Shown here: piece after piece, positions 1 to 64,000 of the stretch
How the letters are laid out: each line of letters starts with the position of its first letter
Position numbering within the stretch: the stretch's first letter is position 1
Notes under the pieces: model-generated
Told to the model about the DNA's origin: nothing
The model's input: only the letters and a program-made list of their open reading frames with translations
Database searches by the model: none
Source of the DNA: Candidatus Omnitrophota bacterium
GTDB taxonomy: Bacteria > Omnitrophota > Gorgyraeia > Gygaellales > Profunditerraquicolaceae
Length of the DNA: 64,000 nucleotides
Reading direction: 5' to 3'
Assembly (NCBI GenBank): GCA_028716245.1
Contig: JAQUQW010000005.1
Span: forward strand, 288 to 64,287
Made by a program: the position numbers and the translations under genes

Positions 1-5
1 CACAT

Positions 6-76
6 TGCCCTGTCGTCTAATGGTAGGACACAAGATTCTGGATCTTGTTATCATGGTTCGAGTCCATGCGGGGCAG
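6..76 (+). tRNA. tRNA-Gln (anticodon CTG), 5' end at window edge
   Basis: Cloverleaf read by eye: acceptor TGCCCTG/CGGGGCA (one G-U), anticodon stem CAAGA/TCTTG with loop TTCTGGA, T-arm CATGG-TTCGAGT-CCATG. Confidence 0.7.
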
Positions 77-351
77 AAATAGTTTTAAAAATTTATTGAC
101 AAATAAAATATACTGAAGTAAACTTTTTTTAAAGAAGAACAGGTTCTCATACCGGGCAGAATTTAGACAGTAGCGAAAGCTACGGGACTTCTCTTGTTTT
201 TAAACATTTTAAAAGGATCCCAAAATATGAGAACTGGCGTCTTCTTTTTTTATTGCGATTTTTCAGCGTGGCCTTCCGAAAAGTTCTCATCTGAATCTTA
301 TCCAGCCTTTTTAAGTTTAATAAATAGCTTTGTAAGAAATCAAAAACACAG

Positions 352-1623
352 ATGAATATCTGGTCCAACCTTTTCTATAAATACCGTAAATTCTGGAAAG
401 CACTGAAATTATATTTATTGCTTGCTGGTCCGGGTATTATTGTAATGATTGCCGATAATGATGCCGGTGGTATTACAACGTATGCCGTAACCGGGGCTAA
501 ATATAAATATCATCTGCTTTGGTTTCTTATTCTTCTAGGCCCGATTGCTTATTTTGTCCAGGAAATGACCGTCCGCTTGGGAACCGTAACTAAGCGCGGT
601 CATGCTGAAGCTATTTTTCATTCTTTCGGACCTTTGTGGGGATGGTTTTCCTTACTAGATTTGGTTTTAACAGATTGGCTGACTTTGGTTACAGAATTTA
701 TTGGAATGACGGCAGCCATGAGCATTTTTCACATTCCACCGGTAATAACCGTAATCGTCGTATGCATAATAATGGGTGGAATGGTTATTCAGGGCCGTTA
801 CTGGACATGGGAAAAAATTGTCATGGTTTTTTGCGCTGTTAATTTGGTCTATATTCCTGCTGCCTTCATAGTGCATCCCTCGGTTAAAGATATTCTTTAT
901 AATAGTGTAATCCCGCATTTTCCTCCCGGTGGTTTTAATAATGAGATTTTCTTTATGTTGATGGCTAATATCGGGACTACCATTGCCCCTTGGATGATAT
1001 TCTTTCAACAAAGTGCCGTTGTAGACAAGAACATGAAAGAAAAAGACATGGGGTGGGGTAAACTCGATACCGCTCTGGGCTCACTTTTTACTGTACTGGT
1101 TGCAGTTTTTATTATTATCGTTACCGGAACTGTATTGTTTGGTCAAAATATCGAAAGCGCAGCTCAAGCTGCAATTCAGCTCATGAACGTAAATAAGAAT
1201 CTTGGGACGCTTTTAGCCATTGGACTTTTTGATGCTGGGTTATTGGGAGCTATTTGTATTTCTCTAGCTAGTTCATGGGCATTTGGCGAGGTTTTTGGCT
1301 GGGCGCATTCATTAAATCACAAGATCAAAGAAGCTCCGTGGTTTTACGCATTTTATTTTTTCGCTTTAGTTACGGCCGGAACAGTAGTTTTAATCCCCGG
1401 TGCTCCGCTAGTTTTAATTACACTCTTTGTTCAGGTAATCGCGGTTACTTTACTGCCTGCGGCGCTTGTTTTCTTAATCCTGCTTCTTAATGATGAAGGG
1501 ACGATGGGTAAATTCAAGAATACATTGCTTCAGAATACCGTTAATATTTCGATAGTAGCAGGTATAATTATTTTATCAACCTTATACGGAATCAGTGCGT
1601 TATTTCCGAATATTTTTAAGTAA
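352..1623 (+). CDS. Nramp (SLC11) family divalent-cation transporter, NRMT-like (probable Mg2+ transporter)
   Basis: 423 aa, ~11 TM. It aligns to MntH TM1/TM6, but the canonical DPGN is DAGG and MPH is APW. Asn-to-Gly and Met-to-Ala are the substitutions I recall for Nramp-related Mg transporters. A ~275 nt untranslated leader lies upstream. Confidence 0.75.
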   Translation: MNIWSNLFYKYRKFWKALKLYLLLAGPGIIVMIADNDAGGITTYAVTGAKYKYHLLWFLILLGPIAYFVQEMTVRLGTVTKRGHAEAIFHSFGPLWGWFSLLDLVLTDWLTLVTEFIGMTAAMSIFHIPPVITVIVVCIIMGGMVIQGRYWTWEKIVMVFCAVNLVYIPAAFIVHPSVKDILYNSVIPHFPPGGFNNEIFFMLMANIGTTIAPWMIFFQQSAVVDKNMKEKDMGWGKLDTALGSLFTVLVAVFIIIVTGTVLFGQNIESAAQAAIQLMNVNKNLGTLLAIGLFDAGLLGAICISLASSWAFGEVFGWAHSLNHKIKEAPWFYAFYFFALVTAGTVVLIPGAPLVLITLFVQVIAVTLLPAALVFLILLLNDEGTMGKFKNTLLQNTVNISIVAGIIILSTLYGISALFPNIFK

Positions 1624-1872
1624 CCTTTTGCAGGAGATAAATATGGGATTATCCTCAAATAGCTTTATTTTTAACCATATAAAAAAGTTTTTTAGTGATA
1701 CATTTTCTGCGATTCATGCAATTAATACCAAATATGCTACTCCGCAATTAAGGACAAGTAGGGCAGTAAAAATTGCTTTATTGTGTTTGCGGATTTATTT
1801 GATTGTCTTGGTTGGGTTGTTATTCTTCAAATTCTATACGACACTGACAGCCAAGTAAATTAGGGACTATCT

Positions 1873-3153
1873 ATGAACGAAACTAACCAGGTAAATAATA
1901 GGGAGATAGGAAAAAGCTATTTTTTAAGTGAAATAGTGAAACTACCGGTTTTCTTGCATGATAATAAAATCGGCAAGCTTACGGATTTTTTAATTGTAGA
2001 TAAAGATAAAATTGCGGAAGTAACGCATCTTTGTATTGCCCGGCCGTTTGGTGAGCCAGCCTTGCTTGTGCCCTGGGAAAAATTAAAATCTTTGTCGGAT
2101 AAAAATATTATTATCGATATTGAAACTATAGAACAATATACTGCTAACCCTCCAGAAGGAGCAATATTGTTAAAGGATTATATTCTCGATAAAAGAGTAC
2201 TTGATGGTGAGGGCAGAGAAGTAGAGATGGTTTATGATGTAAAATTAGTTTTAAAGAATAGTAAGTTATATGTTACCGATGTAGATTTAAGTAAATACGG
2301 CTTGCTTCGTAGAATTGGTTTAAAGTGGTTGGCCGATTTTATTTATAACCTAGCCGCAAAGATCAGGAGTCAGACAGTTTCATGGAGCTATGTTGAGCCG
2401 CTACCGGAACAAATCAGTAGTTTTAAAGGAGACCTTAAGTTAAAGGTGCTGAAAGAGAGGCTGGCTGATATGCCGCCAGTTGATTTGGCGGATATTCTGG
2501 AAGAAATGGATCCTGCTCAAAGAGTCGCTATATTCGGGGAGTTAGATACTGAGCATGCTTCTGATACCTTAGAAGAGTTAGACCCAAGGGTTCAGAGGGA
2601 CATGATAGCTTCACTGAAGAAGGAGCGTGCAGCACAGCTCATTAATGAGATGACTCCTGGACAGGCTGCGGATATTTTATCCGTATTGCCTTGGTGGGAG
2701 GTAAAAGCTATCCTACAATTGCTTAATAAAGAGAATGCGATTAAGATCCAGGATATTTTAGAGAAACAAGAAGAAAAGATTGTTGATTTTGCCGCAACAA
2801 ATTTTCTAAAATTTACTCCTGAGAGAACAGCTTTACAGGCGCGCAGGGCTTTTCAGCGGGCAGCTAAAGGTAAAGAAGCAATAATGTATCTTTATATTTT
2901 GGATGAACAGGAAAAATTATTAGGGGTAATAGATCTTAAAGAACTTTTAATAGCCGAAGATGAAGTTTTGCTTAAGGATGTTATGGTTTCCAAAGTAATT
3001 ATCCTTACTCCCGAAAGCACGCTGAAACAAGCTTCAGAAATGTTTGCAAGATATTCTTTTCGCGCGTTACCTATTATAGATAAATCCGGAAAAATGCTCG
3101 GAGTTGTTCCTTACCGAGATGTTATGAATTTGAAGCATCTTTATTTAGGATAG
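1873..3153 (+). CDS. Soluble MgtE N-terminal domain + CBS-pair protein (Mg2+-sensing regulatory module without a transmembrane domain)
   Basis: 426 aa. The central acidic helical region matches the MgtE_N signature (DMPPVDLADILEEMDPAQRVAIFGELD...). The C-terminal tandem CBS region reads VMVSKVIILTPEST...ALPIIDKSGKMLGVVPYRDVM. No TM segments. Confidence 0.65.
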   Translation: MNETNQVNNREIGKSYFLSEIVKLPVFLHDNKIGKLTDFLIVDKDKIAEVTHLCIARPFGEPALLVPWEKLKSLSDKNIIIDIETIEQYTANPPEGAILLKDYILDKRVLDGEGREVEMVYDVKLVLKNSKLYVTDVDLSKYGLLRRIGLKWLADFIYNLAAKIRSQTVSWSYVEPLPEQISSFKGDLKLKVLKERLADMPPVDLADILEEMDPAQRVAIFGELDTEHASDTLEELDPRVQRDMIASLKKERAAQLINEMTPGQAADILSVLPWWEVKAILQLLNKENAIKIQDILEKQEEKIVDFAATNFLKFTPERTALQARRAFQRAAKGKEAIMYLYILDEQEKLLGVIDLKELLIAEDEVLLKDVMVSKVIILTPESTLKQASEMFARYSFRALPIIDKSGKMLGVVPYRDVMNLKHLYLG

Positions 3154-3164
3154 AAGGAGGCTAC

Positions 3165-3350
3165 GTGCAAGCCATTTTAACTATTTTAGGAATAGCTGGG
3201 TTACTTTCTTTAATAGGTTGGCTTATAAAAATAGATAACACTCATAAAGACAATGAACTTTACCTCTATAAAGAAATTAAATATCTTAGGGTAGAAAACG
3301 CGAAGCTACAGGACAATATAAAGAATATACCTGCAAAGTGCATGGTTTAA
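3165..3350 (+). CDS. small membrane protein (1 TM + coiled coil), hypothetical
   Basis: 61 aa ORF with GTG start and a strong AGGAGG RBS 6 nt upstream; hydrophobic N-terminus. Confidence 0.45.
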   Translation: MQAILTILGIAGLLSLIGWLIKIDNTHKDNELYLYKEIKYLRVENAKLQDNIKNIPAKCMV

Positions 3351-3480
3351 ACCCCACCTTTTATTCCAAAGAATAAATTCAATAAACTGGAATCTACCTT
3401 CTGCTGGTCCAATCACAACTTGGACTGCAGATCTGTGTGGAAAGGGGAAGTTTCAGGCCCAGCCTTTTTTCTTTTATAAT

Positions 3481-4227
3481 ATGACAAGAGGCCAGTTTGA
3501 TCCTAAGGGTGATTATAAAGCTTTACCAGATGGTGATAAGCAATCCCAATATCAGGAACAAATTCTCTTGAAATATGGTTTTACAGATAATATAGAGCTG
3601 GCTGCCCAAACTATTTATCAACAGAATTATATTAAGCAAGGAAATTTAAGAGCGCATGACGCAGGTTTAGGCGATAGCCTTTTTCTGTTACGATATTGCA
3701 CTTGTCATGAAAAAGAAGAAGGATGGTTCCCAGATATTGACGGTATGCTTCAACTTAAAGTGCCAACTGGCAAGTATCAACATCTTGATCCAAACAAGCT
3801 AGGTACAGATTTAAATGGCGCTACTTCTAGTCCAGGAGCCTGGACACCAGGAATCGGCATAGATATGACTAAAAAGCTTAAACCCTTCATTCTTCATTTT
3901 GATTATATCTATAGTTTTCCGCGGGAGGTACGGGGTGATGGTGTTAATAGCGATTACGCTAATTTTATTAATTCCGATTTTTCTATAGAGTATTTTTTAA
4001 CCAAAGGTTTTAGCCTTATGTTAGAAGCAAATACTTTTTGGCAGAAGGATAAGTATCAGAATGGGACAAGACAACCATCCACAGGTATAAGATCTTTGAC
4101 TATTTCTCCTGGCATAGGCTGGGCAAATGATAAGATTCAGACAGAAATAGCATATCAAAGAGTTGTTCTGGGCAAAAACACAACCGCTAATGATTCAATA
4201 GTCTTAACTTTAGTATGTTCATTTTGA
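3481..4227 (+). CDS. outer-membrane beta-barrel-like protein, possibly N-terminally truncated or a pseudogene
   Basis: 248 aa rich in alternating aromatic beta-strand patterns, with a C-terminal ...LVCSF (terminal Phe typical of OMPs). No signal peptide. The frame stays open upstream without an ATG. Confidence 0.35.
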   Translation: MTRGQFDPKGDYKALPDGDKQSQYQEQILLKYGFTDNIELAAQTIYQQNYIKQGNLRAHDAGLGDSLFLLRYCTCHEKEEGWFPDIDGMLQLKVPTGKYQHLDPNKLGTDLNGATSSPGAWTPGIGIDMTKKLKPFILHFDYIYSFPREVRGDGVNSDYANFINSDFSIEYFLTKGFSLMLEANTFWQKDKYQNGTRQPSTGIRSLTISPGIGWANDKIQTEIAYQRVVLGKNTTANDSIVLTLVCSF

Positions 4228-4448
4228 AGCTTGAAAATATAACCTTAGTATTATGTTTATGGTATACTAAAATAGCCAGTTCTTTAGATAGCTGTTTCGC
4301 ATCTTCCGTATACAGCCAGTTGCATATTTTGTCCAATAGGCGCAGAGTAGGGATATATAGTATATTAGGGCTGGACTTAACCGTTTAGCCCTCTTTGCTT
4401 ATTCGCTAAATTGCTTGTAATTTTAGGATTAGAGAGGACAATGCATTT

Positions 4449-5216
4449 ATGACTAAAACGGCAAAAAATAGAGTTCCCCACATCATTTTCCTGTATTGGG
4501 TAATCAAAATAGTATCTACAACATTAGGAGAGACCGGTGCAGATATGTTTTCCATGACCTTTAATTTAGGCTATGGAGATACTGTTATGATATTTATGGC
4601 TCTGTTTCTTGTATTTCTTGCAATTAAACTTTCCTTGAGAGGGTACCACCCCTGGGTTTATTGGTTAACTTTCACCGCATCAGCTATCGCAGGGACCGCA
4701 ATATCTGATTTTATAGATCGTACATTAGGACTTGGTTATACATTGGGTTCTGCCGGTCTGATAGTGATGCTATTGATAGTCCTTGCAGTTTGGTATAAGA
4801 AGGAAAAGTCGATAAATGTAGAACATATTACTACGCCTACTGCGGAGATCTTTTATTGGACAGCATTTTTATTTGCAAATACATTGGGAACTGCCGCAGG
4901 GGATTTATTTGCTGATAACTTGGGGCTTGGATTTGCGCATAGTGCGATTGCGATATCCGTGGTACTTGTTATTGTAGCCCTACTACACTTCTATACCAAA
5001 GTCTCCAATGTATTGTTATTCTGGGTGGCTTTTGTTTTAACAAGGCCATTTGGCGCTACATTTGGAGATTTTCTTACTAAGCCCATTACGAAGGGTGGCA
5101 TTAACCTTGGTACAGTGAATTCTTCAATAGTTATTTGTATAATCTTATTTTTTGCAATTACTAAAGAGAATAAATTAGAAAAAGGGAGGTGGAAAATACC
5201 TAAACAGGAACTCTAA
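4449..5216 (+). CDS. hypothetical polytopic membrane protein with internal duplication
   Basis: 255 aa, ~6 TM. Two halves share a GETGADMF / GTAAGDLFAD motif. Confidence 0.5.
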   Translation: MTKTAKNRVPHIIFLYWVIKIVSTTLGETGADMFSMTFNLGYGDTVMIFMALFLVFLAIKLSLRGYHPWVYWLTFTASAIAGTAISDFIDRTLGLGYTLGSAGLIVMLLIVLAVWYKKEKSINVEHITTPTAEIFYWTAFLFANTLGTAAGDLFADNLGLGFAHSAIAISVVLVIVALLHFYTKVSNVLLFWVAFVLTRPFGATFGDFLTKPITKGGINLGTVNSSIVICIILFFAITKENKLEKGRWKIPKQEL

Positions 5217-5281
5217 CTTGTTTGTAATTCTGGGATCTGTGATAAAATACGTAAAGTTAAATAAACTAAAAGGAGGAAGCG

Positions 5282-5779
5282 ATGAAAGTGTCAAGAAATG
5301 TGTTTCTCGGGTTAGTCGTGGTGGGGATATTGGGTTTTGTTTCAGGGGTATCATTCGCAGAAACTGCAACATCAGCACCAGCGGCAACTCCAGTAGCAGC
5401 AGCAAAGAAAGCAAGACATGAAGCTAGAATTAAGCTTCTGCAGGATTCCGCAGCAGCTCTCCAGGTGACAAATCCAGATTTAGCAATAAAATTGACTGAT
5501 ATTGTGAACGGGCAGTCAAATGAGAAAGCGGAAGGCAGTAAAGAAAAAGTAGCAAAAGGTTCAGCTGAATGGAAAGCCAAACATGATGCAAGAATCCAGC
5601 TTTATAAAGATTCCGCAGCAGCTCTTCAAATTAATCATCCGGATTTAGCAAAGGGTTTAATGGCTTTGACAGTGCCAAAGCAGAAGACTGCAATGCAAAA
5701 GTCGGCTGAAGAAAAGAACGAGAAAGAAGAAACGGGGGAGAAGGTAGAGCCTAAATCAGAACAAGGCGAGACTAAATAA
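5282..5779 (+). CDS. secreted repeat protein, hypothetical
   Basis: Signal peptide, then two ~45 aa internal repeats (ARHEARIKLLQDSAAALQVTNPDLA / AKHDARIQLYKDSAAALQINHPDLA). RBS GGAGG upstream. Confidence 0.55.
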   Translation: MKVSRNVFLGLVVVGILGFVSGVSFAETATSAPAATPVAAAKKARHEARIKLLQDSAAALQVTNPDLAIKLTDIVNGQSNEKAEGSKEKVAKGSAEWKAKHDARIQLYKDSAAALQINHPDLAKGLMALTVPKQKTAMQKSAEEKNEKEETGEKVEPKSEQGETK

Positions 5780-5800
5780 AAGGACTGTTATATAGTAAAT

Positions 5801-5838
5801 AGCGGCAGGGCTAAAAAATCCTGCTGCTATTATTTTTA
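5801..5838 (+). terminator. rho-independent terminator-like hairpin
   Basis: AGCGGCAGG / CCTGCTGCT stem followed by a T-run ATTATTTTTATA. Confidence 0.5.
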
Positions 5839-5885
5839 TAAGTAATAAGTTGTAATTGTAATGCTCCCCATTAGTCAAGGGGTTT

Positions 5886-6488
5886 TCAAGTTAGAACCGG
5901 CTCTTTGTTGAGACACGTTTCAAAGCACTGTTTTGGCGTCATGTTGTTTAAGCTTTGATGCGGGTAATCCGTATTGTAGTTGTTGATCCATTTATTGAGC
6001 GCGATTTCAAAGTCAAACGGGTTATCCCAGTCATAGCACCAGACAATGTCTTCTTTGATGGTACGCATGACCCGTTCGGTATCAGAATTGCCTTTGGGAT
6101 TCGACCAGGTGGTGAATATCTGTTTGATTCCCATGACTGCGCAGTTCATCATGAATCGCTGGGACGTGGGTTGGCAGCCGTTGTCGGAGATCAAGAATAA
6201 CTGTTCTTTTTCCGTCTCTTGAATCCCCTTGGGGAATCGGGAATCAACCGCTCGGTTCAATGCTTTAAGCCAATCTTCGGTTTTAGACTGTAATCCAAGA
6301 TGGTAGCCGACAATCTCCTTGGTGTACCAGTTAAGAACCACGGTAAGATAGAGCCATCCCCAGCCGGTCATTTTGATTTTGGTCATATCAATACCCCAGA
6401 AGTGGTTAGGGCGAGCGGCATGAGGCTTGGGACGCAGAGGGGCATTAAATTTATCTCTAATAAGCCTAATTCTTGTAATTATCCCCAA
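5886..6488 (-). mobile_element. IS3-family transposase OrfB remnant (rve integrase core only; no OrfA/HTH)
   Basis: 200 aa with DDE/rve core motifs (HFWGIDMT..., ...SDNGCQ..., ...NPKGNSDTERVMRTIKEDIV...). The N-terminal ~90 aa and OrfA are absent. I could not identify flanking inverted repeats. Confidence 0.65.
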
Positions 6489-6674
6489 TTTCCTATATAA
6501 TTAGTTTATTAGTATTAAGAGATACAGTTATTACCTATAGCAACGCGCGCAGGATATAATTATATCTAATATTTGCAGGAGCAGGGCCATAAAAAATAGT
6601 ATTATGCAGGAAATTGTAGTATTATACGGAAGAAAGACTAGAACAATAAACAGCATAAAAAAGGAGGGAGCAGG

Positions 6675-7106
6675 ATGAAAACTGTTAAAACATTAGGGGC
6701 TGTCTTAGGTGTTTTTTTATTTCTCGGAGGGTATGTTTGTGCTCAAGCACAGTCAAATACCCAAACTCAACCAACCTCTACAGAACAGCCAGGTGTACGG
6801 AAACCACTAACCGTTGATGATGTGGTTCAAAAAATGAAAACAGATCTTGATTTAACCCAAGAGCAAGCAGACGCCCTTAAGCCCATTATTGAACAGAACA
6901 GGGCTAAACGAAAAGAACTCAGGGAAACCCTGAAACAGCAGGGGGCCGATAAAGATATTATCCTTAGTCAAATGAAAAAATTAACTCAGGAATTGGACCA
7001 GCAGTTAAGTAAAATCTTAAGTCAAGATCAGATGGATAAATTCAAAGCTATGAGAGTCCAGAGGAGTCTTCAGGGAGAAAAAAAACAAAGCGGGATGTCG
7101 CGCTGA
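6675..7106 (+). CDS. periplasmic Spy/CpxP-like (LTxxQ motif) protein
   Basis: Signal peptide, two LTQEQ / LSQDQ helical motifs, K/E-rich. Confidence 0.45.
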   Translation: MKTVKTLGAVLGVFLFLGGYVCAQAQSNTQTQPTSTEQPGVRKPLTVDDVVQKMKTDLDLTQEQADALKPIIEQNRAKRKELRETLKQQGADKDIILSQMKKLTQELDQQLSKILSQDQMDKFKAMRVQRSLQGEKKQSGMSR

Positions 7107-7156
7107 ATCCTGGCCGGGAACATTTCTGATTTTGCAAAAGAAAGAGAGATGCGGAG

Positions 7157-7621
7157 ATGAATAAATTTGGCATAGTTTTTTTGACTGCTTTATTTGGGGT
7201 ATTGTGCATTGGTTACGGGACTTCATATAGCGCAGATGGGCCGGAAGCAAAACAAAAGTTAATCGAGCAATTATTCAAAGAGGTGCCGCCAAAAGACGGC
7301 GTGAAAGAAATAACCTGCGAGCAGTTCCAGAAAATTCGTAACTCGGGAGCAGATTATGTCTTGGTCGATGTTTTATCGCCGGAAAGTTATGCGAAAGGCC
7401 ACATAGGGGGCGCCATTTCTTTTCCTGTTAAAACGATAGATGATAAAACCGTTTCCGCGAAATTGCCTAAGAATTTGTTTGTCGTTGTATACTGTGGTAG
7501 TTTTCAATGCCATGCAAGCACGATCGCCGCCAAGAAATTATCCGGGTTTGGATATAAGGTTTTCGATTATAAAGGTGGTTTAAGGGAGTGGCAGGAACGG
7601 GGGAACGCGCTTGTAAAATGA
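7157..7621 (+). CDS. secreted rhodanese-domain sulfurtransferase
   Basis: Signal peptide and a rhodanese fold with catalytic Cys loop (VVVYCGSFQCHAS). Confidence 0.7.
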   Translation: MNKFGIVFLTALFGVLCIGYGTSYSADGPEAKQKLIEQLFKEVPPKDGVKEITCEQFQKIRNSGADYVLVDVLSPESYAKGHIGGAISFPVKTIDDKTVSAKLPKNLFVVVYCGSFQCHASTIAAKKLSGFGYKVFDYKGGLREWQERGNALVK

Positions 7622-7633
7622 CGAGAATAAAAA

Positions 7634-8062
7634 ATGGCTAAGACGCAAGGGATCGAGAAGATCAGCCAGGAATCAAGAAGATCAAGCGCTTTTAAAGATT
7701 TAGCCGTGTTAGCTTCTGTTGTTATTGTTACCTTGTTGCTTTCCTATTTCTTCAATGTATTTATATTTCTTGTAGAGTTTTTTCAAAAACATCCCCAATC
7801 GATAACTTGGATAGATGAAATTATCACTGGTTTTTTAGCTTTAAGCATTGGTTTTGCGGTTTTCTCTTGGCGCAGATGGCGGGAACTAAAAAAGGAAACC
7901 ACTGAACGTTTAAGATTGCAAAAAGAACTCATTAGAATTGCCGAGACAAAAGCAGAAACCGAAAGAATTATTTGCAGAGAGCTTAAGTGTGACATTGAAG
8001 TGTATAAAAAGATCGAGCAAGATGTTATATCTGGTCAGGCTAAAGCAAAAGGAGTAACTTGA
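7634..8062 (+). CDS. hypothetical membrane protein
   Basis: 142 aa, two TM helices and a C-terminal coiled coil. Confidence 0.4.
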   Translation: MAKTQGIEKISQESRRSSAFKDLAVLASVVIVTLLLSYFFNVFIFLVEFFQKHPQSITWIDEIITGFLALSIGFAVFSWRRWRELKKETTERLRLQKELIRIAETKAETERIICRELKCDIEVYKKIEQDVISGQAKAKGVT

Positions 8063-8078
8063 TACAGAAGGAGGAAAA

Positions 8079-8516
8079 ATGCGAAGGAACTCGTTGGCAT
8101 TATTTATCGTTATGGTTTTTGTATTCGCCGGCTGTGAATCCGCCGGGCCAAAGACAGCCACAGGAGCGGTTGCCGGAGGGTTAATTGGCGCCACTGCCGG
8201 AGGCATAATCGGCTACCAAAGCCATAATGCCCTTGCCGGCGCCGGTATTGGCGCTGTAGCCGGAGCAGTTGGCGGCGGATTAATCGGAAACGCGATGGAC
8301 AAAAAAGATAAAGAAGCAAGCGCGGTTAATCCTTACTATATACCGGTAACCAAGGTCGTGGAAATGGTTTCCCAGGGCACTCCGGATTCGCTAATAATTA
8401 GCGAGATCCAGAGGACGCACTCAACCTATCGCCTTAGCTCAGAAGCCATCACTTATTTAAAAAAGAATAAAGTAAGCGACCAGGTTATCGATTATATGCT
8501 GGGAACAAGCAAGTAG
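8079..8516 (+). CDS. glycine-zipper lipoprotein
   Basis: Lipobox FAGC, GxxxG-rich segment GAVAGGLIGATAGGIIGY...GAGIGAVAGAVGGGLIGN, RBS GGAGG. Confidence 0.6.
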   Translation: MRRNSLALFIVMVFVFAGCESAGPKTATGAVAGGLIGATAGGIIGYQSHNALAGAGIGAVAGAVGGGLIGNAMDKKDKEASAVNPYYIPVTKVVEMVSQGTPDSLIISEIQRTHSTYRLSSEAITYLKKNKVSDQVIDYMLGTSK

Positions 8517-8552
8517 GTTTCTTTATTTGCCAAATAGAATTGTCAAAAATAA

Positions 8553-10268
8553 ATGGATGAAGGGATTACGATAAAAATTGCCGGCCAGGCCGGCCAGGGG
8601 ATCCAAACAATAGGCACCGCACTTTGTAATATCTTTAAAAGAAACGGGTCCCATATTTTTGCCAACCAGGATTATATGTCCAGGATACGCGGTGGAAATA
8701 ATTTTTTCCAGCTAAGGGTCTGCGGTAAACCAACCCATACTTTACGCCAAAAATCGGATATAACGGTAGCTTTGGATAAACAAAGCGTGCAATTGCACCG
8801 TAATGATGTTGCCAGCGGCGGGATTATTGTTTTTGATAAGGCTAAATTTAATCTTTCCGGAGAGGACAAAGTGCTTTTTAATATCCCATTCTATGATTTA
8901 GCCAATTCCATCGGTGGAAGCGACCTTTTTATCAATGCTGTTTGTTGCGGAGCAGTGGCAGGCCTGGCGCAGGTAAATCCGGATTGCCTTGAGCGGGCAA
9001 TCAGAGATTTATTCGCGGATAAAGACGAGGAAATTATCAGTAAGAACATAAAAGCAGCCCAGGCCGGTTATAATTTTGCCAAGGATAACTTTAGAAATGA
9101 TAAATTCAAGGTAGGATCAGCGCCGGCCGGAAAAAATTTATTAATGAATGGCAATGACGCGATCGCCCTGGGGGCAATCCGGGCAGGTTGTAAATTTTAT
9201 TCAGCCTATCCGATGAGCCCTTCGACAAGTATCATGAACGTAATCGCTAAGTATGCAAAGAGATTTAATATTTTGGTTGAGCAGGCAGAGGATGAAATTG
9301 CCGCCATCAATATGGTTATCGGCGCCTCTTTTGCCGGAGCCCGCTCAATGACCGCTACTTCCGGAGGAGGACTGGCTTTGATGGTCGAGGGATTGAGCCT
9401 TGCCGCAATGACCGAAACGCCCATTGTTGCCGTTGATGCCCAGCGTCCGGCGCCGGCTACGGGATTCCCTACGCGTACCGAACAAGCAGATTTGAATTTT
9501 CTTATTCACGCCGGGCACGGTGAGTTTGCCAAGGCAATCTATGCTCCCGGCACTATCCAGGAGGCTTTTTATCTGACAGTTAAAGCATTTAATACCGCGG
9601 AAAAATACCAGATTCCGGTTTTGATCATGACCGACCAGCATCTGGCGGATTCGCTGCAGGATATTGAAGGGTTTGATTTAAATAAAGCTGGCGTGCAAAG
9701 GTTTATTATATCAAAAGAAGATTCTCAGAAAGCGTCCGGTTATAAAAGATACCAATTAACTGACTCTGGGATATCCCCGCGGGCTATCCCTTCTTGGATT
9801 GAGGATGTTATCTATGCTGATAGTGATGAGCATAATGAAGAGGGGCATATCACCGAAGATGCGGATACGCGCATACAAATGGTGAAGAAAAGATTTTTTA
9901 AAAAGATGGCCGGGCTTAGGCAAGAGATAGAGAAGCCGACTCTATATAATGCGCAGAAGGCGCAAACTCTCCTGTTGGGGTTTGGTTCAACCTACGGGGT
10001 ATTAAAAGAAGCTTCCGAGGCTTTGGGTAAAGATTTCGGGTTTGTGCATTTATCGCAAGTATGGCCATTCCCCGGTTTGGAATTAAGCCCATTGCTAAAA
10101 AATAAGAAGAAGATTTTAACGGTAGAAAATAACGCAGGCGGCCAGCTTGCCGGACTGCTGATGCGGGAAACAGGCATTAAAGCCGACAACTCCATATTAC
10201 GGTATGATGGAAGGCCGTTTAATCTGGATCAGCTTATTGAACAAATAAAAGAAATACAAAATCAATGA
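8553..10268 (+). CDS. korA: 2-oxoacid:ferredoxin oxidoreductase, fused gamma-alpha subunit
   Basis: 571 aa with an N-terminal POR gamma-like domain, then an alpha domain (YPMSPST..., AINMVIGASFAGARSMTATSGGGLALM). The adjacent beta subunit makes a 2-subunit OFOR. Confidence 0.8.
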   Translation: MDEGITIKIAGQAGQGIQTIGTALCNIFKRNGSHIFANQDYMSRIRGGNNFFQLRVCGKPTHTLRQKSDITVALDKQSVQLHRNDVASGGIIVFDKAKFNLSGEDKVLFNIPFYDLANSIGGSDLFINAVCCGAVAGLAQVNPDCLERAIRDLFADKDEEIISKNIKAAQAGYNFAKDNFRNDKFKVGSAPAGKNLLMNGNDAIALGAIRAGCKFYSAYPMSPSTSIMNVIAKYAKRFNILVEQAEDEIAAINMVIGASFAGARSMTATSGGGLALMVEGLSLAAMTETPIVAVDAQRPAPATGFPTRTEQADLNFLIHAGHGEFAKAIYAPGTIQEAFYLTVKAFNTAEKYQIPVLIMTDQHLADSLQDIEGFDLNKAGVQRFIISKEDSQKASGYKRYQLTDSGISPRAIPSWIEDVIYADSDEHNEEGHITEDADTRIQMVKKRFFKKMAGLRQEIEKPTLYNAQKAQTLLLGFGSTYGVLKEASEALGKDFGFVHLSQVWPFPGLELSPLLKNKKKILTVENNAGGQLAGLLMRETGIKADNSILRYDGRPFNLDQLIEQIKEIQNQ

Positions 10269-11128
10269 ATATAAACGACTTAAAGAGCAATGATGAAATC
10301 GCTTGGTGCCCCGGCTGCGGAGATTTTGGAATTTTAAATGCCTGCAAAAAAGCCCTGACTGCGATTAATAAACAGCCTAAGGATATTTTATTTGTCTCCG
10401 GAATCGGCCAGGCAGCCAAGTTGCCGCACTATATAAGGTGCAATTGTTTTAACGGCCTTCACGGCAGAGCCCTGCCTGCTGCCGCGGGCGCAAAAATTGC
10501 CAACAATAATTTAACTGTAATTGTTACCACCGGCGACGGGGATTGTTATGGCGAAGGAGGCAATCATCTTTTGCATAATATCCGCAGGAATGTGGATATA
10601 ACCGTTATTGTTTGCAATAATCAAATTTACGGTCTCACTAAGGGGCAGGCTTCACCGACTACCGATCTAGGATATGAAACCAAGGTTCAGGTCGATGGCG
10701 TAGTCTTGGAACCTTTGCATCCGCTGGAGATGGCTATTGCTTTAGGCTGCGGGTTCGTTGCCCGGGGGTATTCAGCCGATTCTGAGCATCTTTCTTGGCT
10801 GATAACCGAAGGGATAAAACATAAAGGGTTTTCCTTGATTGATGTATTACAACCTTGTGTTAGCTTTAATAAAAAAAATACTTATGAATGGTACGCCAAG
10901 AGGGTATATAAAGTAAATGCCGATGCCTCGTATAACCCCCAGGATAAGGCAGCCGCATATCAGAAAGCAGCACAGTGGGGGGAGAAGATCCCCATCGGTT
11001 TAATTTATCGGCAGGAGAAGGAAACGTATGAGGATAGAAGAGGGATGAATAGAAAAAACTCTTTGATTAATGAAGACATTAAAGATATAGATATAAGTAA
11101 GGAGCTGGGAGAATTTATTTATCCTTGA
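10265..11128 (+). CDS. korB: 2-oxoacid:ferredoxin oxidoreductase beta subunit (TPP-binding)
   Basis: 287 aa; TPP motif VTTGDGDCYGEGGNHL; 4 nt overlap with korA. Confidence 0.8.
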   Translation: MNINDLKSNDEIAWCPGCGDFGILNACKKALTAINKQPKDILFVSGIGQAAKLPHYIRCNCFNGLHGRALPAAAGAKIANNNLTVIVTTGDGDCYGEGGNHLLHNIRRNVDITVIVCNNQIYGLTKGQASPTTDLGYETKVQVDGVVLEPLHPLEMAIALGCGFVARGYSADSEHLSWLITEGIKHKGFSLIDVLQPCVSFNKKNTYEWYAKRVYKVNADASYNPQDKAAAYQKAAQWGEKIPIGLIYRQEKETYEDRRGMNRKNSLINEDIKDIDISKELGEFIYP

Positions 11129-11231
11129 TTCCTCTTGTTTTATTCATTATTTAGAGTAAAATAGTTTTAGTTAAGATATTTAGAACAATTAAACTGTCCC
11201 TTTCCGGAATAAAATCCGCGTATTTATTATA

Positions 11232-11519
11232 ATGAAAAAAATATTTTTACTAAAAATTGTCTTGATTGTTATTATCGCTATTTCCTTGGCTACTTTTTTT
11301 AAGGCCAGCTATGATAATGATGATTCAACGCTTGATTTCTTATCCGGCTGCAATAAATTTTTATTATACGCATGTTTTTTATTGATTTTATTGCCTTGCA
11401 TCGGCGTATCTTATGTAAGTATCGACAATTTTACCTATTCGGAATTACTTGTTTCTTATTTATCGAGCAAGGAAAAGTCGCCTCCCCTTTTAATTTTTGC
11501 GCAATACCCTAAAATATAA
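11232..11519 (+). CDS. hypothetical small membrane protein
   Basis: 95 aa ORF, 2 TM. Confidence 0.3.
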   Translation: MKKIFLLKIVLIVIIAISLATFFKASYDNDDSTLDFLSGCNKFLLYACFLLILLPCIGVSYVSIDNFTYSELLVSYLSSKEKSPPLLIFAQYPKI

Positions 11520-11559
11520 TTATTTCCTAAGCTAAATTCAATACTAGAAGGAGTTTAAT

Positions 11560-11853
11560 ATGAAAAGGACAAATTTAACTTTATTTGGGTTCATAGTTAC
11601 CTTGGTTGTCGGGTTGACATTAGCGTTCTCGCAAAAAACATTATTAGCTCAACAAGATAGAGCTAAAGAAACAACCACGGCCAAAAGTTCTTCTAAGGAA
11701 CCGAAAAAAAGCAAGCACAAGATTAAGAAGCTGCTGAAAAAAGGAAATAAAAGCGCAGAATTAAAAGAGAGCAAGAAAACGCAAACGAAGGAAATACCGA
11801 AAGCAGATAAGAAAGAGGTTGGAGAAAAAATAGACGCTAAAAAGGATAAATAA
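11560..11853 (+). CDS. lysine-rich secreted protein, hypothetical
   Basis: Signal peptide, K/E-rich tail, RBS AGGAG. Confidence 0.4.
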   Translation: MKRTNLTLFGFIVTLVVGLTLAFSQKTLLAQQDRAKETTTAKSSSKEPKKSKHKIKKLLKKGNKSAELKESKKTQTKEIPKADKKEVGEKIDAKKDK

Positions 11854-11905
11854 AAAACCGAAATAAGGATAGTTTAGGGGTACTAATTATAAGGAAAGGA
11901 CTAGA

Positions 11906-12319
11906 ATGAAAAAGATACTTTTTACATTAATTGCGGTTACATTTATTAACTCTCTGTGTTTCGCCCAGCAGGAATCAACAGCAGCCAAAGAGCCTCAAAA
12001 ACCAGCTGGATCGGCAACTGCGCCTGTCGCGGTGGCTCCTGTTTCTGTTCCGGCTCCGGTTCTAAGTAAAAGTATTACCGGTAAAGTTGAGACGGTATCA
12101 ATTGGCGACCTCAGTAAAGGGATAAAACCGGAGATTGTGGTTATCGGCGAAGACGGCCAAAAACTGAGTTTGGTAGTAAAGCCCGGTACTCCTATTGTTG
12201 CCAAAGATACAAAAATAATCACTCTAACGGAAATAAAGAAGGACGATAAAGTTACCGTAGAGTATATAACTAAGCAATCCGGTACTCACAGGGCAGAGTC
12301 GATCAAATTAGTAGAATAA
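11906..12319 (+). CDS. secreted protein, hypothetical
   Basis: Signal peptide and a P/A-rich linker; RBS AAGGAAAGGA. Confidence 0.45.
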   Translation: MKKILFTLIAVTFINSLCFAQQESTAAKEPQKPAGSATAPVAVAPVSVPAPVLSKSITGKVETVSIGDLSKGIKPEIVVIGEDGQKLSLVVKPGTPIVAKDTKIITLTEIKKDDKVTVEYITKQSGTHRAESIKLVE

Positions 12320-12330
12320 TAAAATTATTA

Positions 12331-12369
12331 TAGATTACGGCACGGGATAATCGTGCCTGCCGTAATCTA
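12331..12369 (+). terminator. strong intergenic hairpin (TAGATTACGGCACG...CGTGCC.GCCGTAATCTA), possible terminator or repeat
   Basis: ~13 bp stem read by eye; no T-tract follows. Confidence 0.35.
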
Positions 12370-12375
12370 AAAGCC

Positions 12376-13311
12376 ATGAAAACAAAAACCACTTTTTTAT
12401 TAATTTTCATTATTATTTTTGGGATAGTTGTGTTTTTTTCATATAAGGCATATAAGATATATGAAGAAAATTTGAGTTTCAATAGGGAACAATGTATCCT
12501 TAACAAGAAAAAAGAGGGGTGGTTGCGCCTCAAGAAGAGCCTTGAGAACAAAATCGGGAATTTTAAAGGCGAGGTTGGTTTAGTGGTTGAAGATTTAAAT
12601 ACAGGGTGGGTAATCTCGTTTAATGAGGATACTTTAATCCCCTCAGCAAGCTTGGTCAAGGTTCCCATCATGCTTTCTTATTTTTATGCTGCCCAGGAAG
12701 ACAAGGTCAATCTTAAAGACAATATAAAACTTAAATCTTTTGAGATGGTGTCCGGTTCAAAGGTGCTGGGAAAATTTCCGGTTGGCTCTCAATTTATGGT
12801 TGAAGAATTATTTGATCCGATGATTACCGTAAGTGATAATGCCGCCGCAAACGCGTTGATAGATTTATTGGGGTTTGATACCTTGAACGCATATTTTAAG
12901 AAAATGGGATTAAAAAATACTAATATTGCCCGCAATATGTTAGATTTTAGAGGCAGAAGAGAAGGCCAGGAAAATTATACTACTGCCGCTGATATGGCGT
13001 ATATATTGGAAAAGCTTTACCGCCGGCAGTTTTTAAATCAGGAAATATCTGAGAAGTGCCTCCTCCTGTTGAACCAGCAGAAGATTAATGACCGCATTCC
13101 CAGAGATCTTCCTAAAGACGAGGTTTCTGTCGCGCATAAGACGGGCCTAGAAAGGCATATTTGCCACGATGCGGGAATAGTGTATACCCAGAAAGGTAAT
13201 TTTTTAATCTGTGTTTTGGTAAAACATGGGAACAGGTATGCCTTGCCCGCCAAGAAGCTGATTTCCGATATCGCGTTATCCACCTACAATTACTATAAAA
13301 ACTTTAATTAA
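12376..13311 (+). CDS. class A beta-lactamase-like serine hydrolase with N-terminal membrane anchor
   Basis: SxxK (SLVK), SDN, and KTG (HKTGLE) motifs in class A order and spacing; N-terminal TM helix. Confidence 0.6.
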   Translation: MKTKTTFLLIFIIIFGIVVFFSYKAYKIYEENLSFNREQCILNKKKEGWLRLKKSLENKIGNFKGEVGLVVEDLNTGWVISFNEDTLIPSASLVKVPIMLSYFYAAQEDKVNLKDNIKLKSFEMVSGSKVLGKFPVGSQFMVEELFDPMITVSDNAAANALIDLLGFDTLNAYFKKMGLKNTNIARNMLDFRGRREGQENYTTAADMAYILEKLYRRQFLNQEISEKCLLLLNQQKINDRIPRDLPKDEVSVAHKTGLERHICHDAGIVYTQKGNFLICVLVKHGNRYALPAKKLISDIALSTYNYYKNFN

Positions 13312-13390
13312 ATTTTTCTCATTGACAAAGCAATGCTTGGCCTTAAAATGAAAAAGAGGACAGGTTTTGCTTTTTTTATGCGGAGATTAA

Positions 13391-15946
13391 ATGGTAATTA
13401 AAGAAGAAGAATTGAAAAATATTCAAGGTCTTACCGAGAAAGAGGCCTTGGAGAGCATTAAAAAATACGGCTATAATGAAATCCCCTCTCAGAAAAAGCG
13501 CAGTATTTTTGTAATATTCTTTAGCGTGGTAAAAGAACCCATGCTGCTTCTGTTAATCGGAAGCGGGCTGATTTATCTATTTTTAGGTGAACCAAAAGAT
13601 GCCTTGATGTTGCTTTCTTTTGTATTCGCGGTGGTGGGTATCACCTTTTATCAGGAGAGAAAAACCGAAAGGACTTTGGAGGCTTTACGGGACCTTTCCA
13701 GCCCCAGGGCTTTGGTTATCCGCGACGGAATCCGCAGAAGAATCGCCGGAGGCCAGGTGGCCAAGGGTGACATTATAATTCTTCAAGAAGGAGACCGGGT
13801 CCCTGCCGACGCTATGATCATATCCTGTTCTAATTTATCAGTAGATGAATCTTTGTTAACCGGAGAATCGGTGGCTGTGCGTAAATGTGAATGGGATGGA
13901 GAAGTCAGCATTAAAAGGCCGGGCGGGGATGACCTTCCCTTTGTCTATTCAGGAACTTTAGTCGTGGCCGGGCGGGGCCTGGCAAAAGTCAGCTCTATCG
14001 GGATGCATACTGAAATGGGTAAAATCGGCCGCTCCCTGCAGAGTATTCGTCAAGAGGATACTCTTTTGCAAAAAGAAATAGGAAAAATTGTGCGTAATTT
14101 TTCTATTGCCGGAGTAATACTTTGTTTATTGGTAATCGTGCTTTACGGTTTGTCGCGCGGGAACTGGTTAAACGGCGTTCTTTCCGGCTTAACCTTGAGC
14201 ATGGCGATGCTGCCGGAAGAGTTTCCGGTAGTTTTAATCATCTTCCTTACTTTAGGCGCCTGGAGAATTTCCAAAAGCCAGGTCTTGACCAGGCGTACCC
14301 CGGCCATCGAAACCCTGGGGGCAGCCACGGTTTTGTGCACGGATAAGACCGGAACGCTTACTCTCAATGCCATGCGTTTAACTGCCCTGTGCGTTAACGG
14401 TGTTCATTATGATGTCGGGGTTAAAAAATCTGACGGCTTACCGGAAGCAGTGCATAATCTTATGGAATATGCTATTTTGGCCAGCCAAAAAGATCCTTTT
14501 GACCCGATAGAAAAAGAAGTAAAACGCTTGGGTGAGCTTTATTTGTTAGGCTCTGAACATATCCATAATAACTGGAGGATGATCAAAGAATATTCCTTAT
14601 CTAAGGAGCAATTGGCTTTATCTCATGTCTGGGAATCTCCGGATAAACAAAATTATATTATTGCCGCCAAGGGATCTCCCGAGGCAATCGCTGACCTTTG
14701 CCATCTTAATAAAGAACAGTATGCCCGATTAGTTAAATGCGTAGAAGAGATGGCCAGGCGGGGATTGCGTATTTTAGGGGTAGCCAGGGCATCTTTTAGA
14801 AAAAAAGAACTTCCGGATTTACAGCATGATTTCACATTTGAGCTGGTGGGTTTACTGGGATTCATCGACCCGGTGCGGCCGGCTGTTACTTCCGCTATCA
14901 GGGAAGCCCATGACGCGGGTATGCGCGTGATTATGGTTACCGGAGATTATCCGGGTACCGCTATCCATATTGCCAGAGAGATCGGCTTAAAAAACCCTGA
15001 GACTTATATAACCGGGCAGGAACTGGAGGAAATGGATCACCTTGTGCTCAGGGAAAGGATAAAAACAGTGAATATCTTTGCCCGGGTGGTTCCCGAGCAA
15101 AAATTGTTTATTATCAACGCCTTGAAAGCTAACCAGGCGATTGTAGCCATGACCGGAGACGGGGTTAACGATGCCGCGGCTCTAAAATCGGCAGATATCG
15201 GTATTGCTATGGGGGAGCGGGGCACGGATGTGGCTCGTGAGGCGTCAGCATTGGTATTGCTTAATGATGATTTTTCATCGATTGTGCAGGCAGTCAAGCT
15301 TGGCAGGAGGATTTTTGATAACCTGAAGAAAGCCATTGCCTATATTTTTGCCATCCATGTGCCGATTGCCGGGATGTCATTTTTACCGGTTTTGTTTAAT
15401 TTACCGATCGTGCTTTTGCCCGCGCACATCGCTTTTTTGGAATTGATTATCGATCCGGCATGCTCCACGGTTTTTGAAGCCTGTCCCGATGAGAATAATA
15501 TCATGAATAGGCCGCCGCGCAATTTGCGGGAATCCTTATTTAGTAAAAAGGCGTTTATTTTCAGCCTGCTGCAAGGGCTGGGCATATTAACCGTAGTGTT
15601 TTTGGTATTCATGTTGGCATTATATCTGAAGAAAGGGGAACTGGAGGCGCGCACATTATCTTTTACCACCCTGGTGTTTGCCAATATAATGCTAATTATA
15701 ACCAATCTTTCCTGGTCTAAAAATCTGGCCGGTATTCTTAAAGCGAAGAATAAAGCCTTGTGGGTGGTGGTATTAGCGGCAATAAGCGCGCTTTTCTTGG
15801 TGATTTATCTTCCGGTATTACGCAACCTCTTCCATTTTTCCGTTTTATCCGCGGCGGATTTATTAATCACTTTGGCCAGCGGGGTGGTAAGTTTATTGTG
15901 GTTTGAAGGTTTTAAGGCGTTGAATAAGAATAGGATGACAGTATAA
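13391..15946 (+). CDS. P-type cation-transporting ATPase (type II-like)
   Basis: 851 aa with DKTGTLT phosphorylation motif, TGDGVNDAAAL hinge, and ~10 TM. Confidence 0.9.
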   Translation: MVIKEEELKNIQGLTEKEALESIKKYGYNEIPSQKKRSIFVIFFSVVKEPMLLLLIGSGLIYLFLGEPKDALMLLSFVFAVVGITFYQERKTERTLEALRDLSSPRALVIRDGIRRRIAGGQVAKGDIIILQEGDRVPADAMIISCSNLSVDESLLTGESVAVRKCEWDGEVSIKRPGGDDLPFVYSGTLVVAGRGLAKVSSIGMHTEMGKIGRSLQSIRQEDTLLQKEIGKIVRNFSIAGVILCLLVIVLYGLSRGNWLNGVLSGLTLSMAMLPEEFPVVLIIFLTLGAWRISKSQVLTRRTPAIETLGAATVLCTDKTGTLTLNAMRLTALCVNGVHYDVGVKKSDGLPEAVHNLMEYAILASQKDPFDPIEKEVKRLGELYLLGSEHIHNNWRMIKEYSLSKEQLALSHVWESPDKQNYIIAAKGSPEAIADLCHLNKEQYARLVKCVEEMARRGLRILGVARASFRKKELPDLQHDFTFELVGLLGFIDPVRPAVTSAIREAHDAGMRVIMVTGDYPGTAIHIAREIGLKNPETYITGQELEEMDHLVLRERIKTVNIFARVVPEQKLFIINALKANQAIVAMTGDGVNDAAALKSADIGIAMGERGTDVAREASALVLLNDDFSSIVQAVKLGRRIFDNLKKAIAYIFAIHVPIAGMSFLPVLFNLPIVLLPAHIAFLELIIDPACSTVFEACPDENNIMNRPPRNLRESLFSKKAFIFSLLQGLGILTVVFLVFMLALYLKKGELEARTLSFTTLVFANIMLIITNLSWSKNLAGILKAKNKALWVVVLAAISALFLVIYLPVLRNLFHFSVLSAADLLITLASGVVSLLWFEGFKALNKNRMTV

Positions 15947-17070
15947 TGCTTTTAATCCTTCTAGCGGCAATTTTTATCCGCCCTTTTATTTCTTCACAAG
16001 CCTTTCCTTATTTAAATTTTATTTATTCTACAGGGCTCCTAATCTTTTTGGGAATATATGTAATCTACAAGAAACTATTATTCTCAAAGCTTCAGGTTTT
16101 AATCTATCCTGTTCTTTTGTTCATTTTAGCGTTATTTATCTCCCTGATTTTTTCTCAAAATAAAGTAAATAGTTTAGCGGAACTTTATAAATATATAACC
16201 GGACTGCTTTTATTTCTTATCGCTGCTTCTCTCTCAGAGGATGATAAATCATTAGCGATACAGGCAATTATGCTCACCGGATTAGCGGTCAGCCTTTTGG
16301 CGATATATCAATATTTCTTAGGTTTTAGCCGGGTATCAGATTATTTAGTAAATAACAACGGGCTTTTGTTTCCTTTTGCTTCGGATTACCTGGCCCGCAG
16401 AAGAGTTTTTTTGCCTTTTGTGACCCCCGGGGTTTTAGGCGGTTATTTAGCCATGGTGATCCCGCTGTTTTTGATTAACAAAAATAGAATTTGGCTGATC
16501 CTGCCGGTATTTTTGGCCCTGTTTCTTACGGGATCTTTGGGGGCATTTTTAAGCTTATTTTGCGCCTTGATTATTTGTTTCTGCTTGAGGGGGAAAATAA
16601 AGAAGAGTAAAATTGCCATTCTTTCCGGGTTATTTATATCGATAATTATTATCTTTATTTACCGCTCGGCGACACGGATTGAACATATTCAGCCTTTCTT
16701 CTCCACGGTTATGAGATTAAATTATTGGAAGGAGGCCTTAGGAATAATTCAGGCGCATCCTTTGGCCGGCGTAGGTTTAGGTAACTTTAATCTCAAGGCC
16801 AGCCGCTATGCGCATAACTCTTATTTACAAATCTGGGCGGAGATGGGGATGTTAGGTTTGTTTGCTTTTAACTGGATCGCCTATACGGTTCTTAAATCTT
16901 GCATTAAAAACCTGGCACAATTGCCTTATAAAAGACAAACCGCCTGCCTGCTTGTGGCAAGCCTGGTTTTTTTAATCCATAATTTTTCAGATTTTACGTT
17001 TTTTCTTCCGGAGGTGGTTTTTGTGTGGTGGGTAATTTTAGGGCTGATTACATCCTTAGATAAAAAATGA
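15946..17070 (+). CDS. O-antigen ligase / Wzy_C-domain membrane protein
   Basis: 374 aa polytopic membrane protein; Wzy_C-like loop AHNSYLQIWAEMGMLG. Confidence 0.65.
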   Translation: MLLILLAAIFIRPFISSQAFPYLNFIYSTGLLIFLGIYVIYKKLLFSKLQVLIYPVLLFILALFISLIFSQNKVNSLAELYKYITGLLLFLIAASLSEDDKSLAIQAIMLTGLAVSLLAIYQYFLGFSRVSDYLVNNNGLLFPFASDYLARRRVFLPFVTPGVLGGYLAMVIPLFLINKNRIWLILPVFLALFLTGSLGAFLSLFCALIICFCLRGKIKKSKIAILSGLFISIIIIFIYRSATRIEHIQPFFSTVMRLNYWKEALGIIQAHPLAGVGLGNFNLKASRYAHNSYLQIWAEMGMLGLFAFNWIAYTVLKSCIKNLAQLPYKRQTACLLVASLVFLIHNFSDFTFFLPEVVFVWWVILGLITSLDKK

Positions 17071-17146
17071 AAATACTACAGCCGTAAAAGGGTTTCTTTA
17101 AGTGCGGCAAGTATGATAGAATTAAATGGAGAATTAAAAATGATCG

Positions 17147-18095
17147 TTGTTTCCGATTTTGATTTATGGTAAGGGGGACAGAATGCTTAAATATTGGGTT
17201 ATTTTTACCGCCGCTTTAACCTTTGGTATAGTTTTTACATCCTTGTTGGCGAAACTCTCTTTAAAATACAGAATCTTTAGGGTAAAAGACATTCCCTTGG
17301 TGGGAGGTTTAGGGATGGGGCTGGCTTTTGTTTTTTCTTTGAGTTTAGGTCTTTATGCTTTTGATCTTTCTGTATCCAGGATATTGGCGGTATCCTCGGC
17401 CGGTTTATTCATGCTATTTTTAGGCATAGTTGATGATTTAAGAGAGCTGTCAGTAGCGCAGAAATTTTTGGGGCAGGCAATTTGCGCGGTATTATTAATT
17501 TCCTTCGGGGTAAGGACCGATATTATGTATTTAGGTTTTTGGCCAAACGCCGCAATTTCCTTTCTTTGGATTTTAGGCATAACCAATGCTTTTAACCTGC
17601 TTGATATTATGGATGGCCTAGCCGCGGGGACCGCTTTAATTGTAAGCAGCGCATTTCTAGCAATGGGTTTTTTGAGCGCGGATCCGAATGTGCAGGTGCT
17701 CAGCCTGATTTTATGCGCAGCCAGCTTGGGGTCCTTATTTTTAATCTTCCTCCGGCCAGAGTCTATTTGGGCAACTCGTTGCTTCTGTTGCCTTAATGAC
17801 GCATTATGCGTCTGCAAGCAATATTTTTGCCCTGCTTGGCCCGGTGATGATTCTTGGATTGCCGATCATCGATACCGTGTTACTGATTATTTTTAGGTTG
17901 GCCAAAGGAAGGCCGCCTTTTAGTAAAAGTAAAGACCACATTGCGTTAAAAATCGGCGCCCTGGGATTTTCACCGGCGGCAACAATTTCAATCATGTATT
18001 TATTATGTTCTGTTTTTGCCGGCTGCGGGGTTATTTTGACCAGGGTAAATAACCTATTGGCGGGGCAGTCATCACTATTTCTGTTTTTCTATTGA
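17147..18095 (+). pseudogene. WecA/MraY-family polyprenyl-phosphate N-acetylhexosamine-1-phosphate transferase, disrupted by two closely spaced frameshifts
   Basis: The NAFNLLDIMDGLAAG motif is in frame a. The conserved FN-LPPARVYLGNS block is in another frame (17743-17778). The C-terminal part (ORF 17796..18095) is in a third frame. The breaks lie next to a T6 run at 17737-17742. Confidence 0.6.
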
Positions 18096-18134
18096 GCATA
18101 GGCATATTCTTAAAGCTGATGAAGATCAAAGCAA

Positions 18135-19427
18135 ATGACTAAAAAAAAGATTATTATTTTGGGAGCCGGACTTGCGGGTTTAAGTGCCGCCTGGCATCTT
18201 AAGCAAAGGGGGATTGAGGCTACTGTATTTGAAAAAGAAAATAGCGTTGGAGGCCTGTGTCGGTCCAAGCAGGTCAAGGGCTTTGTTTTTGATTGTGACG
18301 GACACCTTCTGCATTTTCGAAACAATTATACGCTTGAATTGGTGAAAAAATTATTAAAAGGTAATTTAGTGCGTCATGAACGAAACGCCTGGATCAACAA
18401 TTTTGGTATTTTTAGCCGCTATCCTTTTCAGGCCAACCTGCATGCGCTCCCCAAGCCAATCGCCAATGAATGTTTGTGGGGGTTTATTCGTGCCACCGAC
18501 TCCCGGGCCAACAGCAGCCAGGAGAATTTTTTAAAATGGATACATACTACTTTTGGCAAAGGCATCGCCAGGCATTTTATGATCCCTTACAATAAGAAAT
18601 TCTGGACGCATCCTTTGGGTCGGATGAGTTGTCCCTGGGCAGATAAATTTATCCCTCAGTTTGGCCTATCGGAAGTGGTTAATGGATTTTTTGAAAATAG
18701 CAGTAATCATTTAGGTTATAATGCTTTTTTTTGGTATCCCAAAAAAGGAGGGATAATCCAGCTGCCGATGGCCTTTGAAGAACAGATCGGTGAAGTTTCC
18801 AAGAATTGCTGTGTCAGCGGGATCGATCTTAAAAAGAAGGAGATAACCGTAAAAGGCAGGGGCAAGGAGAGCTTTGACACCTTGATTTTAACAATACCTC
18901 TTCCCGAGTTGATCAAAATAATCAAGCCGCTACCCGGCCGGATCCTTGATAGTTTCAATAGGCTGCGCTGGAATTCGATTTTTAATTTAAATCTGGGCGT
19001 AGAAGGGGTTTGCCAAGAGGGCAAGCATTGGGTGTATTTCCCGCACAAAGAGACAGTCTTTTTTAGGGCAGGATTTTTTCATAATTTTTCCAGTGGTACC
19101 ACTCCTTTCGGAAAAAGTGCATTGTATACAGAAGTTTCATATCCAAAGAACAAACTTATCAACAGGGAAAGGATGGTTAAACGGATTTTAAATGATCTTC
19201 ATAAGGTAGGAATTTTAAATAAAGATAACAGGGTGGTGGCCTTAGATACCAATGATATAAAATACGGTTATCCGATCTATGACCGGTATTATCCCCGGGC
19301 AACTGCGGAAATAAAGAAATTTTTATCGTCTAATAACGTAATTGCCTGCGGGCGTTATGGAGGCTGGCAGTACATGTCGATGGAAGACGCGCTCTTAGAC
19401 GGCAAAGAAGCAGCCTCAACCGTTTAA
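18135..19427 (+). CDS. FAD/NAD(P)-binding oxidoreductase (amine-oxidase / UDP-galactopyranose-mutase-like)
   Basis: N-terminal Rossmann GAGLAGLSAA...E; 430 aa; sits in a glycan cluster. Confidence 0.5.
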   Translation: MTKKKIIILGAGLAGLSAAWHLKQRGIEATVFEKENSVGGLCRSKQVKGFVFDCDGHLLHFRNNYTLELVKKLLKGNLVRHERNAWINNFGIFSRYPFQANLHALPKPIANECLWGFIRATDSRANSSQENFLKWIHTTFGKGIARHFMIPYNKKFWTHPLGRMSCPWADKFIPQFGLSEVVNGFFENSSNHLGYNAFFWYPKKGGIIQLPMAFEEQIGEVSKNCCVSGIDLKKKEITVKGRGKESFDTLILTIPLPELIKIIKPLPGRILDSFNRLRWNSIFNLNLGVEGVCQEGKHWVYFPHKETVFFRAGFFHNFSSGTTPFGKSALYTEVSYPKNKLINRERMVKRILNDLHKVGILNKDNRVVALDTNDIKYGYPIYDRYYPRATAEIKKFLSSNNVIACGRYGGWQYMSMEDALLDGKEAASTV

Positions 19428-19450
19428 ACCGGCAAACAATCCTAAAAGAA

Positions 19451-20302
19451 ATGCTTTCAATAATAGTTGTAACTTTTGATAGCGGTAGATATATCAAACC
19501 GTGCCTGGATTCTATATTTAGGCAGGGGTATGAGGATTTGGAAGTAATTGTTGTTGATAACGGCTCAAGGGACAGAACTTGCGATTTTATAAAAGAAAAT
19601 TATCCTAAAGCCAGGTTAATCACAAATAAGCAGAATTTAGGCGCCTGCCATGCGAAAAATCAAGGTATTGAAATTGCTTCGGGTGGATGGGTCTTAACCT
19701 TGGATTGTGACGTTGTATTAGGGGACGGGTTTATCCGGGAGATTATGGAATTTGCAAATAATTCCAGAGATTCAATAGGTATGATCCAGCCAAAGATTTT
19801 AACTCAAGGCAAAAAAGAGATTTATTCCTGCGGCATACATTTTTCTTGGTTAAGCAGGTTCCATGATATCGGTAAAGGTTTAGCGGATACGCAAAGATTT
19901 AACGTTGCGCTCCCTATTTTTGGAGCTTGCTGCGCGGCGGCTTTATATAGGCGCAAGATGCTTGAAGACGTAAAAGACAGGCATGGTTACTTTGACGAAA
20001 GGTTCTTTTTCCTTTTTGAGGACGCGGATTTATCCTGGCGCGCGCAAAAAAGAGGATGGCTTTGCATGTATTGTCCTAAGCCAATGTGTTTTCACAGCGG
20101 AAACAGTTCAGCTACGGATAAAAAAACCCGGCAAATTTTAAGTTTTAGCAACCGGCGGTTGGCAATATTTAAAAACCAAAATCCGGCACTCATTTTATTA
20201 ATGTTTCCGTTGTACCTGGTTTATGACCTGCCTAGATTTCTAATACTGGCTGCGAAATTTAAGTGTAAATTTCCGAAATTCAGCGATTATAATCCATGGT
20301 GA
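19451..20302 (+). CDS. family 2 glycosyltransferase
   Basis: GT-A fold; VVDNGS and LDCDVV (DxD) motifs. Confidence 0.75.
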   Translation: MLSIIVVTFDSGRYIKPCLDSIFRQGYEDLEVIVVDNGSRDRTCDFIKENYPKARLITNKQNLGACHAKNQGIEIASGGWVLTLDCDVVLGDGFIREIMEFANNSRDSIGMIQPKILTQGKKEIYSCGIHFSWLSRFHDIGKGLADTQRFNVALPIFGACCAAALYRRKMLEDVKDRHGYFDERFFFLFEDADLSWRAQKRGWLCMYCPKPMCFHSGNSSATDKKTRQILSFSNRRLAIFKNQNPALILLMFPLYLVYDLPRFLILAAKFKCKFPKFSDYNPW

Positions 20303-21204
20303 TGGTGAGCGTAGTTATCGTGACTATCAGGGCAAAAGATTATCTTAAGTCCTGCCTGGATTCTCTCAAGCAGCAGGGCCACCTTCCTTTTGAAATAATT
20401 GTCATTGATAATTCTCTTAAACCGGGCCTGGCTCAGGATATCCATAAACTATATCCATCGGTTAAGATTTATTCCGGATCCAGTGATTCATTTTACGCCC
20501 AGGCTTTGAACAAAGGCATAAGCTTAACCAGGGGGGAATTTATTCTTTGCCTCAACGATGATGTGGTTTTAGATAAAGATTTTATTCAGCAGGCGCTAAA
20601 GGGTTTTCTGATAAAGGATAACATCGGTATGGTGAGTGGTAAGATTTTGCGTAGCGACGGGAAAACTCTGGACAGCACCGGCTTATTTTTAAGCTTCTGG
20701 CGTGTGGCTAAAGAGCGTGGCTATGGCCAGCCGGATTCAGGGCAATTTGAGAAAGCAGGTTTTATCTTTGGCGTAACCGGGGCCGTAGCTTTTTATCGGA
20801 AACAAATGCTGGAGGATATTAAAGATACAAACGGTTATTTTGATTCAAGGTTTGGCATGTTTTACGAGGATTTGGATGTTTCCTGGCGGGCAAAACGCCG
20901 CGGCTGGTTGGCTTATTACCTTCCCGCTGCTTTGGCCTATCATGTGCGCGGAGGGTCATTTCGTCCTGATTCCGGCATCGGCAAAGCCATTGCGCGTAAA
21001 TATTTAAATGACCGGCTGCACTATGATTTAATTAAAAACCGGTATCTTACCATATCAAAAAATGAAACTTTCTGGGGTTTTCTTCTTCACCTTGTCCCGA
21101 TATTAATTTATGATTTGTGTGCCTGGGGCTATGTTTTAATTTTTTGCCCGGCAGTTATAAAGTTATTTTTTAGGAGATCAAGAGAATTGCGGAATAAACT
21201 ATAA
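20296..21204 (+). CDS. family 2 glycosyltransferase (paralog of the preceding gene)
   Basis: Same architecture (VIDNS, LNDDVV), with alignable C-terminal halves (FYRRKMLEDVKD.../FYRKQMLEDIKD...). Confidence 0.75.
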   Translation: MVMVSVVIVTIRAKDYLKSCLDSLKQQGHLPFEIIVIDNSLKPGLAQDIHKLYPSVKIYSGSSDSFYAQALNKGISLTRGEFILCLNDDVVLDKDFIQQALKGFLIKDNIGMVSGKILRSDGKTLDSTGLFLSFWRVAKERGYGQPDSGQFEKAGFIFGVTGAVAFYRKQMLEDIKDTNGYFDSRFGMFYEDLDVSWRAKRRGWLAYYLPAALAYHVRGGSFRPDSGIGKAIARKYLNDRLHYDLIKNRYLTISKNETFWGFLLHLVPILIYDLCAWGYVLIFCPAVIKLFFRRSRELRNKL

Positions 21205-21213
21205 GAAAAGTTT

Positions 21214-21241
21214 TTGACAATTTAAAGTTATACTCTAGAAT
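21214..21241 (+). promoter_or_regulatory. sigma70-like promoter of tRNA-Leu (TTGACA-16-TAGAAT)
   Basis: -35 TTGACA at 21214-21219, 16 bp spacer, -10 TAGAAT at 21236-21241. The tRNA starts 16 nt downstream. The block TATACT.TAGAATAGCAG is shared with the tRNA-Glu promoter. Confidence 0.6.
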
Positions 21242-21257
21242 AGCAGGTAGAATTTAT

Positions 21258-21338
21258 GCGCGGGTGGTGGAATGGCAGACACGCAAGCATGAGGGGCTTG
21301 TGCCGAAAGGCTTGGGGGTTCAACTCCCCCCTCGCGCA
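21258..21338 (+). tRNA. tRNA-Leu (anticodon GAG), type II with long variable arm
   Basis: Acceptor GCGCGGG/CTCGCGC, anticodon arm CAAGC-ATGAGGG-GCTTG, T-arm GGGGG-TTCAACT-CCCCC. Closely parallels the E. coli tRNA-Leu layout. Confidence 0.75.
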
Positions 21339-21350
21339 AATAAATACAAA

Positions 21351-21419
21351 TAAATAGGGACAGCGACCATTTTTTAAGAACCCTTGGATTCGTAAAAAAT
21401 GGTCGCTGTCCCTATTTAT
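21351..21419. repeat. perfect palindrome (25 bp arms TAAATAGGGACAGCGACCATTTTTT, 19 nt loop); bidirectional terminator-like element / MITE-like pair of the IRs that bound the 49476-51752 insertion
   Basis: Arms at 21351-21375 and 21395-21419 are exact reverse complements. It sits between tRNA-Leu (+) and the 3' end of the minus-strand response regulator. Confidence 0.7.
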
Positions 21420-22354
21420 TAAGGCTTTTCCTGCCGCTTATCTTTGACGTAGTTGCTTTTTTCCATACTTTTGGCAAGTTTCTTTAACTCCGCACCAATC
21501 TCACCAATCTGGGCCACATGCGAGATCTCACGCATTTCATTAGTCACTACGCCGATAGATATTGACAGCAGAGGGATTTTATGGATTTTACTTTGGCGGT
21601 CATAGCCGATGATAAAGCCGTTCTCCCTGTCCTCTTGGTTGTAAAATGACGCAGAGACATTGTCAAAGTCATGAATTATCTTTTCACAGATTTTATTTGC
21701 AAAATCCGGAGTAGTTATAACCACAAAATCATCGCCGCCGATGTGCCCAACAAAATCCTCGGGCCTGCCGTATTCTTTGATAGCGCCCAGCAGAATGCGG
21801 GCGGTTTCCCGGATTACATTATCGCCGTGTTCAAATCCGTATTTGTCATTGTAGGCTTTGAATTTATCTAAATCAGCATAGCATACCGCGAACTGCTTTT
21901 TACTCTCGATGCGCTTGGAAAGTTCATTAAGGATGGCCACGTTTCCGGGCAGCCGGGTAAGCGGGTTTGCTTCAAGGTCTCTTTGCGTGCGCCGTAAGAC
22001 CATGCGTATTCTTGCCAGAAGTTCTTTTGGTTCAAAAGGCTTAACCACATAGTCGTCGGCTCCGGAGTCAATGCCGCCGATTTTATCGCTGACCTCGCCT
22101 TTGCCGGTAACCATAATTACCGGCAGGTGCTGCAATAGCAAATCTTTTTTAACTAAGTCGCATACTTGGCGTCCGTCCATTTTAGGCATTTTGTAATCCA
22201 GAAGCACCAAGTCCAGAGGTTTGGAGCGGATAATCTCCAAGGCTTCTTGGCCATCTACTGCTTCAATAATTTCGTAATTTTCTTCGCAGAGGGTAAGTTT
22301 AAGGATATCTCTTATATCCGGGTCATCATCAGCAATAAGTATTTTTATGCTCAT
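21419..22354 (-). CDS. response regulator, REC + GGDEF domain (motif variant GGDDF, I-site RxxD present)
   Basis: REC with DDD...D...K; GGDEF domain with HIGGDDF preceded by RPED at the canonical I-site position. Confidence 0.8.
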   Translation of the reverse strand: MSIKILIADDDPDIRDILKLTLCEENYEIIEAVDGQEALEIIRSKPLDLVLLDYKMPKMDGRQVCDLVKKDLLLQHLPVIMVTGKGEVSDKIGGIDSGADDYVVKPFEPKELLARIRMVLRRTQRDLEANPLTRLPGNVAILNELSKRIESKKQFAVCYADLDKFKAYNDKYGFEHGDNVIRETARILLGAIKEYGRPEDFVGHIGGDDFVVITTPDFANKICEKIIHDFDNVSASFYNQEDRENGFIIGYDRQSKIHKIPLLSISIGVVTNEMREISHVAQIGEIGAELKKLAKSMEKSNYVKDKRQEKP

Positions 22355-22358
22355 AGTT

Positions 22359-23837
22359 TTATTCGCCAGCCTTAAGAGTAAAGCTGAAAGTTGAACCTTC
22401 GCCGAGTTTGCTTTTTACCCAAATTTTGCCCTGGTGGGCCTCGACAATGTGTTTAACCAGAGTCAGCCCAAGGCCGGTGCCTTTTACCTGCTGATTAATA
22501 GTGTTGTCTACGCGATAAAATTCTTCAAATATATGTTCCTGAGCTTCTTGCGGAATCCCAAAGCCAGTGTCTACAACATCAATCTGGGTTATTTTATTGG
22601 CGCAGTTTGCGTTGATATTAATTTTGCCGTTTTCCGGAGTAAACTTTAGTGCGTTACCGACCAGATTAATAAACACTCTTTCGATCTGGCCGCGGTCAGC
22701 CAGTATCTTTTGGCAATTAGCAGCTAGATTACTGCCAAAACTGATATTTTTTGTTTTTAGTTGTTCGCAAAGTAAGTCGGCAACCTTCTCGATGATAGTT
22801 TTTAAATCCAAACTTTCAATTTTCATATCCACCTTGCCGGATTCAATGCGCGAGATATCCAATAAATCGTTTACCATATGTACCAATTCATCGCTGTGGC
22901 GGTTTATTTTCTCAAGTCTGTTTCTTATTTCATCCGGTATTGTTCCCAGTTTACCGGTAAGTAAAATAGCCGCGTAACCCTTGATCGATGTAAGGGGGGT
23001 CCTTAATTCGTGCGACACGCTGGAGATAAAATCGCTTTTACGTTTGCTTATCTTTTTTCCTTCTTCTAAGGCTTGAGTCAACTGGCGGGTTCTTTCCTCA
23101 ACCTTCATCTCTAATTCCTGCTGCGACCTCCATGTTTTTTCAAAAAGGCGGGCGTTATCTAAAGTCTGGCTGATTTGATTGGCCAATATGCTGATAAATT
23201 CCTGGTCCCCTTTGGTGATGGAAGTTTCTCTATTTTGCGTGCCTACAAAGATGAAGCCCCGGTCTCCCTCCTGAGTGAGCACCGGGCAGATAACAAATGA
23301 ATGCACTAGAAACATCTGGCGGATTTTATCCTTTGATAAGAAGCTCTCGGGCGTAAATTCAGAGGAGGCGCTTACGCCGTTTTGAATTAGGTCCAGAAAA
23401 TAATCTTTGCCGGCATTAATTGCAGTTTCTATCTTTACCGATTCTTCGTCGCTGTATCCCAAGCGTAAGTACGGGCGGAACTCTCTTTCTAAGCTCTTCC
23501 ATAAAAAAGCCAGCGATCTCTCAAATCCCAGCTCTTCCAGGTATTTATTATCTATTTTCTTAAAAATCTGTTTTTCTTCCAGGGTCGTATTTATTTCCCG
23601 GGAAAGTTTTTGCAGCGTATCTAACCCTGAGATTTTTTTATCCAATTCTTCCTGAGCCTTGTTCAACTCCATATCCGTGCGCATGATCAGTTTGGCTTGT
23701 TCATCCATCTCTTCAAGAGAAAGGTTTAAGGCGCTTATCCTGTCCTTTGCTTCCTTTAAGCGTTGTATTTTAGAAAGCAAAGATATCCCCAGAGCGGTGA
23801 CAATTAAACAAATACTAATGAAGATAAAGGAAAGCAT
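22359..23837 (-). CDS. sensor histidine kinase (TM, coiled coil, GAF, HisKA, HATPase_c)
   Basis: H-box SHELRTPL; N, G1 (DTGFGI), and G2 (GTGLGL) boxes. Confidence 0.85.
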   Translation of the reverse strand: MLSFIFISICLIVTALGISLLSKIQRLKEAKDRISALNLSLEEMDEQAKLIMRTDMELNKAQEELDKKISGLDTLQKLSREINTTLEEKQIFKKIDNKYLEELGFERSLAFLWKSLEREFRPYLRLGYSDEESVKIETAINAGKDYFLDLIQNGVSASSEFTPESFLSKDKIRQMFLVHSFVICPVLTQEGDRGFIFVGTQNRETSITKGDQEFISILANQISQTLDNARLFEKTWRSQQELEMKVEERTRQLTQALEEGKKISKRKSDFISSVSHELRTPLTSIKGYAAILLTGKLGTIPDEIRNRLEKINRHSDELVHMVNDLLDISRIESGKVDMKIESLDLKTIIEKVADLLCEQLKTKNISFGSNLAANCQKILADRGQIERVFINLVGNALKFTPENGKININANCANKITQIDVVDTGFGIPQEAQEHIFEEFYRVDNTINQQVKGTGLGLTLVKHIVEAHQGKIWVKSKLGEGSTFSFTLKAGE

Positions 23838-23838
23838 T

Positions 23839-25026
23839 TTATTGATCTCCTATGGCTAAAATATTTATACTCTGGTTGCGGAAATAGGTCTTGCCCAAAT
23901 AATTGATGGATCTAAGCGGAGCCTGTTCTCCTTTGGTGTAGATGCCTATTAACGGGGTGTCTTTACCGAATACTTCTTTAATCACATCGAGCTCTATATC
24001 ATTCTGCCTGCCTAAAAGGGAAAATCTGGCGGCAGAATCAAATACCATCACGAACTTTATTTTTTGCCCTCCCAGGTTTCTCTTTGCTTCTGCGCAGGCG
24101 GCAACCGCAGCTTGCAGGCGGGAATCTACGGTGCTAATCATTAATCTTATTTTACTGTCTTGGGGAACGTCTCCCTGGGTAACTAGCGATCCGTCGTCTT
24201 TTATTGAGATTATATTGCGCAGGAGGTATTCCTTTTCTCCTTGCAGATAAATCCCTATAGGATAGGAAATAGATATGCGTTGTAATTCTTTGGCAAGTTC
24301 TGCCGTATCTTTAGCAAAGTAATCTTCATAAAGCTTTACTGCCGGAGCCCCGTCGATCTCCTGAATAACATTACTGTTTGATTGGGTAACGCAGCGCATT
24401 TTACCCAAAGCAAACCAGCCATGTTTTATGCCGAACCCAAAATTGAATTTTCCGCCAAAAAGTATCCCGCAGCAGGATCCAGAAAGCAGTTCGCCGTTAA
24501 CGTATTGAAATGTTTTTTGATTGGCAAAATTATCCGCAGCCGAGGCCCCGATTAGAGGAAAGCTTCTTCCCAAATTTTCCTGCAAGCCATTGATTAAATT
24601 TGTTCCTTCAGTTATTAGTTTATCCGAGAAGATTATACTTAAGCTCCTGCGCACATTTTTGAAACCATACAATAATTTATTGGCCAACTCTTTGCCCAAT
24701 GTAAACGAAGTGTCCTTGTTAATATTTTTGACCGAGGCGATATTAAAAAAAGTCTGTTGGTTTAAGCTAATGAGTAAAACAGCAAATCCATATTTAAATA
24801 TACCTTTATTGGTCAGGAGCCCCTCGCTGCTGCAGCCAAATATCGGGATTTCTCCCAGCAGGTTATTAACGGTTCTTAATACCAAAGGATGTGCAAATTC
24901 TGGGGAGGTAAAAATAAAGGCCAGGCTTGCCGGCACCTTTCCCAATCCGATTACCGCCTGTCCCATCGCCTCATTAGCAGCTTGGATATGTTCTTTGAGC
25001 TGGCTAAAACCAAAACTTATCTTCAT
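23839..25026 (-). CDS. FIST-domain sensory protein
   Basis: 395 aa; FIST_N/FIST_C-like pattern (..FIFTSPEF.., ..PIFGCSSEG.., ..SGSCCGILFGG..). Adjacent to the HK gene, 2 bp intergenic. Confidence 0.55.
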   Translation of the reverse strand: MKISFGFSQLKEHIQAANEAMGQAVIGLGKVPASLAFIFTSPEFAHPLVLRTVNNLLGEIPIFGCSSEGLLTNKGIFKYGFAVLLISLNQQTFFNIASVKNINKDTSFTLGKELANKLLYGFKNVRRSLSIIFSDKLITEGTNLINGLQENLGRSFPLIGASAADNFANQKTFQYVNGELLSGSCCGILFGGKFNFGFGIKHGWFALGKMRCVTQSNSNVIQEIDGAPAVKLYEDYFAKDTAELAKELQRISISYPIGIYLQGEKEYLLRNIISIKDDGSLVTQGDVPQDSKIRLMISTVDSRLQAAVAACAEAKRNLGGQKIKFVMVFDSAARFSLLGRQNDIELDVIKEVFGKDTPLIGIYTKGEQAPLRSINYLGKTYFRNQSINILAIGDQ

Positions 25027-25078
25027 GGGAATTTAGTATATAACGCAAATATATGAGGGTCAATTGAATTTTTGTTGC

Positions 25079-25107
25079 TTGACTGTTGGCGCTCTTTATA
25101 CTAGAAT
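25079..25107 (+). promoter_or_regulatory. sigma70-like promoter of tRNA-Glu (TTGACT-17-TAGAAT)
   Basis: -35 at 25079-25084, -10 at 25102-25107. The tRNA starts 16 nt downstream. The TATACTAGAATAGCAG block is conserved with the tRNA-Leu promoter. Confidence 0.6.
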
Positions 25108-25123
25108 AGCAGAAAAATAATTT

Positions 25124-25198
25124 GGCCCCATCGTCTAGCCTGGTCTAGGACGTCAGGTTCTCAGCCTGTAAACACCGGTTCAAATCCGGTTGGGGCTA
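25124..25198 (+). tRNA. tRNA-Glu (anticodon read as CTC)
   Basis: Acceptor GGCCCCA/TGGGGCT, D-arm GTCTAGCCTGGTCTAGGAC typical of tRNA-Glu, T-arm ACCGG-TTCAAAT-CCGGT. The anticodon loop TTCTCAG has one mismatch at the stem base. Confidence 0.65.
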
Positions 25199-25238
25199 TG
25201 ATATTAAAAAAATAAGGACACCCCGCGCTTATAAGGAA

Positions 25239-25517
25239 TTGCGCGGGTGTGTTTCCGTAGACAAGGAGGGGTTAATGCGCCAACATTTAGGGTTTTTAAA
25301 GGCTTCCAGTATAGTGGTTAAGGTTGCTGCCTGGATTTTTTTATTTTTCGGCATGGTGGGAGGAATTTCCCTGTTCTTAGGTTTAGTTCCGAATAATCCA
25401 CGCTGGATGGGGATTATTGTATTGGCATTTTATATATTTATGTTTTTCTTTTTCTCTTTAATTGCCAAGATTGCCGATCTTTTAGTTAAGATCGTAAATG
25501 AAATAAAGAAAGAATAG
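25239..25517 (+). CDS. hypothetical small membrane protein
   Basis: 92 aa, 2 TM; RBS AAGGAGGGG. Confidence 0.45.
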   Translation: MRGCVSVDKEGLMRQHLGFLKASSIVVKVAAWIFLFFGMVGGISLFLGLVPNNPRWMGIIVLAFYIFMFFFFSLIAKIADLLVKIVNEIKKE

Positions 25518-25731
25518 CTTTTTATGCGTTTTCCGATACAGAATTAGCTGTATATATTGGAATTCTAGCAGAGTTACTGCATTATCCGCTGGAAGAGTAA
25601 AGCTTACCAGTACTCAGTTACAAAATCAATCCTAAATCTTAGGGTAAGATTTTCTTTCCGTCCAATCTACCTTGACAAATTAACAAATAAGCGTTATATT
25701 CATAAAATGAAATGTCCAATCTGGAGGATTT

Positions 25732-27810
25732 ATGGGTATTGTCCATAAGCTTAAGCCTGAAGTTTTGAACTTTATTCTCGAAAATAAACAAAGAGATTCT
25801 ACCTTAAGCTGCCGCACTTTAACACAGTTAATTCTTGAAAAACTCCAAATCAAGGTTTCCAAATCAAGTATTAATAGTATTTTTAAAGAACATAATTTGA
25901 GTATGCCTGTTGGCAGGAGGCAAAAAGTTAAGAAGAGAAAGTTCAACCTGCCTATCTTGCCGGTTATTGAAGGGACTAAAGCTATTACGCTGGTTACTGC
26001 GCCGCAAAGAATAGAGCCGAAGGTAGCCGAAGGAGCAGGTAAAGAAGGAATTATTAAGAAAGAAAAAAAAGAAGAGATTAGTTTGGAAGAAAAACGCATC
26101 AAGGAAGCAGAAGAGTGGGCTATGAAATTGCAAGATGAGGAGCGGGCAAGAGTAGAGCAGCGGTTGAATCTTGAAAAACAGAGAGTAGAAAATGATGCAA
26201 AGAGAAAAGCTGATGAGGCGGAAGTAAAAGTTCTTTTGGAAGAGGCAGCCAGGGTCAAGGCTCAAGAAGAACTAAAGTTACGCCAACAGGAGAAAGCCGC
26301 TCAAGAAGCAGCGGAGAAAAAACGATTAGAAGAGAAAAACCTTAAGCGCATCGAGGAGGAGCGGGCTGCGCAGGAGGCTGCTAAGAAGGCCGAAGAAGAG
26401 AAGGCTGCTCAAGAAGCAGCGCTAAAGGCTGAAAAAGAAAAATGGGCAAGGCTTGCGGAAGAAGAGCTTAAGGTCAGGCAGCAAAAGGAAAAAATGCCTC
26501 AAGAGAGGATTTGTTCGGGGGCAATATTGCTTAAGGCATTGGATTCTCTGATTGGCGGCAGCAGAGAAATTAATGCGGCTATTTGTAAGAAATTAGGGGT
26601 TGCCCCGGAAGAATCTTTGAACCTTACGGAAGCGGTAATATTCAGGTCTTTATTCGGTAAAGACAATCTTGCCGGGCTTTGCGATTTAATTGGCCAACAA
26701 TATTCTCAAGAGAGGCTGGATAATTATTCTAGCCAGATCAAGGGGATTGAAAATATCAAATCAGAAATCAACGGGATTATCTCCGCTGCTTTTACCGAGG
26801 CCAGAGGGGTGAAGGTGCATTTTATCGACGGAAGCGTTATTCATCTGGATGGCCAGCTGCATTCTACCTGGTCTACCCAGTACGTCCCTTATGATTTTTC
26901 AAGCCCAGCCTCTGAACTGAAAAACAGCTTAAATAAATATTTTTTTGAAAACCGGCCTTTAGTTTTATTTTCCGCTCCCGGCTATGATATTGCGCCAAAA
27001 GATTTTTTCAGCCTACTTTTGAATATCGGTTCAACCGATAAATACCCGGATAACTTAATTTTATTCGGAAATAAATTGGAAGAGATAGAAAAAATATCTT
27101 TAGGTAATAAAAATAAATATTCCCTGGTTTTTGGCCTTTGGCCCTGGCAATTTACCAGCAGCCGCAAAGTCAGGAAAATCGGGAATTTTGATTTAAGGCG
27201 CATTGAGGGCATAGATAAGGACCTGTATCTGGCGGAGATTGAGATTGATTTATTGCGGGTACCTTTGGATCAAAGCGTAACCTTAAAAGGCTGCGCTATA
27301 AAAACTACCCCCGCGGAAAAAATCCGTTTGGTTGTCCTTAGCAATCCTGAAAAGCCGCTGAGCCTAGATGAACTGGCAGGGATATATTTAAACCGTTGGC
27401 CTAATTTTGAGGAGGCATTTCAGGATTTTAATCGTAAAATCGAACTTTTTTCTTATACCGGCAACGAACAAAAGTTTCTTTCCAAAGATAGGTTTGAGTT
27501 TGGCGCGCAAGGATCGAATCTAGAATTGAGGGATATCTTTGCCAATTATATTAGAATGCTGGATCTTTATCTGCGGTGGCATTTTTTGCCGGCAGAATAT
27601 ACTGAAAAGGACCTTTCTTTTACCAGTAAAAATTTCTATCAAATCCCGGTACTTATTACTGTCGGCCCCGGTAAAATTAGAGCAAAAATACAGCTTGACC
27701 AGGGGCATGAATTCCTGAAAGATTTGAAATATCTTGTCTGCCGGCTTAATGAGCGGCAGATAGATTTGCTAAATGGGACGCGCCTTTATTTTGAGACTGT
27801 TCTCAAATAG
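25732..27810 (+). CDS. large hypothetical protein: N-terminal HTH, K/E/A-rich coiled coil, C-terminal domain possibly DDE-transposase-like (IS4-type Y-R-E-K-like signature)
   Basis: 692 aa with an N-terminal HTH-like segment, ~150 aa of AEEEKAAQEAA-type repeats, and a C-terminal YLNRWPNFEEAFQDFNRK block resembling the IS4 Y(2)R(3)E(6)K signature. I did not find terminal inverted repeats. Confidence 0.5.
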   Translation: MGIVHKLKPEVLNFILENKQRDSTLSCRTLTQLILEKLQIKVSKSSINSIFKEHNLSMPVGRRQKVKKRKFNLPILPVIEGTKAITLVTAPQRIEPKVAEGAGKEGIIKKEKKEEISLEEKRIKEAEEWAMKLQDEERARVEQRLNLEKQRVENDAKRKADEAEVKVLLEEAARVKAQEELKLRQQEKAAQEAAEKKRLEEKNLKRIEEERAAQEAAKKAEEEKAAQEAALKAEKEKWARLAEEELKVRQQKEKMPQERICSGAILLKALDSLIGGSREINAAICKKLGVAPEESLNLTEAVIFRSLFGKDNLAGLCDLIGQQYSQERLDNYSSQIKGIENIKSEINGIISAAFTEARGVKVHFIDGSVIHLDGQLHSTWSTQYVPYDFSSPASELKNSLNKYFFENRPLVLFSAPGYDIAPKDFFSLLLNIGSTDKYPDNLILFGNKLEEIEKISLGNKNKYSLVFGLWPWQFTSSRKVRKIGNFDLRRIEGIDKDLYLAEIEIDLLRVPLDQSVTLKGCAIKTTPAEKIRLVVLSNPEKPLSLDELAGIYLNRWPNFEEAFQDFNRKIELFSYTGNEQKFLSKDRFEFGAQGSNLELRDIFANYIRMLDLYLRWHFLPAEYTEKDLSFTSKNFYQIPVLITVGPGKIRAKIQLDQGHEFLKDLKYLVCRLNERQIDLLNGTRLYFETVLK

Positions 27811-27917
27811 CCGGCAGTTGATTTTTAATCGCCATTAAAATATTTATTGACTTGAACTGCTTTATTTGATAGTATCTAGCAAACCACACGTCATTGTGAG
27901 CGTGAAAGGAGTTGTAG

Positions 27918-28823
27918 ATGAGGCGCAAAAACCCGTCGGTTACTCTTGTCTGTGTATTATCGGTTTTATTTTTATGCTTATCCGGCTGCGACCAGGTTAA
28001 AAAGTTAAAAATTCCTCCCAAAGCTAAATCCTGGCAGCCACAGGGAACGGTGGTTGCCTACGTTAATGACCTGCCTATTACTTCAGAGCAGTTAGACCAG
28101 GAAATCAGCACTTATAATGAATCTACAAGTAATCCCGAAGCTAAAATCAATACTCGCGAACAGAAAGTTGCCTACTTAAACGAAGAGTTAATCCGGCGCT
28201 ACCTTTTGTATTTAGAGGCAAAGGCCAGGGGTCTGGATAGGCAGCCGAAAACCCAGGAACTCTTGGGAAACCTGGAAGTTAATATTTTAGCCAGCCAGAT
28301 TCTCCATGACGAAATAGATAATATAACGGTTACCTCCTCGGAAATTGAGGAATTTTACAATACCTTTAAAGACCAGTACCGTCAGGAAGAAGAAAGAAAA
28401 ATCAGGGAGATTGTTTTGGATAGCGAGACAGAAGCAAAAGATATTCTTATAGAGTTGCTTAAAGGCGCGGATTTCGCTACCTTGGCGATGCAGCGTTCAA
28501 AAGCGCAAAGCGCCTCAGCCGGAGGGGATTTAGGGTTCATCAAAAAGGGCAAGCGCGGCGCGGATTACAGCCGTTTTGATGAAATAGCTTTTTCGCGTTC
28601 ATTGGAAGCAGGCCAGCTAAGCACCGTTTTTAAGGAAAAGAACGGTTACTACATAATAAAGATAGAAGCGATAAAAGGCGGCCAGGTAAGGGCTTTATCC
28701 GAAGTATGGGATGAGATTAAAAGGAGCGTTCTGTTCCTTAAGCAGCAGCAAAAATTAAAGGAAATTACCACGGGCTTATTAAAGAAAACTAAAGTAGTCA
28801 TATACCAGGACCTGATAAAATAA
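27918..28823 (+). CDS. PpiC/parvulin-type peptidyl-prolyl isomerase lipoprotein (PrsA/SurA-like)
   Basis: Lipobox LSGC and a parvulin domain (GGDLGFIKKGKRGADYSRFDEIAF...). Confidence 0.7.
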   Translation: MRRKNPSVTLVCVLSVLFLCLSGCDQVKKLKIPPKAKSWQPQGTVVAYVNDLPITSEQLDQEISTYNESTSNPEAKINTREQKVAYLNEELIRRYLLYLEAKARGLDRQPKTQELLGNLEVNILASQILHDEIDNITVTSSEIEEFYNTFKDQYRQEEERKIREIVLDSETEAKDILIELLKGADFATLAMQRSKAQSASAGGDLGFIKKGKRGADYSRFDEIAFSRSLEAGQLSTVFKEKNGYYIIKIEAIKGGQVRALSEVWDEIKRSVLFLKQQQKLKEITTGLLKKTKVVIYQDLIK

Positions 28824-29728
28824 TGAAAATAGAATTAAGAAGAAAATTCCCCCTGATTATCGCGGTTGTCTGCGGGATCGCGGCGATAATCTTGCTCAAC
28901 CTTTATCTTAAGAGCAGAGAAGGTGAAATCTGGGATAAGATGAGGCAAGCGGAACAAAAGGCCCAGGCTGCCAAACCAAAAGTGACCATGGGGGTTGTAC
29001 TGGTGGCAAAAAGAGAGATTCCGGTGCAGACGCCGATTACCGCCGAAGACCTTACATTTAGACAGGTGCCAATGGAATATATCCAGCCCGGCGCAGTTAC
29101 TTCTCTTGAACAGGTTATCGGCCAGATTGCTTCCGGTCCGATCGGCGCCGAAGAGCAGATACTGAGCACAAAACTTCTTCCTCCCGGAAATATCGGAAAG
29201 ACCCTTTCGGAAATTACGCCTGAAGGCAAGAGAGCAGTAACTGTTTCCGTGGATAACCTTGTCAGTATTGCCGGTTTACTAAAACCCGGAGATTACGTGG
29301 ATATATTCGCGCTCATTGCTTTGCCTAAGAAGACCATATCGCAGACAAAAGAAGAATCAGATCCGCGCTTAATCTCGCTTTTTCAAGGGGTGCAAGTATT
29401 GGCAATGGGAAATGAGCTGGTTGCTTCAAAATCTAAAACAAAAGAAAATGCGGCTACCGCGGCGCAAACCGTTACTTTCGCGCTTACGCCTCAAGAAGCG
29501 GTGTTACTTTCTTTTGTCCAGGAACACGGCAAGATTAAATTAGCCCTGCGTTCCTCGCAGGATACCAAGGTTGAGGCGGTTGCACCGGCTGATTGGGATA
29601 CCCTATTAAATTATTTATCCACCAGCCAGGGGGAGAAAGCCGGTTTGGAAGGCCAGCCGGTAGTTGAGATCTACCGCGGCTTGCAAAAAGAAATTGTTCC
29701 CCTATCAGCATCGAACAAACAAAAATGA
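28823..29728 (+). CDS. cpaB: Flp pilus assembly protein CpaB/RcpC (SAF + CpaB domains)
   Basis: N-terminal TM, SAF-like domain (REIPVQTPITAEDL...), CpaB C-domain; 1 nt overlap with the upstream gene. Confidence 0.75.
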   Translation: MKIELRRKFPLIIAVVCGIAAIILLNLYLKSREGEIWDKMRQAEQKAQAAKPKVTMGVVLVAKREIPVQTPITAEDLTFRQVPMEYIQPGAVTSLEQVIGQIASGPIGAEEQILSTKLLPPGNIGKTLSEITPEGKRAVTVSVDNLVSIAGLLKPGDYVDIFALIALPKKTISQTKEESDPRLISLFQGVQVLAMGNELVASKSKTKENAATAAQTVTFALTPQEAVLLSFVQEHGKIKLALRSSQDTKVEAVAPADWDTLLNYLSTSQGEKAGLEGQPVVEIYRGLQKEIVPLSASNKQK

Positions 29729-31377
29729 GGAATATTCTTAAACTCACATTTCTACTGTTTTTTATTTTGTCCGCGGCGCAGGCCTATCCGGAAGAGTTGA
29801 AAGTTATAACTTTATACGTCGCAGAAGGCAAGGTTGTGTCCGTAAATACTCCTACCCGGGTGGTGATCAATAATCCTAATGTTATTGACGTTACTTCAGT
29901 AAGCAAGGAGGATATGTTGCTGGCGGCCAAAAGTCCAGGCACAACCAATTTAGTCTGGTGGGATGCCGCCGGGCAGCATTCATTGCGGGTAGAGGTTTTT
30001 CAGGAAGATATGAATTTGGTTAAAAAAAGGATAGATACCTTATTAAAAGAATTGAACCTTCCCGGGGTTTTTACGCGAGGCTCGGATAGCGAAGGCAAGG
30101 TTTTACTTTTAGGAAGCGTAAAGCAGCCTGCGGATTTAGAGCGTATCGATACGGCATTAAGTTCGCTTAAAGGGAAAACCGCCAATCTTATCCAGCTAAA
30201 GGAAGAAAGGGCGGTAGTAGAGATTAAAGTGCAAGTCCTGGAATTAAATAAAGATGCCACCTCGAGTTTAGGTTTTAGTTTTCCAGGTTCCATCGATATT
30301 ACCGACATCGGCTCGCCAGGACTAGCTGCCGCAGGCACAAGCTGGGGAAAGTTATTTAAGGTATCGAATGTAGGCCGTGGTGCTTTTAATTTGACATTGG
30401 ATGCTTTGGTTCAGGAAGGCAAGGCGCGCATACTTTCTCAGCCCAGGCTTGCTTGCCAAAGCGGCAAGGAAGCTGAGTTGTTAGTCGGCGGAGAAAAGCC
30501 GATATTTAATACCAGTATAGCGGCTACAAGCGGAGCCAGCGGCACAAATATAGAATATAAAGAATTCGGCATTAAATTAAAAATAAAACCCACAATAACC
30601 GAAGATAAACAGATTAAATTGGCATTGAATGTGGAAGTCAGCGACGTGGGCACAGCGGAAACCATCGGTTCAACGGGCGGGAGCACGACTACGACTACGG
30701 CCTTGGCGTATCCTTTAAGCAAACGCAACGCATCCACCCAGCTTTTTGTTAATGACGGCCAGATGATGGCTATCGGCGGGTTGATCAAGCAAAAGACCGA
30801 GGAGGATGTCCGCAAAACTCCTTTCCTGGGGGATGTACCAGTGTTGGGATTATTTTTTAGGAAAAAGTCAACCAAGGTAGGAGGTGGTCAAGGAGAGAGA
30901 GGCGATACAGAGCTGTTGATTACGCTTACCCCTACTATTATAAAAGAACAACCCGTGCTTGCTGAAACAGCTAAGGCCCAGGCGTCCCCTTCAGCCGTCA
31001 ACGTACCTATAACCAGAGAAGGCGCTAAAAGCGCAGAGTCCTTGCCCGCTAAAACTAAAGTACTTTCTCCTGCCGAAATAACCAGCCAGGCGTTGTCCGA
31101 ATACATGCACAAAATTAGCAAACGCATACAGGACAATTTCGTTTATCCTTGGGCAGCCAAACAAGGCAAAATGCAGGGAACGGTAAGATTAGGTTTGCGG
31201 CTTGATTCTATGGGCACGCTCTTAGAGGTTGAGGTTAAACAGTCATCAGGATACAACATATTTGATGAGAACGCAGTGAGTATGGTTAAAAAATTATCTC
31301 CTTATCCTCCGTTTCCTGCACAGCTCAAGCAAAAGGAACTCCGGGTAGATCTCCCTATCGTCTATAAACTGGATTAA
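29725..31377 (+). CDS. cpaC: Tad secretin CpaC/RcpA with C-terminal TonB_C-like domain
   Basis: Signal peptide, BON-like N-domains, and a secretin domain (...FLGDVPVLGLFFR...TELLITLTP...). A ~140 aa C-terminal extension reads YPWAAKQGKMQGTVRLGLRLDSMGTLLEVEVKQSSGYNIFDENAVSMVKKLSPYPPFP, like a TonB C-terminal domain. Confidence 0.75.
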   Translation: MRNILKLTFLLFFILSAAQAYPEELKVITLYVAEGKVVSVNTPTRVVINNPNVIDVTSVSKEDMLLAAKSPGTTNLVWWDAAGQHSLRVEVFQEDMNLVKKRIDTLLKELNLPGVFTRGSDSEGKVLLLGSVKQPADLERIDTALSSLKGKTANLIQLKEERAVVEIKVQVLELNKDATSSLGFSFPGSIDITDIGSPGLAAAGTSWGKLFKVSNVGRGAFNLTLDALVQEGKARILSQPRLACQSGKEAELLVGGEKPIFNTSIAATSGASGTNIEYKEFGIKLKIKPTITEDKQIKLALNVEVSDVGTAETIGSTGGSTTTTTALAYPLSKRNASTQLFVNDGQMMAIGGLIKQKTEEDVRKTPFLGDVPVLGLFFRKKSTKVGGGQGERGDTELLITLTPTIIKEQPVLAETAKAQASPSAVNVPITREGAKSAESLPAKTKVLSPAEITSQALSEYMHKISKRIQDNFVYPWAAKQGKMQGTVRLGLRLDSMGTLLEVEVKQSSGYNIFDENAVSMVKKLSPYPPFPAQLKQKELRVDLPIVYKLD

Positions 31378-31378
31378 T

Positions 31379-33556
31379 ATGGCCCAGATTATTTCTATTT
31401 TTAGCACCAAAGGCGGCGTAGGAAGGACCTTTATTGTCACCAACCTTGCCATTGCCTTAGCGCAAAAAATAACCAAAGGCAAAAAGGTTTTACTTTTTGA
31501 TACTGATTTACAGTTGCCGGGCAATATGGCGATGCTCTTGAATTTAAAGCCAAAAAAGCCCTTGGTTGATCTTATCCCCGAATGGCGTAAAGGTAATTAT
31601 ACGCCCTCCCAGATTGGCGAATATATCCTTCATTATCCCGCCGCAAGTATGGACCTGCTTCCCCTGGTCTTAACTGCCGAAGAAAGGCCGTATGTAGATG
31701 AAAAATTTATCTCTTGCGTTCTGAGCGATTTGATTAAGGAATACGAATTTATCGTTTGCGATAGCGGCAGGACATTTAATAAAGCGCTTGTGGCTATCCT
31801 TGAACAGACAAATTTGATTTTGCTGGCGATTAATCCCGACATCCTTTCGGTTTATCAGGCAAAAGAAGATATCAAGACACTGCAGTCACTATATTTTCCC
31901 GCCAAGATGATGCGTGTGGTTTTAAACCGCGCGGAAAGCACCGGCGCGGTATCCTGGCAGGAGGTAAGGGCGGCTTTGCCCTGCGATATCATCAGCCGCA
32001 TCCCGTCGGAGGGCAGGGTTGTGGGCTCGGCCTTAAACCGCGGCATACCCGTTGTGTTGGATAGTCCGCGCTCGCGCGTAAGTATTGTGCTGGATAAATT
32101 AGCTGAAGATTTAATCGCTCACCCGGATTTTTTTATCTCCCATAAAAAATTGGAAGCAGCTGTTCCGGCTGTGGAAAAAAAGAAAGAATTTTTAGAAGAG
32201 GATACCTCTTCTTTGGAATCCCTTTCCTTGGGCGGCCGTAAGCCCATTGAGAGAAAACTTACCGGCGAAGAGAAAATAGACGACTTAAAACAACGGGTGC
32301 ACAAGCGCGTTATTCAGGAATTGGATCTACGGCGCCTGGATCGCGTAGCCGGGGACCTGACAAAAATCGCGGATTTACGCCAGAAGACAATGAAAGCGAT
32401 TAATATCGCGCTAACTGATGAAGCCGGGGCGCTTATTTCTTCGCGGGAGGAGCGGGAGCGCCTGATCAAGGAGATCAGTGACGAAATTTTGGGCCTGGGC
32501 CCTTTGGAAGATTTGATCAATGACCCCGAAATTACCGATATTTTAGTTAACAATAAGAGCCAAATCTACATCGAAAAGCACGGCAAGTTAGAGTTAGTTT
32601 CCAAGCGTTTCGTATCCAATGATCAGGTGCGCCAGATAATCGAGCGCATTATCGCGCCCTTAGGCAGGAGGGTGGATGAGTCGGTGCCGATGGTTGACGG
32701 CCGGCTTTCCGACGGTTCGCGGGTTAACGCGATCATTCCTCCGCTTTCCCTTACCGGGCCGACGCTGACGATCAGGAAATTCAGCCAGGAGCGGCTTAAG
32801 GTTAATGATTTAGAACGGCTGAATGCTTTAAATAATACAATGGGAGAATTTCTTAGAGCCTGCGTTGTCTGCCGCAAGAATATAATTATTTCAGGAGGCA
32901 CCGGCTCAGGAAAAACTACGGTTTTAAATGTGCTCTCCGAGTTTGTTCCCGAAGGAGAAAGGGTGATCACGATTGAAGATGCCGCGGAATTAAAGCTCGA
33001 CCACCAGCACTGGATCCGCCTGGAGTCGCGGCCGCCGAATATTGAAGGGAAAGGGGCGATTTTCGTGCAAGATTTGTTCAGGAATTCTCTGCGCATGCGG
33101 CCTGACCGGATTATCATCGGAGAATGCCGCGGCCAGGAAGCTTTGGATATGCTCCAGGCGATGAACACCGGCCACGACGGCTCGATGACTACCATCCATG
33201 CTAACTCCACCCAAGATGTCTTAGCGCGCCTGGATTCGCTGATCCTGATGAGCGGTATCGAGATTCCCCTGCGGGCAATCCGCGAGATGATTGCCTCAAG
33301 CATCGATATGATCGTCCATACCGCCCGTTTTTCCGACGGCTCAAGAAAGATTACCCAGATAACCGAAATTACCGGGATGGCCGACGAGATGCATATCGGA
33401 TTAAACGATATATTTATTTTTGAGCAGTCCGGTATTGACAGCCAGGGAAAAGTCCAGGGAGAGTTTAAAGCCACAGGAATATTGCCGACCTTTCTAGATG
33501 ACCTACGCAAAAGTGGCAGTATCTTTTCAGAAGAAGTATTCAAAAAGAAAGAGTAA
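31379..33556 (+). CDS. fused CpaE/TadZ-like (MinD/ParA-fold) + CpaF/TadA secretion ATPase
   Basis: N-terminal KGGVGRTF deviant Walker A (CpaE-like). The C-terminal T2SSE ATPase has GGTGSGKTT, a DxxE box, an RPDRIIIGECRGQEA Asp box, and an NTGHDGSMTTIHANS His box. One 725 aa ORF. Confidence 0.8.
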   Translation: MAQIISIFSTKGGVGRTFIVTNLAIALAQKITKGKKVLLFDTDLQLPGNMAMLLNLKPKKPLVDLIPEWRKGNYTPSQIGEYILHYPAASMDLLPLVLTAEERPYVDEKFISCVLSDLIKEYEFIVCDSGRTFNKALVAILEQTNLILLAINPDILSVYQAKEDIKTLQSLYFPAKMMRVVLNRAESTGAVSWQEVRAALPCDIISRIPSEGRVVGSALNRGIPVVLDSPRSRVSIVLDKLAEDLIAHPDFFISHKKLEAAVPAVEKKKEFLEEDTSSLESLSLGGRKPIERKLTGEEKIDDLKQRVHKRVIQELDLRRLDRVAGDLTKIADLRQKTMKAINIALTDEAGALISSREERERLIKEISDEILGLGPLEDLINDPEITDILVNNKSQIYIEKHGKLELVSKRFVSNDQVRQIIERIIAPLGRRVDESVPMVDGRLSDGSRVNAIIPPLSLTGPTLTIRKFSQERLKVNDLERLNALNNTMGEFLRACVVCRKNIIISGGTGSGKTTVLNVLSEFVPEGERVITIEDAAELKLDHQHWIRLESRPPNIEGKGAIFVQDLFRNSLRMRPDRIIIGECRGQEALDMLQAMNTGHDGSMTTIHANSTQDVLARLDSLILMSGIEIPLRAIREMIASSIDMIVHTARFSDGSRKITQITEITGMADEMHIGLNDIFIFEQSGIDSQGKVQGEFKATGILPTFLDDLRKSGSIFSEEVFKKKE

Positions 33557-35859
33557 TGAATTTCTTCCGCAAAAACCAACCACTAAACCAACGCAGCCAG
33601 ATTGCCGTGATTATCACCTTTGTCATCGCGGTGATTTTTTTATTTATCGCGGTATTTATAAACCTCGCCAAAGTAAGTCAGACTAAGACTACAACCAGCA
33701 CTGCCGCGGATAAGGCCGCTTTGAGTTTAGCTTCGCAGCTGGGCAGTATGAGCCATTATTATAAGGATAAAGTGTTAAAGCTAAGCGGTTCGTCTTGTGC
33801 CACTCCTCCCTGCCAGGCATGTGACACTGATTGGTTGAGTTTAGCGACAATAATAGTGGCAATAGTTGGAGTTGCAGTTGGTATTTTTATTCCTCCAGTA
33901 GCACTTGGTGCCGCCGTTATAATGGGTGCGATTGCTATCAATTCGGCATTGCTCGGTGGAATAAACACGAAATTTAAGGAAATGACTGGATACAATGCTT
34001 CTCGAGAGAGTACATTATTCCAGGCCCTTCGCGATACCCAAAGCGATGATGTTGAGTTAAAAAGTATGGGGGCAGGCCTTTTTCGTGATGCGGAAACCGG
34101 CAAGGTTTACGATTTAAGTACTATTCCTGAAATGCGCAATGAAAAGAAAGTAAGCAGATTTGCCGCTTGGTATTATTTTTTGAGGCTTCCTTTGGTAGGC
34201 GACGAGGCGATGAAAAGAAGTTTAGATATATTTTTATTGGAGGGGATAAGGAGGTTTGTTGATGTGGATGAGTGGGATTCCAACCAATGGAAGATTAATA
34301 AGTTATCTTATGTGATTGGACCAGGTAATGGAAGCAGCAATTACGATGTGACCTGCTCCGCATCCTGCCCGGATTGGGTAAAAACCCCCGCGCAAGGACT
34401 GTTAAGAATGGTAAGGATGGATACTTCGGATAATGTCTACGGTGGATTTTTAAAGGATAAACTTCTTAGCTTATTACAGCGGTTAGAATGCGCATATGGT
34501 TTAACCTTTTGTAGCTCATTAGGGATATGCAGCAGTCTGACAGTAAGTTGCGGCGACGTAAATAACCTGATTGAAGATTTGAGAGAGTTTTTGTTAAGAA
34601 GCAAAGAGGTGTTAAACCTGCCGGTTTCTAAGCGGCTCGAACAATTAACACAATGGTTTCCGCTATGGTATAATTTTAAATATCATTGCGATCATCGATG
34701 GTTTAAAGACAGCTCGGGTAACTGTATCGATCCAAATAGCGACCCCAACCTAAATGACGACTATAAATACGATATTTATTTGCGCTTGACCCGCGACCAG
34801 ATTAAAATTAAGAGTTGGATTGCCGAGCTGCAAACTTTAAACAATAATAGAATTGTTCCGGATATAGCAAAGAAACACGGGGAATGTACTTGGGGCAGAG
34901 GTGCTTCAGTTAGTAGTACCTGTTATACGCAATACGGTTGCAGCACTTCTGAATGCGGTTGTCACTGTTGCGGCAGCGATTGCAGCGATTGTTGCTGTAA
35001 TACCTGTTGTTATCCGTCTTCTAGAAAATCACCCTGTGCTTGGGAAGGAACATATTATACTTGCGATCAGAATCCGCCCGTCTGTAGGAGTGGAGATTTA
35101 TATGGCGCAGTCCCAGGCTGGTGCGGTTCTCGCGCAGACCATGCAGGGTGCCATAGTAACTGTGGATGTGATGTCCAAAATTTTGATACTACTACTGGTG
35201 GAGCAAAAGATTTCCAAGGCCAGTTATCCTGGCGTCCTCCTATGGCGGGAAATTCGGATGGCACTGATAAGCCGACTGAAGTTGATCAGGCAATCAGAAT
35301 CCTGGGTGCCTTAAATGATGATCTCGCCAGGATAAAGACGTCTATTGGTGATTTAGCGGATAGCGTAGCGGCTAATCTGTCCAACACAGACGCTAAAAGA
35401 AATGAGATTATTTATGCCTGGAAGGATAAGCCCAAGGCGGATGGCAGCCAGCAATTTTCTCACTTTGTCAAAGTAAAGATTACTGGTTACCCTGAGAAAT
35501 TACCCAATATTACTGAAAGTACGGGATGGGGGTGGGTAGGAATTATTCCTGCTCCACAGAAGTGCCGCACGTTAAACGATTACCAGGGTGATTTTACGAT
35601 AAGCACCTGGCGTTATGACCAGGATCAGCCAACGGATATAGCCGGATGGAAACTGAAGCGCAGGAAAACACCCTCTACCGCTGAATTTGTCCCTGCACAA
35701 TTAGAAAAAATAGTAGCGGATGTCCAGGATAACGCTAAGATAGATTCAACCCAAAGTTATGTTGCTTCGATTTTAGACTACTCGATTGCCAGTTGCAGCC
35801 AAGCGCATTACGGACCGGAAAAAAGCGACATTTATATAACCGGAACTCAATGTGAATAA
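33556..35859 (+). CDS. TadG/TadE-like large pilus-associated protein with cysteine-rich region
   Basis: N-terminal TM followed by AADKAALSLASQ (Tad PF13400-like). 767 aa. A Cys cluster reads CGCHCCGSDCSDCCCNTCCYP. Confidence 0.5.
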   Translation: MNFFRKNQPLNQRSQIAVIITFVIAVIFLFIAVFINLAKVSQTKTTTSTAADKAALSLASQLGSMSHYYKDKVLKLSGSSCATPPCQACDTDWLSLATIIVAIVGVAVGIFIPPVALGAAVIMGAIAINSALLGGINTKFKEMTGYNASRESTLFQALRDTQSDDVELKSMGAGLFRDAETGKVYDLSTIPEMRNEKKVSRFAAWYYFLRLPLVGDEAMKRSLDIFLLEGIRRFVDVDEWDSNQWKINKLSYVIGPGNGSSNYDVTCSASCPDWVKTPAQGLLRMVRMDTSDNVYGGFLKDKLLSLLQRLECAYGLTFCSSLGICSSLTVSCGDVNNLIEDLREFLLRSKEVLNLPVSKRLEQLTQWFPLWYNFKYHCDHRWFKDSSGNCIDPNSDPNLNDDYKYDIYLRLTRDQIKIKSWIAELQTLNNNRIVPDIAKKHGECTWGRGASVSSTCYTQYGCSTSECGCHCCGSDCSDCCCNTCCYPSSRKSPCAWEGTYYTCDQNPPVCRSGDLYGAVPGWCGSRADHAGCHSNCGCDVQNFDTTTGGAKDFQGQLSWRPPMAGNSDGTDKPTEVDQAIRILGALNDDLARIKTSIGDLADSVAANLSNTDAKRNEIIYAWKDKPKADGSQQFSHFVKVKITGYPEKLPNITESTGWGWVGIIPAPQKCRTLNDYQGDFTISTWRYDQDQPTDIAGWKLKRRKTPSTAEFVPAQLEKIVADVQDNAKIDSTQSYVASILDYSIASCSQAHYGPEKSDIYITGTQCE

Positions 35860-38430
35860 CAAAAAACTTTTTTTCTTCAGTCTTTTATATTTTTTTTTCT
35901 GTTCGGCGCCGGCCTAGCGCAAGCAAAATCCGCAATTGATATCCTGGTTTTTTCCCCCCACCCCGACGATGAAACCCTCGCCTGCGGCGGCTCCATTAGC
36001 AAGGCAATCAAAGAAAATAAAAAGGTAAAAGTTATCTTTATGACTAACGGTGACGCGTATCCGGAGTCCGCGTCGATTTGGTTAAAAAAGAAGCCGCAAG
36101 AGCTTACTGCCGAAGATTATATTGTTTTTGGCAAGGAGCGCAAAAAAGAAGCGTTGCGTGCAATAAAAATACTTGGGTTGAAGCAAAAAGACGCGATTTT
36201 TTTGAATTATCCGGATAATGGGTTGTTTTCTCTTTGGACGCAAGAAGAATTTCCGGGTAAAAAAAAATATAGTAAAAGAAACCTGCTCAACGATATTAAG
36301 AATATCCTAAGCGATTACCAGCCCAAAATAATTTATCTTCCCCATCCCGCGGATAATCATAAGGACCATCAGGCAACAACACTTTTCGTCTATCTTGCTT
36401 TAAAAGAATTAAAGGATGCAGATAAGAATAATAGCTGGATAGATTCTTTAGAGCCCTATTATTATCTTGTTCACCGGGCTCTCAACGATAATCTTTTTCA
36501 GGTACCTGCGCGCCGCCAAGACATTGTTGATTTCAAGCAGCAAAAGTTAAAAGCGTTGAACCAATACCACACTCAATTAACCAGCGATAAGGAATTTTTG
36601 GAGGGTTTTATTAAGGATAGTGAATTATTCTGGGACGTGCCAAAAGATAAGCCAGTATATCTTAATAATCTTGAGACGGAATGGCAAGGAATAGCCGAAT
36701 ATATGCGGAGCAAGGGTTATAATGTGAATTTTGCTCCCGTAGTAGATGTCGCGGATAATATTGAAAACATGAACAATCCTTTGGTGAAAAAACAACGGAT
36801 GTATTCGCAAGACCCGCGAGTTGTCAGCGAAGTGGCTTGCGCGATAATCAGCGGAATGATTAAAGGCAAGATAATCCCGGTGCTAAAACATTTTCCCGGC
36901 TTAGGCCGAGTCGATGATGATACCCATCTTATGTTGCCTAAAGCAACCGTATCCGATACGGAACTTTATAAAAGAGATCTTTTTCCTTTTAGCGAACTCA
37001 TTAAGAAATATCCCGGTATATGGATAATGATTGACCATGCGATTTATCCCGGTTTAAGTGATAAGCCTGCTTCGTTATCTTATGAAATTCAAACTAAACT
37101 TTTGCGCGAAAAGTTGGGTTTTAAAGGAATAATTGTCGCGGATGAGCTATTAGGAATGCGGGCAATCAAGGAATATGCTTTAAGAGAGGCAATTAGAGAG
37201 CCTGTTATCGGCGAGATTGTAGCCAGGGCATTTGAAGCCGGAACGGATATTGCCGTAATTTATCCGCCTTGCGGTAATACCGAAAGAGTTGTTTCTGATA
37301 TAATTAAAAACGTAAGGCAAGCGGTAAAGGAGGGCCGGCTCGATGAAAAAAGCATCAATGAATCAGTTATCCGGATACTCAAAGAAAAAGAAAAGATTTT
37401 TGGCAGGCGTCTGGTTTATTTAGTAAAAAAAATGCCGCTTGCCGAAAAAATCGGGCAGAAGCTCGTATTCGATTATCATAACGATATAGGCGTATTTAAT
37501 AAATATAATATCGGCGGGGTTTATCTGCACGACCATAATGCCATAGATAAAACACAAAAAGATACTAAAATACCGCTATTTATAATCGGCCAACATGAAG
37601 GGGGCATAATTAGCCAGTATACGGTTAATAGCCGCAGTGCTTACGTGATTGGTAAAGAGTTCGAGGTGCTGGTAAAAAAAGATAAGGCGGATGTCGGGGG
37701 GAATATGCGCCTGCTCTGTTTAGCCGCGCATCCCGACGATGAAGACGGCGAAGCGCTGGTTTATTTCCGCGAAAAATTGAATTACCAAACTTACCTGCTT
37801 TTGGCTACGCGGGGAGAAGGGGGTAGGGATAAAATAAGTTCCGCTCTTGGCGATGAATTGGGGATTTTGCGCACCAAAGAGGAGGAGAAAGCCGCTTCGA
37901 TTTTAGGGGTAAGAAAGGTTTATTATTTAGGCAAGACAGATTTCGGTTACACCCTCTCAGTCGATAAGTCTCTTGAAAAATGGGGTAAAAAAGATACCCT
38001 GGAAAAATTAGTTTATTTTATCCGCCTGATCAGGCCGCAGATAATCATTACCAAACACAATGACTCGGATCCCAAAGAGCACGGTCAGCATCAAGCTTTG
38101 GTTATGCTTGCCAAAGAGGCGTTTGATTTAGCCGGCGACCCAAAAGCTTATCCCGGGATGATCAGGGATGGGTTATTGCCCTGGCAGCCGCTTAAGTTTT
38201 ATCAACGCTCAACAAACAATGAAGCGGATGCGGCAGATAACCAACTTAAAATTAATTCCGCAGAATATATCCCGGCGGAACGGAAAACAATTCATCAGAT
38301 CGCTTTTAAGTCATTGACCCAGCACCGCAGCCAGAGTAATTGGGAGCATTTAAGGACAAATATCCCAAAGCTAATCCGCTATCAATTGGTTAAATCCGGA
38401 AGCTGTTCAGAGAAAGAAAATTATTTTTAA
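35852..38430 (+). CDS. three-domain exopolysaccharide-modifying enzyme: PIG-L/LmbE deacetylase, GH3 (NagZ-like) hydrolase, second PIG-L deacetylase; 5' end frameshifted in a T9 tract
   Basis: A GTG at 35852 encodes the signal peptide MNNKKLFFFSLLYFFF. A single-T gap in the run 35890-35898 shifts into the long frame (...LFGAGLAQA...VFSPHPDDE...). The intact ORF is listed from 36040. GH3 motif KHFPGLGRVDDDTH; second deacetylase AAHPDDEDGE. Confidence 0.7.
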
Positions 38431-38443
38431 AAGGGAGGATAAA

Positions 38444-38995
38444 ATGAATATAGGAAAATATAATTTGCGCAAGGCAAGTATAAATATTTTTGCAGCGTTA
38501 CTTTTTATTACCGCCAATGCTTATGCCCAAGACCCGGAAAAGGAAATGTTCGATAAAGGCAATGACTATTTTAAAAGTAAGCTCTACGATAGGGCGATTA
38601 GCGCGTTTAATACCGCCATTCAGATTAAGCCGGGTTATAGCGCCGCGTATTATCACCGGGGGCGTGCCTACGCTGAAAACGGGGACATTGACCAGGCAAT
38701 CTCTGACTACGCCAAGGCAATAGAACTCAACGCTAATTATACAAAGGCATATTATCGGCGTGGCCTTGCCTATGCTAAAAAGGGTGATCTTGATCAGGCA
38801 ATCTCTGACTACGCCAAGGCAATAGAACTGGATCCCAAATTAGCCGGGGCTTATAATAACCGGGCCAGCGCGTATTTTCTAAAGCAGGAATACAATAAAT
38901 GCTGGGAAGATGTCCACAGGTTAGAAGCGTTGGGCGAGAAACCGCATCCTGAATTCCTTGAGCAATTGAAGAAGTTATCCGGCAGGGAAAGGTGA
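38444..38995 (+). CDS. secreted TPR-repeat protein (TadD-like candidate)
   Basis: Signal peptide and at least 4 TPR units; exact internal 35 bp duplication (38693-38727 = 38799-38833). Confidence 0.6.
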   Translation: MNIGKYNLRKASINIFAALLFITANAYAQDPEKEMFDKGNDYFKSKLYDRAISAFNTAIQIKPGYSAAYYHRGRAYAENGDIDQAISDYAKAIELNANYTKAYYRRGLAYAKKGDLDQAISDYAKAIELDPKLAGAYNNRASAYFLKQEYNKCWEDVHRLEALGEKPHPEFLEQLKKLSGRER

Positions 38996-40603
38996 ATTAG
39001 GCGCGGCGGTTTTCCTTACATAGATATTTATTTCTGTGTTGGGGCGTTCATGCAGATTGAGCATCTGCGTAACGGCTAATTTGCGGTGCCATATAAAATT
39101 ATCAAGCCATTTCAAAAAAGATGATTTTCCTTTGAAGGAAGGCATAAGATAGGATGGCGAAGGAAGAATCTGGGGCCTATAGTGGGTAATTTTCAGGTAA
39201 TACTCATTCACGTAGGGCATTATTTTTAGTTCGCTTTCTTTTTGCATCTCAGTTTCCTTATTCTGAAATCTACCCAAGAGAATAATTTCCGGTTTGTACT
39301 TTTCTAATACGGTTATAAGGTAGGCCGGCCGCAGGTTTTTAGTGAATATTCTTTTGGCGGAGATAACCGCTAGTTCAGGCGGGACCGCAATACCGGCATA
39401 AAAAGCAAAAATCGGCATATCGGTGAATATCCAGCGCACGCTTCGGCGATAACCTGACAATAACTCAACTGTTTTGCGTTCTTCCGCCGTCGTTTTATCC
39501 TTCAGGTCCATGAGCATGCCATTATATTTAAAAGGCAATCTTAGCAAGATCAGGATTATCAGGCTTAAGATTAACCAACGCATCCACCTTTTCTTTTTCC
39601 TCACGGCAAAAAAGCATTCGCTAAAACCAATTGCCGCCAGCCAACTCGCCGGGATTGCAAGAAGAAGATAGTAATACTGCCGGACAGGTTTATAATTAAG
39701 CAGGATGGCCAAAGCCGCCGCCAACCATAAGACCGGGAAAAAAGACCGGTATTTTTTTTCTCTGCAGAGAAGGATTATGCCAATCAGGGCAAGCAGAAAA
39801 ATATCCCAGTCCCGGAACAGCACTTTGTTACAGACAGCAAGAAACGTATCTTGATTATATCCGGGGATTAGCCCTTTGCTTGCAGTATAGTGGGGCTTAA
39901 TTAATTGCTGAATTAACATATAAAAATTAAAATGGAAAAATGTTATAATAATGGCAAAGTAAATCATGAAGGAACTCCCGAGCCACAGCGTAACAGGCAA
40001 AAGGGAGTGATTTCTGTCCTTTAAATTTGTTTTTTCGATTTGAGCTATTTCTAATATAATGAGCGGTATGAGAAAAATTGTAATTAACTTGATTTGTAAA
40101 GAAAGCGCCAGAAGAATTCCCGATAACACTAAAAAGTGCTTTAAATAAAATTTTTTATAAAGATGTATAAAATAAACTGAAAGCATCGCCAAGCTCAAAG
40201 CGGGAAGGTCGTTGGCGATCGAAATACTCAAGCGCAGGTAAGTGGCAGATAAAACTAAAAATATAATTGCCACAAGCGCGCAAAAACTTCCGCGCAGGCC
40301 TTTAACGGTTTGATAAAGCGCCCAGAGAAGCATGCCTGAGAAAACAAATATTAAGGTGCGCCCGGAGGCAACCGACTGGCCGAATAATTTAAGCCAAAAG
40401 GAAAGAATAACCGTCAATAAGGGTGGCTGGTCGCTCCAGATTTCTTTATAAAGAGAAAACCCCTTTAGGAAGAGGGAAGATTTCATCAATTCGTTCCCTT
40501 CGTTGGGGATAAATTCAAAGGTTTCTTTAATGGGAGATTTTACGATGAAGAATAGGGCAATTAAAATAATGAAGAAAAAAATGGCGGGTAAAAAACGACG
40601 CAT
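38975..40603 (-). CDS. GT-C fold glycosyltransferase, ArnT/PMT (GT83/GT39)-like
   Basis: 542 aa, ~12 TM; N-terminal loop ...IPNEGNELMKS (DE-like motif) typical of polyprenyl-P-sugar-dependent GT-C enzymes. Confidence 0.6.
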   Translation of the reverse strand: MRRFLPAIFFFIILIALFFIVKSPIKETFEFIPNEGNELMKSSLFLKGFSLYKEIWSDQPPLLTVILSFWLKLFGQSVASGRTLIFVFSGMLLWALYQTVKGLRGSFCALVAIIFLVLSATYLRLSISIANDLPALSLAMLSVYFIHLYKKFYLKHFLVLSGILLALSLQIKLITIFLIPLIILEIAQIEKTNLKDRNHSLLPVTLWLGSSFMIYFAIIITFFHFNFYMLIQQLIKPHYTASKGLIPGYNQDTFLAVCNKVLFRDWDIFLLALIGIILLCREKKYRSFFPVLWLAAALAILLNYKPVRQYYYLLLAIPASWLAAIGFSECFFAVRKKKRWMRWLILSLIILILLRLPFKYNGMLMDLKDKTTAEERKTVELLSGYRRSVRWIFTDMPIFAFYAGIAVPPELAVISAKRIFTKNLRPAYLITVLEKYKPEIILLGRFQNKETEMQKESELKIMPYVNEYYLKITHYRPQILPSPSYLMPSFKGKSSFLKWLDNFIWHRKLAVTQMLNLHERPNTEINIYVRKTAAPNSPFPAG

Positions 40604-40650
40604 AATGAAATTAATTTTATCCTATATTTATTGTTAGCGCAAGTCCAATA

Positions 40651-41724
40651 ATGAATTACTTAAGATTTCTTTTTATTCTGTCAAAAAACCGGTTGGGGAT
40701 TATTCCTTATCCGTCCCTGGTTACTTTTATCGTTACCTGGAGATGCAACCAGCGGTGTTTAATGTGCGGCATATGGAAAAAGGGGAAAAAATATGAAATG
40801 GCATTAGATGAGATTGGCGGCATATTCAGCCGGTTAAGGCCGTTGGATGCTGTGCGGATAACCGGAGGAGAGCCATTTTTAAGAGACGACCTTACGCAAA
40901 TAATTGACCTTATCGATAAATATACCAAACCCCCGGTAATTCATATTACAACCAACGGCACGTTGACAAAAAGGGTCCTGGATTTTATAAAAAATGTTAA
41001 AAATCCGCAAAATATCCATATAAAAATATCAATTGACGCGCTGAAAGAAGAGCACAACCGGATAAGGGCGGATAATGAATCATACGATAAAGCGATGTTA
41101 ACCTTAACCGAATTATCGGGTTTAAAACAAAAATACGGGTTTTATCTGGGGGTCAATCAAACAATAGTATCACAGGAGTGTTTCAATGATTATCAGGGCT
41201 TAAGGGGGATTTGCAATAAATACCATGTAAAATTATATCCGGTATTAGCCTATTCCAGTCCGCCGCTTTATGCGGCGGATGATTATTCTGACAAAATTCC
41301 GGAAGGATGTAAAACAAGCGTATTGGGGGGTTTTTCTCAACAGCAGATTATAGAGATGTTCAACATATTTGAAAAAGACCCGTCAGGATGGGATAATTTT
41401 GCTGAAAAGATAACCGCCAAATATTATCTTAAAAAAATACGCGAGCATTTATTGCGCGGGAAAAACCATACTCAACCAGAATGCGTTGCTTTGCGCAGCC
41501 ACTTACGTATACTTCCCAATGGCGACGTCCCGGTGTGCCTGTATAATCCCGCAATCGCAGGAAATTTGTTGGCAGAGTTGAATTTTAAAAAATTCTGGTT
41601 CAAGAATAAAAATATTGCAAAATACCGGCAGGATATCCGCAGGTGCCCAGGCTGTTGGGCAAAGTGCGAAGTCATTCCTAACGGGATATATAGCGGTGAT
41701 ATTATCAGAGCCATTTTTAGTTGA
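40651..41724 (+). CDS. radical SAM protein (CxxxCxxC) with Cys-rich C-terminal (SPASM-like) region
   Basis: WRCNQRCLMCGIW cluster near the N-terminus; C-terminal CPGCWAKCE. Confidence 0.7.
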   Translation: MNYLRFLFILSKNRLGIIPYPSLVTFIVTWRCNQRCLMCGIWKKGKKYEMALDEIGGIFSRLRPLDAVRITGGEPFLRDDLTQIIDLIDKYTKPPVIHITTNGTLTKRVLDFIKNVKNPQNIHIKISIDALKEEHNRIRADNESYDKAMLTLTELSGLKQKYGFYLGVNQTIVSQECFNDYQGLRGICNKYHVKLYPVLAYSSPPLYAADDYSDKIPEGCKTSVLGGFSQQQIIEMFNIFEKDPSGWDNFAEKITAKYYLKKIREHLLRGKNHTQPECVALRSHLRILPNGDVPVCLYNPAIAGNLLAELNFKKFWFKNKNIAKYRQDIRRCPGCWAKCEVIPNGIYSGDIIRAIFS

Positions 41725-41739
41725 GTAAAAGGGAGTAAG

Positions 41740-42477
41740 GTGCTTAAATTTTCGGTCATCATCTCGGTATACAATGAAGAACAGGCAGCCGCCCAGCTCT
41801 ACTATTCTTTAAAGAAAGTTATGGATGGATTAGGGCAAGCTTATGAAACTATTTTTGTAAATGACGGTTCAACCGACAAGAGCCTGGATATGCTAAAGAG
41901 TATTAACTTAAGCCCGGCGAATTTAGTCATTGTCGACTTAGATAAACATAGAGGACAATCTACGGCTTTGCAGGCGGGGTTTGATATTTCCCGGGGAAAG
42001 TTTATCATTACCATGGATGGCGACCTGCAGAATGATCCTGAGGATATCCCCCGTATGCTGGATAAGCTGCAAGAGGGCTATGATCTTGTTTGTGGCTGGA
42101 GGCATAACCGAAAAGATCCCCGGATTAAGGTAATTATTTCTAATCTTGTTTCTTTTTTTCTTCGGCTTATGGTAAAGCAGAATATCCATGATTTTGGCTG
42201 TCCCATGAGAATCTTAAAAAAAGAAGCCTTAAAGGATGTCTATTTGTCTAAAGGAATGCATAGATTTTTTACTTTACTAATGTTTAAATTGGGATATAAG
42301 ATTGGAGAAGTTGAAGTGAATCATCGTCCACGAAGATTTGGAAAGTCAAAATACAATATACACAACAGATTATTTGAGTGCCTATTTGTTTTTTTACGCA
42401 TTTCATTATATGATATCCGTAACTTAAGGGAATACCATGAACCGGATTATAAGATTAAGGGGGTAATTAGAAAATGA
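41740..42477 (+). CDS. GT2 polyprenyl-phosphate glycosyltransferase (DPM1/ArnC/GtrB-like)
   Basis: SVIISVYNEE, DGSTDKS, and TMDGDLQNDPEDIP motifs; 245 aa. Confidence 0.8.
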   Translation: MLKFSVIISVYNEEQAAAQLYYSLKKVMDGLGQAYETIFVNDGSTDKSLDMLKSINLSPANLVIVDLDKHRGQSTALQAGFDISRGKFIITMDGDLQNDPEDIPRMLDKLQEGYDLVCGWRHNRKDPRIKVIISNLVSFFLRLMVKQNIHDFGCPMRILKKEALKDVYLSKGMHRFFTLLMFKLGYKIGEVEVNHRPRRFGKSKYNIHNRLFECLFVFLRISLYDIRNLREYHEPDYKIKGVIRK

Positions 42478-42815
42478 AGATTATTAATTTAAGCAAAAAC
42501 GCGGTCTTAGCAGATAAGGCAAGGATGGCGGATACCTTCTGGAAGCGGCTGGTAGGGTTGCTTAACCGCAATTCACTGGAAAAAGGAGAAGCACTCGTTC
42601 TAAAACCGGCAAACAGTATACATACATTTTTTATGGGTTTTCCCATAGATGTCTTATTTTTAGACAAAAATGGAAAGGTTATTGGTTTGTTTCCTGTGTT
42701 TAGGCCTTTTCACATTACCTCTGTTTATTTTGGCGCTTCTCTAGCTATTGAACTGCCCGCGGATACCCTCCGGCTTACTCAAACAAAATTAGCGGATAGC
42801 ATTAAAATCGAATAA
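42474..42815 (+). CDS. DUF192 (COG1430) family protein
   Basis: 113 aa; ...RLVGLLNRNSLEKGEALVLKP.NSIHTFFMGFPIDVLFLD...; 4 nt overlap with the upstream GT2. Confidence 0.5.
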   Translation: MKIINLSKNAVLADKARMADTFWKRLVGLLNRNSLEKGEALVLKPANSIHTFFMGFPIDVLFLDKNGKVIGLFPVFRPFHITSVYFGASLAIELPADTLRLTQTKLADSIKIE

Positions 42816-43065
42816 ATAAATGTCCAATTAAACAATAAATTCCTAAAATAATGTCCAATCTGTATAAAATCGCCCACCAAATGAAAAAATTCATCATAAT
42901 TCAAAAAACCGAATCTTAGATTTATTCTATACGCGAGTCATCCTTAAAAAATTATTAAAAAACCTGGAATTAAGCGAATAAGGGCCAAAAATAATCAGTT
43001 TTGGATTGATCCTTTTCTGCGACTTTAACATCTTGGAAACGCTTTCTTTTGTGAGGCATATCTAC

Positions 43066-43094
43066 TTGACAAGCACTCTTCAGCGTGGTAATCT
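43066..43094 (+). promoter_or_regulatory. sigma70-like promoter of the pilin cluster (TTGACA-17-TAATCT)
   Basis: -35 at 43066-43071, -10 at 43089-43094, just upstream of the first pilin-like ORF. Confidence 0.5.
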
Positions 43095-43098
43095 TTAA

Positions 43099-43365
43099 GT
43101 GCAAAATAAAAAGGTGTTTCTCGACGATAATAAGAGTTTAAGAATGAATTATTTTATGCAGTTTATAATGGCTTTTAAAAAGGCCGATAGAAGCCATCTT
43201 GCGCAAAAAAATTTTTCTGATAAAAAAGCGCAATCAATATTTGAATATGTCATATTAACGGCAGTTGTAGTGACGACTGTTTTAATTTTTGGGCCGTATT
43301 TCGGTAAGATAAAAGATTCTTGTGACAAAGCTTTTAATGCCGCGGTTACGGAGATAGTAAAATGA
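43099..43365 (+). CDS. divergent Flp-type pilin-like protein (true start probably internal)
   Basis: ...KKAQSIFEYVILTAVVVTTVLIF... pilin-like segment. Confidence 0.4.
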   Translation: MQNKKVFLDDNKSLRMNYFMQFIMAFKKADRSHLAQKNFSDKKAQSIFEYVILTAVVVTTVLIFGPYFGKIKDSCDKAFNAAVTEIVK

Positions 43366-43505
43366 GAAACAAAGCGCAAAGCACAATTGAATACGCGTTA
43401 TTAATTGCCATTGTGGCAGCGGCATTTTTGGCGATGAATGCGTATATGCAGCGTTCGGTACAGGCAAATTTTAACGTAATTGAAGAGCAGATAAATGCGC
43501 AGTAA
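43362..43505 (+). CDS. Flp-family pilin (47 aa; below the ORF-track size cutoff)
   Basis: MRNKAQSTIEYALLIAIVAAAFLAMNAYMQR...; ATGA overlap with the upstream gene. Confidence 0.6.
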   Translation: MRNKAQSTIEYALLIAIVAAAFLAMNAYMQRSVQANFNVIEEQINAQ

Positions 43506-43526
43506 TTAGAAGGAGGGAGGTTAAAG

Positions 43527-43694
43527 ATGCGTAACAAAAAGGGCCAGAGTATCTTGGAGTACGTGATTGTATTAACCGTCATAGTTATAGCGGTTGCTCT
43601 AGCGGCGACCAAGTGGATTAAACCCGCGGTTGATCAGGGATTAAATGATGCTTCAAAAAGTATTAATAATGCTACAGGGCAATTGCCAAAATAA
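43527..43694 (+). CDS. Flp-family pilin (55 aa) with canonical G/XXXXEY site
   Basis: MRNKKG|QSILEYVIVLTVIVIAVALAA...; RBS AGGAGGGAGG. Confidence 0.7.
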   Translation: MRNKKGQSILEYVIVLTVIVIAVALAATKWIKPAVDQGLNDASKSINNATGQLPK

Positions 43695-43717
43695 TTATTT
43701 TAGGGGAGGTGAATAAG

Positions 43718-44071
43718 ATGTTTAACAAAAAGGGCCAGAATACAGCGGAATACGCGATACTTATCGCGTTGATAATCGCGGCAGCAGTGGGAATGCAGAC
43801 TTACGTTAAAAGGGGCTTACAGGGAAGGGTGCATGAGGCGGTTAGGAATACCGGCCAGGCACTACCAGATGTGGGAGGTGCCAGTTTGAGTTTTAGCGGC
43901 AACCAGTATGAACCGTATTATACTGAGTCTGACACAAAAGTAAAAAGCGCCAGAACTGCTCAGGAAACACTGGGTAACCGCGGCCAGATTACCCGCTCTA
44001 ACGTACAAGAAGCAACCACGGTTGATATTGGAGGAACTGAGAAAGTCAATAGCACAGCCGGAGCTGATTAA
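43718..44071 (+). CDS. Flp-type pilin with ~80 aa C-terminal extension
   Basis: MFNKKG|QNTAEYAILIALIIAAAVGMQTYVKRGLQGR...; RBS GGGGAGGTG. Confidence 0.65.
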   Translation: MFNKKGQNTAEYAILIALIIAAAVGMQTYVKRGLQGRVHEAVRNTGQALPDVGGASLSFSGNQYEPYYTESDTKVKSARTAQETLGNRGQITRSNVQEATTVDIGGTEKVNSTAGAD

Positions 44072-44084
44072 GGAGGTGAATAAG

Positions 44085-44429
44085 ATGTTTAACAAAAAGG
44101 GCCAGAGCACATTGGAATACGCATTGATAACCGCGGTGATAATTGCCGGGCTTTTACTGATGCAGCATTATATGAAGCATGGTTACGCCGGAAGATTGAA
44201 ATCAGCCAGTGATGATATCGGCGAGCAATATGACCCTAGCAAATATAATGCAACATTTAACGTAACCAACAAGAGTTATACGCAACAGACTGCTACAGGC
44301 GGAGCCACAACCCAACAGTATCTTGATTTAGGCGATGGTTCTAATGCTGGTAGGGTGCAGAAAAAAGAGAGTGTTGCCAACGAAACGATTGATGCCTGGG
44401 GCCAGAATGAGAGCTTGTATAGTAAATAA
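44085..44429 (+). CDS. Flp-type pilin with C-terminal extension
   Basis: MFNKKG|QSTLEYALITAVIIAGLLLMQHYMKHGYAGR...; RBS AGGAGGTG. Confidence 0.65.
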   Translation: MFNKKGQSTLEYALITAVIIAGLLLMQHYMKHGYAGRLKSASDDIGEQYDPSKYNATFNVTNKSYTQQTATGGATTQQYLDLGDGSNAGRVQKKESVANETIDAWGQNESLYSK

Positions 44430-44763
44430 AACAATCGGGATACGCAGGGCGCAAAGCGTAGCTGAATATAGCGTTTGTTTGGCACTAGTTTTAGCCGCGC
44501 TTTTGGGGATGCAGATTTATGTAAAAAGAGGCTTGCAGGGAAGATACAAAGAATTGGTTGACCAGGCGGCTAAACAGGCCGCAAGCGCGGCTCAATTGGC
44601 TACAAGCCCGAAACAATATGAGCCGTACTATGTTCAGGACAGATTTAGAGTCAGCCAGTCTAAAATAACCAATGAAACTAGCAGTTCCCCCGGCAAAATG
44701 AATCGGGATTTTGTTGAGGATAGCACGGCAGTTAAAGGCACAGCCACAAGGGATGTGCAATAA
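44407..44763 (+). CDS. Flp-type pilin-like protein with C-terminal extension (start uncertain)
   Basis: ...IRRAQSVAEYSVCLALVLAALLGMQIYVKRGLQGRYKE... Confidence 0.5.
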   Translation: MRACIVNKTIGIRRAQSVAEYSVCLALVLAALLGMQIYVKRGLQGRYKELVDQAAKQAASAAQLATSPKQYEPYYVQDRFRVSQSKITNETSSSPGKMNRDFVEDSTAVKGTATRDVQ

Positions 44764-44764
44764 A

Positions 44765-45940
44765 ATGCGTAAAAGAGCCCAGAGCATAAATGAATATGTG
44801 TTGGTGATTGCCCTAGTTACCTTAGCTGGTATAGGTATGCAGATTTATATTAAACGGGGCATACAGGGTATAGTGAAGACCTCTGCCGACAGATTAGCCG
44901 GTGAAAAAGGAGATTCAGTTGTGTATACGGGCAGTGCCAAAAGCATTTTACCCCGTGCGCAGTGGAATCCCGTTGCCATCGCGTACGCGGATAATAAGCT
45001 CAACGGCGGATTTTTTGTGGCTGAGGTAACCGGCAACCAAGTTTATTATAATCTTTATTCCGATAGCAGCAACCTTAATAATAAAACAGTTATTGGCGGG
45101 CAGGACTTAGCCAGCGGTGATTTTACCAGTTATGACTGGGAGGGTTATGTTGACGCGGTTTATGATAAAAACGGCAATTTAATTCAGAGTTTTACTCCCA
45201 AGCAGGCAAGGGCTGACTATGCTCCATATGAAATACTCTCATTAAATACTGCGGCGAATAAATCCATGGTCCAAAGTGGAGTGATGGAATTAGGCCTGGT
45301 TGCCTTTGACCAGAAAGATCATCCGTTGAAATTTACGGCGGACAAAAAAGTTATCGTACATACTGTTTCAAAGCATAGCATCAGCCCGCAAAATTTAGCC
45401 GCGGCGAATTGGCATCCGGCGATGACAGCGTATCAGGTGAAAATGGTACAAAATAATATTCCAGGATTTATCCAGGCAGAAGTGCAAGGCAATATGGTCT
45501 ACTATTATACATTCACCACCGATATCAAAAACAAGATACTTTTCGGCGGAGAGAATCTGCACACGGGGGATTTTACCCAATTCGGACCGGATGGTTTTCC
45601 CATCTCAACCGTAGATAGTAATCTCACTGTGCTCAGGACCTACAGCGGTTATGTAACCGATCCGGTAACCAAGGAGATTACGGGTATAATCGGCAGCGAC
45701 GGCAACATTTATGGGCAAAACCAGATAGTAACAATAAGCCCGGTGCTTCCAACCACTGGCCCGGCAACGGTTGCTTCTCCGATGACAACAAAGACCATCG
45801 ACCATGACACGACTCATGTTACCGGAGCATGGACCGCGGTTTATAAATTGGAAAACGCAAACACATTCGGCGCTAGGGACAAAACCGGTTTAAATAATAA
45901 TAATTTAAATGCTGGTAACAACGTGACGGGGCACCAATGA
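44765..45940 (+). CDS. giant Flp-type pilin (391 aa) with duplicated ~130 aa C-terminal repeat module
   Basis: MRKRAQSINEYVLVIALVTLAGIGMQIYIKRGIQG..., then two homologous blocks (...FFVAEVTGNQVYYNLYSD...GGQDLASGDFTSYDWEGY... / ...FIQAEVQGNMVYYYTFTTD...GGENLHTGDFTQFGPDGF...). Confidence 0.6.
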   Translation: MRKRAQSINEYVLVIALVTLAGIGMQIYIKRGIQGIVKTSADRLAGEKGDSVVYTGSAKSILPRAQWNPVAIAYADNKLNGGFFVAEVTGNQVYYNLYSDSSNLNNKTVIGGQDLASGDFTSYDWEGYVDAVYDKNGNLIQSFTPKQARADYAPYEILSLNTAANKSMVQSGVMELGLVAFDQKDHPLKFTADKKVIVHTVSKHSISPQNLAAANWHPAMTAYQVKMVQNNIPGFIQAEVQGNMVYYYTFTTDIKNKILFGGENLHTGDFTQFGPDGFPISTVDSNLTVLRTYSGYVTDPVTKEITGIIGSDGNIYGQNQIVTISPVLPTTGPATVASPMTTKTIDHDTTHVTGAWTAVYKLENANTFGARDKTGLNNNNLNAGNNVTGHQ

Positions 45941-46326
45941 TAACACGGGTTAGAAAACACAGATTAAACAAAGCAAAGGCGCAATCGACATTAGAATACG
46001 CCGTAGTCGTTGCCTGCGTAGTGGCAGCGCTTTTAGGTATGCAGTTTTACATCAGGCGGGGAATACAGGGGAAATTAAGGCAGGCAGCGGATGAGACCGG
46101 TGAGCAGTATACGCCGTTGAACGTGGATTCGAATATTACCACGCAAACAACGTCGACTACAACGGTAACGCAAAGTTTAACTCCATTAAACAGGGCGCCC
46201 GGCGTTCCTTTAAATGATGAGTATGATTTACCTGTATACGGAATAAAGACAGATACAAGTATTGATGAAACCACTACAAAAGACGGACAAGAAACATTAG
46301 GAGAGTTTGAAAATGGCTTATTTTAA
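45937..46326 (+). CDS. Flp-type pilin with Thr-rich C-terminal extension
   Basis: ...KAKAQSTLEYAVVVACVVAALLGMQFYIRRGIQGK...TTQTTSTTTVTQS... Confidence 0.6.
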   Translation: MITRVRKHRLNKAKAQSTLEYAVVVACVVAALLGMQFYIRRGIQGKLRQAADETGEQYTPLNVDSNITTQTTSTTTVTQSLTPLNRAPGVPLNDEYDLPVYGIKTDTSIDETTTKDGQETLGEFENGLF

Positions 46327-47326
46327 TAAAAAGGCGCAGAGTTTGACTGAGTTAGCTACTTTTGGCTCGGTACTTTTATTGGTGCTCTCCTTTTTTATCA
46401 GTTATGGGATGCGTTATAATTACCAGCAGGAGATACAGATGCGCGCTTTTCGCACCGCCCTTGCGCAGGCCTATACTAATACCAACCGGCCGGATGCCTC
46501 AGCTTCGGTTGTGTTGGTTGATGATAGGCATATACCGGATCCCCGCGATATGTTTGGCGCGGGTAGTATCGTTCCGGTGGAAGGCGGCGCTGAGGTAACC
46601 TGGGGCAATACTATGCAGGATGGATATCTCAATGTTACCAATCCTCCGCTTTTGCCCACGATAAAATACGTATTTAATGATCGGAATCCTGCAAACAGAG
46701 CGGAACGTGAATATAAAACCGCCGGTTATAATTATATTGATAATGCTTATCCATTCTATGTTATATTGCCTGGTAATACCGCGCCACAGTTAATAACCTG
46801 GGTAAATGTAAGGAATTACCAGCCTACCCCGGATTCGCCGCAACAGGCTATGGTATTGTTACCGAATCAAGATAAAGAGGTAATTACTGAGCTTTATTTG
46901 AAGACGGCGGGCCCGACGCCGGGATATATAAAATTTCAGATTATCGGAGTCAGGACTAATCCGCCCAATGGCGGTGATGGGACGCCCATTGACCAGATAT
47001 ATTTATTAAGTCCATCTTCAGGAGAGATCAACCCTAATTATATGCAATTAAATAATGATGTTGATATGAATGGTACTCCCGATGTAACTCCTGCTAATAT
47101 TCAAGGGCTATTATTGGAGGATAAGCAGGATATCCGGCGCAGCGGAACTATTACAATACAAGAGACTCCCGGGAAAACTATAAGCACCAGCACATACAGT
47201 TTTAAGGATAAAGCCGGGAATCCCACGACAATTACCCATAAAATTAGGAGTAGTTCAGGGGTGGAAGAGATTAATTTTCCTTTTGAGAGGGGAGGTGTTC
47301 CTTCGACATGGACAACACAAAAGTAA
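46313..47326 (+). CDS. TadE/TadF-like pseudopilin (339 aa)
   Basis: MAYFNKKAQSLTELATFGSVLLLVLSFF (TadE-like N-terminus), then a large periplasmic domain. Confidence 0.55.
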   Translation: MAYFNKKAQSLTELATFGSVLLLVLSFFISYGMRYNYQQEIQMRAFRTALAQAYTNTNRPDASASVVLVDDRHIPDPRDMFGAGSIVPVEGGAEVTWGNTMQDGYLNVTNPPLLPTIKYVFNDRNPANRAEREYKTAGYNYIDNAYPFYVILPGNTAPQLITWVNVRNYQPTPDSPQQAMVLLPNQDKEVITELYLKTAGPTPGYIKFQIIGVRTNPPNGGDGTPIDQIYLLSPSSGEINPNYMQLNNDVDMNGTPDVTPANIQGLLLEDKQDIRRSGTITIQETPGKTISTSTYSFKDKAGNPTTITHKIRSSSGVEEINFPFERGGVPSTWTTQK

Positions 47327-47565
47327 AAGCCCAAGTTGCGCTTGAGTTTGTCACCGCTTTTATTTGCACCATTCTTTTCTTGGTGGCAACCGCGCAAATA
47401 TTTGTCTGGTTCGGAAACACCATCGTTAACCGGAATAAAGCGTATGAAGAGACTCGCGCTGCACAGTGGCAATGGTTTAATCAGCCCGGTGATCCAATTA
47501 ACCCGGTGATAGTGGATTTCTATAATCAAAGCGATTATCCTCTAGATATATTCCATAAGAAATAA
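47308..47565 (+). CDS. TadE-like small pseudopilin
   Basis: MDNTKVKAQVALEFVTAFICTILFLVATAQIF... Confidence 0.5.
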   Translation: MDNTKVKAQVALEFVTAFICTILFLVATAQIFVWFGNTIVNRNKAYEETRAAQWQWFNQPGDPINPVIVDFYNQSDYPLDIFHKK

Positions 47566-47568
47566 AAA

Positions 47569-47739
47569 ATGAAAAAAAAAGGGATGAGCGTGGTAGAATA
47601 TAGTTTATTGATTGCCATAGTGATTGCCGGACTTTTGGCAATGCAGGTTTATGTTAAACGGGCGGTTAATGGACGCTGGAAGGAAACCGGAGATGTGTTT
47701 GGTTTTGGCAGGCAGACGGATAAAACGCTTCTAAAATGA
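47569..47739 (+). CDS. Flp-family pilin (56 aa); A9 homopolymer in codons 2-4
   Basis: MKKKG|MSVVEYSLLIAIVIAGLLAMQVYVKRAVNGRW...; ATGA overlap with tadB. Confidence 0.7.
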   Translation: MKKKGMSVVEYSLLIAIVIAGLLAMQVYVKRAVNGRWKETGDVFGFGRQTDKTLLK

Positions 47740-48581
47740 GACTACTAATTATCTTGCTTATTTTCGGATCGATCGGCGGTTTGGCCTATGAATTAATTCC
47801 CCTGCTTTTAGGCCGCTATTCTCAACTCCAGAGTAAACGCATGGAGAAAGCCTCCAAAGAGCTGCATCAGATGTTTATTTATACCGAAAAACACCGTTTA
47901 CTGCCGATGTTTACGATTACGCCTCTGGCGTTGGGCGCGCTGGGATTCATTATTTCGCATAACCTGCTGGGTGTTTTGGTGGGCGCGGGACTGGGTTTGT
48001 TATTGCCCCGGATATGGATTAAAAATGTTGGGCGCAAAAGGCAGAATGATTTTGCCAGGCAGCTGGTAGATGCGCTTATGCTTCTTTCCAGTTCTCTTAG
48101 GGCAGGGATGAGTTTACCCCAGGCATTTGAAGTACTTACCGAAGAGATGCCCGCGCCAATCAGTGATGAGTTCGCCTTGGTGATCAAAGAAAATAAAATG
48201 GGCGTGACTTTAGAGGATTGTTTGGCGCATCTCAAGCAAAGGATTCCCCTGGATGATTTGGAATTATTGACTACCGCCATAAGCATTTCCCGGGAAACCG
48301 GAGGTGACTTGACTGAAATTTTCGCCAACTTAGTGCAGACCATCAGGGAAAAAAGAAAATTAGATGACCGGGTAAAAGTACTGACTGTGCAGGGCCGCCT
48401 GCAAGGGGCGATTATGGGGCTTTTGCCAATCGCGTTCGCGATTTTCATTTATTTCATTAACCCGCACAATTTTGACATAATGTTTAGTGATAAAACCGGC
48501 CAGATGCTGCTTGTTTGGGCGGTGGTTTCCGAAGTAATCGGGGTAATCCTTATCCGGAAATTAAGCCGGGTGGAGATATAA
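47736..48581 (+). CDS. tadB: Flp pilus assembly inner-membrane protein TadB (T2SSF domain)
   Basis: 281 aa, TM-cytoplasmic domain-TM topology, T2SSF-like. Confidence 0.75.
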   Translation: MRLLIILLIFGSIGGLAYELIPLLLGRYSQLQSKRMEKASKELHQMFIYTEKHRLLPMFTITPLALGALGFIISHNLLGVLVGAGLGLLLPRIWIKNVGRKRQNDFARQLVDALMLLSSSLRAGMSLPQAFEVLTEEMPAPISDEFALVIKENKMGVTLEDCLAHLKQRIPLDDLELLTTAISISRETGGDLTEIFANLVQTIREKRKLDDRVKVLTVQGRLQGAIMGLLPIAFAIFIYFINPHNFDIMFSDKTGQMLLVWAVVSEVIGVILIRKLSRVEI

Positions 48582-48583
48582 AG

Positions 48584-49468
48584 ATGGAACTGGCGCTGAT
48601 TATTTTATTTTTGTTTACCAGTATCGGATTTGTGGCTTATTACGTTTCCAATCGAAAGCTGGTCGAAGAAGTGCATTTGCCTTCCGAGATTACCGGCGGA
48701 CCGGGGTCGGGGCTTAAGAAGGCATTTAATTTTAAAAATATTTTAAGCGGGCCAGCCAGTTTTATCGAGCGTTTGTTCGGCAAATCAAGCCTTTCTTTAC
48801 CTACGAGCGATTTGCATAAACGGTTAACTTCCTCAAATAAAATAATGAGCGTCAGCCAATTTATGGTATTCAAATTTTTAATGGCCGCGGCAGTGCCGTT
48901 GGCTGCCCTGATTATCGCTCAAGCAAAACCAGCGTTGCTGCTGCTTTGCGCCGGCATCGGTTTTATTTTACCGGATATCTGGCTGAATAAGCGGATCAAG
49001 AAAAGACGCGCCTTGATTGTAAAAGACCTGCCTTTGGTAATCGACCTTTTGAATATTTGCGTGGGGGCCGGTCTGGATTTTATGGTGGCGGTTAACCGGG
49101 TAATCCAGGAATTCAGGCCTTGCGCGCTTATTGAAGAAATGAAGATAATGACCAACGAAATCCAAATGGGCATTTCCCGGCGTGACGCGTTAAAGAATAT
49201 GTCCGCCCGCATTAATAACCCTGAGATCAGCTCGTTTGTGAGGACTCTTCTGCAGGCAGACAGGATCGGCACGCCGATAAGCGAGGCATTGAAGATGCAG
49301 TCAGAGGAGATCCGCCTGCGCTGGTTCCAAAAAGGCGAAGAAATGGCTTTGAAAGCCCCGATTAAGCTCTTATTCCCCCTGCTAATATTTATCCTTCCGG
49401 TGGTTCTAATCATTGTGGCCGGCCCTATTTTGATCCAGTTTACCAAGGGCGGGATGATGAAGTTTTAG
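48584..49468 (+). CDS. tadC: Flp pilus assembly inner-membrane protein TadC (T2SSF domain)
   Basis: Starts at MELALIILFLF; T2SSF-like (GAGLDFMVAVNRV...). Confidence 0.75.
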   Translation: MELALIILFLFTSIGFVAYYVSNRKLVEEVHLPSEITGGPGSGLKKAFNFKNILSGPASFIERLFGKSSLSLPTSDLHKRLTSSNKIMSVSQFMVFKFLMAAAVPLAALIIAQAKPALLLLCAGIGFILPDIWLNKRIKKRRALIVKDLPLVIDLLNICVGAGLDFMVAVNRVIQEFRPCALIEEMKIMTNEIQMGISRRDALKNMSARINNPEISSFVRTLLQADRIGTPISEALKMQSEEIRLRWFQKGEEMALKAPIKLLFPLLIFILPVVLIIVAGPILIQFTKGGMMKF

Positions 49469-49594
49469 AAATAGTAAATAGGGACAGCGACCATTATTTT
49501 GGATAAGACGGGGCCGGATCTAATAGATTCGGTCCTTTTATTTTAGTTAGATTTCATCTATTGCTGCGTCTATTGCGATAGAAAGGGGGCTTAA

Positions 49595-50107
49595 ATGAGC
49601 GCAAAAGATATTTCTGCAGAAGTAGTGGCAACAAAGATTCTGGTGGTACGTGGCAGGAAAGTGATGTTGGATAGGGATTTGGCGGAGTTGTATAGCGTAA
49701 AGACGCGGGATTTGAATAAAGCAGTCGAAAGGAACAGGGATCGTTTCCCGAATGACTTTATGTACCAACTTACAAGAGAAGAAGTTACAATCTTGAAGTT
49801 CCAATTTGGAACATCAAGTTGGGGTGGAACGAGAAAACCTCCGAATGTTTTTACTGAGCAGGGCGTCGCGATGCTTTCTGGTATATTGCATTCTAAACGT
49901 GCAGTGCAGGTTAACATCGCTATTATGCGGGCATTCGTTAAGCTGCGCGAGGTGTTACTAACGCATAAGGATTTAGCCCAGAAACTTGAGGAATTGGAAC
50001 AAAAATACCAATTGCATGAAACAGATATCCAGGTAATATTTGAGGCGATTAAAAAATTGCTTGAGCCACCGGATGAGCCTCCAAAGCCGCGGTTTGGGAT
50101 GAATTGA
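49595..50107 (+). CDS. ORF6N (KilA-N-like) domain protein
   Basis: ...VVRGRKVMLDRDLAELYSVKTRDLNKAVERNRDRFPNDFMYQLTREE... followed by a coiled-coil C-terminus. Confidence 0.65.
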   Translation: MSAKDISAEVVATKILVVRGRKVMLDRDLAELYSVKTRDLNKAVERNRDRFPNDFMYQLTREEVTILKFQFGTSSWGGTRKPPNVFTEQGVAMLSGILHSKRAVQVNIAIMRAFVKLREVLLTHKDLAQKLEELEQKYQLHETDIQVIFEAIKKLLEPPDEPPKPRFGMN

Positions 50108-50153
50108 GACCGCATTTATGATCTCAAAAATGGTTCGCTATCCCTAATTAACT

Positions 50154-50498
50154 CTATTTATCTGCTTTGGCGGCGCCAAAACCTTCTACTACCCTCTCTT
50201 TTACCCTGGGCGGCTTCATTAGTTGACGGATCGCTTCAAAAATATTCTGTATTGCTTCATCATGCTTTCCGATTCTTCGTTCCAGCACTCCTAATTTATG
50301 TATTAACTCCTTGTGCGCAGATAGAATCTGACGCAGTTTCACAAATGCCCGTATAATTAGAATATTAACTCCTATGGCTCTTTCGCTATTCAATACGCTT
50401 GATAGCATAGCTACACCATGTTCAGTAAAAGCATACGGTAGATATTTGATATGCTTGTCTCTTCTAGAAGCTGCGGGTTTTGCTTTGTTTAAGGTCAC
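50154..50498 (-). pseudogene. truncated ORF6N-domain paralog (C-terminal half only), convergent with the intact copy
   Basis: YAFTEHGVAMLSSVLNSERAIGVNILIIRAFVKLRQ aligns to NVFTEQGVAMLSGILHSKRAVQVNIAIMRAFVKLRE of the 49595 protein. Confidence 0.5.
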
Positions 50499-50516
50499 AA
50501 TCTGGGGTTGGGTTAA

Positions 50517-51515
50517 TTAATTTTGTTGATAATGTTTGCCGTTACAGGTTAGCTCCTTTCTTATCCGGATTAAAGCAGTGGTCCATAGCAAAAGCGACTT
50601 GGGATTGGAAGCGCAACGGTTGCGGCGCAATAAATCTCGGGTAATACAGCACATTGCTTCCACCGAATTTGTTGTAGTTGGTAAGTTTAATTCCGGATGC
50701 GCCTGATATGCCCTGTAATATCTGATAGATTGAAGGAACTCGCGTACCATAGCTTGAATGCGTTGAGTCCCACAATAACTCTGGGACAGCTGAATCAAAC
50801 GTGTTAGCAGAACATTTAGATGCGGTCTGCTTGAAGCTTCCAGGGCTTGGCGGATTAAATAATAGATTTCTTCGCGGACGCCTCCGCCTTTGAGCATCCG
50901 TCTTTCGCGGCCTCGTTGAATTTGGAGCTTCAAAATCAGATGGAAATGGCAAAGTTGGAGAATCCATCCTTCTCTCTTGGCTATACGTTTCATGCCTTGC
51001 AGATTGTCGACGACCAAGGCTTGAATTCGAGATCGTGGTTCTGGAGGGATAGCTGTAAAAGCCCGTCTCCATTTGTAAGCTCCTTCTTTACCCGGAAGAA
51101 GAATCGGATCCAGGAAAACAGCCGTTTTGCCCGAGCAAGACTTTAATGCGGTGAGATATAGGATCCAAGGTTTGCTGTGAAAATGGAACCAAAGGCCATC
51201 TGCTAAAAGGACACGCGGCCCGGAAGGCAATTTTTGAGGGGCTGGATGAGCAACAAAACGTTGCAGTAATTGTCGAAATCGATAGCGGAAAGCCAGTAAC
51301 TCTATTCCGGGACGCCGTTGAACTAAATGAATAAGCGTATACTTCTCCAGGAAAATCTGCTTCAAAACATTCAGAGGGATACGGATAATCGGCCGTCCAC
51401 GTTTCTTGAGACGAATCGACCATGTTCGTTTACAGGAAGAACATTGCCTACGCCGCTGACCAAAACGATAAACTTTTGCATTACAACAAGGGGATTTCGC
51501 ATGTTTTGTCTTCAT
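50517..51515 (-). CDS. putative DDE transposase with N-terminal zinc ribbon (IS1/IS1595-like)
   Basis: N-terminal CCNAKVYRFGQRRRQCSSCKRTW; candidate catalytic blocks LLADGLWFHF, LVVDNLQGM, NSVEAMCCITRDLLRRNR. Family assignment is tentative. Confidence 0.45.
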   Translation of the reverse strand: MKTKHAKSPCCNAKVYRFGQRRRQCSSCKRTWSIRLKKRGRPIIRIPLNVLKQIFLEKYTLIHLVQRRPGIELLAFRYRFRQLLQRFVAHPAPQKLPSGPRVLLADGLWFHFHSKPWILYLTALKSCSGKTAVFLDPILLPGKEGAYKWRRAFTAIPPEPRSRIQALVVDNLQGMKRIAKREGWILQLCHFHLILKLQIQRGRERRMLKGGGVREEIYYLIRQALEASSRPHLNVLLTRLIQLSQSYCGTQRIQAMVREFLQSIRYYRAYQAHPELNLPTTTNSVEAMCCITRDLLRRNRCASNPKSLLLWTTALIRIRKELTCNGKHYQQN

Positions 51516-51831
51516 GAATGCGAATTATCCCACAAGAAATTGATTTTCTATACGGAAAAAACACTTTAATGCGAAAATTTTTCAACAGAATTTCTTAATC
51601 CGAACCCAAAATGCGACTTCAAGTTAAAATACTCTTCTAAAGATCGCCAAAATAAAAATCCCCGACAAAACGTCAGGGCTGATTTATCATATTAGAAATA
51701 GTTAAGAATAACTATTATTTTACTACAGAAAAATGGTCGCTGTCCCTATTTATTATGTCCAGTCTGAATTTTAAAGATAAATTATTGTCCATTCTGACTT
51801 AATATTTGTCCAATCAGGTTAAGTTACTTTT

Positions 51832-51899
51832 GAAATAGGGGACGGTTATATTTTTCTTGAGCTCAGTATTAGAAAAATAGAACCGTCCCCTTTATTTTT
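51832..51899 (+). terminator. long imperfect hairpin (AAATAGGGGACGGTT...AACCGTCCCCTTTATTTTT) with T-run
   Basis: 10 bp perfect core GGGGACGGTT/AACCGTCCCC with extended imperfect pairing; a T-rich tail follows. Confidence 0.4.
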
Positions 51900-52015
51900 A
51901 TAGATCTTGCGGGGTTTTTGGGCCTCAGGTTGGCCAACCTGTTATCATCTTAAGCGAACCAAAGTTACTTCCTTTTCGCCAAAAGAAAACGTTACCAAAA
52001 TAGACGATTTTTTAC

Positions 52016-52044
52016 TTGACAGCGTCTATGCGGGGTGTTATATT
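52016..52044 (+). promoter_or_regulatory. sigma70-like promoter upstream of the giant ORF (TTGACA-17-TATATT)
   Basis: -35 at 52016-52021 and -10 at 52039-52044, ~165 nt before the ATG at 52211. Confidence 0.5.
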
Positions 52045-52210
52045 TGGGTGTAAGTTGAAATGCCTTTTTTATTTGAAAACTTAGTAAGAAATTTTAAAAA
52101 CATTTTAAAATCCGGTAATCTCTTATGAAAAGAAGCTTCATTAAAAAAATGAAAAGTCTTGGGGTAAGGGGAAATATTTATTTTTTATTTAATACTATAG
52201 AAAATAAAAG

Positions 52211-55200
52211 ATGAATATAAATCAGCAGCCGACAGAAGACAGTATTGAGCAACCCAAAAAAGAATTCAAGTCGAGTTTTAAGACTTGGATCCGCGCGGTT
52301 GCTTTTATTGTTATCGCGGTATTCCTGCCGGAGCAGGCGGCCCAGGCAATGGGCTATGATCCCACCACAATCTGGAACCATTCTTATTTTGTAAACCAGG
52401 GTAAAAATGGATTTTTAACTTATCTTGTCGCGGACAATATCAAGCGTTCTCTGGACTCCCTTTCATACAAACAATTAAATCAGGTTCAACTGGATAAAAA
52501 TTTAGTGGTTGAAACTGCGCCTCTTAAAGAATCAGAAACCAGTACGAAGGCCTCTGAGCCAAGCAAAGTGGACCAAAGCAATTTTTATGACAAAATCGGC
52601 AATGCCCTGCAAAGTGGCAGCGCGGAAATTATCCGCTTTGCAAGCAACGGCCTGAAGAAAACTTCCCTACCCGATCAATCCTCCCCTACCACAAGGCAAG
52701 GAACCGCCTCCAGCCAGAAACCGTCACTTTATTTGACCGGCTCAGTAGTAAAACAAATCAGCCTGTGGCTTAAGGATCCAAAGACACAGGTTGATAACAA
52801 CTGCGGTATAAACGCGCTGAATGCTTTATTTGTCCAATCAGGGATTAAACTTAGCCGCGAAGAATTGGCAACCCGGGCAATTATGGTTGATTTTCTCTCA
52901 GGCAATCTAAGGGAATTTAAGGGTGAACTTGCCCTGTCCCTGTTTGCCCTGCAAAAAACCGCTGTATCTTTTGGCCTCAAAACCGCTTTAGTCAAAATCC
53001 CCGCGGCATCATTGCAAGGGGGCCAAGCAATCTCTTCCCTAGTTCCCTTTATTACTTATCTCTTATCTGAACACTTCGTCTTAGTAACCCGCGTCACCAA
53101 TGATAAAATTTATTATAAAGAAGATAAAGAAGAAGCCAATATGCCCAAGGAGATTTTCCTTAAAGGCTTCACCGGCAATTGCTTGCTGCTTGATTCTAAG
53201 CTATTGCAAGGGAGCAAGGCAATTTCCTTACTTTCTGACAAAGAAGCATTGGAAATTAGCGGTAAGGAGAGTTTTTTCGACAGGTATAATTCATTGAAGT
53301 CGTCTATTAGCAACACAGCTAAATCCAGCATATCCAGCATATCCAGCATTAGTTCTACCGCCCAATCTTATGTTTCCAAAGCCAGCAGCACCTATACTGC
53401 CGCAAGCAATGTCTACAACACAGTTAAGTCTGTAACTGGCATTTCCATAAGCTCTATTGTGACAAGAAGCTCCATCCCCAGCAATCCTCTAAGCGCCATC
53501 AGTGTTCCTGTAACCACATATAACTATCTGGCTAGCCCCTCCACCAAAGGAAATTTAGGCAAAAGCTATGGCGCTGCAAATACCCTGCAAACCGATTTCG
53601 CTTTAACCGTACCCAAGCGTGCATATGATTTTACCGGCTGGGTAGATACTGTCAGCGGCCTTAATTCAAACCTGGGAACCAAGCTTTATCAGAGCTCCAG
53701 TCTAGTCAGATCCATCTCCGATGCTTATTCTGGGGCCAAAGGAAGAACCGAGTCCTCTTTAAAGCAAACCTACGGAATAGGGACTTATAATAATTTTATT
53801 AAACCCACAGAATATTTCGTTGCAGATACCGCAATTACTACGGCTGCTACTTTAGGTATCGGTTCAGCTGTTGGCCTTGCGGGAGGTACACTTAGCCGGG
53901 TTGGCTCTGTCAGCCGTATTGCCGAACCTATCATTTCTCGTTTGCCTCAACTTAGCCGTATCACAGAAATAGCCGGCCCAAAGGTAGGCCAGGGCCTTGA
54001 GTGGGTAGGGACAAAGGGTTGGAGCGCGGGAAAATGGATGATGAATCCTGCGACTGGAAGATGGGCGATAGCAAAAACAGCGATTAAATATTCAGGTTTA
54101 TCTTTTGTTCCCGCTACCCCTCAGTATTGGGCTACCAGCGCCGCATTCACAACCTATAATTATTTAAATAATTCTTCCACGGTGGGTAATGTACGTAAAA
54201 GTTTTACGGCCGACGCTAAAGTTCGCGAAGGAGTAGTTATTAGTGTAGCGGAGAATGTCGCGGGAATGCCTAATGGGATACTTGAGATAGGAACTTGGGC
54301 AACAGGCGGGTTAACAGGTTTTGACCAGAAAAAGTACTTGAATTTGAGGGCTCAATATTATGATAATACCGATTTAGTTAAATCCTTGAATAAATCATAC
54401 GGTGATTGGAAGCAAAAAGAAATAGCTGATCCTTTAATTGCAATATATGGGCAAAACAAATATAACACTGCGGTGAAGCCGCAAATTGAAGTTGGGGGAT
54501 TTGTGGGAAGCTTATTTGTTCCTATTGCCGGAGAGGAGAAAATATTAACAAAGGCCGGGTCTATAATAAAGGCAGGCAAAATAGCTGATGCAGTAATCGA
54601 TGTGAGCAAAGGAGTTAGAGGGATTAGGGGAATAGATGTTGCGGTTGATTTGAACAAAGGGATTAAAGCAACCAGGACAGTGTCTTATGCAGACGACACT
54701 TTGAGATTAACGCAGAAATCATATACGCCCATCAGAAATTGGGGACAAAGTCAGAGATTGGTTACGTCGATACACTCCTCAAGTTTAACTTCAAGAATTT
54801 TACCTCATTCGACACAAATCACTTTGGCTAATTCAAGGGCGCTTAACTTAATAACTAGATACGAACCGATTAATCTTATGAAGCAAAAAGTTTCAAGGCC
54901 GATATATAATTATCTGGAACGAAAAACTCTTAAACCAATATCTGATTCTTTAAAACCGTCTTATAAGTATGTAGCTAAGAACAATCCTGTTTCTTTAACT
55001 AAGCTGGGCGAATATAAATCTACAGCAGGGAAGTTAATAGGTGACCGTATTCCGCTAAGAATGAAAAATGTTTTTGCTGAAGAAAGCGCATCGGTATCGC
55101 TTGGTTCTTTAGATAAATCAGCAAGATTGTTGTATCAAGGTGGGAAAGGGCTATATCAAGGTGGAAAATGGTTTGGCAAGAATCTTATTACCGAATTTGT

Positions 55201-58200
55201 GCCTCGCCTGCTATTCTACGGGAGTGTATTCGGAACGCTTGATGCTGCATTTATCTATAAAGATAATCAATTTAATCAAGCAACAGGTGAGCTCTCAGGC
55301 AATAATCCTCTTCTTTTTTGGCTAAGAGCGACAGAATTGAATATGGGTTTTCAGATTCTAGGGGCGAAAAAGGCATTGTGGGATAAAGACTTATTCGCCG
55401 CAGAGAAGTATAAAGGATTAGCCGATAAAATGTCTAAAATTTCCATGGGCGGCCAGCTTGGAAATGGTGTTTATTTATTTGTTAATCCTCAGGATATTCA
55501 GGATCCTAATTTACGTAAAGCAGTAGAAATGATCCCCAGTCCTGTAAGGAGAGCCATTGCTATTCCTGTCCAGATGGTTGCTACCAGCGAAGGGTTTGCC
55601 AGTTTTCCTGCTATGACCACGTATTCAACCGCTTATTATACTCAAGCGGGTTATAATAAAGAAGGATATTGGGGATGGAATGGTGCATTATCAGGATTTT
55701 TCCGCGGCGCGGTTGTTATCCCCAGCGTGGCGATGTTTTCGTTTACCACTTCAGTGCTTGCTGCGGGTATAAATACATTTACTTTTGGAGATCGATATAA
55801 GAATGCGCAAATTAGCAATTGGGTTATTAATTCTTTGGGAAAACCAGTCGCGAGTTTTATCGCTCGCAGAGACGTGGATTTTAAAACTTACGCTCAGCCT
55901 GAATATATTGACATTGCGCATAGAGACGCGGCCGCCAGCCAGGATAAATATGAGGGAGCTGATTATTTTTTCGGCAATCTTTTTATGATGGGAGGTTTTA
56001 GGCAAGCAGTTGGTTTAAAGCGGCCCGAGGCAAAAGATGTTTCAGGCAGGCGTCATTTTGACACCCCGCTTATTGACGCTGGCCAAAGAGTTTCAGGCGC
56101 ACTGCTTACCCCGATGCATCTTACAACTGCTCCTATTTACGGAGGTTATAGTCATTATGCCGGAAAAGTAGCGGAAACAAGAATAGGAAAGTTTTTAGGT
56201 TTAGATGTTACGCAGAGCCGCGGTTTAAAGAATAGCATAGCGGCGCAATACAAAGAAGTTGGCCAGGGCATTTTAGGGATTAGCTCCTTTACTTTAGGCA
56301 ACCTGAATAAAATAGCAAAGTCGGAAGTAAATCTGGCACGGATATCCCTTCCTTTGGAGATAGCCCGGAAGATAAATGAACGGAGAGAAGAATTGAATGG
56401 GGTAACTCTAAAAATAGGTGAAGTGGAAGAGCAAATTCGTTTAAATGAACGTAATTTTCTTCGTAAGCCAGATTCCGAAAATTCACAAAAGAAGAGAGAG
56501 TTATCCACAAAGAGAGCGGAATTAACGGCTTATAAAATGAAGTTAAGTAACTTAGTTGAAGTTGAGGGAATAAAACAAAAGATAGTTTCGCTGGAAATCG
56601 CCGGGAGGTTTGGAACTAAAGATTATAATCAAGCTGTTGAGAAGTTTGTGAAAGCGGATTTAGGCGGCGGAGTTGAGGGTATTCTAAATAGGCAATTTAG
56701 GACGGATCTATTGAATAAATATAAGCGCGTTAAAACAGAAGGAGATGGTAACGGATTAAGCCGGGCTTGGAATAAAATAAGCACAAATTCAGAATACAAT
56801 CGGGCGGTGAAAACTTTGGATGCTATCAAGGATATAGACATCGGGAAAATAGATGAAGTTATTAAAGATACGCAAAATCAAATACAAAAATCAATTGAAG
56901 CGTTAGACAAAACCTCAAGACTTGCCTATCTGAAAGAAAACGGGCTAGGGAGCATTGCGGGATTGAATGATAATTCAAGGCGAGAATTGGCCAGAAAATT
57001 TTATGAAGATGGTGTTACTGCTGAAACGATTAAAGAAAAAGGTTTTTGGGAAAATTGGCAAGAATTCGGGCAGGGCTTAAGCGGGATCAGCCAAGAAAGA
57101 ATGAATGACGGGATGCGGGAATTATTTAAGCTGAGAGTACTTAAGTTTGACCAGGAAAAGATGGAAAAAGGTATTGATTCCGGGTTTAGAGTCGATTTCG
57201 AGGCAGGAAAAGAACTTAAAGCGGGCACAGCTGAGCGGAAGATTTTTGATACTCTGGAAAAAATGAATGCTAAAGGGTATAATTTTCAAAATTCAGTTGG
57301 TGATTTAATAAAAAACTGGGATTGGAAGAAAATTTCCGAAGATTCAGTAAGATTCGCGGAAAGTAAGGATGAGTTAGCCAACATATTGTCCACCCACTCG
57401 TCAATATTAAAGAATCCCGATGCAATGAATAATCCAGAATTTAGGGGGTTAGATAAATTACTTAAAGATTCCAGAGGGAAAACTGAACTGGGTATATTCT
57501 TAGCTTTAACTACTTTTAAACACTCCGGCGGCCGGGAAAGTCTTGGTTTATTTGCTTCTCCCAACGAATTAAAACGGGTATATGAGAAAGTATTGGAGAA
57601 AAATTTAGGAGGAGAAAAAATCAGTTTCGGAGAAGGGGTGGATGGAATCAAGGTTAAGCTTGGCGGAGTAGATTATACTTTTGTAAAAATTACCGAAGAA
57701 AGTATTAAATCTTCTTACTTAAGTAATAATTTAGACAAATTAAATGAGATTTTTAAAGATAAAATTATCCTTACCGATATCTCCACTTTACAGAATCTTA
57801 ATATGCAAAAAATCGTTCCTTCACAAGGGGAGGCGGAAAAGCAGTTGGCCAAGCGGCTGGCTGAAATTATTTATGACCGGGCAGTTATAATCGATGAAAT
57901 CCATCAGGTTTCTCAATCCCCTTACCATATAGTTGGTTTTGACGGCAAGACTCTTGCAGAGTTTTTAAAACCTGCCGAGTATGAAAAATATGTTGATGTT
58001 GCTGAAAAAATAGACAGAAAATTCCAAGAATTGGCTAACCTTGAAGAAGTTACAAATAATAAGGGTGAGCCAGTCACAACAGTCAAAGGCTATGGTAATT
58101 TAGGGGATAGATTAATTAAAATGGAATATGTTGATGAATATAAAGGTCTTACGACAGCAGGAGAGAATGAATTCAAGAGATTATTAGGCGATAAATTTGT

Positions 58201-61200
58201 AACGCAAGCAGAGAATAAAGATTTCAGTATTGAACGGCTTTTGGTAAATTCTTTTGTCAGGAACCTGTTTGAGAAAGAAGAACAGGAAGGTGGTTTTGGC
58301 CTGAAGAAAAACGAGAGGCAGGAAGACGAGGTCCATCCGGTGCATTTTGGAAAAATTAATGAAAAAATGCAGTGGTCAACTCCGGAAGAGGCAATTTCGC
58401 GCTGGGTTCTGGGTTTCCGGATGAAAGATATCAAGACGAAAGATAAAGATAATAACATTATTGATATTCCAGTAAGGGAAATTATCAGTAAAATAAAAAT
58501 AAGCGAAGAGTCAGTAAAAGTCTCCCCGATTTCGGTTCTTGCCAATTTCAAATCCTCTAAAACATTTTTCTCGGCCACTCCTTTCTACGCCGAGACTATG
58601 TCTGATCTTTTAGGGGTAAAGTACCAAGGCGACGCGGCTAAATTTATGGCCAAGGTTAAATCTGATTTAGAAGGCAGGATAGAGAAGGGGAAAGTCGGAG
58701 TAGGGGATTATGGAGAAATGATTAGGGATGGTAAGTTTAAATTAGCCGACGATAGGCCGAATATTATTCTGCCGGCTTTACTGACACATATTCCTGATTT
58801 TCTGAATAAAGTGTCTAAGGCTGCTGGCGGGAGAGATGTTTTCTATATTGAAGTTGATGATACTGTTTCTAAAATAGTAGATGGCCAGAGAGTAGAGAAA
58901 TTAGAATTATTAAAGGAACCATCAGGGGAAATAATCAAGCCGAAGGATCAGCTTGAAAAGAGAGTGAATGAGGGCAAAAATATAGTGGTGGTCTTCAGTC
59001 CGTCTAAATTAACCAGCTTTAGTTTTGATGTTAAGAAAGCCGAAGGAACTCAAAAAGAAGCCCAGTATACACTTATTATGGATAAGGATACTTCAGCTAC
59101 TGATTATTGGCAGGCCTTGAGAAGGAATAGAGAAAACCTGGAAGATTTTAATGTTATCTTCAATGGCCCAGCGGGTGAAGAGCCATTAAAGGATATCTGG
59201 AAGGATACTATATGGAAAGATAGTTTAGTAAAAACCGAGAATTTAAAAAAGAATGACGCTTTGGTCAAGGCTATAACCGAAACCCATCAGGATGCCATGG
59301 CTGGCCGGTTTGTTAGGTTCACGGAGGTTTTTCCGGAAAGGGCTGATCTGGCTTACCAGCTGCTCAAAGCTTTTCAGAGCAAACACGCCAAAGACACTGA
59401 TATTACTCCGGATAAAATACGCTCTAATGCTTATCGGCAGATTATTAGCGGCTTCAACAGTGACATTACATTCTTTAATGATGTCATCAAAGATTTTTCT
59501 CCTTTGCTTCTTTCCAAGGAAATAACTGAAGGCAGCGGAGAAACGAAGCATACTTTAAAATTTAAATTAACTTCCGCGGAAAAGAGATTTTTTGAGGATT
59601 ATCTTAAACAAGACAAGATTTTCAGAGACAGGAATGGCTTAGATTCAAGCAGAAGCACAGGGGTTGATAAAGCCAAGGTAAAATCCGAGTTAGAAGCCAT
59701 AGCCAGGTTTAAAGGCATACCTAACCTTGAAGCTGCCCGGTTTAGGGATTATTTGGCGCAAAGATATTCAACTAAAGAATTACTTAGGAAAAAAGTTTCT
59801 TCCCCGGAATCCAAGGAGGCTATAGTAGTGGCACAACAGAAAATTCAAGATGCGCTGGAAACTAAAAATGGAACAACTCCCAAAGAATTAGCCGCCGATA
59901 TAAGACAAGATTTAATCGGGCGTGGTTACACTGAATCAGCGGTTGCCGGAGTCTTAAGCCAGATGTATCCTTCCTTGAAAGAGAGTAATTGGCTAGCAAG
60001 GCGAGGGATAAATGCTAATTATATTGGTCAAGGCGTATTAGGATTTGGGCAGGCATTCTTGTTTATCAATAATCAGGAAAATAAAGAGAAAGATTGGTTT
60101 ACAAAACTTATAGAAAAATTAAATTTTTCCTTGGGTTATGGCAAAGCAATTGGCACTATTCAGTCTTTTAGCGGTGAGTTTGAACCCGAATTTAAGGAGT
60201 TTTTATCAAAATACTATGAAACTGATGGCGCAAAGGGAAATATGCGGACAGCGTTAAGGTCATCCTTAGATAAGATGATTGCCGCATCAGTAAGGGGCGT
60301 GTGGGAGTCGAGAAAAAATTTAGAATTCTACCAATATATGAAGGATATGGCGGGAAAAAACATCCCAGCGGAAGATAAATTAGAAGAGCTTAAAAAGATA
60401 AACGGCTATTTAGACATGATGTCTGTATTGGGGGCCGACGGGAAAGAATCGATAGAGAAGGCTTTTAAAGAAAAATTAAAAAATGAAAAAGCATTAAAAG
60501 ACGAAATAAGCAGGCTCGATAAATTATTGAATCACCAAATAGCCAGGACAAATGAATTGAATGTTTTGAAAGCAAGATTGGGGAGGCTCAATGATGTAGA
60601 TGAGCTGCAAGTAGCTTTATGGGCGCAGAAATTTGTAAGCCCTGCGGAAAAAAGATCCGGGATAATGAATAAGATAATGACAGCGCTGGGGATGAAAGAA
60701 AAGTTAAATGTAGCTGACTTGGCCGAGGACATTCGTGAGGAAGTAAATGAAAACATAGATGCCGTTGTTAAAGAAGGAAAAATCCCCGAGCTGGTAGTTG
60801 TTTTTGGCAAAGCTAACAGCAGGGAAATTAAGGATACAGTAGCAATTCAAAATAAATACTATGAAAAAAATAAGATAGCTAAAGTGCAAATTCCGGTATT
60901 CCTTGATGAATCGGTGAAAAGCAGCCTGATAAGTTCTTTAGGGATATTCTACAATCAAGATAATCCTTCTTTGGGGGTATCCAGCAGATATTATTCCACA
61001 GAATTCTTGATGGAATATTTGGTTAAACCTTTACAGAAACAAATTTTTGAGGACAGAGGGATCAAAGGATTTGTGATGCCTGTTGGGAAAATACCTTTGT
61101 CAGCCCGGGAACACGGTATTGTTACCAATATTTTAGGAGAAGGTTCAGCGCAGGCCAAAGGCGCTTTCATAAGCACCCATCCTTATACTACAGGGTGGAT

Positions 61201-64000
61201 GGGCGGCGTTATATCAACCATCGGACTAATACCTTTATTTGGTAGATTATGGGATTTCTTCGGAACAGGATTTAAAACTGCATTGCAGAGAGTAATGAAC
61301 CATGAATTAGGGCACGTTCATAGGTTAGGGCACGATGCGAAAGCAGCATATTCCGTAATGTCTTCTTCTGAGAAAGAAGATGGCTCGTTCTGGTCTTGGA
61401 AATGGCACTTCTGGAGGAAAGATAATACTTATCAGCCGGAGCATCTTGAGACAATCAAAAAAGATATCGCTCAATTAACTGGTGGAAAAGGTTCGGCAAC
61501 CAGTTCGGATGTTTTTGTATTACAACAGGTAACGGCAGATTTACTTAAAGGAAAAGAATCATTAGCAAAGATATCTAGCCGTAGTGAACTTTATCGAATA
61601 GGTGGCAACCTCAAAGCTGTTGCTTATTATTTAGAATCCCTTTCTTCCGCTGAAAAAAAAGAGATATTTGCCAGGATAGATGCATTTGCGGATATTTTAA
61701 GAGGCCATCCTAAAGAAGATATCATGGGTTATAAGAAAAACGGGTTTGATGCGTCAGCTCATAGTATGGATAAAATAGTCGGATTTTTTAATCTGTTAAG
61801 TAATACAGAACTCAACCCCTCTGAAAAAAGTTTTAAGGAAACCCTTTTGAGCCAGAATTTGCTTGTGGGAACAGAGAGTAACTATCAAGCAAACGGTGAA
61901 TGGTATATTATTGGTTTGGTTAGAGGCTCTTCATTAATTACCCATGAGTTAAGACATATCGTTTACCGGGCAATTGAAGCATATAGAAATGCCGTTAATA
62001 CAATGTGGAATAATATTCCAGTAGATAAACAGAAGATCATCGCGGAGCTCTTAACTAAAATCGGAGGCTATGATTTTAAAGGAGAAGAAGGACAGGCTCT
62101 GCTTGTGCGTGAATACGCCGCATATTTAGCAGATTGGCCTGCTTTCCAAGAATACTTGAATAAAAAAGAGCATGCTTCGGAAGATAGGCTATTTTTCGAG
62201 CAACAATCTCGGAATCTTCTATCTATTGAAGAAAATAATGCCCAGGCAATAAGACAATTTTTTAAAGAAAATTCTGATGAACTAGGTACTTCGGCTGAAG
62301 ATAAACGCGACGGCGGCATGGTTAGAGGCGGGCAGGCGAATGTATTTATAAATGGTGAAAACGTAAATAAACAAATTTTTGATAAAGAGGCCGTTAATTC
62401 TTATCAGCTGGCCATAGAAAGATTGGGAGAAGCGTCACTAGGTATTAACGCATTTAATAAATATGGAAATGGGACAGCTTCGGTCAATCAGAATTTTGCC
62501 ACGCCATTGTATGATCATTTAGCTAAGCTGGTAAGCGAGAATAAAATAGCCGAGGCTAAACAAGCCATAAATAATTTGGTCGGGTTTATTTACAGGCAAT
62601 GGGGCGCGGGGATTATCGACACCGACCATAAGTATTTACTGGATTATGGAGTGGATGGGAATGGCGAAATAATTTGGCTTGACCCGGGCAAGGCTTCTTC
62701 CAGAAAGACAGATTTTGTGATTGACTCGTATCGGGAGAGCGGAGACATTAAAGGTTCTTTACTTGGATTAAGCCAGGAATTATATAATTATTATATAGGA
62801 TTGACGGCTAATTTTGCTGATGAATTCCAGAAACATTGGCCCGAAGGATCTCTGACAGATGCAGACTATATGTTTGACGGCGGAACAGTGGAAACTGTGG
62901 CCAAATTGATTGCCGAATACAGAGTAGTGTTGCCGGTTAACGAAGCCATAGCGAAAGTAAGAGGATTGGGTTATTCTGAAGAATTAATAACTAAGGCAAT
63001 CGGTTACAATATTGGATTAGGAAGCGGGTTTTCTAACAATCCTTTGGATCGCGGCGGTAATAAGCAAGACAAGACAGGGCAGCGGCCGGCATCTCCAGCG
63101 CTTCCGTTGGCTCCGGGAGGGCAGAATGTGCCAGGCGTTAATGTTGTTAGCCATAGCGGGGTTGCAGGCAGCTCCAATCAGGCCTTAGTTGGCAGCAGGC
63201 CCGTATTACCTAATAATAGCGGGATTGAAACGATCATTCCCAGCATAAGACTTCAAGCTATTGGTGTTTTAACCAGCTTTACCAGCGGTTTGGCTCCGCC
63301 CGCGGCCCTCGCCAAAACTTTTATCTCAAATGTATCAAGTAGTGTAGCAAATGCAGTAAGAAGTGCAGTTGAATTAGCTGAGAAACTCTCAGGTGCCCAG
63401 AGTGCAAACTCCGGAAATGGAGAAAAAGGGCAGGATGCGAGAAGTGCGTCCGGCAATAATATAGGTAAGAGAAGTGAAGTAACTTCAACAGGAACCAATG
63501 GTGAGGCAAAATATGCCGAAACCCGAGGTTCTATTCGTGCGTATAGCTTCCCCGCTAGCTTTATTAATGATTTAAAGAAGTTAATCAGCATTCTTCAGTT
63601 CAAAAATCCGTTAATTCCCGTATTAAATCAATTTATTAATAAATTATCAGGGGTCAGCTCCTGGCTGTCCTCAAAGACAGTTCTGGCCTACAGGAGCACC
63701 CTTGATTTAAATAATGCTGAAGCCATTCCTTCTTTACGCGATGGGGGAGATGAAGGGGCTCTTGAGATTTATGAGGTCATTAAAAAGATCGGTAATTTAG
63801 TTGAAAAAATGGTCGAGGATCTTAAGAGCAAACGAAGGCCGGGTGAAACTATCGCAGGGAGATATCCTGGCGAGAAGAATAGACGCATAAGGGATGCAAT
63901 AACTCGTAACGCAGAGGATAGTATAAAGTCGATGCGCAGATTAGGGATGACCAAGCCTTTGTCTATAGATGAAGTAGGTTTAAATAACGACGATGATTTT
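52211..64000 (+). CDS. giant ORF, 5' portion (at least 3,930 codons, runs off the window); predicted signal-anchor and surface or secreted protein
   Basis: ATG at 52211 preceded by an in-frame TAA. I read the frame as open to 64000. The ORF track shows no complete + strand ORF over this 11.8 kb, as expected if one incomplete ORF spans it. Also present: an N-terminal hydrophobic segment, a Ser-rich 9 bp tandem repeat, and two HExxH motifs. Confidence 0.7.
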   Translation, partial: MNINQQPTEDSIEQPKKEFKSSFKTWIRAVAFIVIAVFLPEQAAQAMGYDPTTIWNHSYFVNQGKNGFLTYLVADNIKRSLDSLSYKQLNQVQLDKNLVVETAPLKESETSTKASEPSKVDQSNFYDKIGNALQSGSAEIIRFASNGLKKTSLPDQSSPTTRQGTASSQKPSLYLTGSVVKQISLWLKDPKTQVDNNCGINALNALFVQSGIKLSREELATRAIMVDFLSGNLREFKGELALSLFALQKTAVSFGLKTALVKIPAASLQGGQAISSLVPFITYLLSEHFVLVTRVTNDKIYYKEDKEEANMPKEIFLKGFTGNCLLLDSKLLQGSKAISLLSDKEALEISGKESFFDRYNSLKSSISNTAKSSISSISSISSTAQSYVSKASSTYTAASNVYNTVKSVTGISISSIVTRSSIPSNPLSAISVPVTTYNYLASPSTKGNLGKSYGAANTLQTDFALTVPKRAYDFTGWVDTVSGLNSNLGTKLYQSSSLVRSISDAYSGAKGRTESSLKQTYGIGTYNNFIKPTEYFVADTAITTAATLGIGSAVGLAGGTLSRVGSVSRIAEPIISRLPQLSRITEIAGPKVGQGLEWVGTKGWSAGKWMMNPATGRWAIAKTAIKYSGLSFVPATPQYWATSAAFTTYNYLNNSSTVGNVRKSFTADAKVREGVVISVAENVAGMPNGILEIGTWATGGLTGFDQKKYLNLRAQYYDNTDLVKSLNKSYGDWKQKEIADPLIAIYGQNKYNTAVKPQIEVGGFVGSLFVPIAGEEKILTKAGSIIKAGKIADAVIDVSKGVRGIRGIDVAVDLNKGIKATRTVSYADDTLRLTQKSYTPIRNWGQSQRLVTSIHSSSLTSRILPHSTQITLANSRALNLITRYEPINLMKQKVSRPIYNYLERKTLKPISDSLKPSYKYVAKNNPVSLTKLGEYKSTAGKLIGDRIPLRMKNVFAEESASVSLGSLDKSARLLYQGGKGLYQGGKWFGKNLITEFVPRLLFYGSVFGTLDAAFIYKDNQFNQATGELSGNNPLLFWLRATELNMGFQILGAKKALWDKDLFAAEKYKGLADKMSKISMGGQLGNGVYLFVNPQDIQDPNLRKAVEMIPSPVRRAIAIPVQMVATSEGFASFPAMTTYSTAYYTQAGYNKEGYWGWNGALSGFFRGAVVIPSVAMFSFTTSVLAAGINTFTFGDRYKNAQISNWVINSLGKPVASFIARRDVDFKTYAQPEYIDIAHRDAAASQDKYEGADYFFGNLFMMGGFRQAVGLKRPEAKDVSGRRHFDTPLIDAGQRVSGALLTPMHLTTAPIYGGYSHYAGKVAETRIGKFLGLDVTQSRGLKNSIAAQYKEVGQGILGISSFTLGNLNKIAKSEVNLARISLPLEIARKINERREELNGVTLKIGEVEEQIRLNERNFLRKPDSENSQKKRELSTKRAELTAYKMKLSNLVEVEGIKQKIVSLEIAGRFGTKDYNQAVEKFVKADLGGGVEGILNRQFRTDLLNKYKRVKTEGDGNGLSRAWNKISTNSEYNRAVKTLDAIKDIDIGKIDEVIKDTQNQIQKSIEALDKTSRLAYLKENGLGSIAGLNDNSRRELARKFYEDGVTAETIKEKGFWENWQEFGQGLSGISQERMNDGMRELFKLRVLKFDQEKMEKGIDSGFRVDFEAGKELKAGTAERKIFDTLEKMNAKGYNFQNSVGDLIKNWDWKKISEDSVRFAESKDELANILSTHSSILKNPDAMNNPEFRGLDKLLKDSRGKTELGIFLALTTFKHSGGRESLGLFASPNELKRVYEKVLEKNLGGEKISFGEGVDGIKVKLGGVDYTFVKITEESIKSSYLSNNLDKLNEIFKDKIILTDISTLQNLNMQKIVPSQGEAEKQLAKRLAEIIYDRAVIIDEIHQVSQSPYHIVGFDGKTLAEFLKPAEYEKYVDVAEKIDRKFQELANLEEVTNNKGEPVTTVKGYGNLGDRLIKMEYVDEYKGLTTAGENEFKRLLGDKFVTQAENKDFSIERLLVNSFVRNLFEKEEQEGGFGLKKNERQEDEVHPVHFGKINEKMQWSTPEEAISRWVLGFRMKDIKTKDKDNNIIDIPVREIISKIKISEESVKVSPISVLANFKSSKTFFSATPFYAETMSDLLGVKYQGDAAKFMAKVKSDLEGRIEKGKVGVGDYGEMIRDGKFKLADDRPNIILPALLTHIPDFLNKVSKAAGGRDVFYIEVDDTVSKIVDGQRVEKLELLKEPSGEIIKPKDQLEKRVNEGKNIVVVFSPSKLTSFSFDVKKAEGTQKEAQYTLIMDKDTSATDYWQALRRNRENLEDFNVIFNGPAGEEPLKDIWKDTIWKDSLVKTENLKKNDALVKAITETHQDAMAGRFVRFTEVFPERADLAYQLLKAFQSKHAKDTDITPDKIRSNAYRQIISGFNSDITFFNDVIKDFSPLLLSKEITEGSGETKHTLKFKLTSAEKRFFEDYLKQDKIFRDRNGLDSSRSTGVDKAKVKSELEAIARFKGIPNLEAARFRDYLAQRYSTKELLRKKVSSPESKEAIVVAQQKIQDALETKNGTTPKELAADIRQDLIGRGYTESAVAGVLSQMYPSLKESNWLARRGINANYIGQGVLGFGQAFLFINNQENKEKDWFTKLIEKLNFSLGYGKAIGTIQSFSGEFEPEFKEFLSKYYETDGAKGNMRTALRSSLDKMIAASVRGVWESRKNLEFYQYMKDMAGKNIPAEDKLEELKKINGYLDMMSVLGADGKESIEKAFKEKLKNEKALKDEISRLDKLLNHQIARTNELNVLKARLGRLNDVDELQVALWAQKFVSPAEKRSGIMNKIMTALGMKEKLNVADLAEDIREEVNENIDAVVKEGKIPELVVVFGKANSREIKDTVAIQNKYYEKNKIAKVQIPVFLDESVKSSLISSLGIFYNQDNPSLGVSSRYYSTEFLMEYLVKPLQKQIFEDRGIKGFVMPVGKIPLSAREHGIVTNILGEGSAQAKGAFISTHPYTTGWMGGVISTIGLIPLFGRLWDFFGTGFKTALQRVMNHELGHVHRLGHDAKAAYSVMSSSEKEDGSFWSWKWHFWRKDNTYQPEHLETIKKDIAQLTGGKGSATSSDVFVLQQVTADLLKGKESLAKISSRSELYRIGGNLKAVAYYLESLSSAEKKEIFARIDAFADILRGHPKEDIMGYKKNGFDASAHSMDKIVGFFNLLSNTELNPSEKSFKETLLSQNLLVGTESNYQANGEWYIIGLVRGSSLITHELRHIVYRAIEAYRNAVNTMWNNIPVDKQKIIAELLTKIGGYDFKGEEGQALLVREYAAYLADWPAFQEYLNKKEHASEDRLFFEQQSRNLLSIEENNAQAIRQFFKENSDELGTSAEDKRDGGMVRGGQANVFINGENVNKQIFDKEAVNSYQLAIERLGEASLGINAFNKYGNGTASVNQNFATPLYDHLAKLVSENKIAEAKQAINNLVGFIYRQWGAGIIDTDHKYLLDYGVDGNGEIIWLDPGKASSRKTDFVIDSYRESGDIKGSLLGLSQELYNYYIGLTANFADEFQKHWPEGSLTDADYMFDGGTVETVAKLIAEYRVVLPVNEAIAKVRGLGYSEELITKAIGYNIGLGSGFSNNPLDRGGNKQDKTGQRPASPALPLAPGGQNVPGVNVVSHSGVAGSSNQALVGSRPVLPNNSGIETIIPSIRLQAIGVLTSFTSGLAPPAALAKTFISNVSSSVANAVRSAVELAEKLSGAQSANSGNGEKGQDARSASGNNIGKRSEVTSTGTNGEAKYAETRGSIRAYSFPASFINDLKKLISILQFKNPLIPVLNQFINKLSGVSSWLSSKTVLAYRSTLDLNNAEAIPSLRDGGDEGALEIYEVIKKIGNLVEKMVEDLKSKRRPGETIAGRYPGEKNRRIRDAITRNAEDSIKSMRRLGMTKPLSIDEVGLNNDDDF

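Follow-up and report, generated by a model that had tools for sequence, protein, structure and literature searches.

The window, i.e., the whole stretch of 64,000 nucleotides of a Candidatus Omnitrophota contig (JAQUQW010000005.1) that was analyzed, carries near its beginning a tRNA gene, a structured leader region and three closely spaced genes:

5–77, tRNA-Gln gene
96–124, + strand, promoter-like site (TTGACA, 17 nt spacer, TAAACT; match at 10 of 12 positions), directly 5' of the conserved leader
130–195, + strand, conserved core of the leader (covariance model R1)
131–251, + strand, long-range terminator-like helix predicted by RNAfold and RNAalifold
352–1623, + strand, gene of an SLC11 transporter of 423 aa, assigned to the clade of Nramp-related magnesium transporters (NRMT) by Pfam Nramp, the EleNRMT match and the site residues
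1643–1858, + strand, gene of a predicted small single-pass membrane protein of 71 aa, conserved between the transporter and partner genes
1873–3153, + strand, gene of a predicted soluble partner protein of 426 aa with PRC, MgtE_N and CBS-pair regions (Pfam, PDB, AlphaFold2, Foldseek)

The protein encoded at 352–1623 matches the Pfam family Nramp at 1.2e-72. The closest solved structure in a phmmer search is EleNRMT (7qia, 5.4e-64), whereas Mn2+ Nramps match at 6e-10 or worse (best DraNramp chain 6.4e-10). TM1 reads ...ADNDAGGITTY..., and TM6 reads ...IGTTIAPWMIFFQQS.... In the phmmer alignments, DAGG stands opposite DPGN of DraNramp and DAGG of EleNRMT (D55/G58), and APW stands opposite MPH of DraNramp and APW of EleNRMT (A227/W229); accordingly, the substitutions fall exactly on the metal-coordinating positions, not outside them. 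The replacements of Asn by Gly, Met by Ala and His by Trp, which the earlier note had read from this frame, thus agree with both the coordinates and the alignment, but the list lacked a fourth change, Ala to Thr at T209, corresponding to Thr224 of EleNRMT, the residue that matters most for Mg2+ (PMC8806188). Both NRMT signatures are present, namely, D-x-G-G in TM1 (Asp retained, Asn replaced by Gly) and T-x-x-A in TM6 (Ala replaced by Thr, Met by Ala).

The site is formed by residues D37, G40, E115, T209, A212, W214, Q219 and Q361, of which D37, G40, E115, T209, A212, W214 and Q361 correspond to D55, G58, E133, T224, A227, W229 and Q379 of EleNRMT (residue roles of the SLC11 site according to PMC8806188). 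The site residues are invariant or nearly so across 65 orthologues: D37 and G40 are invariant, T209 is kept in 65 of 65 and A212 in 63 of 65. The proton-pathway histidines of helix 6b are absent, their positions being occupied by W214 (EleNRMT W229) and Q219 (EleNRMT N234). By these sequence features the protein is a member of the NRMT clade, a published kind of transporter.

In common with EleNRMT of Eggerthella lenta (PDB 7QIA; Ramanadane et al. 2022, PMC8806188), the window has the SLC11 fold, the same signature of site residues (D, G, T, A, Q, E), the replacement of a proton-pathway His by Trp and a gene for a PRC/MgtE_N/CBS partner adjoining the transporter gene. The two systems differ in that identity to native EleNRMT is only 36% for the transporter and only 27% between the partners, and the second histidine position holds Gln in the window and Asn in EleNRMT. 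The Eggerthella partner gene comes first, 3 nt ahead of native EleNRMT, and its product has a C-terminal TM helix of its own, with no small ORF at the locus, whereas the order in the window is transporter, small TM protein and TM-less partner.

The pairing of the transporter with an MgtE-like gene has already been published by Shin et al. 2014 (PMC4072509), who found a gene for an MgtE cytoplasmic domain beside most NrmT genes. Their operons, including Ca_c0685/Ca_c3329 of C. acetobutylicum and ACP_2976/2977 of A. capsulatum, combine an Nramp-related gene with such a gene, as in the window; however, their published order is mgtE-nramp, the partner gene coming first, while the partner gene in the window lies downstream. 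A third small gene, a PRC domain and an alternative leader, all present in the window, are not mentioned in PMC4072509.

Genes of the transporter, the small protein and the partner occur in one order and on one strand in every related locus with enough flank, and the arrangement is therefore not a matter of chance; the cassette is a strictly conserved three-gene set. Across the syntenic GTDB loci, which belong to both bacteria and archaea, NRMT identity is 67–84% and partner identity 52–72%; over bacterial and archaeal phyla as a whole, partner identity is 52–79%. In the window, 19 nt separate the transporter gene from the small ORF and 14 nt separate the latter from the partner gene, 14 nt being also the median gap between small ORF stop and partner start in related loci. 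The earlier note had described a pair, with the MgtE_N-CBS gene directly following the transporter gene. The linkage of the two genes stands, but the conserved 71-aa gene lies between them and the system is a trio.

No fourth conserved cassette gene emerged, as none of the families obtained by clustering the neighboring ORFs extends over more than 13 loci; the 61-aa ORF at 3165–3350 is not conserved in other loci. Adjacency to a tRNA was discarded as a general sign of an island, since among 60 related loci scanned a tRNA gene lies directly upstream only in L006, in addition to the window and L090. A P-type ATPase that is matched best by LMCA1/PMR1-type (Ca2+/Mn2+) pumps recurs near the cassette.

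In the 71-aa protein, a cytoplasmic motif, IN.KY..P.I, lies in the N-terminal part, and LR.YL...YKF is found within the C-terminal TM helix. Its gene was also called in the Logan assembly and was found in 78 of the 78 related loci with enough sequence, in bacteria and archaea. Among 1.84 billion representatives, at least 150 clusters (50% identity) match the protein, almost all of them 46–86 aa long; a word-index protein search returned just 4 close relatives, and no matching family was found in Pfam and NCBIfam. A likeness to TM1 of MgtE or to the tail of the Eggerthella partner was visual only and was detected by no model. In two cases (P0344/L092 and P0358), the small protein is naturally fused to the C-terminus of NRMT via one extra TM. 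The fusions fix its N-terminus inside and its C-terminus outside, and argue for physical association with the transporter. From this sequence evidence, the 71-aa protein is very likely a transporter subunit and probably a docking site for the NRMT system; as a membrane subunit it is previously undescribed.

KdpF, MgtS and MgtR are single-pass proteins of fewer than 80 aa encoded with cation transporters or acting on them. No sequence relationship is known to link them to the small protein, which differs from them in its conservation across bacteria and archaea, in the conserved motif on its cytoplasmic side and in being fused to the transporter in places.

Between the tRNA-Gln gene (5–77) and the ATG at 352 lies a leader of about 275 nt, the length given in the earlier note. 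The suggestion made there that it could hold a riboswitch, with the M-box and yybP-ykoY as candidates, was borne out in part: the leader is structured and conserved, but an Rfam check revealed neither of the two, even at E ≤ 10. Rfam searches of the window at the gathering threshold (whole) and at E ≤ 10 (1–3600 and 77–360) gave only tRNAs and noise; the M-box (RF00380) had no match in the window at the gathering score or at E ≤ 10, and yybP-ykoY (RF00080) none at E ≤ 10 on 77–360 or 1–3600. The following elements were delineated in the leader:

134–137 with 188–191, stem P1 (GAAG with CTTC)
about 139–157 and 184–188, invariant unpaired stretches (CAGGTTCTCATACCGGGC and GGGAC)
170–183, hairpin B (GTAGC-GAAA-GCTAC)
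131–138 and 142–151, 5' strand of the long helix (AAAGAAGA and GGTTCTCATA)
226–235 and 240–247, 3' strand of the long helix (TATGAGAACT and TCTTCTTT)
245–251, T-run after the long helix

Covariance model R1 scores 76.7 bits in the window; its only further matches in 831 kb are five other distinct loci, at 60–88 bits. In the alignment of the core, 94% of cells are paired, and two-sided changes occur at 5 pairs. The minimum free energy of the leader (RNAfold) is −33.5 kcal/mol (z = −2.8), and the RNAalifold consensus gives the same long helix. P1 and this terminator helix are mutually exclusive. A duplex of 15–19 bp between the 5' strand and the segment directly before the U-run is formed in each of the other five copies and is equaled in 0–7 of 300 shuffles; the shuffle test covers these five copies, the helix of the window resting on RNAfold and RNAalifold. 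Promoter-like matches in the region are as numerous as expected from shuffling; TTGACA...TAxAAT is present at equal distance in L015, L002, L082, L085 and L089. The leader was absent from the viral contigs scanned with an exact pattern, and a pattern scan of metagenomes yielded no more than 4 stretches, of which two have the same sequence as L015. The leader precedes NRMT cassettes and, in L082, one P-type ATPase with Ca2+/Mn2+ pump best matches.

At 11 loci, an M-box that reaches the gathering score precedes the orthologous cassette in the same orientation, which links the cassette with Mg2+. The M-box is found upstream of a part of the NrmT family, including these 11 orthologues, while the window itself has no M-box; the same logic had been described by Shin et al. 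2014 (PMC4072509). Both RNAs are 5' leaders of NRMT cassettes with an intrinsic terminator as output, but the leader of the window has no sequence or structure match to the M-box, is the shorter of the two, its conserved core spanning about 65 nt, and, unlike the M-box, builds its terminator from its extreme 5' end. Judged from sequence and predicted folding, the region at about 128–257 encodes a structured RNA close to the promoter, which has a long-range terminator and matches no Rfam family.

Assignment of the leader to a new riboswitch class is speculative: features generic to riboswitches, namely, a conserved unpaired core, covarying stems, an exclusive terminator and a coherent set of genes, are seen in six distinct sequences only. 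It is quite possible that the leader lacks a ligand-sensing aptamer and works as an ordinary attenuator or terminator, controlled by a protein or sRNA, terminating the upstream tRNA transcript or acquired by recent horizontal transfer. The covariation is thin, with six distinct copies and a nearly invariant core; the simple terminator scan made no call at the leader of the window; the leaders of the window and L015 are alike outside the core too, as transfer would give. The leader was also not found in the closest relatives (L086, L088, L094 and L096), its absence there being explained by short upstream intergenic spacers (L095 begins inside the NRMT gene and lies outside this comparison). Against a tRNA terminator, all six copies of the leader start just 3' of a promoter-like site, and a tRNA gene lies upstream in the window alone. 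Two unrelated types of cation transporter are preceded by the leader, which occupies the position of the M-box of orthologous cassettes, and its unpaired nucleotides are conserved while its stems differ from copy to copy: in L002, hairpin B is fully re-paired, P1 alternates between A-U and G-C among the copies, and the long helix of L089 has a compensatory change from C:G to U:A.

The partner protein encoded at 1873–3153 comprises the following regions:

residues 15–83, PRC barrel (Pfam)
residues about 95–165, beta-rich conserved region and amphipathic helix
residues 163–191, conserved linker, disordered in the AlphaFold2 model
residues 200–300, MgtE_N (Pfam, 1.1e-23)
residues 303–422, CBS pair (Pfam)

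A hydropathy scan revealed no hydrophobic or TM segment in the partner, and the sequence ends directly after CBS2; the MgtE TM domain was not found by Pfam, so that the five-helix pore domain is absent. A TM-less protein with MgtE_N and CBS domains had been described at this position, and this was confirmed, but the N-terminal PRC barrel had been overlooked. A second PRC barrel at residues 95–165 has no Pfam support. In a sequence search, the partner matches MgtE cytosolic domains in PDB at 4.5e-23 to 4.6e-21, and the best Foldseek matches of its AlphaFold2 model (pLDDT 76) are MgtE cytoplasmic domains.

The partner and the MgtE channel of T. thermophilus (Hattori 2007/2009; PMC5882242, PMC5529423) share one fold of the N domain and CBS pair, and the partner keeps some of the Mg2+ ligands of MgtE and the majority of its ATP contacts. 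The partner differs from MgtE in having neither the plug helix nor the five-helix pore domain and in its additional N-terminal PRC region; MgtE has its own pore, whereas in the window the transport path is provided in trans by a carrier of the unrelated LeuT fold. Ligand positions were mapped by alignment with manual correction of the register, the T. thermophilus sequence being checked against the residue numbers in PMC5882242. An acidic residue is kept at three of the six regulatory Mg2+ ligands checked (E59, D95 and D247, corresponding to D231, D267 and D416, the last two invariant), and three are lost (D91 replaced by G263, D226 by S395, where S or G occurs, and D250 by N419). ATP contacts Y170 (Y339, invariant), R187 (K356), D188 (E357) and F227 (F396) are retained, while the adenine contact N203 is replaced by V372. 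The strong MgtE_N and CBS matches agree with the earlier proposal of a module sensing Mg2+ and nucleotides; however, since only three of six ligand positions keep an acidic residue, the role of Mg2+ sensor is one that we infer.

A somewhat doubtful alternative is that the partner is not an Mg2+ gate but a sensor of adenine nucleotides (energy state), a factor for the assembly or stability of the transporter, or its metal chaperone. The generic use of PRC barrels in protein interaction would suit this alternative, as would the retention of the ATP contacts compared with the loss of several Mg2+ ligands. In the sole published test, co-expression of the A. capsulatum partner left complementation unchanged, and chaperone activity was also raised by Shin et al. 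2014 (PMC4072509). On the other side stand the three retained Mg2+-site positions and the strongly conserved acidic signature of MgtE_N, in which D204, E210, EE234–235 and D267 are invariant. Moreover, ATP tunes the Mg2+ sensitivity of MgtE (PMC5529423), and the Mg2+ and ATP readings are thus compatible.

Regulated Mg2+ uptake, as proposed earlier, agrees with membership in the NRMT clade and with the M-box at 11 loci, but Mg2+ and Mn2+ selectivity lies beyond what sequence can separate, because EleNRMT carries both ions (PMC8806188) and the A. capsulatum homologue mainly Mn2+: this NrmT fully rescued a Mn2+ transport defect and a Mg2+ defect only at millimolar levels (PMC4072509), so that some members of the clade transport Mg2+ poorly. 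A cassette serving mainly Mn2+ or a broad range of divalent cations, with a partner responsive to Mn2+ or another ion, would fit these data, the absence of half of the checked MgtE Mg2+ ligands from the partner and the recurrent LMCA1/PMR1-type ATPase, which has the leader type in common at L082 and makes a poor fit to an Mg2+ import regulon; it is nevertheless unlikely, given the M-boxes before 11 orthologous cassettes, the absence of the yybP-ykoY Mn2+ riboswitch from all loci scanned and the invariant Thr209, as mutation of the equivalent Thr224 abolished Mg2+ but not Mn2+ transport by EleNRMT (PMC8806188).

The reading preferred here, which we consider reasonably probable, is that the region is one operon encoding a three-component NRMT system with an attenuator leader, its substrate, assembly into a complex and regulation being putative. 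By homology to EleNRMT, the SLC11 protein would import largely hydrated Mg2+ (and Mn2+) without proton coupling. The 71-aa protein would be its membrane subunit, with the N-terminus in the cytoplasm and the C-terminus outside, and the 426-aa partner a soluble cytoplasmic module homologous to the Mg2+/ATP-sensing gate domain of MgtE. The partner most likely docks on the transporter, probably via the cytoplasmic motif of the small subunit and its own PRC region and linker, and, when docked, may throttle transport according to the cytosolic level of Mg2+ and/or adenine nucleotides. Transcription would begin about 220 nt upstream and run through the conserved structured leader, whose 5' strand could either close the small conserved core or build the long terminator helix before the U-run. 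The putative attenuator sits where orthologous cassettes have the M-box Mg2+ riboswitch.

A more far-reaching version of this three-component reading is tentative. According to it, the leader (about 128–257) represents an undescribed class of cation-responsive riboswitches that replaces the M-box and also controls a P2A-type ATPase, and the cassette encodes a three-subunit holo-transporter in which a widely conserved membrane subunit of 60–75 aa docks a soluble MgtE-derived sensor on a LeuT-fold carrier.

If true, this would mean that the gating domain of a channel was transferred as a module to an unrelated transporter. The cassette offers a concrete model, open to testing, for the coupling of a soluble sensor of MgtE type to an SLC11 carrier, based on the constant company of the partner with a small membrane protein in this widespread clade, which is at times fused to the transporter, and on the self-anchored partner of Eggerthella; the structural study of EleNRMT from 2022 (PMC8806188) did not include the MgtE-like partner. 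If the leader binds a ligand, a new class of metal or ion riboswitches would be added. For this clade, which occurs in many uncultured anaerobic bacteria and archaea, the M-box of orthologous cassettes speaks for Mg2+ as the ion that matters.

The locus is represented by a tRNA gene and, downstream of it, three genes on one strand, for a predicted Nramp-related magnesium transporter (NRMT, or NrmT), a small membrane protein and an MgtE-related partner:

5-77, +: tRNA-Gln
352-1623, +: NRMT gene, 423 aa
1643-1858, +: small ORF, 71 aa
1873-3153, +: partner gene, 426 aa, PRC / MgtE_N / CBS protein

The intergenic gaps of the cassette are 19 nt and then 14 nt. In the earlier note, 352-3153 had been described as a transporter gene directly followed by an MgtE_N-CBS gene; both genes are present, but they are not adjacent: the 71-aa gene between them was overlooked. 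Relatives of the partner were sought in one genome per GTDB species, and 291 were found. In the 80 best loci of these, the three genes always share a strand and keep this order (NRMT, small ORF, partner), with identities to the window proteins of 67-84% for NRMT and 52-72% for the partner. Every one of the 78 loci with sufficient sequence has the small ORF, at a median gap of 14 nt from the partner gene; no conserved fourth gene was found around the cassettes of related loci. The hosts of the 80 loci include Omnitrophota, Acidobacteriota, Chloroflexota, Actinomycetes, Lentisphaerota, Krumholzibacteria and other bacteria, as well as Methanomicrobiales, Thermoplasmatota and Aenigmarchaeota.

Several local features were also noted. 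A 61-aa ORF (3165-3350, +), which has a hydrophobic helix at its N-terminus and is also annotated in the Logan assembly, begins 11 nt past the partner gene; no homologue was found in related loci. In a Methanomicrobiales MAG (L056:3486-4749), the NRMT match consists of two overlapping pieces in different frames, probably through a frameshift, which would mean a pseudogene or else a sequencing error. A tRNA gene directly 5' of the cassette on the same strand is present in the window (5-77) and in two related loci (L006:3399-3476 and L090:3325-3405) and absent from all other loci scanned; because only these three have one, the adjacency is probably a coincidence.

The 423-aa protein matches the Pfam family Nramp at 1.2e-72. 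Among all PDB sequences, its by far best match is EleNRMT of Eggerthella lenta (7QIA, 5.4e-64), and Mn2+ Nramps match at 6e-10 or worse. Native EleNRMT shares just 36% identity with the window protein, which therefore represents a distant branch of the clade.

Site residues of the window NRMT, EleNRMT and canonical Nramps, with roles according to Ramanadane et al. 2022 (PMC8806188)
Window D37; EleNRMT D55; canonical Asp of DPGN
Window G40; EleNRMT G58; canonical Asn of DPGN
Window E115; EleNRMT E133
Window T209; EleNRMT T224; canonical Ala
Window A212; EleNRMT A227; canonical Met
Window W214; EleNRMT W229; canonical first proton-pathway His
Window Q219; EleNRMT N234; canonical second proton-pathway His
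Window Q361; EleNRMT Q379

Across 65 full-length orthologues of other genomes, each of these residues is fully or almost fully conserved. In the alignment to EleNRMT and canonical Nramps, the TM1 and TM6 substitutions, read in the earlier note as a magnesium-type signature, fall exactly on metal-coordinating positions and not outside them; because of this the NRMT assignment stands, and membership in the clade is strongly supported. In EleNRMT, the mutation T224A abolished Mg2+ transport and kept Mn2+ transport (Ramanadane et al. 2022, PMC8806188). Both helix-6b histidines are replaced in the window protein, which is consistent with uncoupled transport.

The consensus of the small protein is f....f..i.eIN.KYa.P.Ikmt..v..aLl.LR.YL..Lv..L.YKF.tl. 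When 1.84 billion representatives were searched with a profile, at least 150 clusters matched, including 35 at E<=1e-10. Nearly all of the matches stand alone, with lengths of 46-86 aa, and neither Pfam nor NCBIfam has a family for the protein. Two matches are fusions. In P0344 (contig L092), one ORF running from the contig edge encodes the C-terminal half of NRMT, then an extra TM helix and, after a linker, the small-protein module, with the partner gene 10 nt past it; P0358, from another lineage, has an identical layout. The Nramp N-terminus is cytoplasmic, and EleNRMT-type proteins are reported, in the 2022 structure work, to have 11 helices; therefore, the extra helix of the fusion brings the chain back to the cytoplasm, which places the conserved motif of the small protein inside and its last helix in the membrane. 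Such natural fusions to the NRMT C-terminus argue that the small protein is probably a physical part of the transporter, as a subunit. The evidence is strong both for the fusions and for the conservation of the three genes as a set.

The partner contains the following regions:

15-83: PRC barrel
about 95-165: beta-rich region and amphipathic helix (AlphaFold2, lower confidence)
163-191: highly conserved segment, predicted to be disordered (conservation and AlphaFold2 model)
200-300: MgtE_N, helical N domain
last part, after MgtE_N: CBS pair

As the earlier note had proposed, MgtE_N and CBS domains are both matched and no hydrophobic segment was found in the 426 aa. The AlphaFold2 model has a pLDDT of 76, with a confident PRC barrel, and its best Foldseek matches are MgtE cytoplasmic domains. 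Regulatory sites of Thermus thermophilus MgtE (PMC5882242) were mapped onto the partner-family alignment with hand-corrected register. The Mg2+-site positions E59 (partner D231), D95 (D267, invariant) and D247 (D416, invariant) are kept, and D91 (G263), D226 (S395) and D250 (N419) are lost. Among the ATP contacts (PMC5529423), Y170 (Y339, invariant), R187 (K356), D188 (E357) and F227 (F396) are kept in kind, and N203 is not. Because part of the Mg2+-site and most ATP-contact positions are kept, the partner is credible as a putative Mg2+/nucleotide-sensing module. In an Anaerolineales MAG, a separate 171-aa protein encoded between M-box and NRMT gene (L076:2890-3405) looks, judging by its sequence, like a stand-alone CBS pair.

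The window cassette is probably controlled by a leader RNA (about 128-257) matching no known family. The earlier note had named the M-box (RF00380) and yybP-ykoY riboswitches as candidates for 77-351; neither these nor any other Rfam 15 family matched there, even at E<=10. The leader was matched to that of L015 by blastn among upstream regions, and a pattern scan and a covariance model gave six distinct copies. An NRMT cassette follows four of them (window, L015, L002, L089) and a P-type ATPase gene follows one (L082); the sixth lies at a contig end (L085). All six have a TTGACA/TAxAAT-like promoter a few bases 5' of the start, and all share two unpaired stretches that do not vary (CAGGUUCUCAUAYCGGGC and GGAC), a short helix P1 (GGAAG:CUUCC or AGAAG:CUUCU) and a pair of hairpins, of which one is fully re-paired in L002. 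In the alignment, fitted to the covariance model and of six sequences only, 94% of cells are paired, five pairs are changed on both sides, and the covariation score was reached by 0 of 500 shuffles.

About 20 nt of the leader 5' strand, including the P1 strand, are complementary to a segment just before a U-run ~100 nt downstream. This terminator-like helix was obtained by folding for the window and by a duplex test for the five other copies (15-19 bp, equalled by 0-7 of 300 shuffles), with a compensatory change in L089. P1 and the base of the terminator helix are mutually exclusive, hence riboswitch or attenuator logic; the six sequences are suggestive of a candidate ligand-sensing riboswitch. 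Downstream of the U-run, window 270-291 and L015 about 3405-3425 share CTTCCGAAA(A/-)(G)TTCTC, holding a second copy of the GTTCTCAT element, which could serve a further alternative pairing or translation control. A 47-aa, zinc-ribbon-like ORF (weak Zn_ribbon_TFIIS match) lies between leader and NRMT gene at L089:1025-1168, overlapping the NRMT start.

Upstream of orthologous cassettes and on the same strand, the M-box was found at gathering score in 11 loci of Acidobacteriota, Actinomycetes and Chloroflexota. M-box riboswitches control many mgtE-nramp operons (Shin et al. 2014, PMC4072509), and by the same logic the orthologues carrying it give this cassette type a good link to Mg2+. In L045, two M-box copies with equal scores (2412-2636 and 3028-3252, 616 nt apart) precede one NRMT cassette; they are either riboswitches in tandem or the product of a direct repeat or of duplication in assembly.

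A further gene recurs near the cassette:

13391-15946, +: P2-type cation ATPase, about 851 aa
Orthologues: L015:6383-8941; L094:5694-end; L095:4002-end; L082:1952-end

The ATPase is matched best by Listeria LMCA1 and PMR1/SPCA-type Ca2+/Mn2+ pumps. The gene is located 153 nt past the partner gene in L015 (58% protein identity to the window) and 1.2-1.4 kb past it in L094 and L095. The L082 orthologue stands behind a leader of the window type, and no leader copy precedes the window ATPase. Beta-lactamase2, DUF2062 and ATPase genes follow the partner in L094; in the window a Beta-lactamase2 gene (12376-13311) likewise precedes the ATPase, roughly 9 kb beyond the partner gene. The interval 3153-12376 contains an outer-membrane-protein gene, DUF347, rhodanese and 2-oxoacid:ferredoxin oxidoreductase genes and a transposase fragment (5886-6488, -; read from the translation), the last of which suggests that an insertion or rearrangement split an older neighbourhood.

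NrmT was named by Shin et al. (2014, PMC4072509), who found most of its genes adjoining a gene for the MgtE N-terminal cytoplasmic domain and speculated on feedback regulation or chaperone activity of the partner. Nothing changed when the A. capsulatum partner was co-expressed, and its NrmT behaved mainly as a Mn2+ carrier (same source). The reading of a regulated Mg2+ uptake pair was correct for the most part, but the pairing itself had been published before; the third component is new here. In the paper describing the EleNRMT structure (Ramanadane et al. 2022, PMC8806188), no mention of the partner was found. At the native Eggerthella locus, a 450-aa PRC / MgtE_N / CBS protein (L090:3645-4997), whose gene lies 3 nt 5' of the transporter gene, has its own predicted C-terminal TM helix (416-450), whereas the window partner has none; conversely, the small ORF is absent there. 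The partner is accordingly either membrane-anchored or paired with a separate or transporter-fused membrane module. On the basis of these two architectures, we infer from co-occurrence that the small subunit would dock the soluble sensor on the carrier; complex formation and gating by the partner are plausible. The locus is best classed as a variant of the NrmT/MgtE-fragment system, with three genes in its cassette, one of them for a putative small membrane subunit that is widely conserved and had not been described.

Follow-up and report, generated by a model that had tools for sequence, protein, structure and literature searches.

The window analysed here is a 64-kb stretch of DNA (64,000 nucleotides) from a Candidatus Omnitrophota bacterium; coordinates are those of the window, and genes lie on the + strand unless the - strand is given. 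Pfam and NCBIfam scans of its ORFs bear out the preliminary description of a Tad/Flp-type system between positions 27918 and 49468, and place the PpiC, CpaB, TadB and TadC genes that this description had named. Comparison of neighbourhoods shows that a core order of PpiC, CpaB, secretin, ATPase, DUF192, pilins, TadB and TadC is repeated among Omnitrophota loci (numbered L001 and so on). At the 5' end of the locus, a PpiC-type peptidyl-prolyl isomerase (27918-28823; Rotamase_2, E 2.8e-14) with a SurA_N-like N-terminal part is a predicted lipoprotein (lipobox LSGC, Cys24), and is found immediately 5' of CpaB in all Omnitrophota loci that reach far enough. It is followed by the periplasmic alignment protein CpaB/RcpC (28823-29728), which has an N-terminal transmembrane helix and SAF and RcpC domains (RcpC E 4e-25; TIGR03177 175.9 bits, cut-off 71).

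Fused motor ATPase and secretin

The secretin (29725-31377) is of the RcpA/CpaC type and carries a signal peptide, a T2SS-T3SS_pil_N domain (residues 27-91) and a Secretin domain (227-407, E 1e-41). A linker rich in K, E, A and P (408-470) leads from the latter to a C-terminal TonB_C domain (471-549, E 5e-17; tonB_Cterm 54 bits, cut-off 27). The next gene (31379-33556) encodes, in one ORF, a fusion ATPase of 725 aa in which CbiA/AAA_31 (residues 1-191) precedes T2SSE (372-646, E 8e-62). Domain searches thus support both fused architectures, as had been proposed. The N-terminal part of the ATPase (1-255) is a MinD/ParA-like domain of the TadZ/CpaE type with the motif KGGVGRT and without the receiver-like ARD; a disordered linker (~264-293) connects it to NTD1, NTD2 and CTD of CpaF (~296-725). 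In searches of the PDB, the C-terminal 425 aa match Caulobacter CpaF structures (E 1e-115, 45-46% identity) and the N-terminal 245 aa match MinD/ParA structures (MinD E 9e-16 over residues 1-239); by PDB and Foldseek searches together, the best structural match of the N-domain is to MinD structures, not to a TadZ structure. An AlphaFold2 model is confidently MinD-like over residues 1-255, falls below a pLDDT of 50 at 264-293 and continues with helices at 296-349; its confidence is low at residues 525-629 of the CpaF core. In the N-domain, K11, G12, G13 and G15 are conserved across homologues, and in most homologues the P-loop has Arg instead of the canonical Lys. At the N-terminus of the CpaF motor, a MinD-like TadZ/CpaE-type domain takes the place of the disordered NTD0.

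Fusions in a metagenome-assembled genome such as this one call for caution, as assembly or a frameshift might have joined neighbouring genes or produced the split layout described below. In the loci from other phyla CpaE and CpaF are adjacent, separate genes, so that loss of a stop codon could make two genes look fused. The homologues argue strongly against such an artefact. Some 114 full-length homologues of the fusion ATPase, 700-740 aa long and 58-96% identical, come from independent NCBI, JGI, ENA and Logan assemblies and share the same architecture, with a variable linker between conserved flanks. Likewise, Secretin and TonB_C are both present in all 120 secretin homologues listed, separated by linkers of 21-104 aa, and in each of the 120 TonB_C ends no more than 3 residues from the C-terminus. 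Each architecture is represented by more than 100 database clusters, nearly all from Omnitrophota. The closest unfused relatives of the ATPase N-domain are proteins of 380-430 aa that align from residue ~140 onwards, the layout of canonical CpaE/TadZ; simple read-through would keep the ~140-aa N-terminal domain of free CpaE, which the fused protein lacks. In addition, gene order is the same in L005 and L009, inserted cassette included. When tested, the assembly-join reading was rejected on the conserved architecture in independent assemblies, and we attach next to no probability to it. Both claimed fusions are true domain architectures by these comparisons, and the fused motor ATPase and the secretin with its TonB-like tail are genuine, conserved features of Omnitrophota.

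Pilins and platform proteins

In a motif scan of all 996 open frames of the window, class-III/Flp-type pilin N-termini turned up 11 times, exclusively within 43225-47578 on the + strand, in keeping with the expanded pilin repertoire claimed before. Their prepilin cleavage-type motif is [KR][GA]/Q-S-x-x-E-Y (a slash marks the cleavage site), the +1 residue being Gln in ten and Met in p11. Four have the size of Flp, five measure about 100-115 aa and two are large. The Flp-sized pilins are p1 (43144-43365; mature ~44 aa; KKA/QSIFEY, then a hydrophobic helix), which has orthologues in L004, L005, L007, L008 and L010, p2 (43362-43505; 47 aa; NKA/QSTIEY), p3 (43527-43694; 55 aa; KKG/QSILEY; weak N_methyl match) and, at the 3' end of the array, p11 (47569-47739; 56 aa; KKG/MSVVEY; weak Flp1_like match). 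Between p3 and p11 lie p4 (43709-44071; ~117 aa; KKG/QNTAEY; Class_IIIsignal E 0.0017), p5 (44085-44429; KKG/QSTLEY), p6 (44407-44763; RRA/QSVAEY), the large p7 (44753-45940; ~395 aa; KRA/QSINEY), whose C-terminal domain is internally duplicated (repeat visible at ~95-141 and 248-292), p8 (45937-46326; 129 aa with a Thr/Ser-rich stretch; AKA/QSTLEY) and the minor pilins p9 (46307-47326; 339 aa; KKA/QSLTEL) and p10 (47308-47565; 85 aa; VKA/QVALEF). Several of the listed pilin ORFs begin at internal ATGs rather than at an upstream TTG or GTG: the likely start of p5 is ATG 44085 (ORF listed from 44022), which corresponds to the Met at which its orthologues start, and that of p6 is an internal ATG (ORF listed from 44335).

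The Pfam thresholds of Flp_Fap, TadE and Tad are reached by no ORF of the window, and since no pilin, TadE or TadG ORF attains a gathering score, pilin identity rests on N-terminal motif, size and position. Of the TadE-like proteins described earlier, p9 does occupy a TadE/F-like position, but without a Pfam TadE match. The proposed TadG-like protein exists as a 767-aa product of 33556-35859, possibly a large minor pilin or tip protein, but its Tad domain, at 20.0 bits, stays below the cut-off of 22.3. Features of the sequence are a hydrophobic helix at the N-terminus, a second, glycine-zipper-like hydrophobic stretch and a Cys-rich region (~445-540). In L007 and L008 the orthologue comes after the minor pilins; in L004-L006, L009 and L010 it comes after the ATPase. 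The inner-membrane platform proteins TadB (47736-48581; E 5e-18) and TadC (48584-49468; E 7e-15) each contain a single T2SSF domain. TadC probably starts at ATG 48584 (ORF listed from 48515), and a terminator-like hairpin lies 3' of it at 49510-49536.

Accessory genes and conserved neighbours

Between the TadG-like gene and the pilins, 36040-38430 encodes a cytoplasmic three-part GlcNAc-processing enzyme made up of a partial BshB1/PIG-L-like part (32-197), a NagZ-like GH3 beta-N-acetylhexosaminidase (218-450) and a PIG-L deacetylase (556-725), whose homologues adjoin the locus in L001, L004-L006, L008-L010 and L028. The preliminary description had put a TadD-like TPR protein here, an identity we reject given the Glyco_hydro_3 and PIG-L domains found. 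A TPR gene does exist, at 38444-38995 (TPR_1 E 1e-28); its product, a small periplasmic protein of 183 aa, has a signal peptide (AYA/QD) but no lipobox Cys, and as the sole TPR protein it is the only candidate for a TadD-like role. Next come a GT-C glycosyltransferase (38975-40603, - strand; PMT_2/ArnT-like, E 4e-11; ~10 transmembrane segments by TM scan), a radical SAM/SPASM enzyme (40651-41724) of no assigned subfamily, which reaches no NCBIfam equivalog threshold, and a GT2 polyprenyl-phosphate glycosyltransferase-like enzyme (41740-42477), closest to ArnC and PgfS, below their thresholds.

Pfam matches confirm that this GT-C, radical SAM and GT2 cassette interrupts the locus. A 'bipartite' layout as a property of the system did not survive the comparison of synteny: ATPase, DUF192, pilins, TadB and TadC are contiguous in L001, L002, L007, L028 and L029 (ATPases 59-72% identical), and the glycosylation genes are missing from L002, L007 and L029. 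PMT_2, radical SAM and GT2 genes are missing even from L004 and L010, whose ATPases are 93-94% identical, and the gene order including the cassette is identical in L005 and L009. As judged from synteny, the split arose recently, when accessory genes were inserted in this lineage, and is no design feature. The glycosylation genes may act on the envelope rather than on the pilus.

The earlier inventory, right about the core Tad genes, had left out two conserved members. A DUF192/UPF0127 protein of 113 aa without a signal peptide (42474-42815) is encoded in every one of 12 Omnitrophota loci, and two Acidobacteriota Tad loci also have one nearby. A 692-aa protein (25732-27810) with a helix-turn-helix-like N-terminus, a long E/K/A-rich coiled coil (~90-255) and an uncharacterised C-terminal domain has no Pfam or NCBIfam match; its L001 orthologue matches HTH_32. 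Most Omnitrophota loci of sufficient extent have an orthologue, which comes straight after DUF192 in L001, L002, L003, L007 and L008 and before PpiC in L005, L009 and L010, and the protein is probably a regulator of the locus. Also missing from that inventory were three genes on the - strand and a giant ORF. Pfam identifies the former as a response regulator with GGDEF (21419-22354), a histidine kinase (22359-23837) and a FIST sensor protein (23839-25026); the trio lies 5' of the Tad locus in L029 too (ATPase 67% identical), in the same order and orientation, and this conserved neighbourhood suggests a regulatory module with a possible link to the pilus. The giant ORF (52211-64000, running off the window after more than 3,929 codons) begins with a signal-peptide-like N-terminus and a Peptidase_C39 domain. 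ORFs of 32,492 aa (L001) and 9,694 aa (L028) lie directly 3' of TadC; in the window, a 2.7-kb insertion (ORF6N and others) separates TadC from the giant gene. With a giant ORF 3' of the locus in L001, L028 and the window, this gene is a conserved downstream partner of the Tad locus.

Discussion

Taken together, the locus probably encodes a single copy of a Tad/Flp (type IVc) pilus machine whose form is conserved across Omnitrophota, and it lies immediately 5' of a giant gene. The same genes could be read, with rather low probability, as a type II secretion-like machine that mainly exports or displays the adjacent giant protein and associated hydrolases, the pilins forming a short pseudopilus piston. 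Indeed, the preprint that first described the locus named it type II secretion system-like and tied it to giant genes (bioRxiv 10.1101/2023.11.21.568195), the locus directly precedes the giant ORFs of L001 and L028 as well as the one here, a Peptidase_M23 protein occupies the TadG slot of one relative, and the Tad-like Kil system of M. xanthus has been proposed for effector delivery (PMC8460266, PMC12075869). The machine itself points the other way. Its ATPase is CpaF-like (46% identical to CpaF) and gives ~48 bits with GspE models whose cut-offs exceed 600; there are two single-domain T2SSF proteins rather than one GspF; CpaB/RcpC is present and GspC, GspL and GspM were not found; and the pilins are short and Flp-like with E5-Y6. 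Passage of a folded protein of 10-30 thousand residues through the secretin also seems unlikely.

How the prepilins of such a Tad pilus are processed deserves separate consideration. As stated before, the window holds no TadV/CpaA: with nearly every ORF of 110 aa or more scanned, Pfam gave no Peptidase_A24, and in the six-frame translation of the window the best E was ~0.1 with a single TadV sequence, while a TadV profile gave nothing at E <=10. Of nine non-Omnitrophota Tad loci, 8 gave a TadV match in these searches, and the same profile found it in none of 12 Omnitrophota neighbourhoods. Processing is assumed here, since no prepilin peptidase is visible in the available sequence. This absence, together with the presence of DUF192 in every Omnitrophota locus and near the two Acidobacteriota loci, the +1 Gln of ten pilins (Met in p11) and the Cys and His motifs of the C39 domain at the start of the giant ORF, might suggest a Tad derivative with a new processing step, in which a non-A24 peptidase in or next to the locus (the DUF192 protein or the C39 domain) matures the pilins. 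We consider this very improbable. C39 enzymes cleave after Gly-Gly, not after Lys-Gly or Lys-Ala, and prepilin leaders are cleaved on the cytoplasmic face, whereas the C39 domain would lie outside the cytoplasm because a signal-peptide-like N-terminus precedes it. The structures nearest to DUF192, a small soluble beta-protein, have neither a known function nor a protease signature. Moreover, tadV is a known 'loner' gene (PMC6668835), and in Bdellovibrio PilD acts in trans and processes Flp1 (bioRxiv 10.64898/2026.07.08.737194).

On the Tad pilus reading, prepilins would enter the inner membrane, where an A24 peptidase with its gene elsewhere would cleave off their short leaders, as PilD does for the Bdellovibrio Tad pilins. 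A hexamer of the fused ATPase acting on TadB and TadC would polymerise a fibre of short pilins, its TadZ-like domain covalently coupling positioning or recruitment to the motor. A tip complex made up of the TadG-like protein and the larger minor pilins could prime the fibre; TadE/F/G-type minor pilins are known to form tip complexes (PMC12075869). The fibre would leave through the CpaB ring and then the secretin, whose 13-14 TonB_C tails may anchor the ring to a periplasmic partner or to peptidoglycan through beta-strand augmentation. Folding or pilotin-type help may come from the PpiC lipoprotein and the TPR protein, and the variable GH3/PIG-L, GT2 and GT-C genes might provide a lipid-linked amino sugar for periplasmic glycosylation, possibly of the pilins.

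The closest published counterparts come from the same phylum. A conserved secretion-like locus 5' of Omnitrophota giant genes has been reported (West-Roberts et al., bioRxiv 10.1101/2023.11.21.568195), as have Tad complexes in Velamenicoccia, including V. archaeovorus LiM, in which they are expressed (Seymour et al. 2023, PMC10066038; Nat Microbiol 2023). The gene set of West-Roberts et al. is that of the window (genes for a gspD-like secretin, a gspE-like ATPase and gspF-like platform proteins, rcpC, a Rotamase_2 PPIase gene and numerous small genes whose products have class III signal peptides), and both loci lie immediately before a giant gene. Unlike the loci of these two reports, the window has the inserted cassette (TadG-like, GH3/PIG-L, TPR, GT-C, radical SAM and GT2 genes) and the 2.7-kb insertion before the giant gene. 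The TadZ-CpaF fusion, the TonB_C tail, DUF192 and the absence of TadV are apparently not described in the main texts of either report, because word searches ('secretin' and 'TonB' in both; 'fusion' and 'prepilin' in Seymour et al. only) gave 0 occurrences.

By its description, the TadZA hybrid of Bdellovibrio bacteriovorus consists, as here, of a ParA/MinD-like TadZ without an ARD, a flexible linker and TadA, and the KGGVGRT of the window fits its Walker-A-like motif K/RGGXGXS/T (bioRxiv 10.64898/2026.07.08.737194). The tad loci of this predatory or host-dependent bacterium also lack TadV, and Omnitrophota TadB and TadC are reported to cluster with their Bdellovibrionales counterparts (Seymour et al. 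2023, PMC10066038). However, the Bdellovibrio tad genes are dispersed, with tadC apart, while the window locus is compact; and a TonB_C tail on RcpA is apparently unreported there, given that 'TonB' is absent from the main text of the preprint (bioRxiv 10.64898/2026.07.08.737194). Canonical systems (Aggregatibacter tad, Caulobacter cpa, Pseudomonas rcp/tad) share CpaF/TadA, TadB and TadC, CpaB/RcpC, an RcpA-type secretin, short Flp-type pilins (G/A at -1, E5-Y6) and larger TadE/F/G-like minor pilins. In these, however, TadZ/CpaE forms a protein of its own and carries an ARD at its N-terminus, no TonB_C is attached to the secretin, TadV/CpaA is usually within the locus (8 of 9 comparison loci), TadD is a lipoprotein, pilin genes are far fewer, and PpiC, DUF192 and the 692-aa HTH protein are lacking. 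The Kil system of Myxococcus xanthus (PMC8460266, PMC12075869) is, like the window locus, a Tad derivative, and belongs to a predator. Its ATPase KilF also has an extra N-terminal domain, but an FHA rather than a MinD-like one; its secretin is atypical, its many minor pilins form alternative tips, and its local prepilin peptidase (KilA, a TadV homologue inside the cluster) is partly dispensable, a second peptidase being invoked. Kil is truly split between two distant clusters and lacks TonB_C, PpiC and DUF192.

The novelty first claimed for the locus was overstated, since both the locus type and a TadZ-TadA fusion without a local TadV, the latter in Bdellovibrio, are already in the literature. 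What remains new is the TonB_C tail on the secretin, together with the obligate DUF192 and the consistent absence of TadV. As to biological role, the machine would likely serve in attachment to host or prey cells, jointly with the adjacent giant exoprotein; this role in adhesion or predation is suggested by the neighbouring genes and by the literature on other organisms.

Gene content and assignment of the locus

The plus strand between 27918 and 49468 is densely packed, with stop and start codons of neighboring genes touching or overlapping, and the Pfam/NCBIfam domain assignments, gene order and conservation confirm the Tad/Flp locus recognized in the preliminary description. The cluster opens with a PpiC-type rotamase (27918-28823, +), in which a lipobox, LSGC, is found by sequence inspection, and a CpaB/RcpC protein (28823-29728, +) with an N-terminal transmembrane helix, which reaches 176 bits against a cut-off of 71 for the TIGR03177 equivalog model. 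A secretin follows (29725-31377, +), carrying a pilus N-terminal domain, the secretin domain (residues 227-407) and a TonB_C domain (471-549), and then a single 725-aa ORF (31379-33556, +) that holds both a CbiA/AAA_31 domain (residues 1-191) and a T2SSE domain (372-646). Next lie a 767-aa TadG-like protein (33556-35859, +), whose N-terminal Tad domain scores 20.0 bits, below the cut-off of 22.3, a 796-aa protein with Glyco_hydro_3 and PIG-L domains and no signal peptide (GH3/PIG-L; 36040-38430, +) and a 183-aa TPR protein with a signal peptide (38444-38995, +). The GH3/PIG-L protein had been taken for a TadD-like TPR protein, a label that must be withdrawn; the real TPR protein is the 183-aa one, which lacks a lipobox cysteine. 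By Pfam, a PMT_2 GT-C enzyme (38975-40603, -), a radical SAM/SPASM enzyme (40651-41724, +), a GT2 enzyme (41740-42477, +) and a DUF192 protein (42474-42815, +) come before the pilin genes, and the cluster ends with TadB (47736-48581, +) and TadC (48515-49468, +), each with one T2SSF domain.

The ATPase is of the CpaF/TadA type (T2SSE, E 8e-62), its C-terminal 425 residues matching Caulobacter CpaF structures at E 1e-115 by sequence, and the secretin is of the Tad RcpA/CpaC type (Secretin, E 1e-41, plus T2SS-T3SS_pil_N), next to a CpaB protein above the cut-off of its model. Two platform proteins with a single T2SSF domain each are a feature specific to Tad/Epd systems (PMC6668835). A type II secretion system fits poorly: the GspE models reached 48-50 bits against cut-offs of 617-630 and GspD 142 against 351, the platform is encoded in two genes, and GspC, GspL and GspM domains are absent from the window ORFs scanned. 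No window ORF matches TadE (PF07811) in Pfam. The TadG-like protein has a very cysteine-rich segment at about residues 445-540 (e.g. CGCHCCGSDCSDCCCNTCC) and a second hydrophobic stretch, glycine-zipper-like, at residues 88-130.

A fused ATPase joining a probable TadZ/CpaE-type domain to CpaF

The fusion of the two ATPases, claimed from the window alone, is real: about 114 full-length homologues of 700-740 aa, at 58-96% identity, are found among the best 120 database clusters, drawn from NCBI, JGI, ENA and Logan assemblies, and those with a named organism are nearly all from Omnitrophota. In an alignment K11, G12, G13 and G15 of a deviant Walker A motif are invariant, and residues around 250-300 are unconserved. 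AlphaFold2 predicts a confident alpha/beta domain (residues 1-255), a stretch with pLDDT below 50 (264-293), helices at 296-349 and then the CpaF domains. Foldseek matches the model to CpaF (E 2e-34, 46% identity over 415 columns) and also to MinD, ParA and FleN, with TM-scores to the target of 0.8-0.9. In the CpaF structure (PMC11300603) a three-helix NTD1 comes after NTD0, which is disordered and dispensable; by position, the MinD-like domain stands in place of NTD0.

The nature of the N-terminal domain deserves some care. Residues 1-245 match structures of the MinD and ParA family at E 9e-16 downwards, and in the structure search MinD, ParA and FleN come out on top, with TadZ absent from the top matches. 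When residues 1-320 were used to search 1.8 billion representative proteins exhaustively, fused forms were the best matches, and the next best were 380-430-aa proteins that align from residue ~140 on and have the canonical CpaE/TadZ arrangement, a receiver-like domain (ARD) and an ATPase. Tad loci from Acidobacteriota, Gammaproteobacteria and Hydrogenedentota encode CpaE (380-443 aa) and CpaF (437-463 aa) in two neighboring genes, each of which matches one half of the query. On these grounds we tentatively read the N-terminal domain as a TadZ/CpaE-type domain minus the receiver-like domain, even though MinD/ParA/FleN rather than TadZ head the structural matches. Its P-loop (KGGVGRT) begins at residue 11, leaving no space for an ARD. 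The representative search also returned distant fused proteins with 26-39% identity in the N-domain. One of these, a 716-aa CpaE-CpaF fusion (10001-12151 of L030, an unclassified bacterium, GCA_043825615.1) with a 26% identical N-domain, lies in a Tad locus that has its own Peptidase_A24 gene (21380-21886) and no secretin nearby. Thus, the fusion also occurs outside the Omnitrophota and is not always accompanied by loss of the prepilin peptidase TadV.

A secretin with a TonB_C tail

The TonB_C domain of the secretin lies above both curated cut-offs (PF03544, E 5e-17; TIGR01352, 54 bits against 27), and at the sequence level the C-terminus also weakly resembles the corresponding domains of HasB and TonB. 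All 120 secretin homologues among the matches listed combine the two domains, with TonB_C ending at most three residues from the C-terminus and joined to the secretin by a K/E/A/P-rich linker of 21-104 aa, so that the secretin-TonB_C fusion proposed earlier is borne out. An assembly artefact as the source of the two fusions can be rejected, as both architectures are conserved across homologues from independent assemblies. Secretins in the Acidobacteriota, Gammaproteobacteria and Hydrogenedentota Tad loci match residues 44-407 only and therefore have no tail.

NCBI names the product a TonB family protein. It begins, however, with a cleavable signal peptide and continues with the secretin domains, and it lacks the ExbB/ExbD-coupled inner-membrane anchor and periplasm-spanning spacer of a TonB; no ExbB, ExbD, TolQ or TolR domain is found in the window ORFs scanned. 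Judged by its domain order, the ORF is a secretin with a TonB_C tail and not a TonB. No description of such a protein came out of a full-text literature search, and "TonB" is absent from the main text of the Omnitrophota and Bdellovibrio papers.

Putative pilins and the missing prepilin peptidase

Eleven plus-strand ORFs (43099-47739) share one N-terminal pattern: a short basic leader ending in Gly or Ala, then Gln (Met in one), Ser, Asn or Val, two residues, Glu, Tyr, Leu or Phe, and a hydrophobic run of about 20 residues. When the 996 open frames in the window were all scanned for this pattern, there were exactly 11 matches, all on the plus strand (43225-47578), in line with the expanded pilin repertoire suggested before. 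Four of the products are Flp-sized (mature length ~42-51 aa), five have ~100-115 aa and two are large (339 and ~395 aa). Six are paralogues, since they have the post-helix segment MQxY[VI][KR]RGxQG in common. None of the eleven reaches the Pfam threshold for Flp_Fap, Class_IIIsignal, N_methyl or TadE; Flp_Fap scores 13 bits against a cut-off of 32.2, and the Class_IIIsignal and N_methyl matches are also sub-threshold. Their identification as putative type IVc pilins therefore rests on the [GA]/QSxxEY-type motif with its hydrophobic helix, on size (Flp-like in part) and on position. As the pilin consensus over related loci is conditioned on the pattern used for searching, Gln+1 and Glu+5 are invariant in it partly by construction. 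By eye, the large pilin p7 (44753-45940, +) has an internal duplication at residues ~95-141 and 248-292 (GFxxAEVxGNxVYY ... GGxxLxxGDFT).

The preliminary description had noted that TadV/CpaA is missing from the window, and this holds both for Pfam, which finds no Peptidase_A24 in the window ORFs scanned, and for a six-frame profile search with positive controls. The profile, six sequences begun from the A24 gene of L030, was run on all six-frame translations and found nothing in the window or in 12 related Omnitrophota loci (best E-value 2.8). Since the same profile picks up TadV at E 2e-9 to 2e-79 in 8 of the 9 Tad loci from outside the Omnitrophota, the absence of TadV from the neighborhood of the locus is systematic across the window and the 12 loci. 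The gene may be encoded apart from the other tad genes (Denise et al., PMC6668835). In the portion of the Seymour et al. supplements available to us (PMC10066038), K02654, the entry that bears on the PilD/TadV question, occurs in only two genomes, both of which also have type IVa pilus genes. The C39 peptidase domain of the giant protein encoded downstream was weighed as the missing pilin peptidase and rejected on its predicted topology, after a signal peptide, and on C39 specificity.

Conserved core and optional neighbors

The 12 Omnitrophota loci (L001-L010, L028 and L029) were compared using phmmer with the window proteins and precomputed Pfam annotations. A core recurs, consisting of PpiC, CpaB, secretin-TonB_C, fused ATPase, DUF192, a homologue of a 692-aa protein encoded upstream, about 10-11 pilins, TadB and TadC, and the order of the pilin genes is that of the window. 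In six loci (L001, L002, L003, L007, L028 and L029) DUF192 directly follows the ATPase. Two others, L005 and L009 (ATPase 93% identical), have the window's exact layout, and L004 and L010 (93-94% identical) have the TadG-like, GH3/PIG-L, TPR and DUF192 genes and lack PMT_2, radical SAM and GT2. L001 and L028 have their GH3/PIG-L, PMT_2 and GT2 genes on the upstream side of PpiC, and none is nearby in L002, L007 and L029. From this synteny, the "bipartite" structure is a local insertion of accessory genes between ATPase and DUF192, and the glycosylation genes are frequent but optional neighbors; the split described earlier is thus present in the window and is not a property of the system. In L029, an 867-aa Peptidase_M23 protein (a peptidoglycan endopeptidase; 17356-19959) is encoded between the minor pilins and TadB, a hint that the machine includes a component degrading the cell wall in some of its versions.

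A helix-turn-helix-like (HTH) start and a long charged coiled coil characterize the 692-aa protein (25732-27810). Its gene is part of the locus, whose start accordingly lies at ~25.7 kb and not at 27918. About 100 bp upstream of this gene, at the position where DUF192 is expected from synteny, a stretch at 25507-25632 (+) gives a 32-aa profile match to the C-terminus of DUF192 (18 bits, E 9e-4). The match is to the profile only, tblastn with a single DUF192 protein being negative there; on this thin evidence the stretch may be the relic of a DUF192 copy, left by the rearrangement that moved the gene. DUF192 homologues with a ~65-aa N-terminal extension are found ~2 kb from CpaB in two Acidobacteriota loci (L011, 3810-4328, -; L017, 2-466, -), and the association of DUF192 with Tad may extend beyond the Omnitrophota.

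The giant gene downstream of TadC

An open frame begins at 52208 and meets no stop before the window ends; from the ATG at 52211 it exceeds 3,929 codons (52211-64000, +). Its N-terminus is signal-peptide-like (transmembrane segment 22-41, AQA/M), and a Peptidase_C39 domain occupies about residues 199-330, with the Cys in NNCG and the His in EHFVLV; Pfam gives no match in the other ~3,600 residues scanned. In L001 and L028 the gene after TadC encodes 32,492 and 9,694 residues, respectively, and begins within about 0.6 kb of TadC, whereas ~2.7 kb separate the two in the window. This interval holds an ORF6N gene (49595-50107, +), an ORF6N fragment (50154-50498, -) and a 332-aa zinc-ribbon-like, cysteine-rich protein with no family match (50517-51515, -). 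Because of the short distance in L001 and L028, the stretch 49595-51515 looks like a mobile-element insertion.

Relation to known systems and proposed function

What the window contains is an authentic variant of the Tad system, conserved in Omnitrophota and already noticed in the literature; the earlier interpretation is supported in part. Tad complexes are present in most Velamenicoccia and expressed in V. archaeovorus, and the TadB and TadC of Omnitrophota group with those of Bdellovibrionales (Seymour et al., PMC10066038). West-Roberts et al. describe gspD, gspE, gspF, rcpC, a Rotamase_2 isomerase and many small class III signal-peptide genes (bioRxiv 10.1101/2023.11.21.568195), which is the same locus as the one analyzed here, and a 2026 preprint reports that Tad cassettes flank giant genes. 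The fused ATPases, the most striking feature claimed, now have a published parallel. The Bdellovibrio TadZA hybrid has no receiver-like domain and has a flexible linker, its TadZ-linker region is taken to interact with the polarity hub RomR, and the tad loci of Bdellovibrio lack TadV, Flp1 being processed by PilD (bioRxiv 10.64898/2026.07.08.737194, July 2026). By description, the present protein resembles TadZA in its N-terminal TadZ-like region without ARD, its unconserved linker (264-293) and its C-terminal TadA. The Kil system of M. xanthus differs in having an ATPase with an N-terminal FHA domain, and its local peptidase is partly dispensable (PMC8460266, PMC12075869). As far as we searched, the TonB_C tail of the secretin, the invariable DUF192 by the motor, the conserved 692-aa HTH protein and the absence of TadV from the Omnitrophota loci examined are undescribed.

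Taken by domain identity, conservation and order, the parts fit a Tad/Flp machine, and how it works is inferred from the behavior of homologues. A CpaF hexamer on TadB/TadC would polymerize the Flp-sized pilins, and a tip complex of larger minor pilins and the TadG-like protein may prime the fiber, which would pass through CpaB and then the secretin. Such tip complexes have been proposed for TadE/F/G-type proteins (PMC12075869). The fused TadZ-like domain could couple positioning or recruitment to the motor, the tethered TonB_C domains might bind a periplasmic partner strand or peptidoglycan, and the PpiC lipoprotein and TPR protein may aid folding of secretin or pilins. More speculatively, the GT2 (nearest to ArnC and PgfS), PIG-L deacetylases and GT-C could make up a pathway in which a lipid-linked amino sugar is passed to a periplasmic target, perhaps the Thr/Ser-rich pilins. 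Following the literature on Omnitrophota and other predators, the machine and the giant protein may jointly serve to attach the cell to its host or prey. A bolder reading, which we consider improbable, is that the Omnitrophota machine is a distinct type IVc subclass physically coupled to the giant exoprotein encoded beside it. A ring of TonB_C tails under the secretin would then dock a partner through a TonB-box-like strand, the partner being perhaps an outer-membrane component or the giant protein or its C39 region; DUF192 would act on the fused motor as a new and obligate subunit in the cytoplasm, and the Gln+1 pilins would mature without a dedicated TadV.

Omnitrophota are abundant, uncultured, ultra-small bacteria, thought to be predators or parasites, and the Tad-like locus and the giant genes are the main genomic clues to their attachment to hosts. 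The present analysis gives a corrected parts list, whose phylum-wide features are the motor with its TadZ-like domain fused to CpaF, the secretin with its TonB_C tail, the PpiC lipoprotein and DUF192, and so provides concrete targets that can be taken up by structural prediction, cryo-electron tomography or heterologous assays. Since the fused motor and the missing peptidase are also found in Bdellovibrio, compared here by description, there is a hint that predatory Tad systems may have a common design, by descent or convergence. The practical gain is modest, because the locus and the type of fusion had already been reported.

Genes and signals flanking the locus

Promoter and terminator scans gave counts no higher than shuffled controls, and only three sites were singled out (25672-25700, 49510-49536 and 52016-52044); the Rfam gathering scan returned tRNAs and no riboswitch. 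Genes for a FIST protein, a histidine kinase and a GGDEF response regulator (21419-25026, -) have their counterpart in the same trio upstream of the L029 locus. L029 and L007 encode a second, unfused T2SSE ATPase, in L029 beside the FIST trio; the window is without that ATPase. A tRNA-Glu(CTC) gene (25123-25199) lies between the FIST gene and the first Tad-associated genes, and the window further contains tRNA-Leu(GAG) (21257-21339), tRNA-Gln(CTG) (5-77) and a 200-aa rve integrase-core ORF (5886-6488, -). Further upstream of the locus, an envelope polysaccharide group (15946-21204, +) comprises a Wzy_C O-antigen ligase-like protein, a GT4, an amine oxidase-like flavoprotein and two GT2 enzymes.

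Follow-up and report, generated by a model that had tools for sequence, protein, structure and literature searches.

The Tad secretin of Omnitrophota ends in a TonB-type domain on a flexible leash

The Tad secretin encoded by a Candidatus Omnitrophota bacterium ends in a TonB-type docking domain, which is carried on a flexible leash behind the pore domain. The RcpA/CpaC-type gene is located on the forward strand at positions 29725..31377 of the analysed 64-kb stretch of DNA (hereafter the window) and forms one uninterrupted open reading frame of 550 residues. A fusion of a secretin with TonB_C was not described in any paper that full-text literature searches brought up. Seymour et al. (2023) discussed the RcpA of Omnitrophota without mentioning TonB, and NCBI records label these proteins 'TonB family protein'.

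Domain organisation of the secretin and identity of its tail

The N-terminus of the protein is a Sec signal peptide, MRNILKLTFLLFFILSAAQA (29725..29784, forward strand, as are all features described below), which was read from the sequence and has its cleavage site between AQA and the following YP. Residues 27-91 (29803..29997) form a pil_N beta-sandwich domain (T2SS-T3SS_pil_N PF13629, 6e-14), which reached a pLDDT of about 90 in the AF2 monomer model. The Secretin pore domain spans residues 227-407 (30403..30945), where PF00263 scores 142.7 bits (1.1e-41; cutoff 27.5). In the PDB, the Secretin part matched entry 8jvb at 2e-32 and RcpA (8odn) at 2e-26, and the alignments to both stop at query residues 408-414. 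Domains, PDB relatives and operon all mark the host protein as a Tad secretin, and it shares the signal peptide, the pil_N domain and the pore domain with RcpA (8odn) and Caulobacter CpaC. No hydrophobic anchor follows the signal peptide: in 19-residue Kyte-Doolittle windows, hydropathy peaks at 0.75 after residue 30, and no window in the whole secretin exceeds 1.6.

The pore domain is followed by a disordered linker rich in A, E, P, S and K (residues 408-448, 40 aa, 30946..31068), with pLDDT below 30. The TonB_C domain occupies residues from about 449 to 550 (31069..31374), with an alternative start at residue 452 (nucleotide 31078). It is composed of an N-terminal helix, the motif YP (Y474 P475), a beta-beta-alpha-beta core, the motif SSG (507-509) and the last strand, ELRVDLPIVY; the peptide YPWAAKQGKMQGTVRLGLRLDSMGTLLEVEVKQSSGYNIFDENAVSMVKKLSPYPPFP corresponds to residues 474-531 of the secretin reading frame. 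The initial annotation had assigned the last ~140 residues to a TonB C-terminal-like domain. Its identification of the tail is borne out by Pfam, TIGR01352 and the fold, whereas the domain is confined to the last ~100 residues. The residues 408-448 included in the earlier span belong to the disordered, poorly conserved linker outside the domain, and the start placed at position 30950 was one base out of frame, since residue 410 begins at 30952.

The tail is a TonB_C domain according to four independent lines of evidence: HMMs, a profile search of PDB sequences, the AF2 model and Foldseek. The search with Pfam TonB_C (PF03544), which had been suggested as a check, returned a match at residues 471-549 (5.2e-17, 62.5 bits, gathering cutoff 24.6). 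NCBIfam tonB_Cterm (TIGR01352) matched residues 474-549 (1.4e-14, 54.1 bits, cutoff 27.1), and both matches are far beyond chance; Pfam TonB_2 was found at 458-536 (3e-9). Among PDB sequences, the profile of the tail matched the C-terminal domain of Helicobacter pylori TonB first (8e-11), followed by HasB and other TonBs. Structure prediction, the other check suggested for the tail, gave a confident TonB/TolA-like fold (pLDDT 95.2, pTM 0.83), and the only significant Foldseek matches of this model were the C-terminal domains of TonB, HasB, FusB and TolA. The TM-score of the H. pylori TonB domain was 0.76. The fold matches include the TolA entries 2x9a, 3qdr, 1lr0 and 6s3w and the complexes 2gsk, 2grx, 6i97 and 9dc4.

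The tail shares with TonB, HasB and FusB the fold, the N-terminal helix, the YP and SSG motifs and a proline-containing final strand, and it follows a charged stretch enriched in proline, which may correspond to the proline-rich spacer of TonB. The Omnitrophota domain differs from that of TonB in being anchored in the outer membrane through the secretin, whereas TonB is anchored in the inner membrane, and in the lack of an N-terminal transmembrane helix and of nearby ExbB and ExbD. Domain III of TolA belongs to the same fold superfamily, and the long, helical K/E/A-rich linkers of some family members resemble TolA domain II. A specific TolA identity was rejected: the NCBIfam model tolA_full (TIGR02794) scored 32.5 bits, below its cutoff of 59.45, whereas the TonB models pass theirs. 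Unlike TolA, the secretin has no TolQR or Pal context, as none of these genes was found near it.

Distribution and conservation of the fusion

The arrangement of pil_N, Secretin and TonB_C domains is present in all 120 best homologues after 90% clustering. Clustering at 50% identity gave a broader set, which extends down to 30% identity. Of its best 150 representatives, 145 carry the fusion, and four of the five that lack it are fragments. The TonB_C tail is also present on all 81 secretin reading frames from the window, locus L001 and 79 of 80 fetched genome loci; the fetched loci are 80 of 277 matching ones. The named sources are Omnitrophota except for automated labels, eleven of them 'uncultured Planctomycetales', two 'bacterium' and one partial 'Hydrothermarchaeota'; the last is a mislabelled fragment. 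The initial annotation stated that secretins do not normally end in a TonB_C domain. This applies to the solved secretins and to the closest relatives of CpaC type from other phyla but not to Omnitrophota, where, judging from the sequences compared, the fusion is the rule across the phylum and no oddity of one genome.

The pairwise identity of the tail is 48% and that of the linker is 19%, with values of 48-72% for the domains. Ten residues of the TonB_C domain are invariant in an alignment of 34 sequences (Y460, Y474, P475, G485, L489, G497, S508, G509, D514 and F530), a pattern which indicates that the tail is under purifying selection. Independent assemblies with the same continuous reading frame number in the hundreds and come from NCBI, JGI, ENA and Logan. 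Both observations contradict the idea that an error of sequencing or assembly fused a secretin to a tonB fragment, and the selection on the tail also speaks against a functionless, decaying remnant. We found no point in favour of an artefact, and consider it refuted by the conservation.

The linker varies in length from 23 to 85 aa in one alignment (A1) and from 10 to 351 aa among the 145 representatives. In many members the linker measures just 10-30 aa, and some lineages have charged helical linkers of 200-350 aa. The linker is enriched in E, A, K and P, with 14.7% E, 10.8% A, 10.2% K and 7.3% P (P accounts for 3.7% of the secretin part). It does not show an obvious (EP)n(KP)n repeat, and some members have helical K/E tails instead. 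The family member P0263 is apparently truncated within a coiled-coil linker. Nine representatives and a whole sub-branch of Omnitrophota possess two tandem copies of TonB_C. The last TonB_C strand is followed by a variable zero to three residues. Relatives with another C-terminal domain in place of TonB_C were looked for, but the long members of the family have just longer linkers or two TonB_C domains.

CpaC-type secretins of other phyla have N-terminal LysM or BON domains, or coiled-coil C-terminal tails without a domain. Those of Acidobacteriota and others likewise bear a periplasmic C-terminal extension, of 160-290 aa, which consists of a Pro/Ala-rich part followed by a K/E/A coiled coil; a globular TonB_C was found in none of these tails by the tail HMM at E<=1, or by Pfam in two of them. 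The LysM and BON domains and the coiled-coil tails are a suggestive functional clue, although none of them is a positional equivalent of TonB_C. The N-terminal LysM of the Armatimonadota CpaC-type secretins is a wall-binding module in cis. The AMIN domains of PilQ are also wall-binding modules on a secretin.

Gene neighbourhood

The operon resembles those of the RcpA and CpaC systems in encoding RcpC/CpaB, TadZ, TadA, TadB/C and Flp pilins. The secretin gene is preceded by the gene of the RcpC/CpaB alignment-complex protein (28823..29728; PF16976 4e-25, SAF), which occupies position -1 in 78 of the 81 loci. Upstream of it is the gene of a lipoprotein PpiC-type rotamase with a SurA-like N-terminus (27918..28823; Rotamase_2/3, SurA_N_3), which occupies position -2 at 71 of the 81 loci. 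The lipobox of this protein is LSGC in the window, and the consensus is 'GCdK'. The gene at position +1, found there in 69 of 81 loci, encodes a 725-residue fusion of a ParA/MinD-like TadZ/CpaE with the TadA/CpaF ATPase (31379..33556; CbiA/AAA_31 at 3-191, T2SSE at 372-646). It is followed by the gene of a Cys-rich, TadG-like protein of 767 residues (33556..35859), with a weak match to Tad PF13400 at residues 15-57 (8.5e-4, below the cutoff). Further downstream are an array of Flp-type pilin and pseudopilin genes (43099..47739), with at least eight starts of the form K[GA]QS..EY, and the genes of the platform proteins TadB and TadC (47736..49468; T2SSF PF00482, 5e-18 and 7e-15).

No ExbB, ExbD or TonB-dependent receptor was found among the reading frames of at least 120 aa scanned in the 64-kb window. 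Cluster consensus and inspection revealed no recurring ExbB/ExbD-like family within 8 kb on either side of the 81 loci, and cluster inspection no recurring TonB-dependent receptor near them. A second TonB_C-like reading frame was absent from the window and the loci. The conserved core of the 81 Omnitrophota loci differs from the RcpA and CpaC loci in having neither a TadD-like TPR lipoprotein nor a CpaD-like gene. The one small TPR protein of the window (38444-38995) was considered as a TadD-like pilotin and rejected, because it has a normal signal peptide without a lipobox and recurs in only three loci. The segments 'GTViAkVN' of the rotamase and 'ITLYVGE' of the secretin were considered as TonB-box-like strands but gave no support, since each is the usual first strand of the domain to which it belongs.

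Possible roles of the tail and their implications

The secretin is not a TonB energy transducer, because it lacks the TonB membrane anchor, and neither exbB/exbD nor a TonB-dependent receptor is encoded nearby. We propose as the likeliest role, with a probability of about 0.5, that the tail is a passive tether or docking module in the periplasm, built into the secretin itself, which would bind a ligand of the envelope. The tail is presumably periplasmic, by analogy with the solved secretins. The C-terminus of the secretin would have gained a TonB-like periplasmic part made of a flexible, charged, proline-containing leash and a globular TonB_C domain. In a ring of roughly 13-14 subunits, each subunit would hang one TonB_C domain, or two in some lineages, outside the barrel. 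These domains may grip an abundant envelope ligand through the beta-strand-augmentation surface used by the C-domains of TonB and TolA; candidates are peptidoglycan itself and a protein of the outer membrane or the wall that exposes a strand. Such a tether could keep the pore stable or in place when the pilus pulls on it, and the tail would replace in cis accessories that act in trans, for example the pilotin TadD or the wall anchor CpaD, counterparts of which are absent from the conserved core. The linkers of 10-351 aa and the tandem TonB_C copies suggest that the ligand is insensitive to position. The proposal of the initial annotation that the tail could tether the secretin to peptidoglycan or to a partner is plausible and coincides with the role that we favour.

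It counts against the tether that, to our knowledge, all structurally characterised ligands of the TonB_C fold are specific protein strands, and the listed complexes agree with this. Peptidoglycan binding by TonB C-domains is described in a limited biochemical literature. With such a tether, the Omnitrophota secretin would resemble PilQ with its AMIN domains, the LysM-bearing secretins of Armatimonadota and the CpaD system in having an envelope-binding module, variable in copy number, on or around a type IV pilus secretin. Nevertheless, LysM, AMIN and CpaD are established peptidoglycan-binding folds placed N-terminally or in trans, whereas TonB_C is C-terminal and has protein-strand ligands; the N-terminal position of the wall-binding modules in other Tad secretins is a point against the tether. 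In favour of the tether, other phyla also build wall-binding modules such as LysM into CpaC-type secretins, and accessories are known to bind secretin C-termini, which are the usual binding sites of pilotins (PMC10499894). The last four residues of Pseudomonas aeruginosa RcpA bind TadD (PMC10499894), and where RcpA has this short tail, the Omnitrophota secretin has the leash and TonB_C. In Caulobacter, the OmpA-like CpaD has been proposed to form a belt around CpaC and may connect it to peptidoglycan (PMC13170226).

The same C-terminal location could instead serve assembly. TonB_C would capture a strand of a lipoprotein, either the PpiC/SurA-like chaperone encoded alongside the secretin or a different one, which would pilot the monomer to the outer membrane and aid its folding and oligomerisation, so that the tail would be equivalent to the S-domain of type II and III secretins or to the C-terminal tail of RcpA. 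The recurrence of the rotamase, with its lipobox GC, two genes upstream of the secretin and the absence of a TadD-like lipoprotein from the conserved core are in favour of such docking, as is the usual use of secretin C-termini by pilotins. However, a stoichiometric partner at a fixed site is ill-suited to linkers of such different lengths and to duplicated domains, and the rotamase strand GTViAkVN resembles an ordinary strand of a SurA N-domain and is no dedicated TonB box. We regard pilotin docking as unlikely, with perhaps one chance in five.

Roles that rely on the classical partners of TonB appear less probable still. A stator of the ExbD/TolR/AglS type, with its genes in another part of the genome, could contact TonB_C from below through its periplasmic domain, so that the proton-motive force would act on the gating or assembly of the pore or would be coupled to pilus dynamics. 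The tail has kept the fold of genuine TonB C-domains together with their YP, SSG and final-strand motifs, and the linkers of 200-350 aa in some lineages could span the periplasm as TolA domain II does. Nevertheless, the linkers of 10-30 aa in many members are too short to reach the inner membrane, the TonB transmembrane helix needed for canonical coupling is missing, and stator genes are absent from the window and do not recur near the 81 loci. An energised secretin is improbable, and so, to the same degree, is a TonB system of reversed polarity, in which a secretin-hung TonB_C would be engaged by an ExbBD/TolQR/AglRQS-like stator or by the pilus platform. The tail could also bind the TonB boxes of TonB-dependent transporters, either clustering them around the pilus pore or competing with the TonB of the cell. 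The TonB box is the canonical ligand of the fold (2gsk, 2grx, 6i97, 9dc4), but TonB-dependent receptors were not encountered in the window or recurrently near the loci. Canonical TonB-dependent receptor/Sus architecture was absent at the examined loci of complete Omnitrophota genomes (preprint 10.64898/2026.06.07.730766), which also counts against receptor recruitment. This role is slightly less probable than an energised pore.

Omnitrophota are tiny, mostly unculturable bacteria, and their Tad pili are thought to be behind host-cell attachment or predation (PMC10066038). The label 'TonB family protein' hides Tad secretins of this phylum and falsely hints at TonB-dependent uptake. If the system of reversed polarity were true after all, the pore would be gated, assembled or braced by the proton-motive force or by pilus retraction, and this would be a new energy coupling to a secretin in predatory or parasitic nanobacteria. 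An expressible domain of ~100 aa is a concrete handle for finding the envelope partner. With it, the range of uses known for the TonB/TolA C-domain fold comes to include a protein anchored in the outer membrane. The targeting, stabilisation and wall fixing of Tad secretins seem to be lineage-specific, with TadD in Pseudomonas and CpaD together with CpaI in Caulobacter, and a secretin that carries its own TonB-type docking domain throughout a phylum suggests that there is a third way.

Domain structure of the secretin tail

The Tad secretin (RcpA/CpaC-type) is encoded by a single unbroken ORF of 550 residues (29725–31377, + strand) in the 64-kb window, which has a G+C content of approximately 38–48%. 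A cleavable signal peptide, cut between AQA and YP, forms the N-terminus of the protein, and no hydrophobic segment was found past it. Pfam identifies the domains T2SS-T3SS_pil_N (residues 27–91), Secretin (227–407), TonB_C (PF03544, 471–549), and, overlapping the last, TonB_2 (458–536). The initial annotation had proposed a TonB_C-like domain in the last ~140 residues of CpaC (30950–31377). Its presence is confirmed by the PF03544 match (5.2e-17; 62.5 bits versus a cutoff of 24.6) and by the NCBIfam model tonB_Cterm, TIGR01352 (54 bits versus 27), and its extent has to be reduced: the folded part comprises the last ~100 residues (449–550), and residues 408–448 constitute a disordered leash. 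The full-length TolA model of NCBIfam scored 32.5, below its cutoff of 59.45.

The full-length AF2 model, built from a 34-sequence alignment, has pLDDT values below 30 for residues 409–447 and of 81–92 for residues 449–550. Modelled alone, the tail reached a pLDDT of 95.2 and a pTM of 0.83, with the predicted topology of a long helix and a short helix followed by beta-beta-alpha-beta. Foldseek comparison of the tail to the PDB returned, at E<0.03, only members of the TonB/TolA C-domain superfamily, as the initial annotation had anticipated. The best match was the H. pylori TonB-CTD (TM-score 0.76), and the others included HasB, FusB, TonB complexed with BtuB, FhuA, FoxA, and TbpA, and TolA domain III. 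The sequence profile of the tail matched H. pylori TonB-CTD (8e-11) and HasB (1.6e-6). The TonB hallmarks YP (Y474 P475), G485, G497, SSG (507–509), D514, the PYPPFP loop (F530), and the final strand ELxxxxPIxY are invariant or nearly so among 34 diverse homologues.

Distribution of the fusion

The combination of pil_N, Secretin, and TonB_C is present in all 120 listed homologues (90% clustering; identity down to 49%). HMMER, run exhaustively against 1.84 billion representatives, yielded 321 clusters at E<=1e-30. Among the best 150 of these (57%–30% identity), 145 contain both the secretin and TonB_C parts, as determined with our own HMMs; the exceptions comprise four fragments and P0263, which stops inside a coiled-coil linker. 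GTDB contigs, searched with one genome per species, contain 277 matching loci, and the 80 of them covered here are Omnitrophota or carry generic automated names. The tail is present in all 81 secretin ORFs of the fetched loci, which, together with the 145 of the best 150 clusters, excludes the fusion being an artefact. Three genomes contain two such loci apiece.

The mean pairwise identity is 72% for the pore domain, 50% for pil_N, 48% for TonB_C, and 19% for the linker, which is 10–351 residues long and enriched in E, A, K, and P. The TonB_C domain is under selection, and the leash serves only as a spacer. Nine representatives and one whole sub-branch contain two TonB_C copies separated by K/E/R-rich helical stretches; the sub-branch also belongs to Omnitrophota (e.g. 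'Omnitrophica bacterium 4484_213'). Its secretins (P0267, P0241, P0281–P0284) are 1016–1109 residues long, with long charged helices between the copies. In P0267 (1091 residues) the two copies agree letter for letter, flanks included, so this case may represent an error of assembly or a duplication that happened very recently. P0270, which belongs to the cluster of P0241, is labelled 'Hydrothermarchaeota archaeon', probably through a binning error.

The expectation that secretins do not normally end in TonB_C holds for the most closely related CpaC-type secretins of other phyla. Those of Armatimonadota (P0384, P0371, P0362, P0389) carry N-terminal LysM and BON domains and no TonB_C, whereas the Acidobacteriota-type proteins (P0363, P0326–P0393) have C-terminal Pro/Ala-rich and K/E/A coiled-coil tails of 160–290 residues with no globular end and no recognisable domain. 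Tad secretins thus commonly carry periplasmic add-ons, of varied kinds, and, considering the best 150 of 321 clusters and 80 of 277 loci, TonB_C appears to be the solution of Omnitrophota. Full-text literature searches found no description of the architecture. The main Omnitrophota paper treats RcpA phylogeny and never mentions TonB (Seymour et al. 2023), and a 2026 preprint goes no further than recording 'TonB-domain content' for two gene neighbourhoods (10.64898/2026.06.07.730766). The fusion is already visible through automatic database annotation, yet uninterpreted.

Gene neighbourhood

When the genes neighbouring the secretin in the 81 loci were clustered, a conserved core emerged: a small two-TM protein (position -3, 37 of 81 loci), a lipoprotein PpiC/SurA-like rotamase (-2, 71), RcpC (-1, 78), the secretin (0, 81), a TadZ::TadA fusion (+1, 69), DUF192 (+2, 55), and a ~574-residue HTH-like protein (+3/+4, 51), with Flp pilins downstream. 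In the window, the core spans 27.9–35.9 kb, pilins 43–47.7 kb, and TadB/TadC 47.7–49.5 kb. The rotamase (27918–28823, +) has the lipobox LSGC, a SurA-like N-terminus, and a PpiC domain; it may serve the secretin specifically, as its chaperone or pilotin. TadZ/CpaE (ParA/MinD-like) and the secretion ATPase TadA/CpaF, separate proteins in studied Tad systems, are fused here into one 725-residue protein (31379–33556, +) directly 3' of the secretin. It is followed by a 767-residue protein (33556–35859, +) with a weakly TadG/TadE-like N-terminus and an extremely Cys-rich middle (e.g. CGCHCCGSDCSDCCCNTCC).

The window's DUF192 protein (42474–42815, +; 13855–14196 in the locus L001) lacks a signal peptide and lies ~9 kb further downstream than usual, displaced by a glycan-related insertion encoding a GH3/PIG-L fusion, TPR, PMT_2, radical SAM, and GT2 proteins. 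The HTH-like protein (25732–27810, +; 692 residues) has an HTH-like N-terminus and a ~200-residue K/E/A-rich coiled coil; its family, with a median of 574 residues and no Pfam domain above cutoff, is usually encoded downstream of the core. A unit of FIST sensor, histidine kinase, and response regulator with GGDEF (21419–25026, −) is divergent and upstream of the core, as in 26–36 of 81 loci, which suggests that the pilus is under c-di-GMP control.

At least eight consecutive genes (43099–47739, +) have Flp-type pilin leader starts, K[GA]QS..EY; two are unusually large, 409 (44711–45940) and 339 residues (46307–47326), without Pfam matches. Just 3' of the Tad genes, a stop-free frame of at least 3931 codons (52208–64000, +) runs past the window end, with a Peptidase_C39-like match at ~residues 240–330 (2e-7); it is typical of Omnitrophota giant proteins. 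Mobile-element remnants comprise an rve integrase (5886–6488, −), two converging ORF6N-domain-like genes (49595–50498), and a Cys-rich ORF of 332 residues without a Pfam match (50517–51515, −); the converging genes and the Cys-rich ORF separate TadC from the giant ORF.

Possible role of the tail

In solved secretins, the C-terminus is periplasmic, outside the barrel, where accessory factors dock. TonB and TolA C-domains grip partners through a strand added to their own sheet, as PDB complexes illustrate. In P. aeruginosa, RcpA binds the pilotin TadD through its four C-terminal residues, an interaction that assembly requires (PMC10499894). For the Caulobacter system, cryo-ET together with modelling suggests a belt around CpaC, formed by the OmpA-like lipoprotein CpaD, which may connect CpaC with the wall (PMC13170226). 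The Omnitrophota protein belongs to the Tad secretins by domains, PDB relatives, and operon, but the TadD-binding tail of that family is absent. The conserved core of the 81 loci includes neither a TadD-type TPR lipoprotein nor an OmpA-like CpaD, and the window's small TPR protein lacks a lipobox. We propose that the secretin brings its own accessory in cis: from every ring subunit (the P. aeruginosa RcpA ring has 13–14), a leash would carry a docking domain of the TonB type into the periplasm, fastening the ring to a putative envelope ligand. We assign a probability of about 0.5 to the tail being such a passive tether or dock, and lean slightly towards a protein strand rather than peptidoglycan itself as the ligand.

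That the leash varies so widely in length, and that the domain has been duplicated, points to an abundant, position-independent ligand, for instance the wall itself or a protein associated with it or with the outer membrane. Both features speak against one fixed site within the machine, which a role in assembly through the co-encoded lipoprotein rotamase would imply. This main alternative is favoured by the recurrence of the rotamase gene at position -2, and we consider it possible but rather unlikely. Neither the window nor, as judged by inspecting the clusters, the recurring neighbour families of the 81 loci include ExbB, ExbD, TolQR, or a TonB-dependent receptor, and neither the window nor the loci encode a second TonB_C-like ORF. 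The secretin shares a genuine TonB_C domain with TonB, but has neither the membrane helix of TonB nor a stator encoded nearby, from which we infer that it does not transduce energy as TonB does. The NCBI name 'TonB family protein' of the 100% identical P0001 is misleading, because the defining membrane anchor and ExbBD association are absent. Energised coupling of the tail to a distant stator is thus unsupported and highly improbable, and recruitment of TonB-dependent receptors, equally without such genes nearby, slightly more so. The tethering or docking proposed here is a mechanism suggested by a domain architecture, and the secretin–TonB_C fusion is a clear, testable, and phylogenetically sharp trait of a poorly understood phylum.
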